A DNA stretch of 64,000 bases from Octopus sinensis (Eukaryota): the NCBI RefSeq assembly GCF_006345805.1, contig NW_021825323.1:434001-498000 (forward strand), in the 5' to 3' direction. A model generated the notes under the pieces. The model had not been told where the DNA came from. It searched no databases and saw only the letters and a program-made list of their open reading frames with translations. The translations under genes were made by a program, and so were the position numbers. Below are positions 1-64,000 of the stretch, in pieces. The stretch's first letter is position 1, and each line of letters begins with the position of its first letter.

Positions 1-210
1 CCTTAATATATTCGACAATGAATACTTTTCATAAGTGTTCGGATCAACTTTCCATAAACCACGTTCAGGAATATAATGAACCGGCTCGGGTTGCTTGGTG
101 TATCTTTCAAACAATAAATTCTGATAAAAATGAGGGAGCTTGGGCAAAATCTGCCTTTCCTCCACAGTAAGACGCGATAAGAAGTATTTAGACCATAAAA
201 TCTTAGACAT
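1..210 (-). CDS. MRPL28: Mitochondrial ribosomal protein bL28m, first exon (26-210); gene continues off the window
   Basis: ATG at 210 gives MSKILWSKYFLSRLTVEERQILPKLPHFYQNLLFERYTKQPEPVHYIPERGLWKVDPNTYEK, then a 24-nt GT-AG intron (25-2). The LP..Y...PxxVHYxP..G.W pattern matches animal MRPL28 N-termini as recalled. Confidence 0.7.
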   Translation of the reverse strand, partial: MSKILWSKYFLSRLTVEERQILPKLPHFYQNLLFERYTKQPEPVHYIPERGLWKVDPNTYEKYSLSNILR

Positions 211-503
211 TATCACACTACACAAAGCATGACACTAAAATTTTTAAAACTTATTAGAGAATATTAATAATTAATTATCAAATTAATAGTCATTGATTAT
301 TTCAAAAAGCAAACATTTAGCGTGACACATCAATTCATAGTGATCATGTTATCAAATGAAGCGATAAATACCATAAATCAAATCAAATTCATAAATTAAA
401 TTATTTTTATTAAATATAATATTAGTTTAAAAAGATTTTCAAATAGGTGAACTTACGAAAATGAATAATAATAATAAAATATAAGTCAGAATTGAGTTGT
501 GTA
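211..503. promoter_or_regulatory. Probable bidirectional promoter between divergent MRPL28 and UBE2H
   Basis: 293-bp AT-rich spacer between head-to-head start codons; inferred from position only. Confidence 0.4.
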
Positions 504-1189
504 ATGCCAGTTGTCGTAAGCTCGCCTCCAAGAAATAAACATCGAATTGAAAAGGACATAATCGTGCTGTACTTTTTAAAACTCAATCGCCTAGCATAGA
601 AAACGGATACGAGGTCTACTTCCACAAAGAGGCAACGAATCGAGAAGGCCCTTCATTCTCAGTAAAATTCCTGGGACCTGAAGAATGTAATTGCGTGCGC
701 GATGACGCAATAATAATACTTATTTGATTAGCCAACTACCGAGGCGGAGTTTGGTACGTCCGGGTTGAAATTCCTTTGGAGTATCCTCTGAAGTCTCCTT
801 CGATTGGGTTCTCAAATCGTATCTATCATCCCAACATTGATGAATTGTATGTTTTTTAACTCACAGCAGGTCAGGGACAGTGTGCCTCGACGTTCTTAAC
901 CAAACCTGGACGTCAATTTACGGTATGCCATCAGAACTATACTCCAGATCTTTCTAATGTGTTTGGATCTTTCCTCCCTCAGCTACTGCTGTATCCAAAC
1001 CCAATTGACCCACTAAACGGGGATGCAGCAAATCTGTTCATGAATCAGCCCGAACAGTACAGCAAGAAAGTGCGAGAGTACGTTCAGCTCTATGCTTGCG
1101 AGGAAACTAAACCTCCATCGAAGCACGGTGACTCTGACCAGGAGAGTATTGTCAGTCCTGTCCACTCCCAAGACGAAATGGATATCTAA
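504..1189 (+). CDS. UBE2H: Ubiquitin-conjugating enzyme E2 H (Ubc8), 5 exons
   Basis: Removing introns 569-594, 687-731, 847-869 and 923-947 (26, 45, 23, 25 nt, GT-AG) gives [77 protein letters not shown], with HPN and the active-site Cys. Confidence 0.93.
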
Positions 1190-2289
1190 TTTTTTTCCTT
1201 TTCAAATACTAATCTCTATATGTTTTCCGAGGTGTATATCGCGTGATGTGGTCGACTATTTTTTATTGATTGTCTTTTTGCGATCAATACCATTTATTTG
1301 CGAATTCCAATAAACTCAGGCCGGTCACCATTATTAATCAATTTTGAAAGACCGTGTTCCTCTAATATGTAACATAATCTAATTAGTTAAGTAATAAATA
1401 ATCTATTATGGACAAGAAGGAGCAAATATGAACTGTTATGATTTTTTTCTCCTTATCAACAGCACTTGTTCACAAAATAATAGCCTGCTTATATAAAATT
1501 GCACATTTATTATGCGAGTTTGTTATACTGACTAGATAAATTTGATTACAAAACCGCATTGTATGTTTTTTCTTTGTGGTTTTTCCAGATTTTTTAATGG
1601 ACCGGGTGTGATTTATCTTACACACAATTGGCTCAAAAAGAAATAGCAGGACTTAATAAATTTTAATATTCTGCATGTTTAGCCATAAGATATAAAGTAT
1701 TTTTATTTTAGCTCCATTATATTTCTTGGTCTTCATTTTCTTATCTTTATTTTCCAAGTTTTTTATAATTTTTATTCTGGTATTCTTTAACCATTAAGTT
1801 GCAATTTTTGTGTAATTTTCGGATCTTTATTATTTCGGAACGTCAATTCCTTCTTAACTCTAGTTTAGTTTGTAAATGAAATTAAGCATTCGTTCAAAAT
1901 TTCAAAATGTTATTAAAAACTGTGTTTTCTGTCAGATGCAATAATTGAAATACGACAATTAGTCAAAAAGATTGAAAAAGTGACAAAAACCAAGAACTAA
2001 TTCCTGATCACTTTATAAATACTTGTCACCTCGATTGTTTATGTATAAGATTTTAGAGTCGTTAAAAGTCGCTATTTTGAAATTATAAATGCATAGTCTA
2101 ATCACTTTGAAACCTATAGAATCGGCTCAAGAAAAATTTTATTGCTGATATAATTTCACTCATGAATAAATCAATTATGAACATATACTAACGTCATATA
2201 AAAACGATTACATTTAGAGGCAAATTTAATAAATCTTTTGCGTAGTTTTAGCAAACTAATAAAATTAAGAAGCAGTTTTTAATGAATTA

Positions 2290-3257
2290 CAGTCAACCAT
2301 CGTTAATCCAAAAAATTCAAATCAACTTTCCCTTCGGATTATATAGAAATCTAAAATTTATATGATTATTAGATAAATGATCAAATTAATGATTAAATTA
2401 CTAATCTGTTTATAAACACAATTATTTATTGAAAAATCGAATAAAGTTCATTGCATTAATTTTTGCAAATCATCCGAGATGTGTTTCAAATTTTTTATTG
2501 TATCGTTGGTTATATGTTGAGAAAAGCAATTCAAAAAAACTTGATTTACTGACAATTTGAATTGAATCAAATAAAGTGGTTGGGCTAATATCGTAATTCT
2601 GATCGACCTGGCCATCTTCAGCATTAAGTATGATATCTTCAACAGTGTATTCTTCTTGAAACAATGCAATGATTTCATCGTAATCGATGGCTTTTTCTGT
2701 TTGAAGCATATCTTCTTCAATTATAATTTGGTCTACCTCATTATTGTGTGCCTCAATAATTGGATCTGGGGACAACTCTACTTCATCAGAAGACTCATCA
2801 AGACCTTGAATAATTCCAACTTTTTTAAAACAATTACTGATGGTTTCCTGTTTCACACTTGCCCAAGCTTCGTGAAATAACAATATTGCGTGTCTAAGAT
2901 TAACAAAAAAGTCTAATGATTGATCAAGCGAGTTCATATAATTAACAACTAACTTTTTTCTGTAATGATGCTTTAGATTTTTATTATTCCTGCATCCATT
3001 TGTTGAAGATGAGCAGTTGAGTTCTTTGAAAGCTTATAACTTCAATGTTTGGAAAATTGTTCTTCAAAACGTGACTTTCGCGGTATCAAGAAGCAAATAA
3101 AACTTTTTGTTATATTCCTTCAGCTCATCATTAAGTAGCAGCATCATGCAATTAAACAAATAACTGGTCATTTTGTCTATGTGCTAAAACATCAGCATGA
3201 TTAATTGAATTTGCTTCTTCTTGAAGAACTTTCAATTACAAATTGAACCGATCTTTG
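2290..3257 (-). mobile_element. pogo/Tigger-like transposase remnant (C-terminal DDE region)
   Basis: STAHLQ.MDAGII..LKHHYRK and NLRHAILLFHEAWASVKQETISNCFKKVG motifs; TA-CAGTC terminal sequence at about 2288-2315. Confidence 0.75.
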
Positions 3258-3276
3258 AATCTATATAGCCACTTCA

Positions 3277-3376
3277 GTTCTTTTTCTAACCATAGAATTA
3301 CGAAAAGCGTGCTGTTAATTAAATTTGAAAAAATTAATTACAAAAAATTAATCAACAAAATTATTTTTTTAATAAT
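3277..3376 (+). mobile_element. 100-bp 5'-truncated retro-insertion with 19-bp target-site duplication
   Basis: AATCTATATAGCCACTTCA at 3258-3276 and 3377-3395; insert ends in T-run plus TAATAAT. Confidence 0.55.
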
Positions 3377-3397
3377 AATCTATATAGCCACTTCAAT

Positions 3398-3560
3398 CCT
3401 CTGAGGTCCTAGAGAAGATAATTAGATAATGTTTGGGTGGCAGGTAAGGCGGTAAGTCTTAGCTTGTGGCTGAGAGGCGAGCGTATGTGCTGGACTGAAA
3501 AGGCAGGAATGCCGAAGGTCTTTATTTACCCTCTACTAACAGCCTCTATTTAAATAAATA
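3398..3560 (+). mobile_element. 3' end fragment of the Jockey/I-like LINE (family B)
   Basis: Closely matches the reverse complement of 22545-22685. Confidence 0.85.
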
Positions 3561-4269
3561 TTTTTCTTCTTTTTCTTCCCTCTTCGTACTGTATATGATT
3601 TTTTTCTTTTTATTGATAGTTTCAGACTCTCGAATTTCTTGTAAACAAATTTCGTCTACATTTTGATCTTCTGTGTATTTTATATTTAAAAAGTCTTCAC
3701 TCATGTAAAATCACAAATATCAGTTCTTTTAATTTCAGTCTTATAATGTTCAATTATTGGATTTTCGTGATTAGTCGACGCCAATTTTTAAGGGTTCACT
3801 GTATTTTATAAATCTAAATCCGAACGATAACTGCGTTGAACTCTGATTATAAAAATATTGGATACCCGTTAATCATGCCTATCGATTTTGGATTATTGAC
3901 TGGCATTAATGTATCCAAAATTTTTAGAAAATAAAAAATCCAATAAAAAAGTATCAAACCAAAACCTTGAGTTTAGGTCCTAGACCATAGTTGAGGAACT
4001 TTTTCGTCCCTATGGCCATTCAAAAAATTATAGCCCCAAATAATGGCCGAACAATTAAAAAATTTCGATTGAATTTTTATGTTCAAAAGGCTAGATTTGG
4101 GTAGATAAAAAGAAGCTAATTTGTAATTATCACTTTCCTCGCAAGAAAAAGTTATATTCATCAATAATAATTTCCCCGTTGCTCCCTACGGTGTTGTGGG
4201 ACCCATTTTGGGAAATTCTTAATGTTGCTATTTCTGTCCTTCAAAACTCCCAGGTAACAACGATACACA

Positions 4270-4770
4270 GCGCAACCATCTAGACATTTTGTATCTTTCA
4301 CATAATCTTTCCGTAGGTCCGGAACTCAACTACAACAAGTCGGCGACTAACGCCCGTATGTGTGGTGACTTAGTCAGTCTTGAGTATATTGGTGTGATTG
4401 AGAGTTCAGCCTTATTAATCACACCTGAAACAAAAAAGTTTGTAGTGAAGGCTGTGCGTAGAAGGGTCACAATGTTATGCAAAACTTGCCTCAATGCGAG
4501 GAACATATTCCTTGCCTTGAACAAATAAGCGATCTCATTGCTAAGATAAGTCGTTACAGGCTTATATGCAGTATCTTGTTTGATGCTCACCGATCAAGTC
4601 CTCTCCTAACATTTAGTCGGCGAAAGGCGCCGGACTCCACCTTCTCTGAGGTTTACAGAGTCAGAGAAGAGGATGAGGAAGGGAAAAAGGTGTGTGGAGT
4701 GCCAATCTTTCTCATTTTGAAAACTTAGGAATTGGTTAGGCAATTAATCAGTTAATTAATTTTTTTATTG
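4270..4770 (+). mobile_element. Internally deleted copy of the R4/Dong-like retrotransposon
   Basis: Matches 12610-12965 joined to 14005-14250 (ELNYNKSATN..., 3' end). Confidence 0.85.
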
Positions 4771-5684
4771 TTAAGTGTCAAAATGACATTCCATTTTATG
4801 ATTGATGTTTACACAAAATTTGCGATCCAGTTCGGAATTTTGGAGTGATCAAGAATTTATGATTGACAGAGTCAAGTCCTCTTCGAATAAGTTATTTTCA
4901 TACTCACTATTGACACACTGGTTTATTACTGCTCATTCCTTTGCGCAGTGATACTGCCTTCTAGATTTCAGTTGATTATTCGAAATAAGGTTAAGCGCTT
5001 TAATATAGTATGTAAGTTTTGTATTTACACATTTAGTGAAAAGATAATTGGCCTTAAATCATTTGGGAAATGCTATTCTGTTGAGTCATAGAACTTTTTA
5101 AATAGAAAGTTAAATTTAAGCATGCATTTTCACTAAGAATTCATTTTTTAATGTTTTGGCGACAATTAAAGAATAGATTTCATTGTTAAACATTTTAGAA
5201 TTTGGGTCTATTATCAGGTTTCTTTGTTTTGACTTAATTACGTAAAGTTCCCCATCAATCTGGTTTTTGCAAATATAAATCTAAATGAAAATTACAAAAA
5301 TTGTTGAAATTGAAATATTAAATATATCTTACTTCTTTATTGATTCCTATGTCGAGAGGGCAGATTTTTGTGAAAATGCCGATATTTTCATTTCTAGTAA
5401 ATTGTGTATGTTTTTCTGTACCTTTCGAAAGTCGAATTCATAAATAATTTGCTAGAAATAATTTTTTGTGATTTGAAATGTTTTGATATTGGAGTGTAGG
5501 AGGACATGAAAATTTTTAAATTCAGAAACGCAATTTTTTTATTTTCAGCAGGATTTCTATAAGTGGTTTTCTGGAATATTAAAAAATGAGCAGCTGACCA
5601 TTTGATTATCGTTGTTTCTATTTAAATTTTCATTTTATAATGAATCTGAATTTTTGCTTACTAACATTTTTCCTCAAAATAATT

Positions 5685-6325
5685 AGTATTGGACAGAGGG
5701 GACGGCAAACGCCCGGACGGGATGACCACCTTCCCATTCCGGAATGGCAATTGCCTGATCTGGGACGCCACGTGCGCAGACACATGGTCCCCATCCGCTC
5801 TACCGTCATCTGCTTCTTCTTCCGGGTCGGTCGCGGCCGTGGCGGAAGCCCGCAAAGTGGAAAAATACAAGAATCTTGCCACTTGGCATTCCTTCGTGCC
5901 TGTGGCTCTTGAGACATCAGGCGCTTCCGTCCGCAGACCTCATGCTTCTTAAAAGACCTCGGTATCCTCATCGCTCGGAAGAAGATGGATGCTCGCGAGT
6001 CCTCTTGGTTGAGGCAGAGGATCTCACTCACAATCGTGCGCGGGAACGCGCAAGCAATCCGTTTGGCTGGATTAATTTAGTTAACTGACAATTGTTTTGT
6101 TATTAAATCGGTTATAAAATCAAAAAAAAAAAAAAAATAGTCATGATATTTTTTTGCAAAATCTTATTATTTTACATATAATTTTCATAGTTATTTTTTA
6201 AATTGTAAATTCTAAAAGACGACGAGAGCCTCGGGAGAAGCAATGGCTGTTCCAAAGAAACTCCATTGTGATCCTGAGGGGAAACGTTTTCTCGATTATT
6301 AGCAGTTTTAGATCTCAACTACTTT
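5685..6325 (+). mobile_element. Two 3' fragments of CRE-like RLE non-LTR retrotransposons
   Basis: [30 protein letters not shown] and KVEKYKNL..FVPVALETSG motifs; poly(A) at 6122-6137; second fragment at 6217-6325 (REKQWLFQR...LRGN). Confidence 0.8.
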
Positions 6326-7382
6326 AATCTGTTTCATACAAAATTATCTTTGTAATTTCTAATGTTTATAAGTTATAAGTAAATTCAAAATAGTACAGAA
6401 TAGAATTTCGTTTCTTTAAGTCAGGGATGCGCAAGCTTTTTGGGTTTGCGGCCGCATAGCATTTTTTTTCTTTCTCTTCCACGGCCGCACATTTTCTGCA
6501 TTATTTTTTTGATATTAATATAGTAATTTTTTTAATTATTAAAAGTGACCGCATAAGTTGCCCATTGTCATCAAGACCGAATGAGTTCTTGGACAGGAAA
6601 TGCTCTCGTTCATCAGGGACATCATATTATTAAAATAAATAATTATTTCATGCACAAAAGATAAGAAAGAAGGAAAATTAATTAAAAGAAATGTATTATA
6701 CAAATTATTCTAATGACGCCCAGGATCTTTGGTATTTTTTGCGAGCTTATTGAAATCCACTGGTAGGGTAGATATCATTATGCGCAAACATGACTCTAAG
6801 TTTGCATCCGTTATCCGAGATCTATATTGACTTTTTAAATATTTCATTTTAAAAAATGTGAACTCACATAAATATGTGCTTCCGAATAAAACGAGAATTT
6901 GGATAATCTGTCGCTGATTTCCATACATTCAACAAATCTTCGCTTTCATTAAATTTATTTATCAAAATTAAATCATTTTTTAATTTCAATAATTCAATTT
7001 GAAATTCCAATGGCGCATTCTCAATCGAAACAGTATGTGGTGCTGCAGTTAATTGAAGTTTGAGTTCAATTTTTTTAAATTCGTTTAATCGCTCTTCAAA
7101 TTGTTTCAAAATATAATTGAATATAGTATTAAATGTATTTGGTGTAAGATCGTCATAATTAATTATTTTGTCATCAATGAGATTTTTGACTTTTTGAAAA
7201 TGAAATAATTCATTTTTTTCTATGTGAATCTTCAGTAGGCGGCATGTATCTATAAAATCGTTAATTTTTATACATTCGACAAATTGTTTGGTCTTTACCT
7301 TGAAAGATATATTCAAATTATTGATATACATTCAAATTATGTATGTGAGTACATGCAACGTGCTACTATCTATGCTTTTAGC

Positions 7383-7451
7383 GCGCGTCATGTGGTTCAC
7401 CTTTTCTGGTGGCGCCGGATACAGTCCTAAACGGTATCTAAAAAGAACCAT
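7383..7451 (+). ncRNA. Candidate HDV-like self-cleaving ribozyme (imperfect)
   Basis: P1 GCGTC/GGCGC, P2 TGGTTC/GAACCA, P3 ACC/GGT, GG junction, P4 ATAC/GTAT, then C-T-A-A. Deviations: L3 is 6 nt, P1 is short, J4/2 has 3 extra A. Confidence 0.45.
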
Positions 7452-7488
7452 TCGCTCCCCGCCAACCAGAGGACTTCCCCCTGGACGG

Positions 7489-7563
7489 CATCTTCTCAAC
7501 GCTGGCACTTACTATCGATTGTTGCTGTTGACCTCAGGTGACGTGGAACAGAATCCCGGTCCA
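7489..7563 (+). other. 2A-like ribosomal stop-go peptide
   Basis: HLLNAGTYYRLLLLTSGDVEQNPGP matches D(V/I)ExNPG/P exactly and lies in frame directly before the APE domain. Confidence 0.92.
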
Positions 7564-7675
7564 AAGCTAACAATACAATGCCTGAATATTGACGGGATTC
7601 GAGGAAAGACGGCGGAACTTGCCAGTTTTTTGGAGGAGAACCGAATAGATATCTGTCTTCTCCAAGAGACGAAAC

Positions 7676-8204
7676 GGTACATATGTAGTAGTTGGCGGCC
7701 ACTTTTTAGCGAATTTTAAAAAAACTATATTTTTTTTGGTGAATAATTACCTTTTTTAAATAATATTACTATAAAAAAATTAATTATTTTTATACAAAAT
7801 TATTAATTATTTTTTTTATTTTAGTTTTGATTCTGGGGGACAATGTAAGGCAATGCACTCCATGATTGTTTCAAATTCTTTCTTTTTGGCTGTCTGTCGC
7901 CAAATGAACTCCGTAAAATAACTATTAAGGTGTTGTCTGACTGTTCCCCTTTGTTTTCTATTACGCCTTTGGCGCTACTACTCCACATTCTAAGATGATT
8001 CCTCTGGATTGCATGAAATTGATAGCTTCTGACATATTTGTGGGTAGATTGAATAGATTGACCTCACTTCTCTTTAAATTAAAGTAGCGTGGGATTTTAT
8101 TATTTTTAATTGTATTTTTTTAATTATATATTTTTTTTAACTAAAAAAAATATAGTTTTTTTTAAAATTCGCTAAAAGTGGCCGCCAACTACTACATATG
8201 TACC
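7676..8204 (-). mobile_element. Merlin (IS1595/ISXO2-like) internally deleted element
   Basis: About 60-bp TIRs starting GGTACATATGTAGTAGTTGGCGGCC; imperfect 9-bp TSD AGACGAAAC/ACGACGAAC; residual RNRKQRGTVRQHLNSYFTEFIWR. Confidence 0.85.
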
Positions 8205-10842
8205 ACGACGAACTTTCGAAACGGATCCCTACTCCTCTTTTTGCTGGATATGATGCACTACGATGTGACCGCGAGTCGGAGCATGGAGGGGGTCTACTGA
8301 CCCTTATAAAAAGAGGAATAAAATATTTCGAGAATCCCTTACCGTATACAAGCCTAAAGAAGGACTCCAACACCAAAATAATTGGAATCTCACTTATGAC
8401 CTCCTACGGAAGACTTGAATCGCCAATGTCTACGTACCTCCCCCAGGTTCATGCAAGAAGGGCTATCGTTTTGACCCATCAAGCCTTGATAAATTGGATA
8501 ACTTACTCTTATGCGGAGATCTGAACGCGAAGCATCCCGCTTGGTTCAGATATCAGACTGCCGATGCCAGAGGAAACCTTTTGATATCGCAATTGCAGAA
8601 GTTAATAATCCTTAACAACCCGAAAAAGAACACTCGAACACCCTACAACTCTAAGGACACGAGGACATCGCCAGATCTATCAATCTGCTCACCTCGCCTT
8701 TCCCCTATCATCAAGTGGTCGGTCCGCTATGATCTCCGAAGTGACCACCACTCAATGATAATGAGAATGAACTGTTCTCCATCTCATACTGAAACCAACT
8801 TATTTCTATGATTACGAAAACGCAGATTGGAATGCTTTCGCAAACTACGTCGATTCAAGACTCCAGAACTTTCACCCTAAGATTTTTCTTCCTTGGACAG
8901 GGCAGTGGAAAGCTTCAACAAAACTATCATAGATGCAAGAAAGTTGATTATCAGAAGAGCATGTATAAGAAGTGGGAGCTCAAAATATGACTCAAGAACG
9001 AAAAAACTAATCAGAGAAAAACCAGCCTCAAGAAAAGAAAGTATCGACCCAAAGTAATCATCGATCGAATCAGGGCTCTAAACATGCTTATTACGAATAA
9101 TACCAACCAAGTCCAAAGGAAGAAGCTCAGCCGAATCTCTAGAGCCATGAATAACAAGCCTCTATTTCGGCCATGTGGACGATGTTGAGACGCTTAAAGA
9201 ATCCTGACGAGCGTAAAACAGAAACATACCAGCTCAATCTAAACAATTTTATGAAACACTGTGTCAAGATTAGTCATATTTCTTATAAAAAAATGAACTC
9301 ACAGTCAAGATTAAAATCAAAGCCATCCAAAACCCCCGACGACTTATTTTCTTCCTGAAGAGGTGTCTGAAACAATCTCGAATCAGAAGAAAACAAACTC
9401 ATGTGGACCGGATGGAATTCCACTTATTCTACTAAAACACTTGGGCCCAGTTTCAATAAATGCTTTAACCACGATCTATAACACATCATTATTCACGAAC
9501 TCTATACCGAACTTATGGAAACTATCAAAAATCCGGCCAATATTAAAACCTGGAAGACCGAAAAACGACCCCGGCTCCTATAGACCAATATCCCTTATAT
9601 GTGTGCTGTCAAGAATCTTAGAAAAACTGGTCCTAAAACATATTCGCCCTTTCCTCCCACAATCCACATTTCAACATGGATTCAAGGAAGGATTGTCAAC
9701 GACCTCCTTCCTCACCACACTAACAGATTTCATAAATGAAGGACACAAAAAGAAGAATTGCAGGAGAATCAATTGTATGCACTATCGACATTGAAAAAGC
9801 GTTTGACTCCGTCCCAAGGAAGATCCTAATTCAAAAGATATTTGGTACAAATATTTCTACACCTATGAAGCTATGGATAGCGAATTTTTTTGCGCGGACG
9901 TCGTGGGAAAGTGTGCGTCGGGAACGAGAGTTCAAGATCACGCTTTTTGCCCAATGGTGTACCCCAGGGTTCTCCTTTATCCCCGACCCTCTTCAACTTG
10001 TTTCTGAATGATCTCCCGGTTCCTATGGATAATAATGACATACTACTCTCCTATGCCGATGACATAGTTGTCGCATCAAGGGATGTAAATGTCGAATACG
10101 CGAAGGAAAGACTACAAAGAATACTGGACGAATTATATGGATGGCTATATGAAAACAGACTACATGCATGTTCCGAAAAGTCAGCAGTCACCCTATTCAC
10201 GAAAAACAGGAAGATGGGGACGAAAACTATTGAAGTCACGCTGAATGGAGTCCCAATACCACAAAAGAAAACACAGAAGATATTGGTGTAACGTTTGACA
10301 CTTTCCTCTGTTTCTCACCTCATGTTGAATCGATCGTGTCAACTTGTATAAAGAAAATCAATTTTGTGAAAGCCTTTCTTTCGAACTGTGGGAGAACTTG
10401 TCCGCCAGGGGTAGAGACCCTTTACAAGCAGTATATCGAGCCAACAATAGGCTATGCATGTGCTGCTTGGGGCTGTAACCTGGCGGCAACGAACCAACTA
10501 AAAATCGAGAAAATCCAAGAAAAATCCATAAACATACTGAAGGACCATACCGACATGAAAATTGTCCATCGAACACTGGAGTCTCTTGTAGAGGCAAGTG
10601 GGAGGGATCGTGGAGATGGACCACAAGCATTTCACCGTACATACAGAAAGTGTGTGGGGTCACGGTCTGAACATCGTGAAAAGATGGCTAGACTGTTGAG
10701 AAGTGTCGGAATCACCTGAACACGTTAGTTAATGGTTTAGACGGTGATTCTGTTTTTGGCTTAAATAATAATAATAATAATAACTATCTCGATGTGTGCT
10801 CTACCTGGACAACAAGAAACTAACATATTATTAATAATAATA

Positions 10843-13800
10843 CCTAGAGCAGGATGGACACCGCATCGGAGAGACAGACGTCCGATGGCAAGAACATCGT
10901 CTTTGCCATTGCAGAAGGGATCGAGTGCACGACCCGGGAGGACTGGGTTAAATCCGCCCTTTCCCAAGTGTTGGGAAGAGCTTCCAGGATGCCCTGAAAT
11001 GGGTGGCCTACCCTGCTTCAGTGTTTCAATCGACGCTTTAGCTCGAACCTATCGTTAGATGCACTGAAGAAGCTGGCCAAGACCCCTCCTCCTGGCTCGC
11101 GGGGGAGGACTGCCGCTGCGGTTACGCCGTCAGGATGCCCCCCCGTGTTCTGAACAACACGAGCACCAGAGTAGTGAGTTATCGCTACTCTTGCAGGTTA
11201 AGGAGATATTTAGTAGGCATATCTCTGCGAATCGTGTTGTCCCCCTTGCGGACCGCAGAGTGGCCCGAAAGATACCTCGGTGGCAACTCAGAAGTGACGT
11301 AATGGGTTGCATCAATCGTGCCATAGCTTACGCGATCGTGCGTGAGCCTCCGGAGACAATGGACGAGATTTCTCTCTATTTGTACTCGGCACAGACAACC
11401 TATGATGAAATCACTCAGAGGCCTGCCCCAAAGAGTAGATGGAGAGAAAACATTGCCGCAAAAGTAGCCGCAAGGAAAGCCGAGCTGGAAGCGCTGACTG
11501 GGCACATTTTGAATGTGAGCAATGGGGTGAAGGGCAAGACTCCCCCCTTGGTGCGTACTTTACTTCGTCGGGAACGAGCTGCCAAATGGGATTTCAACGA
11601 GTTGAGGCGTGTCCGGGCAGAGAGGGAGGAGCTGATTCTCGTTTATCAGAAGAAGCTCACAACTCATGAGTCTCGGTGTCAGCGCAGGCGGGAGAACAAC
11701 CTGTTTGAATTTAATCGCAGGTCGTTCTATCGTCGGTTGCACGGAGAGACGAAGGGGGGTACCCAGCAAAAGGCCGAAATGCTTGACACATGGGGGAGTA
11801 TGTGGAAAGCACGTCCTCGCAAGGGTGTGTCGTTTCCGTTTTGTGGACCCGATGCTCCCTTGATGACCGAGTCTTGTGGTGTCTCTGACATCCGCAAGAA
11901 GTTCGATGAAGCAGTAACCCGTCTCTCTGACTGGAAGACACCTGGGGTCGATAAGGTGTATAATTTCTTTATTAAAAATTGCAAACCTATCCATGATTGC
12001 ATGTGTCGAGCAATCGAACAGTTTACACTAGACCCTGGCTCGATTCCAGAGTGGTTATGTACTGGGGTCACTTATTTGATCCCTAAAGTAAATAACCCTT
12101 TCGCTCCGACAGATTATCGTCCGATAACCTGTATGCCCAACCTGTACAAGTTGATGACTAAGGTGGTGGCTACTGAGGTCAGAAATTTCGTGAAGGTGAA
12201 TGGGATTGTCCGAGAACCAGTTAGGTACTCGGCGGGATTGCCAGGGAGCTAAGGAGCAGGCACTGATCAACAAATGCCTCGCGAGAGCCCACGGAAACTC
12301 ACTAGTGTCAATGTGGGTGGATGTGAAGAAGGCATATGACTCGGTTGATCATGCCTACCTTGTTGAGTGTCTGCGAAGGCTTAAGTTGCCAATGTGGTTT
12401 ATCAAATTTGTTGCAACTGTGATGGACAGGTGGAACGTGCATCTACATTACAACAAATGCGATATAGGCGAGGTGAAACTAGAGAGGGGCATATTACAGG
12501 GCGACAGCATGTCTCCGCTGCTGTTCGTCCTCTGCCTAGAACCGCTGAGTAGAGTCCTCACTGCCCAATTCGAACAAATGTCGATCGAACATGAAGAAGG
12601 GTGTTTTAACACCAACCATCTCATGTTCATAGACGACATTAAGCTGTTCGGTCGGTCTTCAGAGATCCTCCACTCGATGGGTAAAGTCCTGAAAGGTTTA
12701 ATGAAGGCCGTGGGGTTGGAGCTCAACTACAACAAGTCGGCGACTAACACCCCTGTGTGCGATGACCTAGTCAAAGTCTTGGAGGAACACCAAGGGTATA
12801 AGTATCTTGGTGTGGTTGAGAGTCCAGCCTCATTAATCACACCCGAAACGAGAAAGTGTGTAGTGGAGGGTGTGCGTAGTAGGGCGGCAATGTTATGTAA
12901 GACTCGGCTCAATGCACGGAACTTATTTCATGCCTTGAACGAGTATGCCATCTCATTGCTAAACTACTACGTTGGCCTGATCGAATTCGAGCCGAGTGAG
13001 TATGATGAAATGGACCTTATTGTCCGAAGAGTACTCCGAGAGAATCATGTCCACGTGTTGGCAAGCAATAAGGAGAGATTGTACTTGTCTCGCGGGCAGC
13101 TAGGACGTGGACTGAGTAACATCGTACACTTAAGTGAGCGAATTCTTACTAAGATGCACGACACCTTGTGGAGTGGGTCGAGTGTATCCCAAAGGAAGGC
13201 TGCCATCCTTGCTGCTGAAAAAGCGCGTGGTACACACCTAGGGACCATAAAAGGCTATGTGTCGGCTAAGTATGGTCTAGGTGCTACCCAAGTTAATGTG
13301 AAGGAGTTGATCAAACTTCAAAAGGAGTCTTTAATTAAAAAGATCAACTTAAAAGTCCTTCACAAGACTCTCTTTAGCAGCCTGGACAACCCGCACATTG
13401 ACGTATCGTCGTCATCTACGTGGCTGAAATATGGGAATAACTCTCCCCGATCAGAAGGGTTGTTCTCATATTTGCAGGATAGAAACTTTTTTAATGGTCA
13501 ACGGAAACAGTGTAACCACTGTAAGAGTAAGGCAATGACCGTTGACCATTTAGCCACGAAGTGCGGGAGTATGCTTTACCATGATTACACATGGAGGCAT
13601 AACGAGGTGGTGAGGTCCCTCCATCTTTTGCTCTGCAATAAGTACGGCTTGAGGCGGTCCAGAAAGTTGCGAACCCATCGAGTTCAATTGGTGTGTGAGA
13701 ACTCGCGGGTGTGCATTAAGGTGGATACCCCCATACGCACCTCGATTGTTGTCCAGCACAACAGACCCGACATTGTGGTCCACGATAAGGTCACCGGGGA

Positions 13801-14257
13801 GATTGTTATCGTGGAGGTGGGCATCACGTGCCTAGACCGTTTGCAGAGTGGGAAGTGGAGAAAAGGAGGAAGTATGACCTCCTTGCAAACGAGCTAGGAC
13901 TGATGCGCCAGTGCAAGTCCATGTCATCCCGTGTGTGATGACATGGATGGACTGGTCACCAAAACCACAAGCGGTACTTAAGACAGTTGGATGTAGATAA
14001 GTCTCTACAGGCTTATATACAGTCAACTGTTCTTAAGAGGACTCTGGAAAGTGTCTCGTTTGATGCTCGCCGATCCAGCACTTTCTTGACGTTTAGTCAG
14101 CAAGAGGCGCTGGACTGCACCTTCTCGAAGGTCTACAGTGCCAGAGAAGAGGAGGAAGAAGGGGAGGAGGTGCGTGGAGTGCCACCTTCTGCTCACTTCG
14201 AAGGCTCTGGACTTAGTTAGCAAAATTACTTAGTTAATTAGTTTCTTTTTTAATAAT
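10843..14257 (+). mobile_element. Near full-length R4/Dong-like (R2 group) RLE non-LTR retrotransposon
   Basis: One ORF broken by a few frameshifts: WKTPGVD, DYRPITCMP, GILQGDSMSPLLF, HLMFIDD, CCHC knuckle CNHC..HLATKC, RHNEV, NRPDIVV..VEVG; TAA repeats on both flanks. Confidence 0.9.
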
Positions 14258-16960
14258 CGTTTGTTTGTGAGTACATCAACCAGAAATGCTAAGTCAATCA
14301 AGAAATTTTTTTATCCAAAGGACACTCTTTTTGCTTTGATGAGTAAAAGTTTGATATTTCTTTTTGTAAATCAAGCACACGACATGCTGTTTCACCTTGT
14401 GATAGCCATTGAACTTTGCATGGTATAAAATGTCTTCAGCAGATATTTCACTACCGAAAAGAATTGTACGAAACTGTCTATGTCTCAATGCATTGTTTCG
14501 GATATATAATAATTTGTTTTACTTCATTAAGTGTATCTTCAATTTTTTTAATTTTTGTAGGAGTGATAGATTAAGATGCTCGGCAATATGAAACTGTCGG
14601 CGCTGAATTGTGTCACGTGAAAGTGGAATTGCTTTAAAGTTATGCTCCTTGTCGGGATCAATGCATTTAACTGATTCCATGATACATCTTTTCACAAGTT
14701 CGCCGTCTGAAAAAGAATTTCGAGCAGATCCAAGGATATGAGCAACTCGAAAGGATGCTTCAACTCTTGCATTTGCCACATTTTAAAAAGTTTTTAAACA
14801 TTTTTTTTGTTGTCTTAATTTTTATTTCAAATTTTCGACGGAATTTTCTCTTGAACACTTGGACTTGACAACTAGGTGGTCTAAATGTCTTTGAAAATGT
14901 TGTTTAGCATTGTCCCGTTTTATAGTTTTCACAATCTCATGGCACAATAAGCATTGCATGCTATTGTTGTCTTTTTCGACTACGAAGTATTCACTTTCCC
15001 AGTTGATATTAAATTTTCTTTTTTCTTCATTCAAAGAACGTCGTCTTTTAACAGGTAATGACATAAATAAATTAAGCCGTTTATGATAATTACTTTTAAT
15101 AAAGGTTAACCATTATATAAAAATAGAATTTTATTTAATATGAATATTTTTAATTATTATTTAGGGTTTTTCTTGATTAATTAACACTATGAGCATTATA
15201 TTTAAGATTAGTTGCTCGATGACCTAATTGTGCCCACGGCCGCACATTCATCGACTCACGGCCGCACTTGCGCACCCCTGCTTTAAGTGAACATTATAAA
15301 CAGTCAAGAATTGAAATATATAATTACAAAAATTAAATTATTTTATTTAAAAAATGTCAATAAAGTTATATAGTCTAAAAATTTTTCATTTTCGATTTAA
15401 AACTAACACCTCACTTCTTACCCCCAGCAAATCCCATTCACACTACTGGAATAAAGTTACGTCTTTTCGTGGTCTTGTCGGGTTTAGTGATTCCCCACAC
15501 TTATTATATAATTTTTAAATGTTTTATTGAGTCTGTAGAGCAAACAAACTGCAGAATCTTTTTCCATGTATATTGCGCCATTAAATGATTTCGTCCGTAA
15601 CTTTTTGAGGTTTCAAAGGCATCGGGAAAAACTTAAAAGCTTCCGGAATATACAGGTATTTCGGCCTCTTTTACTCTTTGACATGAGCATTGCGGAGCCC
15701 GGATTGCTCCGAGTCTTGAATAGTATCGTCGCCGAAAAAGAGTCGATGCAGGTGGTATCTTAAACCATGGACTTGTCTTACCAAAAGGAAAAGACGCCAT
15801 CCCATCAGGACGCTTGGCATTGCTCCGGAAAAGGCCGACTTGCTCTAAAGTGGAAGCGAAACCACCCGACTCTACACCTTTTTGATATCAAATATCCGAA
15901 CTGATTGTCAAACGTCATTACTGTGGTTTCTAATTTCCGAACTGGAATGTCAAACGTCATTATTGTGTTTTCTAATATTCGAACTGTGATGTCAAAAATG
16001 TTAATGTTAAAATTACGTATCTAAAAAAATATAAATGGATTTTTGTTCGTTCGAAATGAATACTTTTGTTAAAACTATGAATACTTCTTCTCGTGTTAGT
16101 AAAACATATAATAAAACAAATTTGGAAGCCAAAATGAGAATTATATCTGCTTATGAAAATGAAGCTGCAGATTGGCATATTGTGGCGGAATCGAATGGAG
16201 TTAAGCGAAATAAAGCTTATAAATGGATAAGAAATGCTTCACAACCTAATAAAAAACGTGGAGGATTCAGATGGTCAAAAATCACAGACAATGAAATATC
16301 GAGAATAATAAACTATGTTGAGGAAAATCCTGTCATCACTCTAAGCGAAATTTGTGCGAGACTACTTAATGAAACTGGAATTTCTATCCATTATTCGACA
16401 GCAGCTAAATATTTACATGAAAAATTATTTACAGTTAAGAAAGTATTTTTATATTGGTAAAATCAAGGTTATAACTGAAACCAATTTAATGAATTCAGAA
16501 GCAAACAAGATGAAAAGAAAAGAATATGTCGAAAAAATAATAAATAGAAAAAGTCAAGACAAAAATATAATTTATATGGACGAAACTAATGTAATCTTAT
16601 TTTTAAAAAGAACTCAAGTATAATTTATTAATGTTGATTTTCGAATGGGTGCTCGTTAAAAGGAAAAAGATGCATTTTAAAGACTCCAGCAAACAAGGGA
16701 CAAAATATTCACATAATTGGAGCCATTAATGATAACAAATTAATATATTGGGAACGAAGACGCGGACATTTTAAAAAAAGAATTGCCAGCAATGGTTCAG
16801 AGATATGATCAGAAGTACAAATGAAAAATATTCAGAAATTTGTATTGTGATAGACAACGCACCGGTACATCCACAGTTAGAGAAAATGATTGGAGAAGAA
16901 TTTCGAGATATTGAAATTATAAGATTGGGACCTTACAGTGCACCATTAAATCCAATAGAG

Positions 16961-17474
16961 CATCGGTTCTTAACCTTTTTCAAATTTTTGATAAATTGTA
17001 CCCCTTGGGGTTAAAAATGAATCCCGCGTACCCCCTATTTTTTCATTTTTTGAGATAAATTATTTTCTAACTAAACAAAATCAATAAAATATTTTATGCC
17101 GAAAAAGTGTAAAGGATTTAGTTCTAGTGATATATTTGTTGTTGCTTTTCTGCAACAAGTTTTTTAATATTCGGATCCATGTTGCTAAGAGCGATTCGCA
17201 TATCATCTCCAATTTTCAATTGATTACGAGATTTATTTTTAATAAATGATAAACAAGACATCGAAGTTTCGCATAAGTATGTTGTTGGATAAGGAATTAA
17301 ATATTGCATACTAGCCATAGTCAATTACGAATACTTTGGAATCATTTTACTCCAAAATTCCATAAGTGTGCAAGAATTGAAACATATCTGAATAATCACA
17401 AAAATTGTTCCGCGTACCCCCTGGATCTTCTCGCGTACCCCCTGGGCACATTTACCCCGGGTTAAGAAACCCTG
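16961..17474 (-). mobile_element. Non-autonomous Buster-type hAT element
   Basis: TIRs CATCGGTTCTTAACC and GGTTAAGAAACCCTG; perfect TSD CAATAGAG; dimerization remnant PYPTTYLCETSMSCLSFIKNKSRNQL. Confidence 0.9.
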
Positions 17475-17784
17475 CAATAGAGGAATGCTGGAGCGTGCTT
17501 AAAAGTGAACTAAAAAGAAAAATGGCGACAACTGATTTTTTAATTACAGAAAATGGACTCACCCAAAAAGAAACCAGGCTAACAATTTTAGAAAATTGCA
17601 TAGACACTTGTATTTCTGCAATAACACAAAAATTTGCTCACTAACATGCAATCATGTTCAGAAACATTTTCCAAGTATTATCGAGATGAACGATTTAACT
17701 CCCGATGACAATATTTAGCAACTTAACATTGATTACATTAATAAATATTATTTTTTTACTAATGTGCAGAAAATATAGGAACGG

Positions 17785-18313
17785 ACGTTTGACATCTCAG
17801 TTCGGATATTAGAAAACACAATAATGACGTTTGACATCTCAGTTCGGATATTAGAAATCACAAAAATGACGTTTTACATCTCAGTTCGGATATTAGAAAT
17901 CACAACAATGACGTTTTACATCTCAGTTCGGATATTAGAAATCACAACAATGACGTTTTACATCTCAGTTCGGATATTAGAAATCACAACAATGACGTTT
18001 TACATCTCAGTTCGGATATTAGAAATCACAACAATGACGTTTTACATCTCAGTTCGGATATTAGAAATCACAACAATGACGTTTTACATCTCAGTTCGGA
18101 TATTAGAAATCACAACAATGACGTTTTACATCTCAGTTCGGATATTAGAAATCACAACAATGACGTTTTACATCTCAGTTCGGATATTAGAAATCACAAC
18201 AATGACGTTTTACATCTCAGTTCGGATATTAGAAATCACAACAATGACGTTTTACATCTCAGTTCGGATATTAGAAATTACAACAATGACGTTTGACATC
18301 TCAGTTCGGATAT
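17785..18313. repeat. 42-bp tandem array, about 12.5 copies
   Basis: Unit ACAACAATGACGTTTTACATCTCAGTTCGGATATTAGAAATC; 2-3 inverted copies at about 15890-15995. Confidence 0.97.
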
Positions 18314-19573
18314 TTGACATCCTAGTTCGGATATTCGATACCAAAAAGGTGTAGAGCCCTCCTGACAACGGCATTGAGTTGAATGTGGCAAGGAGTTCTA
18401 CCGGCACCTAGTACACGAAAAGGCGTGCAAGCCTTTCGCCAAAATTGTAGTCTCGTACTGGCAACAAGGGGATGGCAGATGTCCAAGCGTAAAAGGATGT
18501 CAATCGGTAAGGATTTATCGTCCAGTACTAATCCCGTGCTGGAAATAGGGAGTGCTTTGGAACAATCTTTCATAAGCGACTGATAAGCGCAGTTTGATAA
18601 AGCCAGTTGGATTTGGTCCGACTTTTAACTAAGTTTTCGTAAAGTGTTTATGCAGAAGATATTGTTTGCAGCCTCTTTGGACTGAACGAATCGCGAGGAA
18701 ATCAAAGTCAAGTGAGCACCAAGTACGACAAGAAAAATATTCCGAGACTAATTTTTATTTCTTAGACTTTTGTTTAAAAGTAAATTGTATGGATGTTCCC
18801 TTGAAAAATGAAAATCGAAATTTTTTGTCAGACTCATGATTTTCGTGGTTTACTTTTACAACCAATAATCTTTATCCCGGTTTCTGGATAAAAGCAGTGG
18901 TAAGAGTTCAAGTGATTCAAGAGGTTTTTAATTAAAAAACAATTATGAACTTCATATATTTTCCTCTAACAAAAAATGACTTACTCTTTTTGCTAGCTAA
19001 TTTCCTGCCAAGGTCATTAATGAAGACCGAAATAAGTTTTCTGAGACTCCAAAATAAATTAGAATGGACTAAATGAGTTTAGCCAAAGAAACACCACAAG
19101 TACGTCACATTTGCAACCTGCCGAATAACTTAGATGGTTTTGGTAAATCCAGAAGCCATAAAGACATTAAAAAGCGTGGGACTCAGCACAGAGCCCTGAG
19201 GGATCCCGCGAAGGACTGTTCTGACTTTAGAAAAGACCTCCTGGTTCCGTACGACCTGTCCGCGAGATTCAAAGAACCTGACACGGAGCTCCTGAGGCTG
19301 TCGTGTCACACCGAGTCAAAGGCCTTTTCTATGTAAGGACTAACTAATATACCGCACTTCCTTTTCTGAGGGACACCATCCACAAGCAGTCACCGCACAA
19401 ACGACCCTCCCTGAAACCCCATTGGAACTCGGGGAGGGCATCCGCCACCTTCAGCTTCTCCAGGAGCCTTCGGTGCATGATTCATTCTAAAATTTTAGAT
19501 ACAGCAGGGAGCAAGGAAATGGGCCTGTATCCCCCGGGGACATCATGAGGCATCCCGGGTTTTCCGATAAGAA

Positions 19574-19980
19574 AACCCGGGCTTTGAAAACGACAACTGG
19601 CGAGCCACAGGCTAGTACCCGGGAGTACTAGGCGCTCGGCTTCAGCAGGAGATCCCAGGGTGACCCCCACTATTTCAAGAGAGCGGTAACCTTGCTGGCA
19701 GAGGCAATGGGGTACTCCCGTCCTCTAGGTGCTCTAAAAGGTCATTATCCTTGGTTCCCCATGTATCTACAGACGAATAAAGGAGAAGCATTTGAGAATA
19801 AATTTATTGAAATAGTATGCAATGATTTACAGATAAGTAGATTTGCCTAAGAACCATGGATTCAGGGTCAAATAGACAAGCCAAACGATTGACAAAATTT
19901 GAATAATCGAAAATATTTATTGCATGAATGACATCATACGGAGGGCCATCGACTCGGCGTGATTTCCTTCAGTCCTTGAA
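19574..19980. mobile_element. Mosaic insertion (CRE, ORF1-like, integrase and CRE fragments)
   Basis: Flanked by GGTTTTCCGATAAGAA (19558-19573) and GGTTTTCAGATAAGAA (19981-19996); 19580-19926 matches 49510-49855. Confidence 0.7.
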
Positions 19981-20062
19981 GGTTTTCAGATAAGAATTAC
20001 CTCAGCCACTTCCCACCTAAAAGGAATCATCCCAAGTCGCAACCTCCCGCTAAACAAGACTA

Positions 20063-20547
20063 TACCATTTTCAGTTAAAGTTTGACAATTTTTATATCAA
20101 TTTTGACAACGCAATGTTCAATTTTGAAACTTTTTGCATCAATTTTGACAATGTAACATTCAATGTTGACAATGCAATAAGCAATATTGACATTTTTTAC
20201 ATCAGTTTCGAGAATACAATATTCAATTTTGACATTTTTAGATCAATTTTGACAAATATTTTTATAACGGGCACACACAAGGACTTTTTTTAATCGGCTA
20301 AATGAAGATGAGAGTTAATAAAGACAATTTTATTAATCAAGTCAGGTTAATGGAATCCCAATCGTACAATTTGCAATGATTTTGTCTTTATTTCCGTAAA
20401 AATTCCGTATTTTCTCCCGAGTTAGATCTGTCATATTTTAATAATAGTGCTCGAAATTTCGTCAGCTTTCCATTTTCCATTGTCAAATTTGAATATTGCT
20501 TTGTCAAAATTGATTTAAAAATTGTCAAACCTGAACTGAAAACTGTA
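20063..20547. mobile_element. Tc1-family MITE with 21-bp subterminal repeats
   Basis: TIRs TAC(C/A)(A/G)TTTTCAGTT(A/C)A(A/G)GTTTGACAATTTTTA with flanking TA; matches 63477-63845. Confidence 0.85.
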
Positions 20548-21459
20548 TAGTAAGGCGGTGATCAACCACGGCGGGGCTTTCTTGAAGATGGCCATAGGGA
20601 TCCGATCCAGACCTGCCTCGGTTTTCTTACTTCGGGAGATCGGTGCCAGAATTTCCGCTTCGGAAATATCGCCTGCATCGTCCCTAGATATGTCCAGCTG
20701 GCAGCACTTGTCCAACGAAAATATCTCCTAAATAATATCAAAGGACGATGTCTCCACGAACTGACTTCCGTCAGTTCCAGAGATGTCATTGAGGTGGGTT
20801 GAAAATATTTAAGCCACCTCAACCGGGTCCGAGACGAGAATACCACCAGAGCGTTTAATGAGCACTGTATTTACCTCGCCTCTCCCGAAAGGCTTTTCAA
20901 CTGTTTCCAGAAGGCCGGGAAGCGGACTCGCCTGTGAACTTTCGAATTCACGGATTTTTCTTCTGATCTCCCTCTGAAGCCGGCTAATCCAGCAACGAAA
21001 CCAAACACGGTTTACCTTGTAGACACATTTGTCCCGTAACCTGAAAAGCCGGCGCTTGAACCTAATTGTATTTAACAGCCGGTACGGAAGCGTGGGATGT
21101 GACTGACCCTGCACTAAGTTCTGTTTGAAATTATCTCGCATATAATCAGTCAGAGCAGCATTGATCAAATTATCTATCGCCTTCAACTCACGTATGTCGG
21201 CGCAGGTATTCCCTACCAGAAGTGGGGGCAACCTACAAACCATGAACCTCTCCTGGTTAGTCCAAGAACCCGACCGGAGTTCAAAGTATCCTGGAACCCT
21301 TTTTGGAATTGGCTCCCGGAGTTCGTGCAATAGAGGCAGATGGTCGCTCCCAATATAAAGCAATAAAATTGTTTTGCTAACCCAATGCTCTATATGCTTG
21401 GCATTCAGGGCCCCAACAACCATCGCCTTTTGATGCCTTCCAAAAAATTGACTGATAAT

Positions 21460-22490
21460 CACAAGACTTGCCAACAGGTACGAACACCTGAGACATCCCA
21501 ACTGTTCTGTATGAAAGGACTCTCTAGAAAGTCAAGTCCAAGCAATTTCCAGGTGTGAACAGCCACAGGGTATTCCGTAAGCTCGCCGAGTTCTGGTGAG
21601 TTTATAAGAACAGAGCGAAAGAAATTTCCAGAAGCGGACAAGGAGATATAGTAAGGCAAGATCTTTACAAGAACGAACCCCAATACCCCCAAAGCGGGAT
21701 GGGAGCGCAGCACAAGAGCTTCCCACCTTTGTAAACAAAATGTTAAAAAGGAATTGTAACGACAAAGCAACAGCGTCATCCAAAGCCAGAAGTTCTTGAT
21801 GTAAACAATAACAAAAGGATGTACGGAGCAAATAAGTTAGCCGAGGATTGTAAAGAACGTTTTTGAGCAAGAATAGTCCCAAATGAGACTAAAAATGACG
21901 AATTTGAGTGCACGGATGCAAAATCTTTTCTTGTTGTGAGGTGACAGCCTTCACAACACCCTTCATCACATATAGCAGAACCAATAATCACAAGATATGC
22001 AAGAGTAGTTACACGGAGGTCGTCAATCCTGTCAGAAGGACCATAAAAGCATTGCACTAAAGTGTCAGTTGATCCGAAAGTCCTACGAATTGACATTTAT
22101 CGCTATTTAAAGAAAGCCTAATTTTTCGAATTCAGATTTTACCAACGAGAAGTCCTCCATAATCACGAGTGACGTCGTTAAAATACCAAAAACTGACCGG
22201 CTAGGAAGAGTTGCGTGCCACATGATCGACACAGACAGCGAATAAAAGAGGGCCTAGGGGATCACCCTATTTGATTCTACACTCCGACCTTATGAATTTC
22301 CCCGAAAACAGAAGACTGCTTCGCATGAAATATGCAAGAGAAACTTTTGGATATAGTTCGGGGCAGCGTTTGGCGACTGTCTCAAGCATGTGGTCACTCC
22401 TGACGCTATTGAAAGCGTTCTTGAAATCATGTTTGAGAAGGAAGATAACATTCTTTGGCTTTGAAAACGACAACTGGCGGGCCATGGGCT
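21460..22490 (-). mobile_element. CRE-like RT region, degenerate
   Basis: LLKHDFKNAFNSVR, QGDPLGPLLF, LLKNVL..PRLTYLLR, LPSRFGGIGVRS; paralog of 48550-49540. Confidence 0.85.
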
Positions 22491-22529
22491 AGTACCCAGG
22501 AATACTAGGCGTTCGGCATCCCTCGACGA

Positions 22530-24915
22530 AAAATTTTTATTTTAAAAAAGCTGTTAGTAGAGGATATATTAAGACCTTCGGCATTCCTGCCTTTTCAGTC
22601 CCGCACACACGCTCGCCTCTCAGCCGCAAACTAAGACTTACCGCCTTACCTGCCACCCAGACATTATTTTCTCTAGAACCTCAGGGAAACCTTTGAGGGA
22701 CAATTCCTAGGTTTCCGAGAGCTCCTCTTGCCATCCTAAGCCATGGGCTAGCCGGATGGCTCGTCTTCTGACTTTCTTGAGCGCGTCAACGTACTTATCC
22801 CGGTCCTCGCAAAAGTGCCAGGCATGAACGCCATAGGTCAACACGGGTAACACCATGGCATTAGACACGCGTAGCCAAGCATCTCTCCGCCTAATCGCTG
22901 CATTGCACGCATTTTCGTACGTGCAATGTGATCATCAAACTTACAGGACGGCTTAAAGAGCACGCCCAAATAAGTCATCCGATCAACTGCAGCAATTGCT
23001 GATCCGCTCAGCAATAACCTAGGGACGTAATTAGTGTAACCCCTCGTCCTTTTACAGACTTTGAGAACACTGCACTTGTCCGCACGCATCTTTAGACCCC
23101 TACTCCCACACCAGTTTACAAGTCCATCCACAGCAACCTGTAGCCTACGACACGCACACTCAGGTTTCATCGAGTGATCCCAGAGGATGATGTCGTCTGC
23201 ATAAATTACCATTTCAGTACGAGCATTGACTGGCATGGGCGCAGATACCATAAAGACATTAAAAAGCGTCGGACTCAGCACAGAGCCCTGAGGGACTCCG
23301 CGAAAGACTGTTCTGACTTTAGAAAAGACCCCCTGATGCCGCACGACCTGTCCGCGAGATTCAAGGAACCCCGACAGCCAGCGCCTTAGACACGGAGAAA
23401 CACCACACGTGGCGAGCTCCGGAGGCCGTCGTGCCACACCGAGTCGAAGGCCTTTTCAATGTCAAGACATTCTTTACCACATTCTTTCTTCTGGAGGGCG
23501 CACTTCATCTCCGAGGACACCTTCCATAAGCAGTCTCCACACGAACGACCCTCCCTGAAGCCCCATTGGAACTCGGGGAGAGCATCAGCCATTGTCAGCT
23601 CCTCCAGGAGCCTTGGTGCATAATCCTTTCTAAAATTTTAGATACAGCGGGAAGCAAGGAAATGGGCCTGTATCCCCCGGGGACATCATGAGGCATCCTG
23701 GGTTTCCAGATAAGGATTACCTTAGCCACTTTCCATCTAGAGGGAATCATCCCAAGTCGCAAGCTCCCGTTAAACAAGACCTGTAAGGCGGTGATCAACA
23801 ACGGCGGGGCCTTCTTAAAGATGGCCATAGGGATCCGATCCAGACCCGCCGCAGTGTTCATACTTTGGGAGATCGCTGCCAGAATCTCCGCTTCGGAAAT
23901 ATCGCCTGCATCGTTCTTTGATATGCCCAGCTGGCAGCGCTTGTCCCACGACAATATCTGCTGGACAGTATCAAAGGACGATATCTCCACGAACTGGCTT
24001 CCGTCAGTTCCAGAGATGTCATTGAGGTGGGTCGAAAATATTTCAGCCACCTCAACCAGGTCCGAAACGAGGGTTCCATCAGAGCGTTTAAGGCGAACTG
24101 AATTTGCTTCCGGGAAGCGGGAGTCTATGGGTCTGAAGGCTCGCTCCCACCGTGGACTTTTGAGTTCGCGGATTTCTCTTCGGATCTCCCTCTGAAGCCG
24201 ACTAATCCAGCCACGAAACCAAACACGGTTTTTCTCGTAAACGCATTTGTCCCGTAGTCTGGATAGCCGGCGCTTGAACCTAATTTTATTTAAAACCCGG
24301 TACGAGAGCGTGGAATGTGACTTACCCTGCACTGAGTTCTGATTGAAATTATCTCGCATATAATCAGTCACGGCAGCATTGATTCCATTATCTAACGCCT
24401 CCAACTCACGTATATTGGCACAGGTGTTTTCCAACAGAAGTGAGGGCAACCTGCTGGCCATGGACCTCTCCAGGTTGGCCCAAGAACTCGACCGGAGATC
24501 AAAGTATCCCGGAACCCTTTGAGGGTTAGTCGTCCGCCTCGCGAATCGACGTGGTTTCCGGAGCCCTAGCCAGTCTCGTCCTCCCCGCGAGTCGACGTGG
24601 TTTGACTCACTTGAAGATCTGACTTCCAGCCCAAAGGTTTTCAACCAGAGTCTTCAGAGCCAAACCATTCGCGTTGGCTACCCTGAAACCAAGCTCTATG
24701 TGCTTGGCATTCAGGTCCCCAACAACCATCGCCTTCGGATGATTCCAAAGAACTCCCGTACGTGCCAGGAACACGCCGTAAAGTTCTTCGAATACATCGC
24801 CCCTAGGCAAAATGTAAAGTTACCTATATGAATCCTCACTTGAAGGAATTCGCATAGGCTACAAGAACATAAACCTGAACTTTGCAAGGCGAGTTGTAAA
24901 GGAAGACAGTACAAT
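22530..24915 (-). mobile_element. Jockey/I-like LINE (family B): APE-RT and 3' UTR
   Basis: VVGDLNAKH, YRPISLLPAVSKILERI, QWGFREGRS, LDIEKAFDSVWH, GVPQGSVLSPTLFN, YADD. Confidence 0.9.
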
Positions 24916-24919
24916 GCTT

Positions 24920-25404
24920 CGTTCCATGGAACATTTTCCCCTCACTATTATACATGTTAAATTTACCTTCATCACTAAAAATAACTCGCTCATGAAAATA
25001 TTTTGGGAACATATTCCATGTTCGGTATAGCGTCAATCGTCGAAGATTATGTTTTTGATAAGAAGTGGCTTTTTCGTGGGCGGATAAGACTTCAGGCCAA
25101 TTTTTTCATTGTATTTCTTACTGTTTGGGTCATTAATAATTTTCCTGTTTTGTCGACCAGACCCGGTTTTTCTGTATGTCTAGCAGTTTTTTAAGTAGAT
25201 TCTGATAATTTTTGATATCGTGTCAAGTGATCTTTAGGTGATATCTTGTATTTCTCTGTATGTTTTTCTAGATTTATACATGGCAATTATTATACCTTTT
25301 TCTTCAGATGTTGTATATGTTAAGAACAAATTTGAGACATATTTGTAATATTGTCCCATTGTAAATTTATAAAAAAGCATGTACAGTTTTATTTTGGTTC
25401 ACTG
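24920..25404 (-). mobile_element. Tc1 5' remnant
   Basis: TA-CAGTGAACCAAAATAAAACTGTACA terminus; RKTGSGR, KKPLL and RVIFSDEGKFNM motifs. Confidence 0.75.
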
Positions 25405-25519
25405 TATATGGAAATCGTTTTTAAAATATTTTTATACTATCTTAAATAGTATGTTTAAAATCAAATATAAATAAATACATTATTACGTTGATTTCTTTTA
25501 AGTTAGGCAACAAATCGAG

Positions 25520-27169
25520 ATGGATAAGTCTGCTAGCCTTAGATTAAATTGTCTAATGTCGCCGTATCATATTGTCCAATTGGTCTCTTCAAAAAAGCTT
25601 TGTTTTTCCAAAGAATCAATTGTTTTTTCCATCAAACAGATATACGAAATAATTGGTGCAAAAAAATTACAAAAATTAGTATCTGAAAGTATTATCTGCT
25701 CTAACACACTAGTGACTACGACTGGAACTCTTGTATGGAAGGATGATTTTGATGTGGAAAGAATAGTTGCACAAAAAACTTTACAAGTTGAGTTGTCCGT
25801 AAAATTGACAGAATGTGAATTATTTTCTGGTCAAATGGCTTGGCTGGGATGCTGCCTGCAATTCATGGGAGCCAGAAGAAAATTTGAACTGTCCTGAGAA
25901 AGTTAATGAGTTTTTTGGTGGTGAAACTGTGCCAGTTGTAGAATGTGATTACACAGATTGGCTAGAAAGTCTGTCTAATCATGTTTGATTTCAATTGTAT
26001 ATTTAGGTCATAGCTAAACCCTCACTACTGGAAGAAATTGCAACCGCTGCAAACAACTTGGAAAATATAAATCCCTCTTTTACTCAAAAAAAAATTGTAC
26101 TTATTAAAATTTTATTTATAAAATGATTATCAGTTCTATTTAAATTAGAATTATGGAGAATACTTCAATCGTAAAGTCGAGTACCAAAAGAAATGTCTCA
26201 GAATGACCGAACGGTATTTTAGAAAGTCCTCAAATGCGGAGGGAACGATTTTTATTGAGAACAACTGCGACTTTGAAACAATATCCAGTGTTTATTCGTT
26301 TAACATCCCGCCAGGACAATTCTGTTATATAAACGAGTCATTTATGTCTAATGAGATTCCCCAATTCGAATTGAAGGAAAAATATTGTTGCGAATGCGTG
26401 GATTGCTCACAATCTGTTCTAAATTGTCCGTGCGCAAACTTTCGCAACAGTCGCTACGCGTACACAATAGATAATCGATGTTTCTTGTCCAGGAGTTTTT
26501 TGATATATGAGTGTGGTCCCAAGTATACTTTTATTTCCATGTTTGATTAGTTGTAAATGTTACAAAAACTGTCCGAATACGGTTGTGCAAAAAGGACGCA
26601 AGATTGACCTTTGTTTATTTAAAACCTCGAACGGAAGAGGGTGGGGAGTAAAGTCTTTGGGAGAAATTAAAAAAGGGACTTTTGTGACGGAATACGTTGG
26701 GGAGGTACTCATTGTTATACGAGAGGCAGATCGTGACAGACCAGATTGCGGAGGATCGTGGTCAACTTTATGATAGTGAGAGAATGAGTTATTTATTCAA
26801 CATGGACTTTGAGGATAATGGGAAACCTCTTGTGGTTGACGCAAAGAATTATGGAAATATCTCTCGTTTTATTAACCACAGTGTATTTCACGTGCTCTAT
26901 TGACAGTGTGATCCTAATTTGCATGTTCTATCCACTTGGTCTGGGAATCGAGATTTAAGAGTATATCGACTTTCCTTGTTCGCTCGGCGGAAGATTCGCA
27001 TGGGAGAGGAACTTACATTTGATTACTTAATGAAATGTATATTTGTTTGTTATATTATTCCAGCAAACGACGACTGCTCATACAATGAAGAGAATGGTCG
27101 TTAATTTTATCATTTGTAGATATCAGGTGTCTTTGTTTTTCGAAAAAGTGCAAAAGTCGGTTATTTTGA
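25520..27169 (+). CDS. SUV39H: SUV39H/Su(var)3-9 H3K9 methyltransferase (chromo, pre-SET, SET, post-SET), multi-exon
   Basis: Chromo FDVERIV..YFLVKWLGW..NSWEPEENL; pre-SET Cys cluster; GRGWGV, EYVGE, GNISRFINHS|CDPNL, GEELTFDY, CLCFSKKCKSRLF-stop; GT-AG introns mostly 23-28 nt. Confidence 0.93.
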
Positions 27170-27483
27170 AACGATTTCATTTTTTCTTTCTGTAATTATT
27201 TTTTCTGATTTTTTAATTTTTTATCTGTTATTTTGTACCTGCACTTGGTTTCAAAGTATGAGATGAGGATAATTTCCGTTGGTCGAATCGAGGAAGATTG
27301 TTTTATTGTAGATATGTGTAATACAGTGAATTAAGAACTAGGATTATCTCCAAATATTGTAAACCTCAGTGAATTCTCGTAAAGTTCTTCTGTTTTTTTA
27401 AAAAAATAAAGTAATAAATAAGTTAAGCCAAATCTAACATCAGAACAACGTGGTGACATATATAACCCTAACCCTGGTAGTAG

Positions 27484-27897
27484 TTGTCAGGAGTTTTTTG
27501 ATATATAAGTGTGGTCCCAAGTATAATTTTATTCCCATGTTTGACTAGTTGTAAATGTTACAAAAACTTTCCAAACACGGTTGTGCAAAAAGGACACAAG
27601 ATTGACCTTTGTTTGTTTAAAACCGCGAACGGAAGAGGGTGAGATGTAAAGTCTTTGGGAGAAATTAAAAAAGGGAATTTTGTGACGGAATACGTTGGGG
27701 AGGTACTCATTGTTATACGAGAGGCAGATCGTGACAGACCTTATTGCGGAGGATCGTGGTCAACTTTATGATAGTGAGAGAATGAGTTATTTGTTCAACA
27801 TGGACTTTGAGGATAATGGGAAACTTCTTGTGGTTGACGCAAAGAATTATGGAAATATATCTCGTTTTATTAACCACAGTGTATTTCACGTGCTCTA
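27484..27897 (+). pseudogene. Partial intron-retaining duplicate of the SUV39H SET region
   Basis: Close copy of 26485-26899; GRGW changed to GRG-stop; cut off by a LINE. Confidence 0.9.
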
Positions 27898-29107
27898 AAC
27901 CTCCTAATTCCGGTTGAGTAACGAAACCTGTGAGGTCTGCAACTTTCGCCGACAAAGTCCGCTAAACTGCTGATAGCATCCGAGTCAGCTCTGATGCCGA
28001 AGCGTGCAATGCCTTCCGAGTCGGCTACAGGTGGTACCGTCCGGCAGAACCTGTGGGCGAAAAGGCGTCTTCCATACGTGGAAATGCCATTGCATTCCAT
28101 GTTTGGCGAGCGTGTGCCCCAGGACAGCGTTAGTCCTGCGATGCAGTTATGTGTGCGCCTAGTAAAACTCTGTAGGGAGACGAAGTGCAGTGTAAAGGAC
28201 ATGCTACTTTGCAACATGGCTGAGGCCAAGAGATCCAGGGGGATGCTCAACATCATATCGGTGAACGCGCGCTCCTTGTACGGTAAAGGAGACACCGTTC
28301 GGAGGATGCTGGCCACCACGAGAGCAGACATTCTGGTGGTCAGCGAAACGAAGGTAAAGACGGGTCCGTACGTAGTTGACGGTTACAACTTTTGTCATAT
28401 ACCCTGGAAACCGGGGTCAATATGTTACACGGGAACTAGCCTTTTCTACAAGCCGTACCTCTCTCTGCAAAGTTAAGGTTTGTGTTCTTGTAGCCTATGT
28501 GATTTCCTCTAAGCACCTAGAGCTTGGTTTCAGGATAACCAACGCACATGGTTTAAAGACCTCAGCTGGAAGTCAGATTTTCAAGTGAGCTAAACCAATC
28601 GAATCGCGAGAAGGACGAAACTGTCTAGGGCTTGCTCTGGTCAGCCCTGGAATGCTAAATTGTGTTAGTAAAACAATTTTATTGCCCGATATTGGGAGCG
28701 ACCATCTGCCTTTATTGCACGAACTCAGGGAGGCAGTTCCTCAAAGGGTTTCGGGATACTATGACCTCCTGTCGGGTTCGTGGGCCAACCTGGAGAGGTT
28801 CATGGGCTGAAGGTTGCCCTCACTTCTGGTGGGGAATACCTGCGCTAACATTCGTAATTTAGAGGCGCTAGATACCGAGATCAATGCTGCCCTGACTGAT
28901 TATATGCGAGATAATTTCAAGGAGAACTCAGTGCAGGGACAGTGACATCCCACGCTTCCGTACCGGGTATTAAATAAAATTAGTTTCAAGTGCCGGCTGT
29001 CCAGACTACGGGAAAAATGCGTTTATGAGGTAAACCGTGTCTGGTTTCGTGACTGGATTAGCCGGCTTCAGAGGGGAATCAGGAGAGAAATCCGTGAATT
29101 TGAAAGT
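27898..29107 (+). mobile_element. Family B LINE fragment (ORF1 end and APE start)
   Basis: MLNIISVNARSL..ADILVVSETK; 28430-29107 matches the reverse of about 24160-24910 and 20935-21385. Confidence 0.85.
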
Positions 29108-29350
29108 TCAATTAGATTTACAGTTGAAAATAAAAGTTGATTTTTGATAAAACCGAATAATAGTTGAATCTTGTTCACTCTGGAAATCTTTTGGTTGATC
29201 ATGCAATAAATATTTTCGATTATCAAAATTCTGTCAATCATTTGACCCTGAATCCATGGTTCTTTGGGGAATCTATTTATGTGTAAATCATTGCACACTA
29301 TTTCCATAAATTTATTCTTAAATTCTTCTCCGTTATCCGTCTGTAGAATA
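29108..29350 (-). mobile_element. Integrase (rve) fragment, same piece as in the mosaic cassette
   Basis: ILQTDNGEEFKN..EPWIQGQ; reverse complement matches 49695-49942 and 19765-19926. Confidence 0.8.
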
Positions 29351-29354
29351 AATG

Positions 29355-30520
29355 AGAGACCAATCATCAAAAAAATGTTCTCGATTTGATCACTCCTATT
29401 CTCCCCCCTACACACATCCAACATGGCTTCAGGAGTAATTTTTCTACCTCGACACATCTTACCACATTAACCCAGTTTATAATGGAAGGTTTTGCAACTA
29501 GACCTCATTTCAAATCAATTGTATGCTCACTCGATCTTCAGAAGGCCTTTGATTCAGTCTCTAGAAAGATACTGACTCAAAAAATATTTGGCCTATCCAT
29601 CGACTTAAACATAAAACTTTGGCTTTCGAACTTCCTCGGCGGAAGAAGAGGACGTGTATGCCTGAATGGAATCAAATCAATTTCAAGATTACTTCCAAAT
29701 GGAGTTCCCCAAGGTTCCCCCCTCTCTCCTGTTCTATTCAATTTATACCTATCCGACATTTCTAACCCTGAAATGGAATACTCAATCATTCTCGCCTACG
29801 CCGACCACCTACTCATTGGATCATATGATCAAGACCTCTCAAAAGCTTCCAAAAGAGAACATGATCTCTTATTACAAATTCGAACTTGGCTATATCAAAA
29901 CAGGATGAACATCTCCCCCGAAAAATCTTCCACTACCTTATTTACGTGGACAAGAGACTTTGAAGCCGTACTGTTGATCTTTTTTTAGACAACGAAAAGA
30001 TTCCATTCATGAAGAACCCTAAAATTCTCGGGGTTACTTTTGACACCCACATGTGTTTTACTGCCCATTTAGAGAAGGCCAAATCGATTTTTGACGGACT
30101 AAAAACGATTCATAGAACCAACAATTGGCTATGCCTGCGCCGCATAGGGTACTAATCTCACATGGTCTAACCGCCTTAAAATTGAGACTACACTATGCCG
30201 AGCCGCGGCTAGCATAACGAAAATTTCCAACTTGAACAACATTATCCCAAGTCCGCTTGACCACCTTATTAAGAAAGATGGAAAGGGTTTCTTAGCCATC
30301 CAACAGGACCACCTGCCAAAAGATCAAGACCTTAACAACCAGAAGCACATCACCTTAATTCAATTCCTCACAAAAACTGCTCCCCGCCCGTCCCGCACTT
30401 GCGTTGGGTCCAGAGTCCAACGTCTGGAAAAGCTGAGAAAGATTTTGAGGATTTTTGGAATCACCTAATTAATTACCCTAATTAACTGTTGGTGATTCTT
30501 GGTTTAAATAAAAAAATAGT
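29355..30520 (+). mobile_element. 5'-truncated Ingi/Vingi-like element (diverged family A relative)
   Basis: QHGFR, LPNGVPQGSPLSP; C-terminus CVGSRVQRLEKLRKILRIFGIT versus CVGSRSEHREKMARLLRSVGIT at 10719. Confidence 0.85.
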
Positions 30521-30872
30521 GATACATTGAATGAATCCTTTCACAATGCAGTTTCATGGATTCAAAATCATTTGAGGCAATTACCAATACTTTGTTTCCG
30601 TCAGATTGTTTATAATATAGCACACCTATCATGAGATTTAATATTACCTCCAGAATTTACGAAATTTCTACATTTTTGCGAAAACGAAATCTTTTTAGTC
30701 TTTAAAAATCTTCTGGTATCGAATTATTTATTAAAAAATCAAGAATATTCTTATACACCTGATAATCCCTTACAATGTTGGAAAATCTTATTCCAATAAT
30801 ATTATCTCAACGTGCGAAATCATCTTTAATATTGAGTTGATAATTATCAAGAGCTTAATTGAAGGTTAAAAT

Positions 30873-30971
30873 CAAGGTCACAGCGTTTCACTTTAGGCAC
30901 GGGTTTCATTTATGGCGCGTGACAACAAAATGTTACACGTCTGGCGCCCGTTTCAGTTATGGCGCGCCACA
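30873..30971. repeat. Isolated Ginger-like terminal repeat
   Basis: CAAAATGTTACACGTCTGGCGCCCGTTTCAGTTATGGCGCGCCACA, also at 47510-47554; ends in ACA. Confidence 0.55.
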
Positions 30972-31029
30972 AAAATTAACACATTTTAAACTTTTATAAA
31001 TTGACCTAAGTCAATTTTGTTGAATAGGA

Positions 31030-33295
31030 CAGGGGTCGGCAAAACCAGGCTCGCGAGCCTTTGAAGGCTCTTTAACTCTTACGGTAGGCTCTTTCAATTT
31101 TTAACTATTTTTTTATAAATGATTTCAATTTTTAACTATTTTTTTTGTTTTGTAATAACAAAAAATCTTTGCACGTTTACATTAATTTTTTGTGGTACAT
31201 CGATATATGCCTAGCAAGAAAAAAATTAATAAAAAAATCGATAATGCGCGACATTTTCAATCAAAATGGACTGAAACTTTTGCATTCACGTCTAATTCAG
31301 AACAACTACCGAAATGTCTCATCTGCCAGGAAACATTGAATCAAAATAAAAAGTCAAATTTAGAGAGACACTTTAACACAAAACACTCAAATTTCGCCCA
31401 AAAATATCCAATTGGTGATTCCCGAAAGAAGGCTGTAGAAGAACTTACAAAAAATATTCAATTCGAGAATTCTGCTTTTAAATGTTGGTTCGACAATGCC
31501 AGGACTGCAAATATTGCAAGTTTTGTAATAAGCCACGAGATCGCAAAAAGGGGAAAACCATTTACCGATGGGGAATTTATAAAGGCATGTTTTATCAAAA
31601 CCTCTGAAGAACTTTTTCACGATTTTTCAAATAAGGCAGAAATCGTGAATAAAATAATGAATATACCTTTATCTGCGAAAATAGTAGCCGACAGGACTTT
31701 TAAGATGTCTTCGAATGTATCTGTTCAACAAGTTTCTGACATGAAATTGTTTAATTCAATTTCAATAGCAATAGATGAATCATGTGATATAAATGACATT
31801 GCACAAGTATCATTGTTCATGTCATTTTAGGTGTCTCTGTTTGTTCATTGTTCATGTCATTTTGAAACGCATTATATTCCTCTTAATAAAATCGTTTCAA
31901 TTTCAACTGACGGTGCTGCAAGCATGCTGGGATCGAGAAAGGGATTTACAACTTTAATTAAAAGGAGATTGATCATGAAGTGATTACTCTACATTGTATT
32001 ATCCACCAAGAAGCACTATCTGCGCAAACGTTTCCGAAAGAAATTTTAGAAGTGATGGAATTGGTTATAAAGATTACTAACTTCATTATATCAAGTAATA
32101 TATTATTTATTATATATTCAAGGGACTTAATCATCGGCTATTTAAAGAGTTGTTAAAGAAACCAACAACGAGTATATTGATCTACTTCAATACAACAAAG
32201 TTCGTTGGCTTTCGAGAGGGAACGTTCTCAATCGTTTGCTTCTTGTATGCAAGAAGTCAAACTTTTTTTAAATGAGAAAAAATTCATTATGACGAATTAA
32301 GTGATGACCAATGGCTGCAGAAATTTTATTTCATGGTTGACATTTCATCAGAATTGAACAAACTTAATTCAAAATTGCAACGGAGTGGAAATATATGCTT
32401 TTTTCATGTATGAGGAAGTGATATTGTTTGAAAAAAAATTAATTCTGTTTGAAGAGGATATAGAACAAAATATTTTACATTTTCCTAAATTACGTCAATA
32501 TTTAAAAGAAAATGATCGAACTATAAATAAAACTTATTTTAAAAATGCTCTTTATATATGAAGGAATCTTTCAATGACAGGTTAAAAATGAATGTTTAAA
32601 TATAAAGGTTTGAGGATTTTAGAAAAGAAAAAGCAACACTATCGTTCGTTATAAACCCTCTACGTGCTAAAGTCAGCAATTTAAATTTATTGCCATTTGA
32701 AATCAACGCAGCTGAGTTCGAAATGCAGCTATTGGACTTGACATGTAAGGAATTATGGGCATCAAAGTTTATTCGCCTTTCAGAATTTCTTGAAACCTTG
32801 GAACAGAAACATTGTCTGGTAAAATTAAGAATGATATTAATTTTATACAAAAGAAACTGGAAGATGTGATTCTCGAAACTTGGAATTCTCTTCCAGATTC
32901 TTATTATGAATTAAAAAAAGTTGCATACGGAATTTTGACAATATTCGGGTCCACTTATATGTGTGAACAAAGTTTTTCTCATATGAATTATATAAAATCG
33001 AAATTAAGGAACAAAATTACAGATTCGAATTTGGAATCTAACCTCAGATTAAAATTAACGACTTACGACCCAGACATTAACCAACTCTCCAAAGAAATGA
33101 GGAATCACATTTCTCATTAATGCGTCTAATTAATTTAATTTTTTAAAATGAATTTTTAATTATTTTTTAAATTAATGTCTATTTAATTTTATGATTTAAA
33201 TTTTTGACAAGTGGTAAAAGGTGGCTCTTCAATTTTTCGAAATTTCCAAAAATGTTCAAAATTGGCTCTTCTCCAAAAGTATTTGCCGACCCCTG
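31030..33295 (+). mobile_element. Buster/SPIN-type hAT transposon with micro-introns, defective
   Basis: TIRs CAGGGGTCGGCAAA and TTTGCCGACCCCTG; perfect TSD GAATAGGA; CLICQ..H..KH, IDESCD, TDGAASM, LHCIIHQEAL, VRWLSRG, FGSTYMCEQSFS; introns 31807-31830, 32095-32122, 32581-32607. Confidence 0.95.
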
Positions 33296-36204
33296 GAATA
33301 GGAAATGGAACAATTCTCTTTATTTTTGTTTTTTCAAAAAACTTAAATAGATGATTATTCTTTAACTCCAGTATCAGGGAATTAGTATAAAGAAAAGTCC
33401 ACAACAAAGAAAAAAAATTGAAACTAGTAAAGATTGAACTTTTCCTCGAGAGAACGTTTAATATCGTTATTTCTATTGGGTATGGTGAAGGTTTGCAATC
33501 TACTGTTATTAAATAATTGGAGAGAATTTTTTACCGAAGGTTGCTAAAAGAACTGACATCTCTATAAGGCTCAACCCAAATAAAATATTTTAAAAGAATG
33601 TCAATGTACACTGAACAAACCACGCCGTTGAATGGACCAATATAAAAATGTCATTTTAATCTATTCTATCCATATAAAATATGTTTTATTTTTTTCTAAA
33701 TATGTCTTGAGTCTCATTTTAAAGCTGTTTTTAATGTTTTTCATGACCTCTGAAAAATAAAACATAGAACAACACAAGAATGGAAACTGAGCTATTCGCC
33801 TTTAATCCGGATCAGATTCGAAATTTTTTTCAATCTGTATCTTTTTTCAACATCTTTAAAGGATGAAGAATCAGAATTAAAATAATCTTTAACTTGTTTA
33901 TTTCATGCAATAAAAGCTTCACGAAAAAATATTATCTATTAATAATTCGATCGTCATTTATTTCATAAAAATTATATTTTTATTTTAATAAAAAGTAGTA
34001 GGTTCATTCAACTGCGTGGTTTATTGGATGGACGGTGACAAAGAATACTCAATTTTTTGTCAATTGGTATAATTTAAATAAGTTGGCATGAAAAGTGGGG
34101 TTTATGAGCAAATGCGTGCATGAGTCAATTTAAACGGCATAATTCAAAATGCATCACTCCATTTCCTCACGATCAACAAGTCTTTAAACAAATCAATGTC
34201 CTCCTTAGAACTTCCACCTTTACTGTTGGCACATATAAGCATGTTTTAGATTACCGATAAGATCACTTTCATCAACAAACTTTATGATAACGACCGAATT
34301 CTGGAAATCTCCTTCCTTTCTTCTGAATTCTAATTGGTGGAAAAACACGTTCTCCTGTGTCAATCCGAGAACAAAGTTGTTGTCCTGTTCCATATTACTC
34401 AACGAAGGAGTCCACAATCGGTGTTTTCTCCGTTTTTACAACAAAGTTGTCTCTCAATTCTCGCGAGTATGTCGCGAGCAGATTTGTAGAAGTCCCAGTT
34501 CATGGAGTTAAGAACCGTCTCTTGTGAGAATAGGCAGGACTATTAAGACAACTCAGATTAGACTGGGATTTGTCAGTTGCCTTTTCTCAACATTGCTAAG
34601 ACCTGTCTTACCACTTTCTGGTCAATTTTGTATATGAAGTCGAGTAGCTGGCTCCCTCTTTCAAAGCAGGGCGAGAAAGAATTATTAGTTAAATTTTACA
34701 TTGATAAAAATGTTTTCAAAGCACCTTATTTATTTATTTATTTACCCCCGGCCCCTTCAATTGAAGGAAGCCGGTGGCTAACAAGAACATTAGGGCCAAT
34801 GTCGGTTTCAATATAGATAGAAAATATATGATAACTTGCGGGAATATTTTCTAATTTATGTAATAAAAGTATAATGAACACAGTAAACATATGCGATTGT
34901 ATTTTTTTGGAAGGCTTCAATTACGGGGAAAAGAAATTTTCCTATTAAAGTAAGCCTACATTATAGCTGGGGTGCAATTGCTACGACATTACGAGCGAAC
35001 TTTGTATTCGCTCTTTAAATGACCCCAAACATTAATGCATTTTAATATGATAAACACAATTTTCTTGATAACAAGCCAAAAAATATGCTGTTTGACTATT
35101 TTTAATAAATAATTTTAAAGCTGAAATTGCTATGTTTGATAACTATTGGTAAACATATGTGCTTGTTTTTTTACAAGGCTTTTATGATGCGAGAAAAAAT
35201 TCTGGTGAGAGTCAAGACTATATTATATTATGCATCGTCTACATGTGTTATGGGTGAAAGTTTAATTCGATCATTAAGAATAATTTTTATGAGTATATTT
35301 TTCTAATTTTGATGCCAAAGCAGAATGAGCTTTAAAAAACCGATTTCATAATAAAAATAATATTTAAAATTTATAATGGATATTTTAGAATAATGAGAAA
35401 AAATCTAAATGCTTCATATTTATTAAATGTCAAAACAAGAATCGTCTGAAGGAGCAAGCTGTCTGCACAGTTCATTTTGATTAGAAGACCTAATTTTAGA
35501 GATTAAAACGAAAAAATAGCAATGAGATCTGTTAAATTATTACCCCCCTCACAACCCTAAACCAAATTAGCGTTCAGTATTCATTGATTTTACTTTTTCT
35601 ATTAAGGTCTACTTATAAATTATTTTATGGGATTCAATGGAAAACTTAAGTTATTTCAATTTTATTTTAAATCATGTTAAAATTTTAAATAATTTAATAA
35701 ATATATTTGTTGATGACAGGCTTGTTAGCTGTCAAAGTCGCGTCTAGCGCTCGGTCGCGCGCTGCGCTCGCGACATAATATGGCTGGATTATACATCCGG
35801 TGTAGACAAGACATATAACTTTTCTTGTCTTTAATAATTTTGGAATTGTGTTTGGAATCCAAAATATTATGATTATTCAAGTAGGGCATTTAAATTATGA
35901 TTATTTAAAATGAGACACATAGAGACACAAAAACGTACTATAATGCACGTTAAATCACATGTATTGTTATTTATTTATTCATTGTCACCCAATGTGCGCT
36001 AATTAATATATTTTCATTTTTAAATATATTATTAAAAATGGAACGAGATTCCAATAACCAACTTTGTTCCTAAGAATACTTGCTTGGAAAAAATCAATTA
36101 AAGAATAAAATGTATAAACCAGTTTTTCCATTCTGTGAGATAAGTTAGTCTTAAAGTGCACTCATTCCATTTAAATTGATTTTTCAAAAAAGTACTTTTT
36201 TTAA

Positions 36205-36570
36205 GTTTTTTTCGGAAAGAAAGATGGGAGATTTGTCGGATCGTTTACGTTTTCAGAGATCTAACATTCAAAATCTCGAAAGGTAAAAATTTTAAAAACT
36301 CGATATAATTGATTTGAAATTTAAAAAATGAATTGATGATTCAATTTTTTAGCACACTTTCTATGCCAATTTATTTGTTTGGTATTAAAAATAAAGACTT
36401 TTCCTTTTTGTGCCTTGCAACCAGAGTCGCTTTATTCATTCTCCTCTATAGCTTTATACAGTAGCATGAAAGTAGTGTTTATAGATCGGTGTCCATATGG
36501 CCATGTGGCCATTACTATTAAATTGCAAGTTAAAAGCTAATCAATGACAGCTGTAGTCTGCTACAATATT
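36205..36570 (-). repeat. Unclassified interspersed repeat, copy 1 of 3
   Basis: Inverted homolog of 43170-43565 and 41145-41430. Confidence 0.75.
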
Positions 36571-36589
36571 TTATCCAGTTCTTTCTTGA

Positions 36590-37435
36590 TATTTAGACAG
36601 CAAGAGTGACAGCACTGCTTTTTTCGGTGGTCTACAGAGTCAAAGAAGAATGAGAAGAAGGGAAGGAGATGCGTAGAGTGCCACCGCCTGCTCACTTCGA
36701 AAGTCAGGACTTACATAGTAGTAGCACTTTCACAAGATCCAAAAGTTATTTGAATGAATATAGATGTTTCGCTTAAAACGTCTATCCAATCAGTGACAAT
36801 CAAGAAAAGGATGGAGAACATGGGCGCTAAACACAGACATTGCACAAAAATTGACAACCACCTAGTTTCGAAGGAGGCAAATAGTCGTATCGCTAGAGAG
36901 GAACTAGGAATATCAGTAAACCCGTCAGAGGAGTTGACTTTCATACTACAATACAAAAAGAAGAGGTGTCGATAGGTGATCTGTCTGTCGAGTAGCTGTC
37001 CTAAAAGAAAAAAAAAACATTAATTAAAGATATGTATATAACTTTATCCTTTTATTAATAAAGAGTCAAAACTAATTATTTATCAATTGAACTAATTAAT
37101 GCGTCCTCTCACTCGATTCTCCTCCTCTTACTCATGTAAGTGTCTAAAAGAAGAAAACCTGAAGGCTCCCCTATTGAGTGTCTTAATTATTGTTGCCAGC
37201 CATACCATGTTTTGTCGGTCGTTTTTCAGTTCTGAACATAACAGGAGACTGCCCAAGCATATCTGGAGAAGCATGGACTCCCCTCCCACATTGAAGACAT
37301 CATCAACTTTATAGTGATGACCAAGCGCAAGCAGGAAACTGCTGGTCCTCATCGACCGAGTGGACCACATCACCGAGTTGATCCACCAAGTCTGTCTCAG
37401 TCAGGGAGTGAACCTCCAAATTCTCATTTCCTTCA
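36590..37435. mobile_element. Cluster of R4-like 3' fragments
   Basis: 36590-36712 matches 14075-14215; 36720-37015 (+) and 37045-37435 (-) look like diverged RLE C-termini (IQSVTIKKRME..). Confidence 0.6.
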
Positions 37436-37439
37436 ATTT

Positions 37440-38630
37440 TTACTTGATATTCAACCATGTAGGACTTCTAATGCACGTAGCGCTATCAACTCCAGGCAGA
37501 CACCTTCAAATCCTGAGACGACTATTTGTTTGACTGTTAGAGAGACATGAATGGGGGACAACCTCCCCAATTAATTCAGTACAGCTTCTAAAGATCAACT
37601 GGCCGTACTGCAGGAGTTCCTTAAGTGTATTCCTACATGACGAACGTTTACAAGTGTTTCGAACGTTTACAGCTTTTTTCTTGATATCGACACCGCGAGT
37701 GATGAGTTAAACAATTTTATGCATCACTATATATCCCCTTACGCAACCAGGCTACGTGCGGGAAATCAGTCCAAACGCCAAAGTGACAAGCTTCCTAACT
37801 GCCTAGTCAATAGAGTTCAAAGAAACTCTATTTCTCTAATGCCTAAACATTTCAAAGGCTTTCGACAGCCAATGGTATCGGGACCTGTTAGGAGAAGGTA
37901 CAAATCTGTAAGCCAACAGGAGAGGCTCTGACTGCGGTGCTTCCTCTCGAACAGCAACTCATTCGTATCTGAATCTGCTTCATACAAGAACATCAGGCTC
38001 CGAAAAGGGGGTGCTGCAAGGATCTTTTCTTAGTCCACTTCTATTCAACTTGGTAATAAGCAGTTTCCCTTCACCATTCGACAACTTTCTTCCTATACGC
38101 TGACGAAGTTCTCGTCCTGGACATCTCAAAGGACACAAAAGCGTCGGATAAACGGTTTTCTGCTACATTGAGGTGATAAAGTGGTGGTGCATCAGTAAGC
38201 GACTCGCGCTGGCCATGGAAAAATCGGCCTACCTCCAAATCAACGAAAGAAACTGAGCAGATCAAAAACCTCGGCCCATGGTGAAAATTACCTGCCCTAA
38301 CTGTTTACAGTACTTGAGTCACAATCGATGCTAAATAAGATAATTCTAATGAAATCGAAAAGATACGGCGCTATGCGCAGAAGCTAGCCTATAGGTTAGA
38401 TCTACGAGACCCAGCCTTAAGTCCTCGGAGATGCGGCAGACCATCAAAGAATCTTTCCAGTCTTTCCAGAGACGAATTCGGGTGACCGACCCATTTATCG
38501 ATCTGAATCAATAACTTGCCTCCAGACAAAAACCGGACGTTCCTTCAATGATCTCGATTGCCCTGATCAATTGTCTCGTTTATATTTCCGTCCTAATTGT
38601 TGTCACTATCCTCTTTTGTCTTACAATAAA
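37440..38630 (+). mobile_element. Highly degenerate APE-type LINE RT remnant
   Basis: GVLQGSFLSPLLFNLVI and LYADEV remnants. Confidence 0.6.
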
Positions 38631-38930
38631 AATGTTTCGTTTCGTTTAGTACGAATCAATATTTTAAGGAATGGAATACTTTATTATTAAATAATAAACA
38701 TTAATGAATGTGGCAATAAACCACGTAACAAAACTACTAATTTAAATGTAGAACAATCCTCTTAAAGAAAGAGTTAAAAACTAAAATTAGTTTTATTATT
38801 GAAACACTCTCGTACAAATATAACTAAAAAATTAAATCAAGTAAGGTTCAAAAACATTTTAATAAACACAAAAAATTAATGTTCAATAAAAACAAAATTG
38901 TAAACAAATACTAAAAAAATAAATGAAGAA

Positions 38931-39586
38931 TTATTTTTTGAAATGAATTCTCCAATATTTACTAACTTTTTTGAACAACTTTTTATCACATGACATCTTT
39001 TCCCATTTTCTCTTTATTGCCGAAGCTGAACGTTGATTCTCATGTAAAATTGTAGAAATGTGATCAAAATCCTTTCCATAAACCTTGACAGCATCCAACA
39101 ATGTCGCTTCTTCTTTTATAGACCATAAAAGTCGATTTGACTTAATACAATCTGTAAAACTATTTTCTGCAGAAAAATAATCAGTTTCCTTTTCCGATTT
39201 AAAATTAATTTTTAACAAATCTGAACTTTCTGAAGTTTGTCGAATATTTCGGTCTTTTAAAATATCACAGCCATAATAACTGTTAATAAGAGCTACAATT
39301 TCCTCTAATTTACAATCTCTTTAAGATAATCAAAGTTAACTTACGGAGCTGATGCAAGTCGGCAATGAACTGTATCTTCATTTAGAGGAAGTTCTTTCTA
39401 GAATGTGAAATAAGGATAAAAGAACCAGAAGGTCTGACTCAGTGAGTTGATTTTTCATATATTCAAAAACCTATTTAATTGATATTTGAGAATTCTAACT
39501 GCTTTAATTTCCTTGTTGGAATCAGAATTTTGGCGTAATAATTTTAATATTTCCAAAATACACTTAGAATAAACCTGAACAGACAT
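38931..39586 (-). CDS. Protein of about 190 aa with a C-terminal Myb/SANT domain, 4 exons
   Basis: MSVQVYSKCILEIL.. joined by three 26-29 nt GT-AG introns that keep frame, ending WSIKEEATLLDAVKVYGKDFDHIS..RSASAIKRKWEKM. Confidence 0.75.
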
Positions 39587-39899
39587 ACAAGCGTGAATAT
39601 ATTTATTCTTTTAATTTAATTTTACACAAAATAATAATAATTTAAATAAATTGAAATTAAATATATTGTGTTATAAACTTTGGGAGACTCATTGAAAAAT
39701 TTATAAGATACAGCAAAAGTTAATAAAAAGACAAACTATCTGTTTCACTTGATATTTCATGTGAAATACAAAAAAAATTTTAAATTATAGTCTGCTAGAA
39801 ATCCAAGTTGGATTTCATCGGGGGTGACAGATAATTGTAAATAAGCGAATCTCAAAGTTAAAAGTGAAAAAATTGGACATCATGCGATAAGATATTTTG

Positions 39900-40258
39900 A
39901 AATTTATTTATTTATTTATTAATGACCAAACACGGGCAAAGCCAGTTAATTATAGTTATTCCCGTGATCGCCGATCCAAGCGAGGGAGATCCTTCTGAAA
40001 GGTTCGATCCTGCCCGCATGATCGGCCTGAAACGACGATGTCCCAGGGTCTGAGAACTAGAAGTCCTTTTTCGGTAGGCATTAAGTGCCTCCTGAGCGTT
40101 GCCATATCCGAATAGAATTTTCCAACTGACATGGTGGACCCCATAACGCCACGCTAAGACCGGAAGGTAAGAGATCCCCATTTCCAACTGTGTCGTGCCA
40201 GAAGTACTCGTTGCCTCACGGGCAGGGGAACGATAACGAGAATTGGCCCCAAGATGAA
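39900..40258 (-). mobile_element. SINE body with (AAAT)n tail
   Basis: GC-rich body; its first 40 nt or so are shared with 46516-46557, which carries the tRNA-like head. Confidence 0.7.
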
Positions 40259-40379
40259 ATGTCAATTACAATGTTTTTTTATATGCTAATTTCATATTTA
40301 TTTATATTTTATTGCTGTCAAAGATTTATTTTTGACTTTTTAAAAATTAAAAAAAACATTCTTGTTCTTAATAAGTAAA

Positions 40380-40592
40380 ACTGGTCTAATTTGCTAGTAA
40401 TCTCCTTGGTCAAGGGTTCGATTCTCAGCTGCTGCCTGTGCAGGAAGCTCCGATTGGGTCTGAGTGAATTTTATGACAATTGACCCCGCCATGACATCTC
40501 ATCAGATACGGATTCCAAACATGAATGGACTTTTGGATGGGACGTCAGAAGCGCCCTACCGTTATTACCGCCGCACCACAACTAAAAAAAAA
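40380..40592 (+). mobile_element. Second tRNA-derived SINE candidate
   Basis: A-box-like TGGTCTAATTTG, B-box GGTTCGATTCT, GC-rich body, A-tail. Confidence 0.55.
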
Positions 40593-41144
40593 CTTAAAAG
40601 ACAAGGACTCAATAATTTTGGATTAATTAAAATAATTAACTTCCTTATTCTTTCTTTAAAGTTTTTTTTCTGCGGCTGGCAAATCAAATCTTATTAATAA
40701 AAATTTATAATGTAAATAAACTGCCTAATGGGAATTTTGTACTTGCATTTTAGAGATTTAAATATCAATTTTCGGCGTTATCATCGTCTACTTTAAGACG
40801 ATTTCAATACTTTGACTTTAAATATCCACGATGTGACATTGCCGTTTCACAGATATGTTGTGTGAAATGGAATTAACTGAGTAATGGATATACAATTCTT
40901 ATTTCGCACCAGAATTCCATTAATGTACTATTTTAAACGATATCAAAGGACTTAGTATAATTATGCATGCATGACTTGAGTGGTCAGTCGATCATGAATA
41001 GAAAGCACGCTGTCACAAACAGGGAATATATATAAGAAACCTTAATTCTAATATCTGAGCAAAATCAAACGTCACTGAAGATGGGAAAAAGTTGAAGAGA
41101 ATTTGGTAGAATTGACTAATGATTGACGAATTAATTAAAATATT

Positions 41145-41430
41145 GGAGCAGACTAAAACTGTCATTGATTAGCTTGTTTACTTATAATTTAAAGTAAATT
41201 ATTTATGGCCATATGGATAGGAATTTATAAAACCTGCTTTCATTCTACTGTAAAATGCTACATGCTAAGAAAGTTAGGTAATGAAACAAATTAAACAAAT
41301 AAGGGCCTGTTGTAAATGCAACCCTCAGTGGTTGCATGGGGCATAAAAAGGAAACGCCTCTTTTTTAATACCAAAAAATTCAATTTGCATGGAAGTTCAT
41401 TTTTCAAACTTCAAATCAATTATAATAACT
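41145..41430 (+). repeat. Unclassified interspersed repeat, copy 2
   Basis: Matches 43170-43465; the adjacent segment 40973-41072 matches 43970-44068. Confidence 0.7.
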
Positions 41431-43169
41431 AGGCCGATTTTTTAGGCTAAACAATAAAGAAAATTAACCAAAAAATAACTTGATTATCCTACAAACTAGA
41501 AAATTGACCTAAAAATTTAAGTTAAAGATTAAATAAAAACACTAAAACTTTTTGTTACACATACAAAGTTGTGTGTAATTACTCTAAACTTAGGCAGTGC
41601 CATGCTTTTTAAAAATGTATTAATTATAAATTTTTAATTTTTAATTAAACAGTAAGACAAAGAAAAAAGACAAATGAAAAGAGCCTAAATATTGACAGCT
41701 TACCCATCGAATTGAGGAAAGGAATCAAGAAACTGTTAATTTAGGAATCCTCACGCCAAACTTATATCAACAGGTAAAAACTTATTGAGGAAGATGGAAG
41801 AGGTGGAAAAAGGTATAAAAATTACACAAGTACGCTGGATCAATATGGCTGATGCAAACTAGCTCCTAAATTTGCGAGATATTAGCATCTTTATCTAAAA
41901 TAGAATATCTCAGTGTTAAAATCAACAATACTTAATTATTGAATTTATTTTACTACACTTTAAAAGATGTTAGATTTGAAAAGTGAAAGACGATTAGAGG
42001 TCAATAAGAATACAAGGAAAATCTTTGTTGAAAAATTTTTGATATTTCAGAGTAAAAACATTCCGACCATTTATATATATAATTAACCGTAACGTCCATA
42101 TTTGGAGAAATGGAACAACGTCAATTTGGGATAAAAATGCAATTTAAAGGTGGCCAAATTTTAGATGGAACTTTCATTTTATCGATTTCAATCGGAATGT
42201 TCAAAAGTCTGGTTAAAAGTCTACCCTGAACAAGTGTTGTGAAAATTGAAAATGTAGTAAAAAACAATTCTGAGAAGACAATAAAGTTTATTGAGGCTTT
42301 TATTTAATTTCTCGCTCTAATCGATAATAAAGAATCTAAATATAATCTTTGAAAAAGATAGCAACTTACTTTCCGACGTCTGTACCGCAATAGTTAACAT
42401 TTCCAAAGCCGACAATAACTCAGTTCAAAAAATTTCTACTTAAATATAAGAAAATTATTTTATCATTAATAAAAAATAATTATTAGAACTCAAAAATTAT
42501 TTTGAATAATATGCAATAATGAATTCATGTTATTTGAGTAATTCGTTGTTTCAGATTTTCTCGGCTGGTTTCAGATCTAAATACTTATCTACAATATGTT
42601 TCTATTTTCAATTTTAACAGTTCTGGTAAAACCACCTTGCAGACTATGGGTGCATACCAGTTATTAACTATTATTTTTTGCAATAAGAAATAAAAAATAC
42701 ATATTTGCAGTACTTAAAGTAATTTTGTCCTTTTGTCTCTTCCATTTTCGCATGTTAAATAAAGTAATTATTTGCGCAGAGTAGTTTTCAAGATTTGCAA
42801 CTTATGTTAAGGAAAAAGCGAGATTCTTTTTCTAAAGAGTTTAATAAAGCTGTCACAAATTAATAAATACGGAAAAGAAACGATTAGTAATATTAGAGGA
42901 GAATCGAACATTCTATGGTCTGGAAAAATTTTGAAGAGATATTAAAAAACGTAAAAACATATTGTATAGTTTGATTTTCAGATTTCTTCCTTCGCCCTAG
43001 CATCTTTACAGATGCATACATTTGGGCTTTGTGTTTGTACTTTCCCACTTCATTTTCAAGGTTTAGTAGCTCTGTTTCGTAATTTTTTTTCATTAGTTAT
43101 GTATATATAAAAAGATTCAACTGATATGGATAAATATAAAAACAACTCATTTGCTAGAATTAACTAAAG

Positions 43170-43565
43170 ATTTTGTAGCAGACAAGTTTCATTGATTAGC
43201 ATTTTACTTGTAATTTAAAAGTAATATAATACTGGCCACTTGGCCATATGCATATCCATCTATAAACCCTGCTTTCATGCTACTGCAAAAAGCTAAGGGG
43301 CAAAAAAAACATACCATGAAAAACCACATAAAAGCGACTCTTAGTGGTTGCAGGGCATAAAAAGGAAAAGCCTTCATATTCAACATTATAAAATTAAATT
43401 AGCATAGAAAGTGTTCTAAAACAATTGAATAGTGTGTTTATTTTTCAAACTTCAAATCAATTATATGAGTTTTTAAAATTTTTGACCTTTTGAGATTTTA
43501 AATGTAATGTCAGGGAGAACGTAGAGGATCTGACCAATCTCCCATCTTTCATTTTGAAAAAGAGA
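43170..43565 (+). repeat. Unclassified interspersed repeat, copy 3
   Basis: Homologous to 36205-36570 (inverted) and 41145-41430. Confidence 0.7.
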
Positions 43566-44068
43566 AGGCTTAGGAAAACAGCAAGTTACAATAAAAAATA
43601 ATAAATCAAGAATTAAAGAAATATCTCAATCAATCGTTTATGATAATATAAAAATTTTCCCCTGTATGAGGTCTATTTCATTAAAAATCATCGTATTTAA
43701 TAAAGGTAACGAAAATATCAACACATGAATCTCGGAATTTGTTTATTCTGTAAAGTTCTTTTTCTACAAATATATTTTGCTAGATTAAATACAATATTGG
43801 ATGTTTAAAATTAAATATAAAATAATATTAATTAAAAATCAACTGGAAAAAAGTCAGATGTTGTCTAATACCAGTGTCGTGAAAATTGGGCTCTTTAACC
43901 TCCTTTTAGTCCCTTGATGATAATTATAAAAAAACCAAGTGCTTTTTTTATTTATTATGATTATACGTTGACTTAAGTGGTCAGTCGATCGTGAATAGAA
44001 GGTATCTGTCACAAACGGTGAATATAGAAAAAAAACGTTTATTCTAATATAAGAGCAGAATCAAACGT

Positions 44069-45945
44069 TTAGACGTGTAACAATTTGGCCTTGCATTTTA
44101 ACCTTCAAATGTCATTTAATTGTTGTCTGCCGGTAACTATTATTTTTGCAAATGAGAATAGCTAATGCAGTCAAAGATGATAATGAATATAATGATATTC
44201 TTCAGTATTTACAACATGAGAAATTTCCAGAGCGATAGTCAAGAACACAAAGATCAAGATTTTTACAAAAATGCAAAAATTTCATTTTAATCGGAGGTAT
44301 TTTCCTATCTCATTTCAGGAACACTTTATTTTAATGAAATAAATGGTGAAAATAAGCAAGTAATTTGTTTGAATGATCGCAAAACAATGAAATATCATTG
44401 TGATCGGATTCATTCTCAGTTTCACTTTGGATTAAACAAGATGGAAGAATACTGCAGAAATAATTTTTCTTCTTATAAAAGATTCATAATCAGAGAGTAA
44501 CTTCTATGTGCCCAAAATGCAAACAACTGATCCATTTATTAAAAATAAGTCTACAATTGTTCATATTGTAGCAAATCACCACGAGAACCGTTTCTTTAAT
44601 CATTTATTCTAGATACCAGATTGATTTGTTTGATCTATCACTTTATTCTTCTTTAAATAATTCATATAAGTATCTAATGAATGTAATCGACATTTATTCG
44701 AAATTCTGTTTTGCAAGAACTATTCTCAATAAGGAAGCTGTTACAGTATCAGAGTTCCTAAGACGTATTTTTGAATCTTATGGCCCCCCAAAAATAATCC
44801 AAACTGACAATGGAAAAGAATTTGTGAATTCGGAAATAGATTCCTTATGCCAACAATTTAAAATAATCCATAAGAGAGAACGACCAAGGCATCCCGAGTC
44901 TCAAGGCCAAGTAGAGCGTTGCAACCAACTCTCTGCAGATGGCTTCAAAAGGAACTATTTGGAAAAGAAAAGATATGGACTGCTGCATTAAGCAATGTAG
45001 TATATAGATACAATATTTCTGTACATTCTGCAACTAAATTATCACCATTTATGTCATTTTTTAATACGCGAGGATATAATGTTTCCTACTTTGACCAGGA
45101 AGCAAGCTTAGAGGAAACTGAAACAAAAGACATTACAAATGAATCATACATTTCTCGTATGGAAAGAAATAGTTCACTCCAAAATTGCCAAATCGAAAAT
45201 TTTAAAGTTGGAGATCACGTACTATTAAAAAAAGATTTTGATACGAATCAAAAAACTAAAAAAAGGAAATTAGAATCTTTTTTCTTCGAAAAAACTTTGG
45301 ATCACATAAAACAAACGCCCCCAGGGGCGTTTGTTTGATATGTGTGAAGTTAGGGGCGTTTGTTTAATATGTGTTATATTGATGTTATAAAAAATTATAT
45401 TATAATGGAGGGCCTATTCCAATTTGAATGTTTTTGGCTATGACCACGCTACTGTAAACCACTCAATTAACTTTATTGAACCAACCACCGGTGTTCATAC
45501 CCAACATGTGGAGTCCTATTGGAATAAAAACAAATTGCGTTGTAAGAAAATGAAAGGTGTCAAAAAAGAATTTTTACAAGACTACCTAAACGAATTTATG
45601 TGGCGTGACAACGTAATTGGTGATCCTTTTGAAAAGTTAATGGAGCTTTTGAAAAATTATTATGTTGTTCAATAAACTTATTTCTAAAGTATAGTATTTA
45701 TTTATAAATTTGATTTTTAGTTTTACATTATTTTAACGTTTTCGTCGAATGTTTGACATGTATAAATTTAGGGCGTTTGTTTAAGTAAATTTGGGGGCGT
45801 TTGTTTAAGTAAATTTGGGGGCGTTTGTTTAATTTGATCCAAAACTTTTACTATCAAAGAATTAATTTCCCAAAATAGAATAATGATAGAAAATGAAGAT
45901 GGAACCGAAAAAACGGTTTTTTACTCTCAAATTAAAAAAATTTAA
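44069..45945 (+). mobile_element. Ginger-like DNA transposon (Gypsy-type integrase without RT), with introns; may extend to a right TIR at 47554
   Basis: ORF 44152-45945: H2C2 (HSQFHFG..CPKC), YQIDL, IDIYSKF, IIQTDNGKEF, PRHPESQGQVERCN; introns 44297-44318 and 44590-44612; 44070-44093 is inverted relative to 47503-47525. Confidence 0.8.
45299..45840 (+). mobile_element. Merlin non-autonomous element
   Basis: TIRs GGATCA..AAACAAACGCCCCC; perfect 8-bp TSD AAAACTTT; HATVNHSINF..TGVHTQHVESYWN..YLNEFMWR. Confidence 0.95.
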
Positions 45946-46451
45946 ATAAATTGTTTTGAAATTATTTTTAATAAATCCCTGTACAAATTGAAAAATAGTA
46001 GATTGAAAGTATGTTGAGATAGTATCTGTATCAAAAATGCCGCGGCAGAAGGCCGCATAGGGGAATAGTAGCTATCTTAAAAATTTCGGCCGAAGGCCGT
46101 TAGGTAGGTAAGGCTTTGTTTGATCAGAAAATCTCTTCTGTATTAACTTAAAAATAAATTAAATTTAAAGGAACTTCATCTATTGTCCAAATAAGAGAAT
46201 GATAACAAACTTAAAGATTTTAAACTACATTTTTAAAATTAAAGTAGACTAGGCCTTTATAATTCTTTAAGAATTTTCATTATTTCTATCATTTTATATT
46301 CTAATTAAAAGGGAAACAATAGCAAATTTTTAGAATGAAATTTATTAAAATAAATATTATTTTTTTAAAGATAATTTATCAAATTTAATGGATAACCAAT
46401 ACTATTTTTAAATAATTTAAGTGCATTATATGTTGTTCATTGTGCATTATA

Positions 46452-46557
46452 GCCCCCTTGGCTGAAGACTAAGCTATGGATAATGTATTTGGACGGTCGT
46501 GAGTTCGATTCCGATTCATCCTGGGGCAAATTCTCGTTATCGTTCCCCTGCCCGTGA
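46452..46557 (+). mobile_element. 5' (tRNA-like head) part of SINE family 1
   Basis: A-box-like TGGCTGAAGACTAAG, B-box GAGTTCGATTCC, then sequence shared with 40216-40258. Confidence 0.65.
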
Positions 46558-46589
46558 ATTAGATGTTGTTTCCTTGTTTTTTATTTCAA

Positions 46590-47465
46590 AGTTTTTGTTA
46601 TTTTTTGTTATTTTTTTTTTTTTGGTGACTGTCAAATTTAATAATGCATTAATAGGAAAAAGTAAGCAATTGGTGGCTAAGGGAATTGTCGAGGGCCTGA
46701 GGGTCAGCTCAACGATGCCGCGCTGCGTATTGAGTGGCAGTTTCCGCGGAGCACAGCAACCGAGATTCGCTGGAACAGCCAGCTCGTCTCCCTCCGGTCG
46801 TTTGTTTTTGTGGAGATTTTTCTACCAATGCGGAGAGGAGTTGAGTCGCAGCCTTTCCGACGATTCCAGAGGTTTCGAAGGCGAGGGGGGCAAACTCAAA
46901 AGCGTCCGAAATACACCGGTATTTCGTCATCTTTGTCTCTTCAGCCAGCGCACTGGCGGAACCCGGGTTTGCGACAGTCCTGGGAAGCATTGTCGCCGAA
47001 AAAGAGTCGACACACGTGGCATCCCAAACCAGGGACTTGCCTCCCTAAAAGGAAAGGTCGTCATCCCGTCGGGACGCTTGCCGTCGCTCCGGGAAAGGCC
47101 GACTGGCTCTAGGGTGGAAGGGACCAGCCGACTCTAGAGCCCTCCTCACAACGTCATTCAGATGAGTGTGACGGGGAATTCTCCCGGCACTCTTCTTACA
47201 CGACAAGGCGTGCAAGCCGTTTGACGAAATTGAGGACCCGCACCGGCAAGGGTGGGGCTGGCAGATGTCCAAACCCAATCGTAAGCTGATCCCAATCCGC
47301 AAGGATTCGTCGTCCAGTAGTAACACCCGTACTAGGAGTGGGGAGAGCTTTGAGCCAGTCACCCGTGTGCGGCTGACAGGCGCAGTTAAGGGTGGCCAGC
47401 TGGAGTTGGTCCGACTTGGAGCGAAGTTTTCGTAATGTGTTCAAGCAGAGAATTTCGTCCCAGTT
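46590..47465 (-). mobile_element. CRE-like 3' portion with A-rich tail
   Basis: [48 protein letters not shown]. Confidence 0.88.
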
Positions 47466-48098
47466 TTGTTAATTGCTAATCAAGGTCATTATGCGGTTTT
47501 CTCAAGGTCAAAATGTTACACGTCTGGCGCCCGTTTCAGTTATCGCGCGCCACAATTATTTTGATTCTTTCTTCCTTATGGAAGACCAAATCATCCTCAA
47601 TCACAGGTAATGATACAATATTTATCTGTTTCAGGGCATCGTGGAAAGGTTTAATCAAACTTTGGTGAATAATTTTAAAAAAATTGATAGGTTCGAGTTT
47701 TAAAGGATTATGGGAAAAATCCTTCACTTAAGCTAAACAGATTTGAATCCCCATATGGAGAACCAGCTGAAATTATTCAAATTTTGTCATATTAAGACAC
47801 GTTCGGGGAAATGTAAAATAATTAATATGAATCAAGTAAAAAAAGCATAGAGGCTTTATTTTAGTAAATTTTTTATTGTTAAATCGATCATTGATTAGAA
47901 ACCAATGGAACAACATTTCCAAACCAATGAAATTAATTTTGACAGCCACTGTGACAGACATTATGATAGATTGACAGGTGACATGTAGCCACCATGGGAT
48001 GGGTAGCTCGTGTGGGACGCGACGGTGTTTTTTGGTCTTAATAAATAAATATAATAAATTTAATAAGTGTGTTTTATTGGAATATTTGATTAGTGTGT

Positions 48099-48337
48099 TT
48101 GTGTATCAAAAAACTCTCCCTCGCTCAGCAATAACAAAATAAAAACTAAACAGAAAAGAAGATAGCACCAAATATATAAAGGAAAACTCCAAAAAATAAA
48201 AAATCTTCCGCCACCTAAATTATGTAACGAATGAGGTTAGTTATCAATTGTGTATCAAAAAACTCCCCCTCGCTCAGCAATAACAAAATAAAAACTAAAC
48301 AGAAAAAAAGATAGCACCAAATCCATAAAGGAAAACA
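48099..48337. repeat. Direct repeat of about 89 bp, two copies 149 bp apart
   Basis: TTGTGTATCAAAAAACTC..AAAGGAAAAC at 48099 and 48248. Confidence 0.9.
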
Positions 48338-48549
48338 TGAAAATTTTTGTAGCGCAATTTAATATACTAAGAATGTCCCCCCATCATTCAAATTAAAATT
48401 GATAAACCTTAAATCAGATTTGGAATTTACTTCAGTGCTAAAGATTAAAAATTTGATGGAATTTTATAGTTCACTTCCCAAAGTGAGTCAATTTTCAGTC
48501 ATTCAAATATAAAATAAATATCGAAATAAATTGACTGATGGTCTCTCCA

Positions 48550-49942
48550 ACATGTGTGAACACCTGATGACATCCCAACTCTTCTGTATGAAAGTACTCT
48601 CTGGAAGGTTAAGTCCAAGCGATTTCTAGGTATGAACATGAACAGGATGTTCCGTAAGCTCGCCAAGTTCGGGTTAGTTTACAAGAACAGAGCGAACGAA
48701 ACTTACAGAAGCGGACGAGAAGATATAGCAAGGCAATATCTTCATAAGAACGAACCCCAATACCCCCAAAGCGGAGTGGGAGCGCAGCACAATAGCTTCC
48801 CACCTTTGTAAACAAGGCGTTCAAAAGGAATTGTAACGACAAAGCAACAGCGTCATACAAAGCCAGTTCTTGATGTAAACAATAACAAGAAGATGTACGG
48901 AGCTAATAAGTCAGCCGAGGAATGTAAAGAAAGTTTTTGAGATAGAATAGTCACAAATGAGACTCAAAATGACGGATTCGAGTCCACAGATCCAAAATTT
49001 TTTCTTGATGCTAGGCCTTCATAAATTGAAGAATCAAGAATCACAAGATCTGCAAGGGCAGTTAAACAGAGACCGTCAATCCTCTCAGAAGGACCATAAA
49101 AGCATTACACTGAAGTGTCAGTGGCTCCGAAAGTCCTACGACTTCACATTTATCACCATTTAAAGAAAGCCCAATTTTCGCAAATTCAGATTTTATCCAA
49201 GAGAAGTTTTCCTTAATCACGAGTGACGTCGTCCAAATACCAAAAATTGACCGGCTAGGAAGTGTTGCATGCCACATAATCGACACAGACAGCGAATAAA
49301 AGAGGGCCTAGGGGATCACCCTGTTTGATTCCACACTTCGACCTTATGACTTTCCCGGACAACAGAAGACTGCTTGACATGAAATATGCAAGATAAACTT
49401 TTTGATATAACTCGGGCAGCCTTTGGCGATTGCCTCGAGCATGTGGTCCATCCTGACGCTATTTAAAGCGTTCTTGGCATCAAGTTTGAGAAGGAAGAAA
49501 ACATTCTTTGGCTTTGAAAATGACAACTGGCGGGAAACGGGCTAGTACCCAGGAGTACTAGGCGTTCGGCTTCCTCAGAAAATCCCAGGGTGACCTCTAG
49601 CACTTCAAGAGGGCGGTAACCTTGCTGGCAGAGGCACTAGGGTACTCCCGCTGCAGGTGCTCTAAAAGGTCGTTATCGTTGGTCCCCCATTTATCTACAG
49701 ACGGATAATTAAGAAGAATTTAAGAATAAATTTATTGAAATAGTGTGCAATGATTTACAGATAAGTAGATTTCATAAAGAACCATGGATTCAGGGTCAAA
49801 TAGACAAGCCAAACGATTGACAAAATTTTGATAATAGAAAATATTTATTGCATGATCAAACAAGATTTCCAGAGTACGAGAATTCGACTATTATTCGTTT
49901 TTATTAAAAATCAACTTTCATTTTCAGCTGAAAATCTAATTG
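48550..49942. mobile_element. CRE RT fragment (-) fused to ORF1-like and integrase fragments (mosaic cassette)
   Basis: 48550-49570 parallels 21475-22520; 49510-49855 parallels 19580-19926. Confidence 0.85.
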
Positions 49943-50013
49943 TCAATCAGTTCTTTAACGGATATTATATAACGCCCAATTTTTTTTTCTGACATACATG
50001 AATAAATCATAAC

Positions 50014-50886
50014 TAGGGCAACCAAAAAATTGCACTTTTTAATAAAAAAAATTGCAAAAATGAATTTTAAAAATTGTAAAAAATTGCAAAAATAATTTTT
50101 TTTAATTGTAAACATTACATTATGCAAAAAATTAACGAAATTATTTTCCACTATTGCCCACTATTGAAAAAAACACATTCCCCACTATTGAATAACTTAA
50201 AAAAAACAACAGTAAATGAGTCTGAATGGTATTAATTTTATATTTTGATATTTCTTTAACATTTAACCTGCAAGATGATTCAGATGGCAAAGGATATGTT
50301 TCCTGCTCAAAAAGCCGTATGAGGGAAGGATGTCTGATTTTATAAATTGGTATGTTTGCCTCCAAAAACGCTTGTGTTACTTTGATCCCCCAATCCTTTC
50401 GAGTATCCGTTATCGCCGAAAGAAATGTTTGTGAACTCTGAGATGAATTTGTCCATTCTATAAATTTAAATTCAAAGAAATACTGTGTGCTTTTAAATGT
50501 TTTTTTGAAGAACGGTGCGCATCAACAAAAAATTTTGTGTCACACCGTACAACAGTTGAGCAATTGGAGCAAAATAAATTCCCTTCACTGTCAATAACAA
50601 ACTCGGGGAATTTCTTTGCATAAAATGAAATTTTCTGTGACACTGTCCTTTTACCCATTACAACAAACAACTAAAACACGTTTTAATAATCTTTTACTTA
50701 TAATTATATTATTTTTTAATAAAAAAATTGCAAAAAATTGTAAAATGACTACAAAAAATTGCAAAAAATTGCAAATTTAAATCGAATAAAAATATAATTA
50801 AAATTAATGTCTATTCATTACTTTATTATTTATCGAATTTTAATTAAATTATATTTAATTGCAAAAAATTGCAATTGGTTGCCCTA
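50014..50886 (-). mobile_element. CGGBP1-like hAT element, internally deleted, with micro-intron
   Basis: TIRs TAGGGCAACCAA and TTGGTTGCCCTA; perfect TSD ATCATAAC; LFCSNC..VDAHRSSKKH finger; AFLEANIPIYKIRHPSL; 26-nt intron 50483-50458. Confidence 0.9.
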
Positions 50887-51129
50887 ATCATAACTATAGT
50901 CAATGCTCTCCACTGATTAGTTAATTTTATTTGTTCAATTGTATTTTAGACGATAAATTTCCATTTTCATACAAAATTTTATTATATTTAAATGTTAATT
51001 TTTGAATATGGTTAATTTAATTTTCACACTTGTAATTTATTTGGAGTGATCTTATCTGATAAGTCTGATGCATAAAAATATTTACACGTTACGTATATTT
51101 ATTTTTTTAATATTTGAGATATTTTTTTC

Positions 51130-51330
51130 TAGCGGTGGGGACGTCGGATGCTCTTGGTCCGAAGACGGAAAAGTTCCTCCGCAAGCTCGGAGCCAAAATC
51201 TCAATGCGCACTCACAATCCTCAGGAGGTGGACTGGCTATTGCAACGGTTCTCGATCGCCCTTATCCGGGGGAACAGTTTGGCGGTCCGCCAGGCCTTCC
51301 CTTCGATTAATCGATATTAATTGATAAACA
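51130..51330 (+). mobile_element. CRE-like 3' fragment
   Basis: LAVGTSDALGP..WLLQRFSIALIRGNS. Confidence 0.8.
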
Positions 51331-51344
51331 TACGAATAAATATT

Positions 51345-51837
51345 TGAGAAAGCATGGGAAATAATTTTTGTTATCTCGTATCCAGCTCTTTTTATATTTT
51401 CATTATTTTCAAACATTTTTTATAAGGCCTTGTTGAATATGTTGAATTTCAGTGATTCAACTTTATCCTCACGTAGCTTTCCAGTGTAGTTGGAATATAT
51501 CGGAGCATAGTTTCATAGTGACGTCGAATGTTATACTCCTTCATAACAGAGAGATATTCGTGGCATATTAAACAATAAGCTTTCTGCTTTAATTCATCTT
51601 TCGCAAAAAATATTTCATTTTCCATAATTTATTGAATACACGGTATTCTCGGTCAACCTTTCTTTTCATATTAAACATACAACAAACAAAAATTTAATGT
51701 TAATGCTTATAAGTTTTTTTGAATTAAATCTTGCAAAATAATTTAATTTTTTAATTAAAGTTTTTATTTGAGTTAATTATTAAGGTATTAATTGAATATC
51801 TCAAAATAATGCGCGGGCCGTAGTTTGGTGACATCTG
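51345..51837 (-). mobile_element. SPIN-like hAT 5' remnant
   Basis: CAGATGTCACCAAACTA terminus; MKRKVDREYRVFN..CLICHEYLSVMKEYNIRRHYET. Confidence 0.8.
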
Positions 51838-52030
51838 GTTTAGCCTATTAGTTTACCAACATGAAAGTTGACCATTTTCATTTTAGATTTATTCGATATA
51901 TATATATAAGTGATTAATGTTTTTTAGTGATATTTGTTAATTTTTTCAAATTTGTTTATTCAAATCTTAATTGATTGATTTAAATAAAATGTTATATTAT
52001 TAATCTTGTGAACAATTAGAAATTTATCAA

Positions 52031-52787
52031 ATGGGAGATTTCCTAGACAACCTTTTAAATAACATGGATAATCCTCCCCCTCTTGACAGTAGTGAAAAGG
52101 AGCGCAGAAAAGGTCATAGATTACAATTTTACGTCATAGTCATTGCCAAATTTGTAGAGAGACAAAAGAATGAAATTACCACTAAAATTAACCAGCAACA
52201 AAAAACTGTGGGCATAATTACTAATTAAGCAATTTTATTATCAATTCTAATTATTTAGTACGAGGAGATGTTCAATCAATTTATAGACGACGATAAACGA
52301 ATTCGCATGAAAATAAAGCACGAGGAACGCTCAACTTTTTGCTTATTGTAACCAATTTGGAATCACTCGTATAGAGACGAAATTGCCCAGAAATATAATT
52401 GTACAATTCACAAATTTAAAGATTTTGATGACTTGCCTTTGATTGTGGTGTGGAAATCAGTTTACTTTCCCTAAACGCAGTCTTTTCAGAATTATCAGGT
52501 TTCCCAAGAAGAAATTGATTTTTTCCACGACGGGGGTACCTTGGACGACGAAGCTGAATTTGTATCGTGTCCTAAACAACACGAAACACCGCCTCCCATT
52601 CTTAACAAGGCTAGAAATCGGTCCAAGCAGGGGGAGAAATTTTCGAAGGACATGGCATCTATTCCCAATGCGAATAATGTCTACGGGATTGGTATTATTT
52701 CTTTTCATCGTAGTTTCAAGCGCAAGTAAACGAGATAAGAGGACGATGGAACAGTATTTCTCCGATCGGAAGAAAAAAAAATCTTGA
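52031..52787 (+). CDS. SPAG7: Sperm-associated antigen 7 homolog (R3H-like), multi-exon
   Basis: MGDFLDNLLNNMDNPPPL..; SQEEIDFFHDGVPWD; YG|VSSASKRDKRTMEQ match SPAG7 N- and C-terminal motifs; introns of about 25-30 nt. Confidence 0.85.
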
Positions 52788-52879
52788 CTCGATTTTTATT
52801 ACATTTTCATTATTTTTAATATCAATGCTGTAATATCTAGATTAGCTAATCTATCAAAATTATGTAACTGAAATTTGAA

Positions 52880-53220
52880 ATTACAGTCCAACCCCTGTTT
52901 GAGGCGAGCTGAGTCAATATCAGAGTCCAACTATGATTCATCAATTTGTTTGAGTTTTAGCTCATATTTTTCGGCTGCAAAAGACGACGTTCACTATCTG
53001 CCTGGAGGATGTAAGTTTTTCGCCTTTAAACTGGATCAGATTTGATAATTTTCTCAATCAGCATCTTTTTTTTCCTATCAAATTCTTTAAAGATGACGGA
53101 TCGAGATCAGAATTAAGATAATCTTTAATTTGTTGTATGCTGTCAATCATTCAAATTTCCTCAGTTTCAATTTGATCATTAAAATAGGTAAGACGCTTTT
53201 TAAGCTGAGAAATGGTACCT
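52880..53220 (-). mobile_element. Probable Ginger-like integrase N-terminal remnant
   Basis: QIKDYLNSD..RKLSNLIQFKGE; about 110 bp shared with 33795-33900. Confidence 0.4.
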
Positions 53221-54164
53221 AAAATAAGTAATTAATTTATCCAACCTTTACTCGTGTTTTACTTTTTAGCAATTTTACGTTGGGATAAGAAATTTTCGGT
53301 CAAATATACTTAAAATGATACTTAATTTTTGCCCCAATTTGAGGTTTTATAATTTTGTTAGGGACTGTGAAAAATAGAATTTATTACTGGCATGGACCAA
53401 AATGCGAGGGTGCTCTAAAACTTCTCACAAAATGAGTGTGCCCCAAAAACGGGGTCTGGCTTGGGGCGGGTCGGACTGTATTCACATTTTTCTGGCAATA
53501 ATTTTATTTTTATTTCCGATACATACAATAGTCGACTAAATTGTAAGATTCTATTATTTTGATTAAATATCCCATTGTCCCCTTTTTTTAATCGCTCGAA
53601 CCATGCGCGAACAATTCACCTTCTAAAGTGGTTTTAGAGTTTTGCCATAGGGAGTAGTATCCAACTTTTCCTAAGCTACCCAGCGTCGCTGGTGTAAATA
53701 TAAATTATTTCCAAAAATGTTTTGTCAGCTTTCCTGCCTTTCATAGGCTAGTGTTGGTGTATAATCTTCCAGGAAATGGAATTTGTTGATTTTGCTTTCT
53801 AGAATTGCTTTTATAAGAAGACATGTGAGTAGATAGGAAAAGCTAAGGCAATTAAAATAAGTATAAGGATAAATTATTTTTGCTGATGTTTTGTCAAATA
53901 TTTGTTTTTCATACGTTGATTTGTTGGCGTTCAACCTTCCAAGCAAACATTCAGCGTTTTATCAAGAAACATGTGATTGAGAGCCGATTCATTTCTAAAT
54001 AATCTTTTTCCTCACAAGTTGAATACTTTTATAATTATTATTTAAATTCTTATCAGATCAGATAAAAAGATTCAAACATTTATTAGCAAGTCCTTGTTAA
54101 ATGATCCTCGTAATAAATAAGATTTAAACATCGTAATAACGATTACTAAGTTGTCCGATGGATT

Positions 54165-55720
54165 TCGAGACCAGTGGGATAATTGGACCCAAAGCCTTCA
54201 AACTCCTCTCAGAGATTGGTTTAATCATCTTGAGGAGGAGTCACGATAGTCGTGAAACGAGCTGGCTTTTTCAGCGGATATCGTTCCCGATATTACGTGG
54301 AAATTGCCTGTCCGTTCGGCGACTTATCTAATTTAGTTAACTTCTCTATTTTACTTGTTATTTTTTTAAAACAGAGATCATAAAATCTCAGTCCCAATTC
54401 AAGACTTTGGCTTAGTAATGGAAAAGATTTCAGAAATCTTGCCAGACACACAAACAAACACGCCTCAACGATGTTTATTTCTTGGTGTCCTTTCGGAGAG
54501 TCCGAAGTGCAAAACCACCTCAGAGCTAAGAGTGTCGAAATGTCCCGTTTTACTGAACGCTTCTCTCTACTCGACTCCCACACGGCCTTTTTCCTCCTCA
54601 AAAATTGCATCCACGTGCCCAAACTGTTATATTTATTGAGATGCTCGCCCTGTTTTATACAAGATGAAATATATGCATTCTATCGATGATACGTTAAGAT
54701 TGTGTGCCGAGTGGATCCTAAATGTCCGTTTCGATAATGATGGGTGGACCCAGTGTAAACTACCTCTTAATTCTGGCGGAGCTGGCCTAAGATCCGCCCT
54801 GGACCTTACCCTCCCAGCTTTCCTGTCCTCTCACTCATCCTGCCGAAGGCTATCCTTGGAGATTCTACATAAATCCCCCGAATCTTCTTTGGACAGGCCT
54901 TTTGAAGATGGATGTATGCTGTGGAAGGAATCAGGATTAAATTCCCGATCCAAACATCACTCCAACAGAGCTGGGACAAATTACGCTGCGAATTCACCGC
55001 AGACAATGAGGCTCGACCAGCACCGCCTCGCCTGCTTACGCTCTGCAGCTGTGCCACACAGTGGGTCATGGCTGAATGCTATGCCAATCGCTGGCCTCGG
55101 AACATTATTAGAGGATGACTGCATGCGTATCGGTACTGCACTGAGACTCGGACTTGACATCTGCGAACAACATCGTTGTAGATGTGGAAAAATGGTTGAC
55201 GTCAAAGGTGTACACCCACTCTCTTGCAAACGAAGCGCTGGCCGAGCTCCTCGGCACTCCGCTATTAACAATGTTATCTAAGAGCTCTTGAGTCGGCGGG
55301 CTTCCCCTCGATCCTAGAGCCAGTGGGATTAGATCGCGGAGATGGGAAAAGACCCGATGGAATGACCACTTTTCCCTACTCCTGGGAAAATCGTGGTTGG
55401 GATTCAACGTGTGTTGACCACCCATTCCAAAACTAATATGATCTCTTCTGCTGTTTCTCCAGGTTCTGCAGCAGATGCTGCAGAGCAAAGAAAAATTGCC
55501 AAATACGCAAATCTTGGACAACGGTACCGCTTCGTACCTATCGCTGTGGAGACTTCTGGGGTAACCGCCCTCTTACGACTTCTTTCATCAGAGAAGTCGG
55601 AGGAAAAGTTGCTAGGCGACGTGGGGAGCCTCGAGAAGTGTCATGGTTATTCCAAAATTGGAATAGCTGTCGTTCGCGGCAATGCACACTCCATCATGCG
55701 TGCAACCGCAAGTGCCTTTA
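54165..55720 (+). mobile_element. CRE-like fragments (3' piece plus RT-RLE piece)
   Basis: [58 protein letters not shown]. Confidence 0.9.
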
Positions 55721-55873
55721 AATCATTGACTAACTTATTTCAATATCTTAAAAGTAGAAAACAAAGATTTAAATGACATTCTTGGAGGTTACCTTTAAAT
55801 AATTTATTTAAAATATTATTTTATATGTTTAAATGTATTAATAATTTAAAATATTAATTTTTTGGTGTTATTT

Positions 55874-56948
55874 ATGCCTTCACACTGGAAAAAACTACCT
55901 CAACAACTGACAAATGATCAAGTGGTGTTAGCCAAAATGTCTACTGTGAATTTGGGATTCTACAAAGACCCGTATATACAATATTTTGTGTCCCAAAAGA
56001 TAGCTAATTTGACCCCTGAAATGAATATTGGATATTTTCTTCGTTATGCCGCCATAAAACAGCTTGCATATAAATTCTATCACGCGATGAGGAACAATTT
56101 TTTCCAAATAATAAACATTGGATGTGGCTTCGATACTTTGTATTGGAGATTGATTGATGAAAAGATTCTAAACTGCCTTGTGGTGGATATCGACTATGAA
56201 TCTCTTATTTTTCGTAAAAGTGTGATCATTGAACAGAACTCTGATCTGATGGGACATTTAGGTTATCTTCAATCAACATGTGACAGAATTTCCTTATAAG
56301 GACCATCGTTCAATGTTACAGTCAGAAAGATATCGCTTTATCGGGGCAGACCTTGGAAATCTGGATTTTATTAAAAGTGAATTAAAGGTATTACTACTAA
56401 CATGACTATCAGAATATCCCATTGTTTTCTTATAGCAATCCCACTTTTGTCTTGGCAGAGTGTGTCTTGGCTTACTTGGAGCCGACAGCTTGCTCGAACT
56501 TGTTATCGTGGATGTCCAGTTCTTTCTTGTCTCTTATGGTGGTGAATTACGACATTGTAGAGTTTAACTCTTATTGGTAGGTTAACATTAATGATTGTTT
56601 CGGGAAAATTATGTTTGCCCATATGAGTAGACAAGGCTTCAACATTCCAGATAAAAAGTCATGTTCAACTTTGGAGTCACAGATGGAGAGGTTTTGACTG
56701 AAAATGGCATTTTTAGATTTTATAGTAATGGATTTTCGGGAGGGAATGCGATATTGATGAGTGATGTTAAGCTTAGTCAGAATATAAAGCAGGAGTTTAA
56801 ATTGACTTATCACCGTTTTAGGAATATGTCTCTCAGAGTATTGGATGAAACTGAAGTACTCCATCAAATGTTGGAGCATTATTGCTTGTGTTGGGCCTAC
56901 GTCGACGCTGGTAATATCTACAAGTTACAAGACATATGCTTTAACTAA
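55874..56948 (+). CDS. LCMT1: Leucine carboxyl methyltransferase 1
   Basis: AKMSTVNLGFYKDPYIQYFV..PEMNIGYFLR, QIINIGCGFDTLYWRL, AECVLAYL, LDETEVLHQMLEHYC; five 24-39 nt introns. Confidence 0.93.
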
Positions 56949-58412
56949 TCTATTGAAAAGATTGCTTTTTAATTTGAACTTTACAGTTTCTAAAATCTCA
57001 GCGCCGTTCATCTGTTTTTTTTTATAAAATCTATTAAAAACTTTTCTTATATGCAGATTAGTTTATTTTGGGGTCATGTTTATTCTTGGTGGTGGTAAAG
57101 CTACCGGAGAGATAATGATAATGGACGTGAAGAGTAAAAAACATGAACTCTTAAGAAATACGCTAGCCAAAGGGTAATCTATTAATCAAATTACTTTTAT
57201 TTTATTTATAAAAACGAAATATTTGAAAGTTTTTTTTATGTCAGATCCGAGTTAGATTTTCGTTCATTTTTTCATATAGTTCGTATTCCTGTTTAGAAAT
57301 TAATAGAATTTTAACTTTTTCAACAAACTTCCTGAAAGAGAATGAATCTTTTTTCAATTCCTTAAAATTTATTGTTTGATTAAATTTTGGTTTTTCGTAG
57401 TTTAATGTGTTTTTACATATCTCATCGTGCTTATATTAAGTTTGATATTTATACTCTATTATTATTTTTCTTTGTTAAAGATTCCGATATTTTTTTGAGT
57501 GAATCAGTATTCTGTTTTAATTAAATAAGATAAATACATTAGGCGAAAAATACATTTTTACGTTTTTAATATTAAAATCTCTCCAAATTTCACATGGTTG
57601 AAATAGTAAAAATCTCAGCTGTAGTACATTTTCTAATTTCTGACTGAACTAACAGATCATGTACTGTATTTACATCAGGTTCGTACAAATTTATTGAATC
57701 TTCTGAATCATTTTCGAAATTTATATTTGACATTAAAATCTTTCTGTCAACCACTGTAATCCATTTTCTAAATTAATCCTAAAACTTGTATATAACCTTT
57801 TGTGTTCTTTTTCTGTGTTAGTTTTGTACATTACTTGTATACTAATTTGGTATACGTAAAAGTTATTAAAAGATATTTTTGTAATCTAAAATAAGATAAT
57901 CTACTCTCTAACTCTATCAACAGCTCTGACTTTAAAATATATGTTAACAATCCTACATCCGGAATTAAAAGGATAGCCATCATCAAGATCTTTAATTAGT
58001 ACTTTGCCAATTGATTTTACAACAATGTCAATTAGTTCATGATCTGAATCCATTTGATAACAAAATATCTCCTTGGTAATAAACTTAATTGATTATATTT
58101 TCATTTAATAATTATTTTTATAATTCAGAAAATAAATATCGAGCTCTTCCTTTTGTTTAAAGGCTCATAAAAATTACATTTTTCTCCCATCGCGATTATT
58201 TAGTAATCAGATAACAAAGGCGCCTAAAATTCCCATGCTCCAATATAAAAGTCCTTAAATGGGACGCAGCCTTTTACCCGTTTCACCACATGATTGAGTT
58301 TTTTTCAAAATTATTTCATTTTTTTCTTTTTTGATTAATTTTTAAAATATTTTATAGTCAAATTTTATATACATAACAAATATTAATGTTGCCAAGAGAT
58401 TATAGTAAATAA

Positions 58413-60572
58413 ATGACGTCGATTGATTCCACATTATATGAAAATTGTAAAGCTGCCTTTTTTAACTATTATTTGGGACTAACGTTTAAAATAAATTCTT
58501 TCGGTGAGTTTTTAACAGGTACTTAAAAAATATACGTTCAAGTTCTTCGAATGGCGGGTTTGAATCCTTCAAATAATTTAGCAAAAAAATTATGGGATGA
58601 CAATAAAGGTTGTCAAATTATAATTGATACAAATAGATTCTATTACCTTAAACCGTTTTTGCCAGGTTGCATCTTCGTTTCCACGTATTGACGAAAAAAG
58701 ATTGATGAATAATTTCAAAATAATTGACAAAAATTTAAAAGGATATTTAACTCGGGAAGAGGTTTTCAGTCTATTAGGCAGGGATAGCGAAGAAAATAAA
58801 TTTAATATTGAAAGTGTCAAACGATTGCTAAATGAATTATATTTTGACGATGATAAATTATATTACGAGAAAGTTGTTTTTTACTGTTATCAAGTAGTTT
58901 TGTAATGATTTCTCTTTAACTACAGAAAAGCTGTTGAATTTAATGAAGAAGGAATTAAAAGGAAAAGAAAACGAAACATTAAGTTGTTATTTTCACCTTA
59001 GTTTTTAGCTCTAACTGATTCATTTCCTAAAAAAGGAATTTTAAAAAAGAGCTCGTCTTATATAGATCAAAATTTAAATTCAACAAAAAAGATTATCCAT
59101 GAGCAACAAAATCAAAAAAACCAAAATTTCAAGTTGATTTAAAATTTGTCCTCAATATTATAGAAACAAAGAACAAAAAAATCAAACTAAATATTCCCTG
59201 GCGACACTTAACATTGCAAATACAGTTAATAGTGTGGCTTTTAAAACTCCACGAGATTTCAAGGTTTTAATTAAGTTTTTATCATCTTCAGAAATATTTT
59301 CCCGTCAATTTAAACGGATGTTTTTACTATGATGCAAATGATATGATGTGGTCTCATGTGTATGATCTGAAGATTATGAAAAAGACCACGGTTATATTAT
59401 ATATCAGCTCAAGCATTGGTTCGATTAATTTTAGTAATTATTATAGCAAAAAACACTTCTCTTCTTTTTTTATTAGATCAAAATGGGCATGTGAAGACAA
59501 TTTCAAATCTAAAAGATCAAAACGGAGTATTTCTAGATCTAGACGTATTTAGGTGTACATTAACAAAGTTGAATTACTTCCTGGGAGTTATACTATTCTA
59601 CCATACATTGTCCATCCTGAAATAAAAGTCGAGAAAAACTACAAAGCTACCACACTTGTGAACAAAAAGAAGGATGGGACTTTTTCCCTTTCAGAAAAGT
59701 GTCTGTAAAATTCAAATTGGCCTAATCTATTAGATCTGCTGTTACTAAAGCTTTCGAAACATTAGATTTAAATAAGGATGGATATCTTGACATCCTCGAA
59801 TTTAACTTTTACCATTTATTAACTTCTGGAGAAAGAATAACCCAAGAGGAGTGGAAACTTCTTAAACGTAAATTAATTATCCTCAAAATCAAAAATTAAT
59901 ATTTTTATTTTTAAGGTCGTGGTTTTTCCGGCGACTTGGGAGTGAGTCTGCATGACTTAATAAATCTTCTTGAGTTAGAATTAAATGCGAATTCTGGGGA
60001 TGTTCATGATCTCTGGACGACACTGATTTTATTGGGTTTCAGCAGTTCTCTTAGTTGTGTCAAAGTAATATAACAAGTTTACACTAAAGTGTATCCCTTT
60101 TGAAATCACATGCTTTACAAAAAATATTAAAAAAGTAAATTTTGAAATCGCAGCATTGAAAAGTAATTATAGTGAGGTGATTAAAATTTTGAAAAAATCA
60201 AAATCACAACACGTAAAAAACTGATTTTAATGTTTAAGGTACAAATTAGAGCTTTGCCTGCATATCCAGACTTCACTGCATATTCTCTACAAACTGATTT
60301 TCTTATTCTCGTTTTTTATGATAATCAGGTCCGAAATATATTCTATTCTATTATTTATAGACAAATCGTGAAATTGAAGTAGAATATAATACGTCTGAAA
60401 GTCATAATCTACAGCCATTAAATTCTAAATTCTCAGCTACATTAAAGCTGGCACCTAAGGCTGAATCGGTTAATTAATTATTTTTAATTTATAGGAGTTC
60501 ATTCCTTACGTCATTTTTAATAATGTAGGCGATTATAAGTTTACTCTCAATGAGATTCTAAGAATCCATTAA
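58413..60572 (+). CDS. EFCAB7: EF-hand calcium-binding domain protein 7, many micro-introns
   Basis: LYENCKAAFL..LRMAGLNPS; EF-hands; DLNKDGYLDILEFNFYHLLTSGERITQEEW; DVHDLWTTLILLGF. Confidence 0.85.
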
Positions 60573-60849
60573 TTATTAATTTTACAATAAATTTGAACAA
60601 AATTTTAACTACCTTTATAACCTTAAAATTTAAATCTGAATCCATATCTACATACTGACAGACATTAATTAATTTCATTCTTGCTGGATTTGCAAACAAA
60701 CCAAGACATTTAAAACAGTTCTTTGTTCTGCCGTTATACACAAAGCTTTTGAATTAGTTTTGAAAAGGATTTTATCAAGCAAAACATTTCAAATAGAGTT
60801 TCCGGGCAAGCTCAAACTATAAAACATTAACTTTCTAATTAGAAGAAGG

Positions 60850-61440
60850 AGTGTGATGTGCTTAGAAGGACTGAAGTTTATGTCACTTCTTTTTCCTAAC
60901 GGACTGCCTCAGAGTTTTGACTTATCCTTTGCTTTATTCAATCTATTCCTGGAAAAATCTCTTTTTCCTCGTGGACAATATTAATTTTTTTACTGTTTTA
61001 TGCCGATGACATTTTTTTGGCTTCACTAGATCGAGTAAAAAATTTATTCTAACCTGGATCGAATCAATGCATGAATAATAGATAACCGGCTGGTTGTGAA
61101 TGCTGAGAACTCATCCACGTCTTCACATCTGAGAAAAGATTTGAAAGGATGACAGTCGCTTTGAAGCCAAACAATGTCATCATAGTTTTCAACATATGTC
61201 AAGGGATTTTATGAGTGACTCTTGATATGCATCTTGGCTTTTATCCACATGTGGTTAACATAATTCTGAAATGCGGAAAGAAAATGAACTTGTTGAAAAG
61301 CTTATTGAGAATATGAAAGAGTGATCTCGCCCTGTTTTGGCGAACATATCGTCAATATATCGAACCATATTTGTAAAATTTAATGCTTGTGCGTCATGAG
61401 GGAGTGCTTTTATTTTTGCCAAGCGAAGATGAGATCTACG
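60850..61440 (+). mobile_element. Degenerate family A-like RT remnant
   Basis: FPNGLPQSF..LFNLFL and LFYADDI remnants. Confidence 0.6.
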
Positions 61441-61642
61441 TGATTAATTTGTTCTGTTTTCCCGTGGTTTTGATGTTAAAAAATTTGAATCAAAAATTTA
61501 AAAGAATCCACATGCAAATATATTTGCCATCTACTAATCTCTAAATATATTTTTGAAGTTTCCACTATCCTCTGCAATTTATGGGAGCTTTCTAAATGCG
61601 TAATTCTCCTAAAAAAATTTTTAATATGTTATTAAAATTACA

Positions 61643-61769
61643 ATTACAATTATGCAATGTTTTAATTTTTTTATTAGCTAATTAATTACAATTATGCAAT
61701 GTTGTAATTTTTTTATTAGCTAATTAATTACAATTATGCAATGTTTTAATTTTTTTATTACCTAATTAC
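61643..61769. repeat. 42-bp tandem repeat, three copies
   Basis: ATTACAATTATGCAATGTT..ATTAGCTAATTA starting at 61643, 61685 and 61727. Confidence 0.9.
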
Positions 61770-62012
61770 TTTCATGTTCTATTGACATCTGTTTGAATTG
61801 GACAGGACTCTATTCATAGTAGCGCCCTGAAATATCGCCTTTTTATCTTAACTCGGCCGAATTATTAACATTTAATATTTTATTTAATATTTTTGTTTAC
61901 AAAGGCAAATTGTTTAAATATAATTTTAATAAGAATTATTAAAAAAAAGTATTTACTAAAATAATAATTGCTATTTCTTTCATAGTGTGTAGTTTGTTAA
62001 ATAATTCGATAC

Positions 62013-63114
62013 ATGTCGGAATCACACAAATTAAAAAATAATATAAAAATTGTAATAAATTCATATATAATATAAAGGGTTGTTATGAAAATAATTCTGA
62101 CACCAATCACTCGAAGAGTATTAAAAATGACAATGGGTCACTAATTAATAAATTACATTTATTTACAGTGATTCTTTGATTTCCTATTTTGGCTTTACCG
62201 CTGGATCGACTCGCTTTCAGGAGAGAACACATTTCACATTTAAAGTTACAGAATAGTAACATATTTTAGTGCCCGTTTTGTTTTGTGACAATTAAAAACG
62301 GTTCAAAATTTTTTGAACATATTTACGATCATTTGAATGTAGAAAGATATGAAAAACTTGATGTTGATTATTTCCTGTGCTGTCGTTTCTGTTTTCGCAT
62401 GTTCCCCACTCCTCACCAGTTAGCAGTTCATACGACCAAGGTTACTTAATAAATTAAGAAAGTCATCAAGGTTCATCTTCATCCTGGAAAATGGTTTAAT
62501 TCTGTTTGCCATATATGCGAACTTGATTATCAAGAAGGGCTTTCCAATCACATGAATGAAGTACATAAAGGCATCGATTTGGCGTACCGTTGCCATATTT
62601 GCCATTTCCGTTCTTGCTTATACTCAGATGTCATTAGTCACTTTACAGCTGTTTGTATACTGTTGTTATATCCCAAAGTTGCATTCGACTTGTGAATATA
62701 TTCCTTGCCCTGTTTGCCTGACACAACTTAAACTTTGCGGCCGCATGACTCGTTTAGTTAACCACCTCAGACGTCATATTGTATTTTACACTACTTTTAC
62801 TTAGTAGGGACGTAAAACCGACATTCCCTGCAAGTTTTGCAGACTTCGGTTTCTTTCAAAAAGTGAGTTGGAGACTCATTTAGTAGCAGACCATCAAGTT
62901 GACACGGTCACAAAAATATTTCCAAGTTATTTATAAACTTATTTTTAAAGGATTTCAAGATTTTTTTCCAACTAAATCTGATCAGTATAGTTCAATATCA
63001 TCTGTTCTGTCCAATCAGCTGATGGGAATAACTTCAAAAACAGATCCTCCTTATTGTCCATATGATAATGCGTCCCACGTGAGCAATCCGCTTATTTTTC
63101 TGCACATTTTATGA
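62013..63114 (+). CDS. ZNF280/POGZ-like C2H2 zinc-finger protein (no transposase domain seen)
   Basis: FTFK|CPFCFVTIKNGSKFFEH, CRFCFRMFPTPHQLAVH, CHICEL..HMNEVH, YRCHICHFRSCLYSDVISHF, CPVCL, CKFCRLRF; micro-introns; 3' end approximate. Confidence 0.85.
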
Positions 63115-63476
63115 TCATTGTATTTATATTTGTTCCAATTAAAATGTTTCTCTAGGTGTCACTTTTTATTTTATATCTAATAAAAAATTAATTTTCATTG
63201 TATTGATTTAATTTTGTTAAATCCAGAGGTATCATATTTTGCAAATTCATAGTGAAAATGGATAATTATGATTACCAAATACATAGGGTTGGTACAGAGA
63301 TTATTATTCTGAATTTCTAAATACACTTAAACCTCTCTATATTGCCACGAAAAAAAACCAAATATTTCATGGCAATAAGCGGGGTGGTATTATAATGCGA
63401 TCCCGCTTAAATTAATTAAACACAAAATATTTAATATCTATAAAAAAAACTCCATAATCGTGACTGTCTATAACTA

Positions 63477-64000
63477 TATCATTTTCAGTTCAAGTTTGAC
63501 AATTTTTATATCAATTTTGATAATTCGATGTTCAATTTTGACACTGTTTGCATCAATTTTGACAATGCGATATTCAATTTTGAAATTTTTTAGATCAATT
63601 TTGACAAATATTTTTATAACGGACACACACAAGGACTTTATTTAATCGGCTAAATCAAGATGAGAGTTAATAAAGACAATTTTATTAATCAAGTCAGGTT
63701 AATGGAATCCCAATCGTACAATTTGCAATGATTTTTTCTGCATTTGTATAAAAATTCCGTATTTTCTAACGCTTAGATTTGTCATAGAATATTCTAACGC
63801 ATTTTTTAATAATAGTGCTCGAAATTTCGTCAGGGTTCCATTTCCTGCTGCATGAACATCGTTATGAGGATTATTGTGATTGGATAAATATGTCTTTATC
63901 CCAGTCTTAAGAATCGAAAAACAGCCTTCGCATGGATTTAGCTGTGGAGAATATGGTGCATCAAATGTTCTACTCGCACGCCTTCAAAATTTCCTTGTTT
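63477..64000 (-). mobile_element. End of a Tc1/IS630-like element, probable autonomous partner of the 20063 MITE
   Basis: Same TIR and 21-bp repeats as 20063-20480, followed on the minus strand by APYSPQLNPCEGCFSILK. Confidence 0.8.

What the first reader, a model, noticed from the sequence alone, without database searches (positions are those of the whole stretch)
16443..50483. Four different DNA-transposon families carry host-type 22-28 nt spliceosomal micro-introns
Seen: GT-AG micro-introns whose removal restores the frame or conserved motif in the Tc1-like transposase (16443-16467, TVKK|VITE), Buster hAT (31807-31830 IAQ|VSLFV; 32581-32607 FNDR|FEDF), Ginger-like integrase (44297-44318) and CGGBP-like hAT (50483-50458). 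Less clean candidates with nearby indels or a mutated acceptor lie at about 16618-16646, 32095-32122 and 44590-44612. Sizes match the host-gene introns. No introns were seen in the retroelements. Known: introns occur in some Tc1 and Ginger elements, but Buster/SPIN transposases are usually intronless. Inference: either this genome gains micro-introns rapidly, or DNA transposons are selected to acquire introns for expression or to escape silencing of intronless transcripts.
Basis: partly seen in the sequence, partly recalled or inferred. Interest (0 to 1): 0.72.

Follow-up and report, generated by a model that had tools for sequence, protein, structure and literature searches.

The report
Parasite transposons gained tiny introns
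Four kinds of cut-and-paste jumping genes here are interrupted by 22-29-base GT-AG inserts that are likely spliced out like the equally tiny predicted introns of their host, likely a dicyemid parasite mixed into a mollusc assembly; the inserts are old, were likely gained in this lineage, and are likely not needed, because intron-free sister families with intact copies sit in the same genome.

Summary
Confirmed. All eight proposed micro-introns hold at family level. Spliced alignment to unrelated homologs picks them, decoy splice signals score lower in intact copies, and removing them gives complete Ginger-like (~400 aa), hAT (458 aa) and Tc1 frames; the window copies are broken. The window belongs to a second, small-genome organism with median 25-nt introns (likely a dicyemid) inside a 2.7-Gb mollusc assembly. 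Related families hold 22 distinct intron positions. They are fixed within families (0 of 219 locus checks show exact loss) and some are shared by families only 36-57% identical, so they are old. Foreign relatives read through these positions: 27 Buster proteins, and none of 26 DNA loci from an intron-blind hAT search has an intron there. Gain in this lineage is the best reading, biased to AG|G-like sites. 'Rapid gain' and 'needed to escape silencing' are not supported: about 13 of 28 sampled families are intronless, several with intact copies. No tandem-duplication or introner signal; splicing not seen in RNA. Introns in DNA transposons and dicyemid micro-introns are each known; the combination was not found in print. 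The scan reported the same thing before on other DNA of this genome.

The parts
15875..18351 (+). Tc1-like DD34E DNA transposon, broken copy, with long repeat-built TIRs and an internal insertion
   Evidence: TA on both sides and matching termini; DD34E spacing read from the sequence; Pfam HTH_Tnp_Tc3_2 below cut-off; copies on many contigs
16443..16467 (+). Tc1 intron 1, 25 nt, phase 0
   Evidence: GT-AG in 7 of 7 locus checks
16618..16646 (+). Tc1 intron 2, 29 nt, phase 0; acceptor mutated in this copy
   Evidence: AG intact in L032-L034
31030..33295 (+). Buster-type hAT transposon, broken copy
   Evidence: TIRs and 8-bp TSD with central TA; exon 1 up to 65% identical to bat, fish, frog and arthropod proteins
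31807..31830 (+). Buster intron 1, 24 nt (25 in most copies), phase 0
31847..31860 (+). Copy-specific scar: about 87 nt of exon 2 missing and replaced by a short copy of intron 1 sequence
   Evidence: alignment of copies; shared only with L002 among the 8 copies shown
32095..32122 (+). Buster intron 2, 28 nt, phase 0
32581..32607 (+). Buster intron 3, 27 nt (29 in some copies), phase 2; same position in the diverged relative L172
44071..46440 (+). Ginger2/TDD-like integrase DNA transposon, broken copy (left TIR mostly lost; right end approximate)
   Evidence: Pfam rve; full copy L059 has TGT...ACA TIRs and a 5-bp TSD; spliced L059 gives an open ~400-aa frame
44297..44318 (+). Ginger intron 1, 22 nt, phase 1; same position and length in sister family B (62% protein identity)
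44590..44612 (+). Ginger intron 2, 23 nt, phase 2; same position in family B (24 nt) and family E (25 nt)
45299..45840 (+). Short Merlin/ISXO2-type element inserted in the Ginger copy
   Evidence: 8-bp TSD; Pfam DDE_Tnp_IS1595
50014..50886 (-).
   Evidence: TIRs and 8-bp TSD; full copies L087/L089/L092 splice to one 458-aa frame with 4 introns; homologs carry PF04937
50458..50483 (-). hAT intron 1, 26 nt, phase 1; position shared with 3 other families
504..1189 (+). Host comparison: ubiquitin-conjugating enzyme gene, introns of 26, 45, 23 and 25 nt
   Evidence: boundaries set by hand, open spliced frame; Pfam UQ_con exons in order
25520..27170 (+). Host comparison: chromo/pre-SET/SET methyltransferase gene, eight introns of 23-52 nt
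   Evidence: SET profile positions 26-68 and 69-104 abut across one intron
55874..56948 (+). Host comparison: leucine carboxyl methyltransferase gene, first three introns of 25, 25 and 24 nt (3' part not resolved)
11068..13897 (+). Control: non-LTR retroelement without micro-introns
   Evidence: Pfam RVT_1; copies with 1,154-1,159-aa open frames

Best explanation
The four transposase genes carry 22-29-nt GT-AG inserts that are likely ordinary spliceosomal introns, likely removed by the spliceosome of a small co-sequenced animal (likely a dicyemid), and likely gained one at a time after intronless ancestors entered this lineage. Shown: the inserts, their fixation within families, their sharing among related families, an intact protein only after their removal, intron-free foreign relatives, and intron-free sister families in the same genome. 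Inferred: a transposon lineage arrives without introns; from time to time a short AT-rich insertion lands at an AG|G-like site and is tolerated because the host splices about 25-nt introns with little more than GT and AG; cut-and-paste copying passes it on unchanged, and only copies that keep GT and AG make transposase. Retroelements pass through spliced RNA and so lose such inserts. The source of the inserted bases is not resolved; DNA-break repair is my best guess.
For: Spliced alignments to foreign or open-frame profiles call these inserts and beat decoys. Complete frames after removal. Ginger A vs B: differences 0.28/0.19/0.49 by codon position over 391 spliced codons, with both introns kept at the same place. 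207 of 219 locus checks keep GT-AG, 12 have a mutated end, 0 show exact loss (overlapping loci may count twice). The Buster family nests among foreign proteins that read through all three positions. The six intron-bearing DUF659-hAT families form one side of a branch (support 78/91, 94 and 91 in three trees) among foreign proteins. 0 of 26 foreign DNA loci from an intron-blind pattern search have an intron at the five positions (16 to 25 loci span each); one foreign family has a 318-346-nt GT-AG insert at another position. Ginger-like families carry different sets. Exon G before the donor at 13 of 22 positions (background 0.16, p=5e-6), G after the acceptor at 9 of 22 (p=0.004). Second organism: a 1,667-nt, 45%-GC 18S whose flank shares a 96% repeat with the window's contig, against ~2.6-kb, 63%-GC 18S genes and haemocyanin on chromosome-scale contigs.
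Against: Splicing itself was not observed. Three shared hAT introns map to a short stem (0.08-0.09 changes per site), which looks like a burst or like inheritance from an unsampled intron-bearing donor; the nearest sister proteins P0210/P0227 and the Buster sister P0007 were seen only as proteins, so they could come from spliced RNA or gene models. Many of the 26 foreign loci are near-copies. One Ginger position is shared by distant families (A/B and E, 27-29% identical), which could mean loss elsewhere rather than gain. Intronless hAT families are no closer to foreign proteins (44-51%) than intron-bearing ones (42-49%), so they cannot be called recent arrivals. The dicyemid label has no phylogenetic test. 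Host intron boundaries were set by hand.
Confidence: 0.7

Rival explanations
1. Inherited and shrunk: the elements arrived with normal-sized introns, which shrank to host size; intronless families arrived without introns or lost them.
For: Three hAT introns sit on a short stem and are shared by families 36-57% identical. A foreign DUF659-hAT family has a normal-sized GT-AG insert. Ginger1 elements are known to carry 1-4 introns (PMC2836005). Protein databases favour intronless relatives.
Against: No foreign locus or protein has an intron or break at these positions. The Buster family is nested in a clade of closely related foreign proteins. At least two hAT positions and most Ginger positions are restricted to sub-branches inside this genome.
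Confidence: 0.17
2. Selection: DNA transposons are driven to gain introns to be expressed or to escape silencing of intronless transcripts.
For: All three DNA superfamilies have intron-bearing families; the intron-bearing hAT family has 19 matches at 100% over a 103-aa exon, so it spread recently. Splicing-linked silencing is known in other animals (PMC5554785, seen only in a search listing; HUSH recalled).
Against: About 13 of 28 sampled families are intronless, with intact frames of 607-621 aa (Buster), 336-413 aa (Tc1-like) and 449-454 aa (hAT), some in many near-identical copies. Retroelements with 1,100+ aa frames are abundant. Intron density in most transposases (about 1.6-2.9 per kb, one Ginger group about 5.6) is below that of the two host genes (about 6 per kb).
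Confidence: 0.08
3. The inserts are removed from DNA (programmed elimination) or are unspliced dead-copy insertions, not RNA introns.
For: No RNA evidence here; dicyemids are reported to rearrange or amplify DNA in development (passage in PMC6543705).
Against: GT-AG ends are kept across very diverged families, no copy lacks an insert exactly, and the joined frame is under purifying selection.
Confidence: 0.04

Closest known systems
Ultra-short spliceosomal introns of dicyemids and myxobolid myxozoans (PMC13644364, parts 1-2 of 3 of the text read; PMC6543705 and PMC6736024, passages)
   Same: Median 25 nt here against 27 nt in Dicyema sp.; splice signals reduced to GT(a) and AG; co-sequenced with a mollusc.
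   Different: Those papers treat host genes. The word 'transpos' does not occur in PMC6543705 or PMC6736024. Here the introns lie in transposases whose relatives lack them. Supplements were not seen.
Ginger1 and Ginger2/TDD DNA transposons (Bao et al. 2010, PMC2836005, passages)
   Same: Gypsy-like integrase between TGT-ended TIRs; 5-bp TSD as in TDD-4/5; Ginger1 transposases have 1-4 introns, some at conserved positions.
   Different: Introns here are 22-29 nt, with up to about seven per gene and 12 accepted positions among seven families; no OTU or Ulp1 tail.
Intron gain and loss in plant CACTA and mariner-like transposases (PMC4158355, abstract and first part of the Discussion)
   Same: Transposase families differ in intron number; positions follow the element tree.
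   Different: CACTA is explained mainly by loss from a four-exon ancestor. Here gain is the better fit, in three superfamilies at once, at near-minimal intron size.
Buster-type hAT transposases of bats, fish, frogs and arthropods; intronless state recalled, not confirmed by PMC12637253 (no mention of introns)
   Same: 57-61% identity over the whole spliced protein, 8-bp TSD with central TA.
   Different: Three micro-introns.
Introners (PMC9860276, search listing only)
   Same: A route to many new introns.
   Different: The introns here are not copies of one another and are not mobile units; the transposon is the target of gain, not the source.

Membership tests
Spliceosomal (U2-type) intron | GT...AG ends kept across diverged copies | tested here: met
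Spliceosomal (U2-type) intron | Removal restores a conserved protein | tested here: met
Spliceosomal (U2-type) intron | Spliced out of RNA | not testable with these tools
   no RNA holder was listed for the one stretch searched
Spliceosomal (U2-type) intron | Branch point | not tested
   no analysis run
Tc1 (IS630-Tc1-mariner) | TA target duplication and TIRs | tested here: met
Tc1 (IS630-Tc1-mariner) | DD34E catalytic spacing (criterion recalled) | tested here: met
   counted by eye on the window sequence
hAT, Buster type | 8-bp TSD with central TA and short TIRs (criterion partly recalled) | tested here: met
hAT, Buster type | BED/Spin zinc finger and hAT dimerisation domain | tested here: met
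   Dimer_Tnp_hAT above cut-off; zinc-finger hits below cut-off
hAT, Buster type | Groups with named TcBuster/SPIN references | not tested
   the tree held database proteins with generic names only
Ginger2/TDD | TGT-ended TIRs, 4-5-bp TSD, Gypsy-like integrase, no reverse transcriptase inside the element | tested here: met
   criteria from PMC2836005
Ginger2/TDD | Groups with reference Ginger2 transposases | not tested
   no reference sequences in hand
DUF659-type hAT | 8-bp TSD, TIRs, homologs with PF04937 | tested here: met
CGGBP1-related hAT | Similarity to CGGBP1 | not tested
Dicyemida | Most introns under 30 nt with reduced signals | tested here: met
   13 of 15 host introns are 23-28 nt; also true of myxobolids (PMC13644364)
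Dicyemida | Lives in a cephalopod | tested here: inconclusive
   main genome has molluscan haemocyanin and a ~2.6-kb 18S; that this fits a cephalopod is recalled
Dicyemida | Phylogenetic placement of host genes or 18S | not tested
   no named dicyemid reference sequence was obtained
Introner | Sequence-similar introns at unrelated sites | tested here: not met
   best pairs among 47 introns are homologous positions or plain AT-rich matches

The most novel reading that the evidence does not exclude
In an animal whose spliceosome accepts 22-30-nt introns, ordinary small repair insertions at AG|G-like sites become working introns. DNA transposons that arrive intronless then record at least 20 independent, orderable intron gains across three superfamilies, a rare animal data set for how new introns arise without introners.
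Probability: 0.35. Interest if true: 0.7.

Novelty: new variant of a known kind. Interest (0 to 1): 0.48.

Why it matters
Clear intron gains are rare in animals, and their origin is an open question. Transposases with an intronless ancestral state give polarity: each intron is a likely gain, ordered by the element tree, with intronless sister families as controls. The set also offers natural 22-29-nt test substrates for the lower size limit of animal splicing. Practically, gene finders and repeat libraries will read these elements as dead, and the contigs belong to a second organism inside the assembly.

Tried and rejected
RNA search for the Ginger stretch: no RNA holder listed; no evidence either way, and no reads could be laid. 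Tandem-duplication origin: Buster intron 1 echoes the next exon (4 of 7 residues, reached by 1 of 722 shuffled pairs, but it is the best of 47 introns), while the overall test was null (291 against 297 +/- 13, p=0.69). Introner origin: rejected. Newly arising introns in young copies: no 8-60-nt insertion with GT-AG ends in 112 copy alignments. Intronless families as recent arrivals: not supported. Buster relatives in prokaryotic and viral collections: none. Automatic host-gene splicing was too noisy, so boundaries were set by hand. Rows dropped before the count of 22 positions: Ginger L145 (two nested elements, unstable calls), L148 and L152 (partial or mutated donor), two weak Ginger calls in a poorly aligned region, near-duplicate hAT rows, the weak Tc1 call in L202 (score gain 0.6) and the chromosome-scale L221 (decoys scored higher). 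Insert calls in degraded foreign loci L237-L249 were treated as unreliable; one (L242, 53 nt) lies at an alignment edge four residues from a hAT position, in another phase. PMC9942856 and PMC12637253 passages gave nothing on transposase introns.
Full report
Observation. Seven begin with GT and end with AG in the window; the eighth (16618-16646) ends in AT here and in AG in sister copies. The four elements are genuine DNA transposons: a DD34E Tc1-like element with TA duplication, a Buster-type hAT with an 8-bp TSD, a Ginger2/TDD-like integrase element with TGT termini and a 5-bp TSD in full copies, and a DUF659-type hAT with an 8-bp TSD. All four window copies are broken; some single-base breaks may be assembly errors.

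Are they introns? I wrote a spliced protein-to-DNA aligner and used profiles that assume no intron. Against 27 foreign full-length Buster proteins it called three GT-AG introns in four of six copies; in the other two, one site is damaged. Against three foreign Ginger-like proteins it called two, against 20 foreign Tc1-like proteins two, and against an intronless in-genome hAT family four. Decoy ends scored lower in every case but the truncated window hAT copy. Removal gives a fully open ~400-aa Ginger frame in L059, the same 458-aa hAT protein in L087, L089 and L092, and a Tc1 alignment without frameshift or stop in L032. Two Ginger families 62% identical in protein keep both introns at the same place, and their spliced frames differ most at third codon positions. 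Of 219 locus checks, 207 keep GT-AG, 12 have a mutated end and none has lost the insert exactly. Splicing in RNA was not seen and could not be tested.

Whose genome? G000 is 2.72 Gb, but close copies of the four families were found only on small contigs that recur between searches. The assembly holds two kinds of 18S: 1,667 nt at 45% GC on a small contig whose flank shares a 985-bp, 96% repeat with the window's contig, and about 2.6 kb at 63% GC on chromosome-scale contigs. Those large contigs carry molluscan haemocyanin. Host genes in the window have introns of median 25 nt. Among animals only dicyemids and myxobolids are reported to have such introns (PMC13644364), and dicyemids live in cephalopod kidneys (PMC6543705). 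A dicyemid is therefore likely, but this was not tested by phylogeny.

Gained or inherited? The Buster family and a degraded relative that shares intron 3 nest inside a clade of foreign proteins from bats, fish, frogs and unnamed sources that read through all three positions. For the DUF659 hAT, six families 36-57% identical share up to three positions; two more positions are limited to sub-branches. These six form one side of a branch, apart from four intronless in-genome families. Of 120 foreign proteins, 68, 86, 120 and 117 span the four L089 positions in one alignment. Because protein databases favour intronless genes, I also ran a DNA pattern search that is blind to introns: none of 26 foreign loci has an intron at the five positions, and one family has a 318-346-nt GT-AG insert at a different site. 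Ginger-like families carry different sets, from none to about seven. In all, 22 positions were accepted (5 hAT, 12 Ginger, 3 Buster, 2 Tc1). Gain in this lineage fits best. The main doubts are three hAT introns on a short stem, sister elements seen only as proteins, and one Ginger position shared by distant families.

Needed or not? On the same contigs, three Buster families (607-621 aa), five Tc1-like families, four DUF659-hAT families and one Ginger-like family have no called intron. By my family boundaries that is about 13 of 28, in a sample drawn by similarity to intron-bearing queries. Non-LTR retroelements have open frames above 1,100 aa. So introns are not required for a transposon to persist here, and gain is old rather than rapid. 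Most intron-bearing transposases have fewer introns per kb than the two complete host genes or the 6.2 introns per 1,155-bp gene given for D. japonicum (PMC6736024).

How are they gained? Sites lean towards AG|G: G before the donor at 13 of 22 positions and G after the acceptor at 9 of 22, against 16% background. There is no overall trace of tandem duplication and no introner family, and no new GT-AG insert was found among young copies. The interiors are about 81% AT and too old to show their source. Short repair insertions, like the templated scar in the window's Buster copy, are a plausible but untested source.

Relation to what is known. Introns in DNA transposases are known (Ginger1, PMC2836005; CACTA and mariner-like elements, PMC4158355), and so are dicyemid micro-introns. 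Seven paper searches found no paper on micro-introns in dicyemid transposons; the library lacks most subscription journals and no supplements were read. Earlier notes of this scan report the same phenomenon on other contigs of this genome; they are unchecked and are not counted as support. This report adds the intron-blind foreign DNA test and the count of intronless sister families.

Verdict. A real feature and a new variant of a known kind. Confidence in the main explanation 0.7; interest 0.48.

Noticed in passing
G000 as a whole; L156 (C1618): The assembly contains a second organism with a short 18S, micro-introns and its own transposon set on many small contigs.
   Followed up: partly
window 31807-31860: Buster intron 1 reads in frame like the start of the next exon (4 of 7 residues, 5 of 7 in the 25-nt variant), and the window copy has a templated scar beside it.
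   Followed up: partly
L136-L142, L144, L146: A Ginger-like family whose single 24-nt intron has no stop and keeps the frame, so spliced and unspliced proteins are both possible.
   Followed up: partly
L229, L236: A foreign DUF659-hAT family with a 318-346-nt GT-AG insert at its own position, likely an independent normal-sized intron gain.
   Followed up: partly
window 45299-45840: Short Merlin/ISXO2-type element with an 8-bp TSD inside the Ginger copy.
   Followed up: partly
window 15875-16020 and 17779-18351: The Tc1-like element has long TIRs built of short tandem repeats; the right one gives spurious repetitive ORFs.
   Followed up: no
window 30880-30975: Right-end remnants of two Ginger families (A and B) side by side just before the Buster element.
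   Followed up: no
window 27480-27800: A partial second copy of the SET-domain gene's middle exons, micro-introns included, directly after the gene.
   Followed up: no
window 51330-51680 (- strand): Fragment resembling the intronless Buster family L166/L167; an intronless and an intron-bearing Buster occur in the same window.
   Followed up: no
window 58413-60660, 62013-63265, 38931-39320: Further host genes (EF-hand protein, zinc-finger protein, Myb-domain protein) with apparent micro-introns; boundaries not resolved.
   Followed up: no
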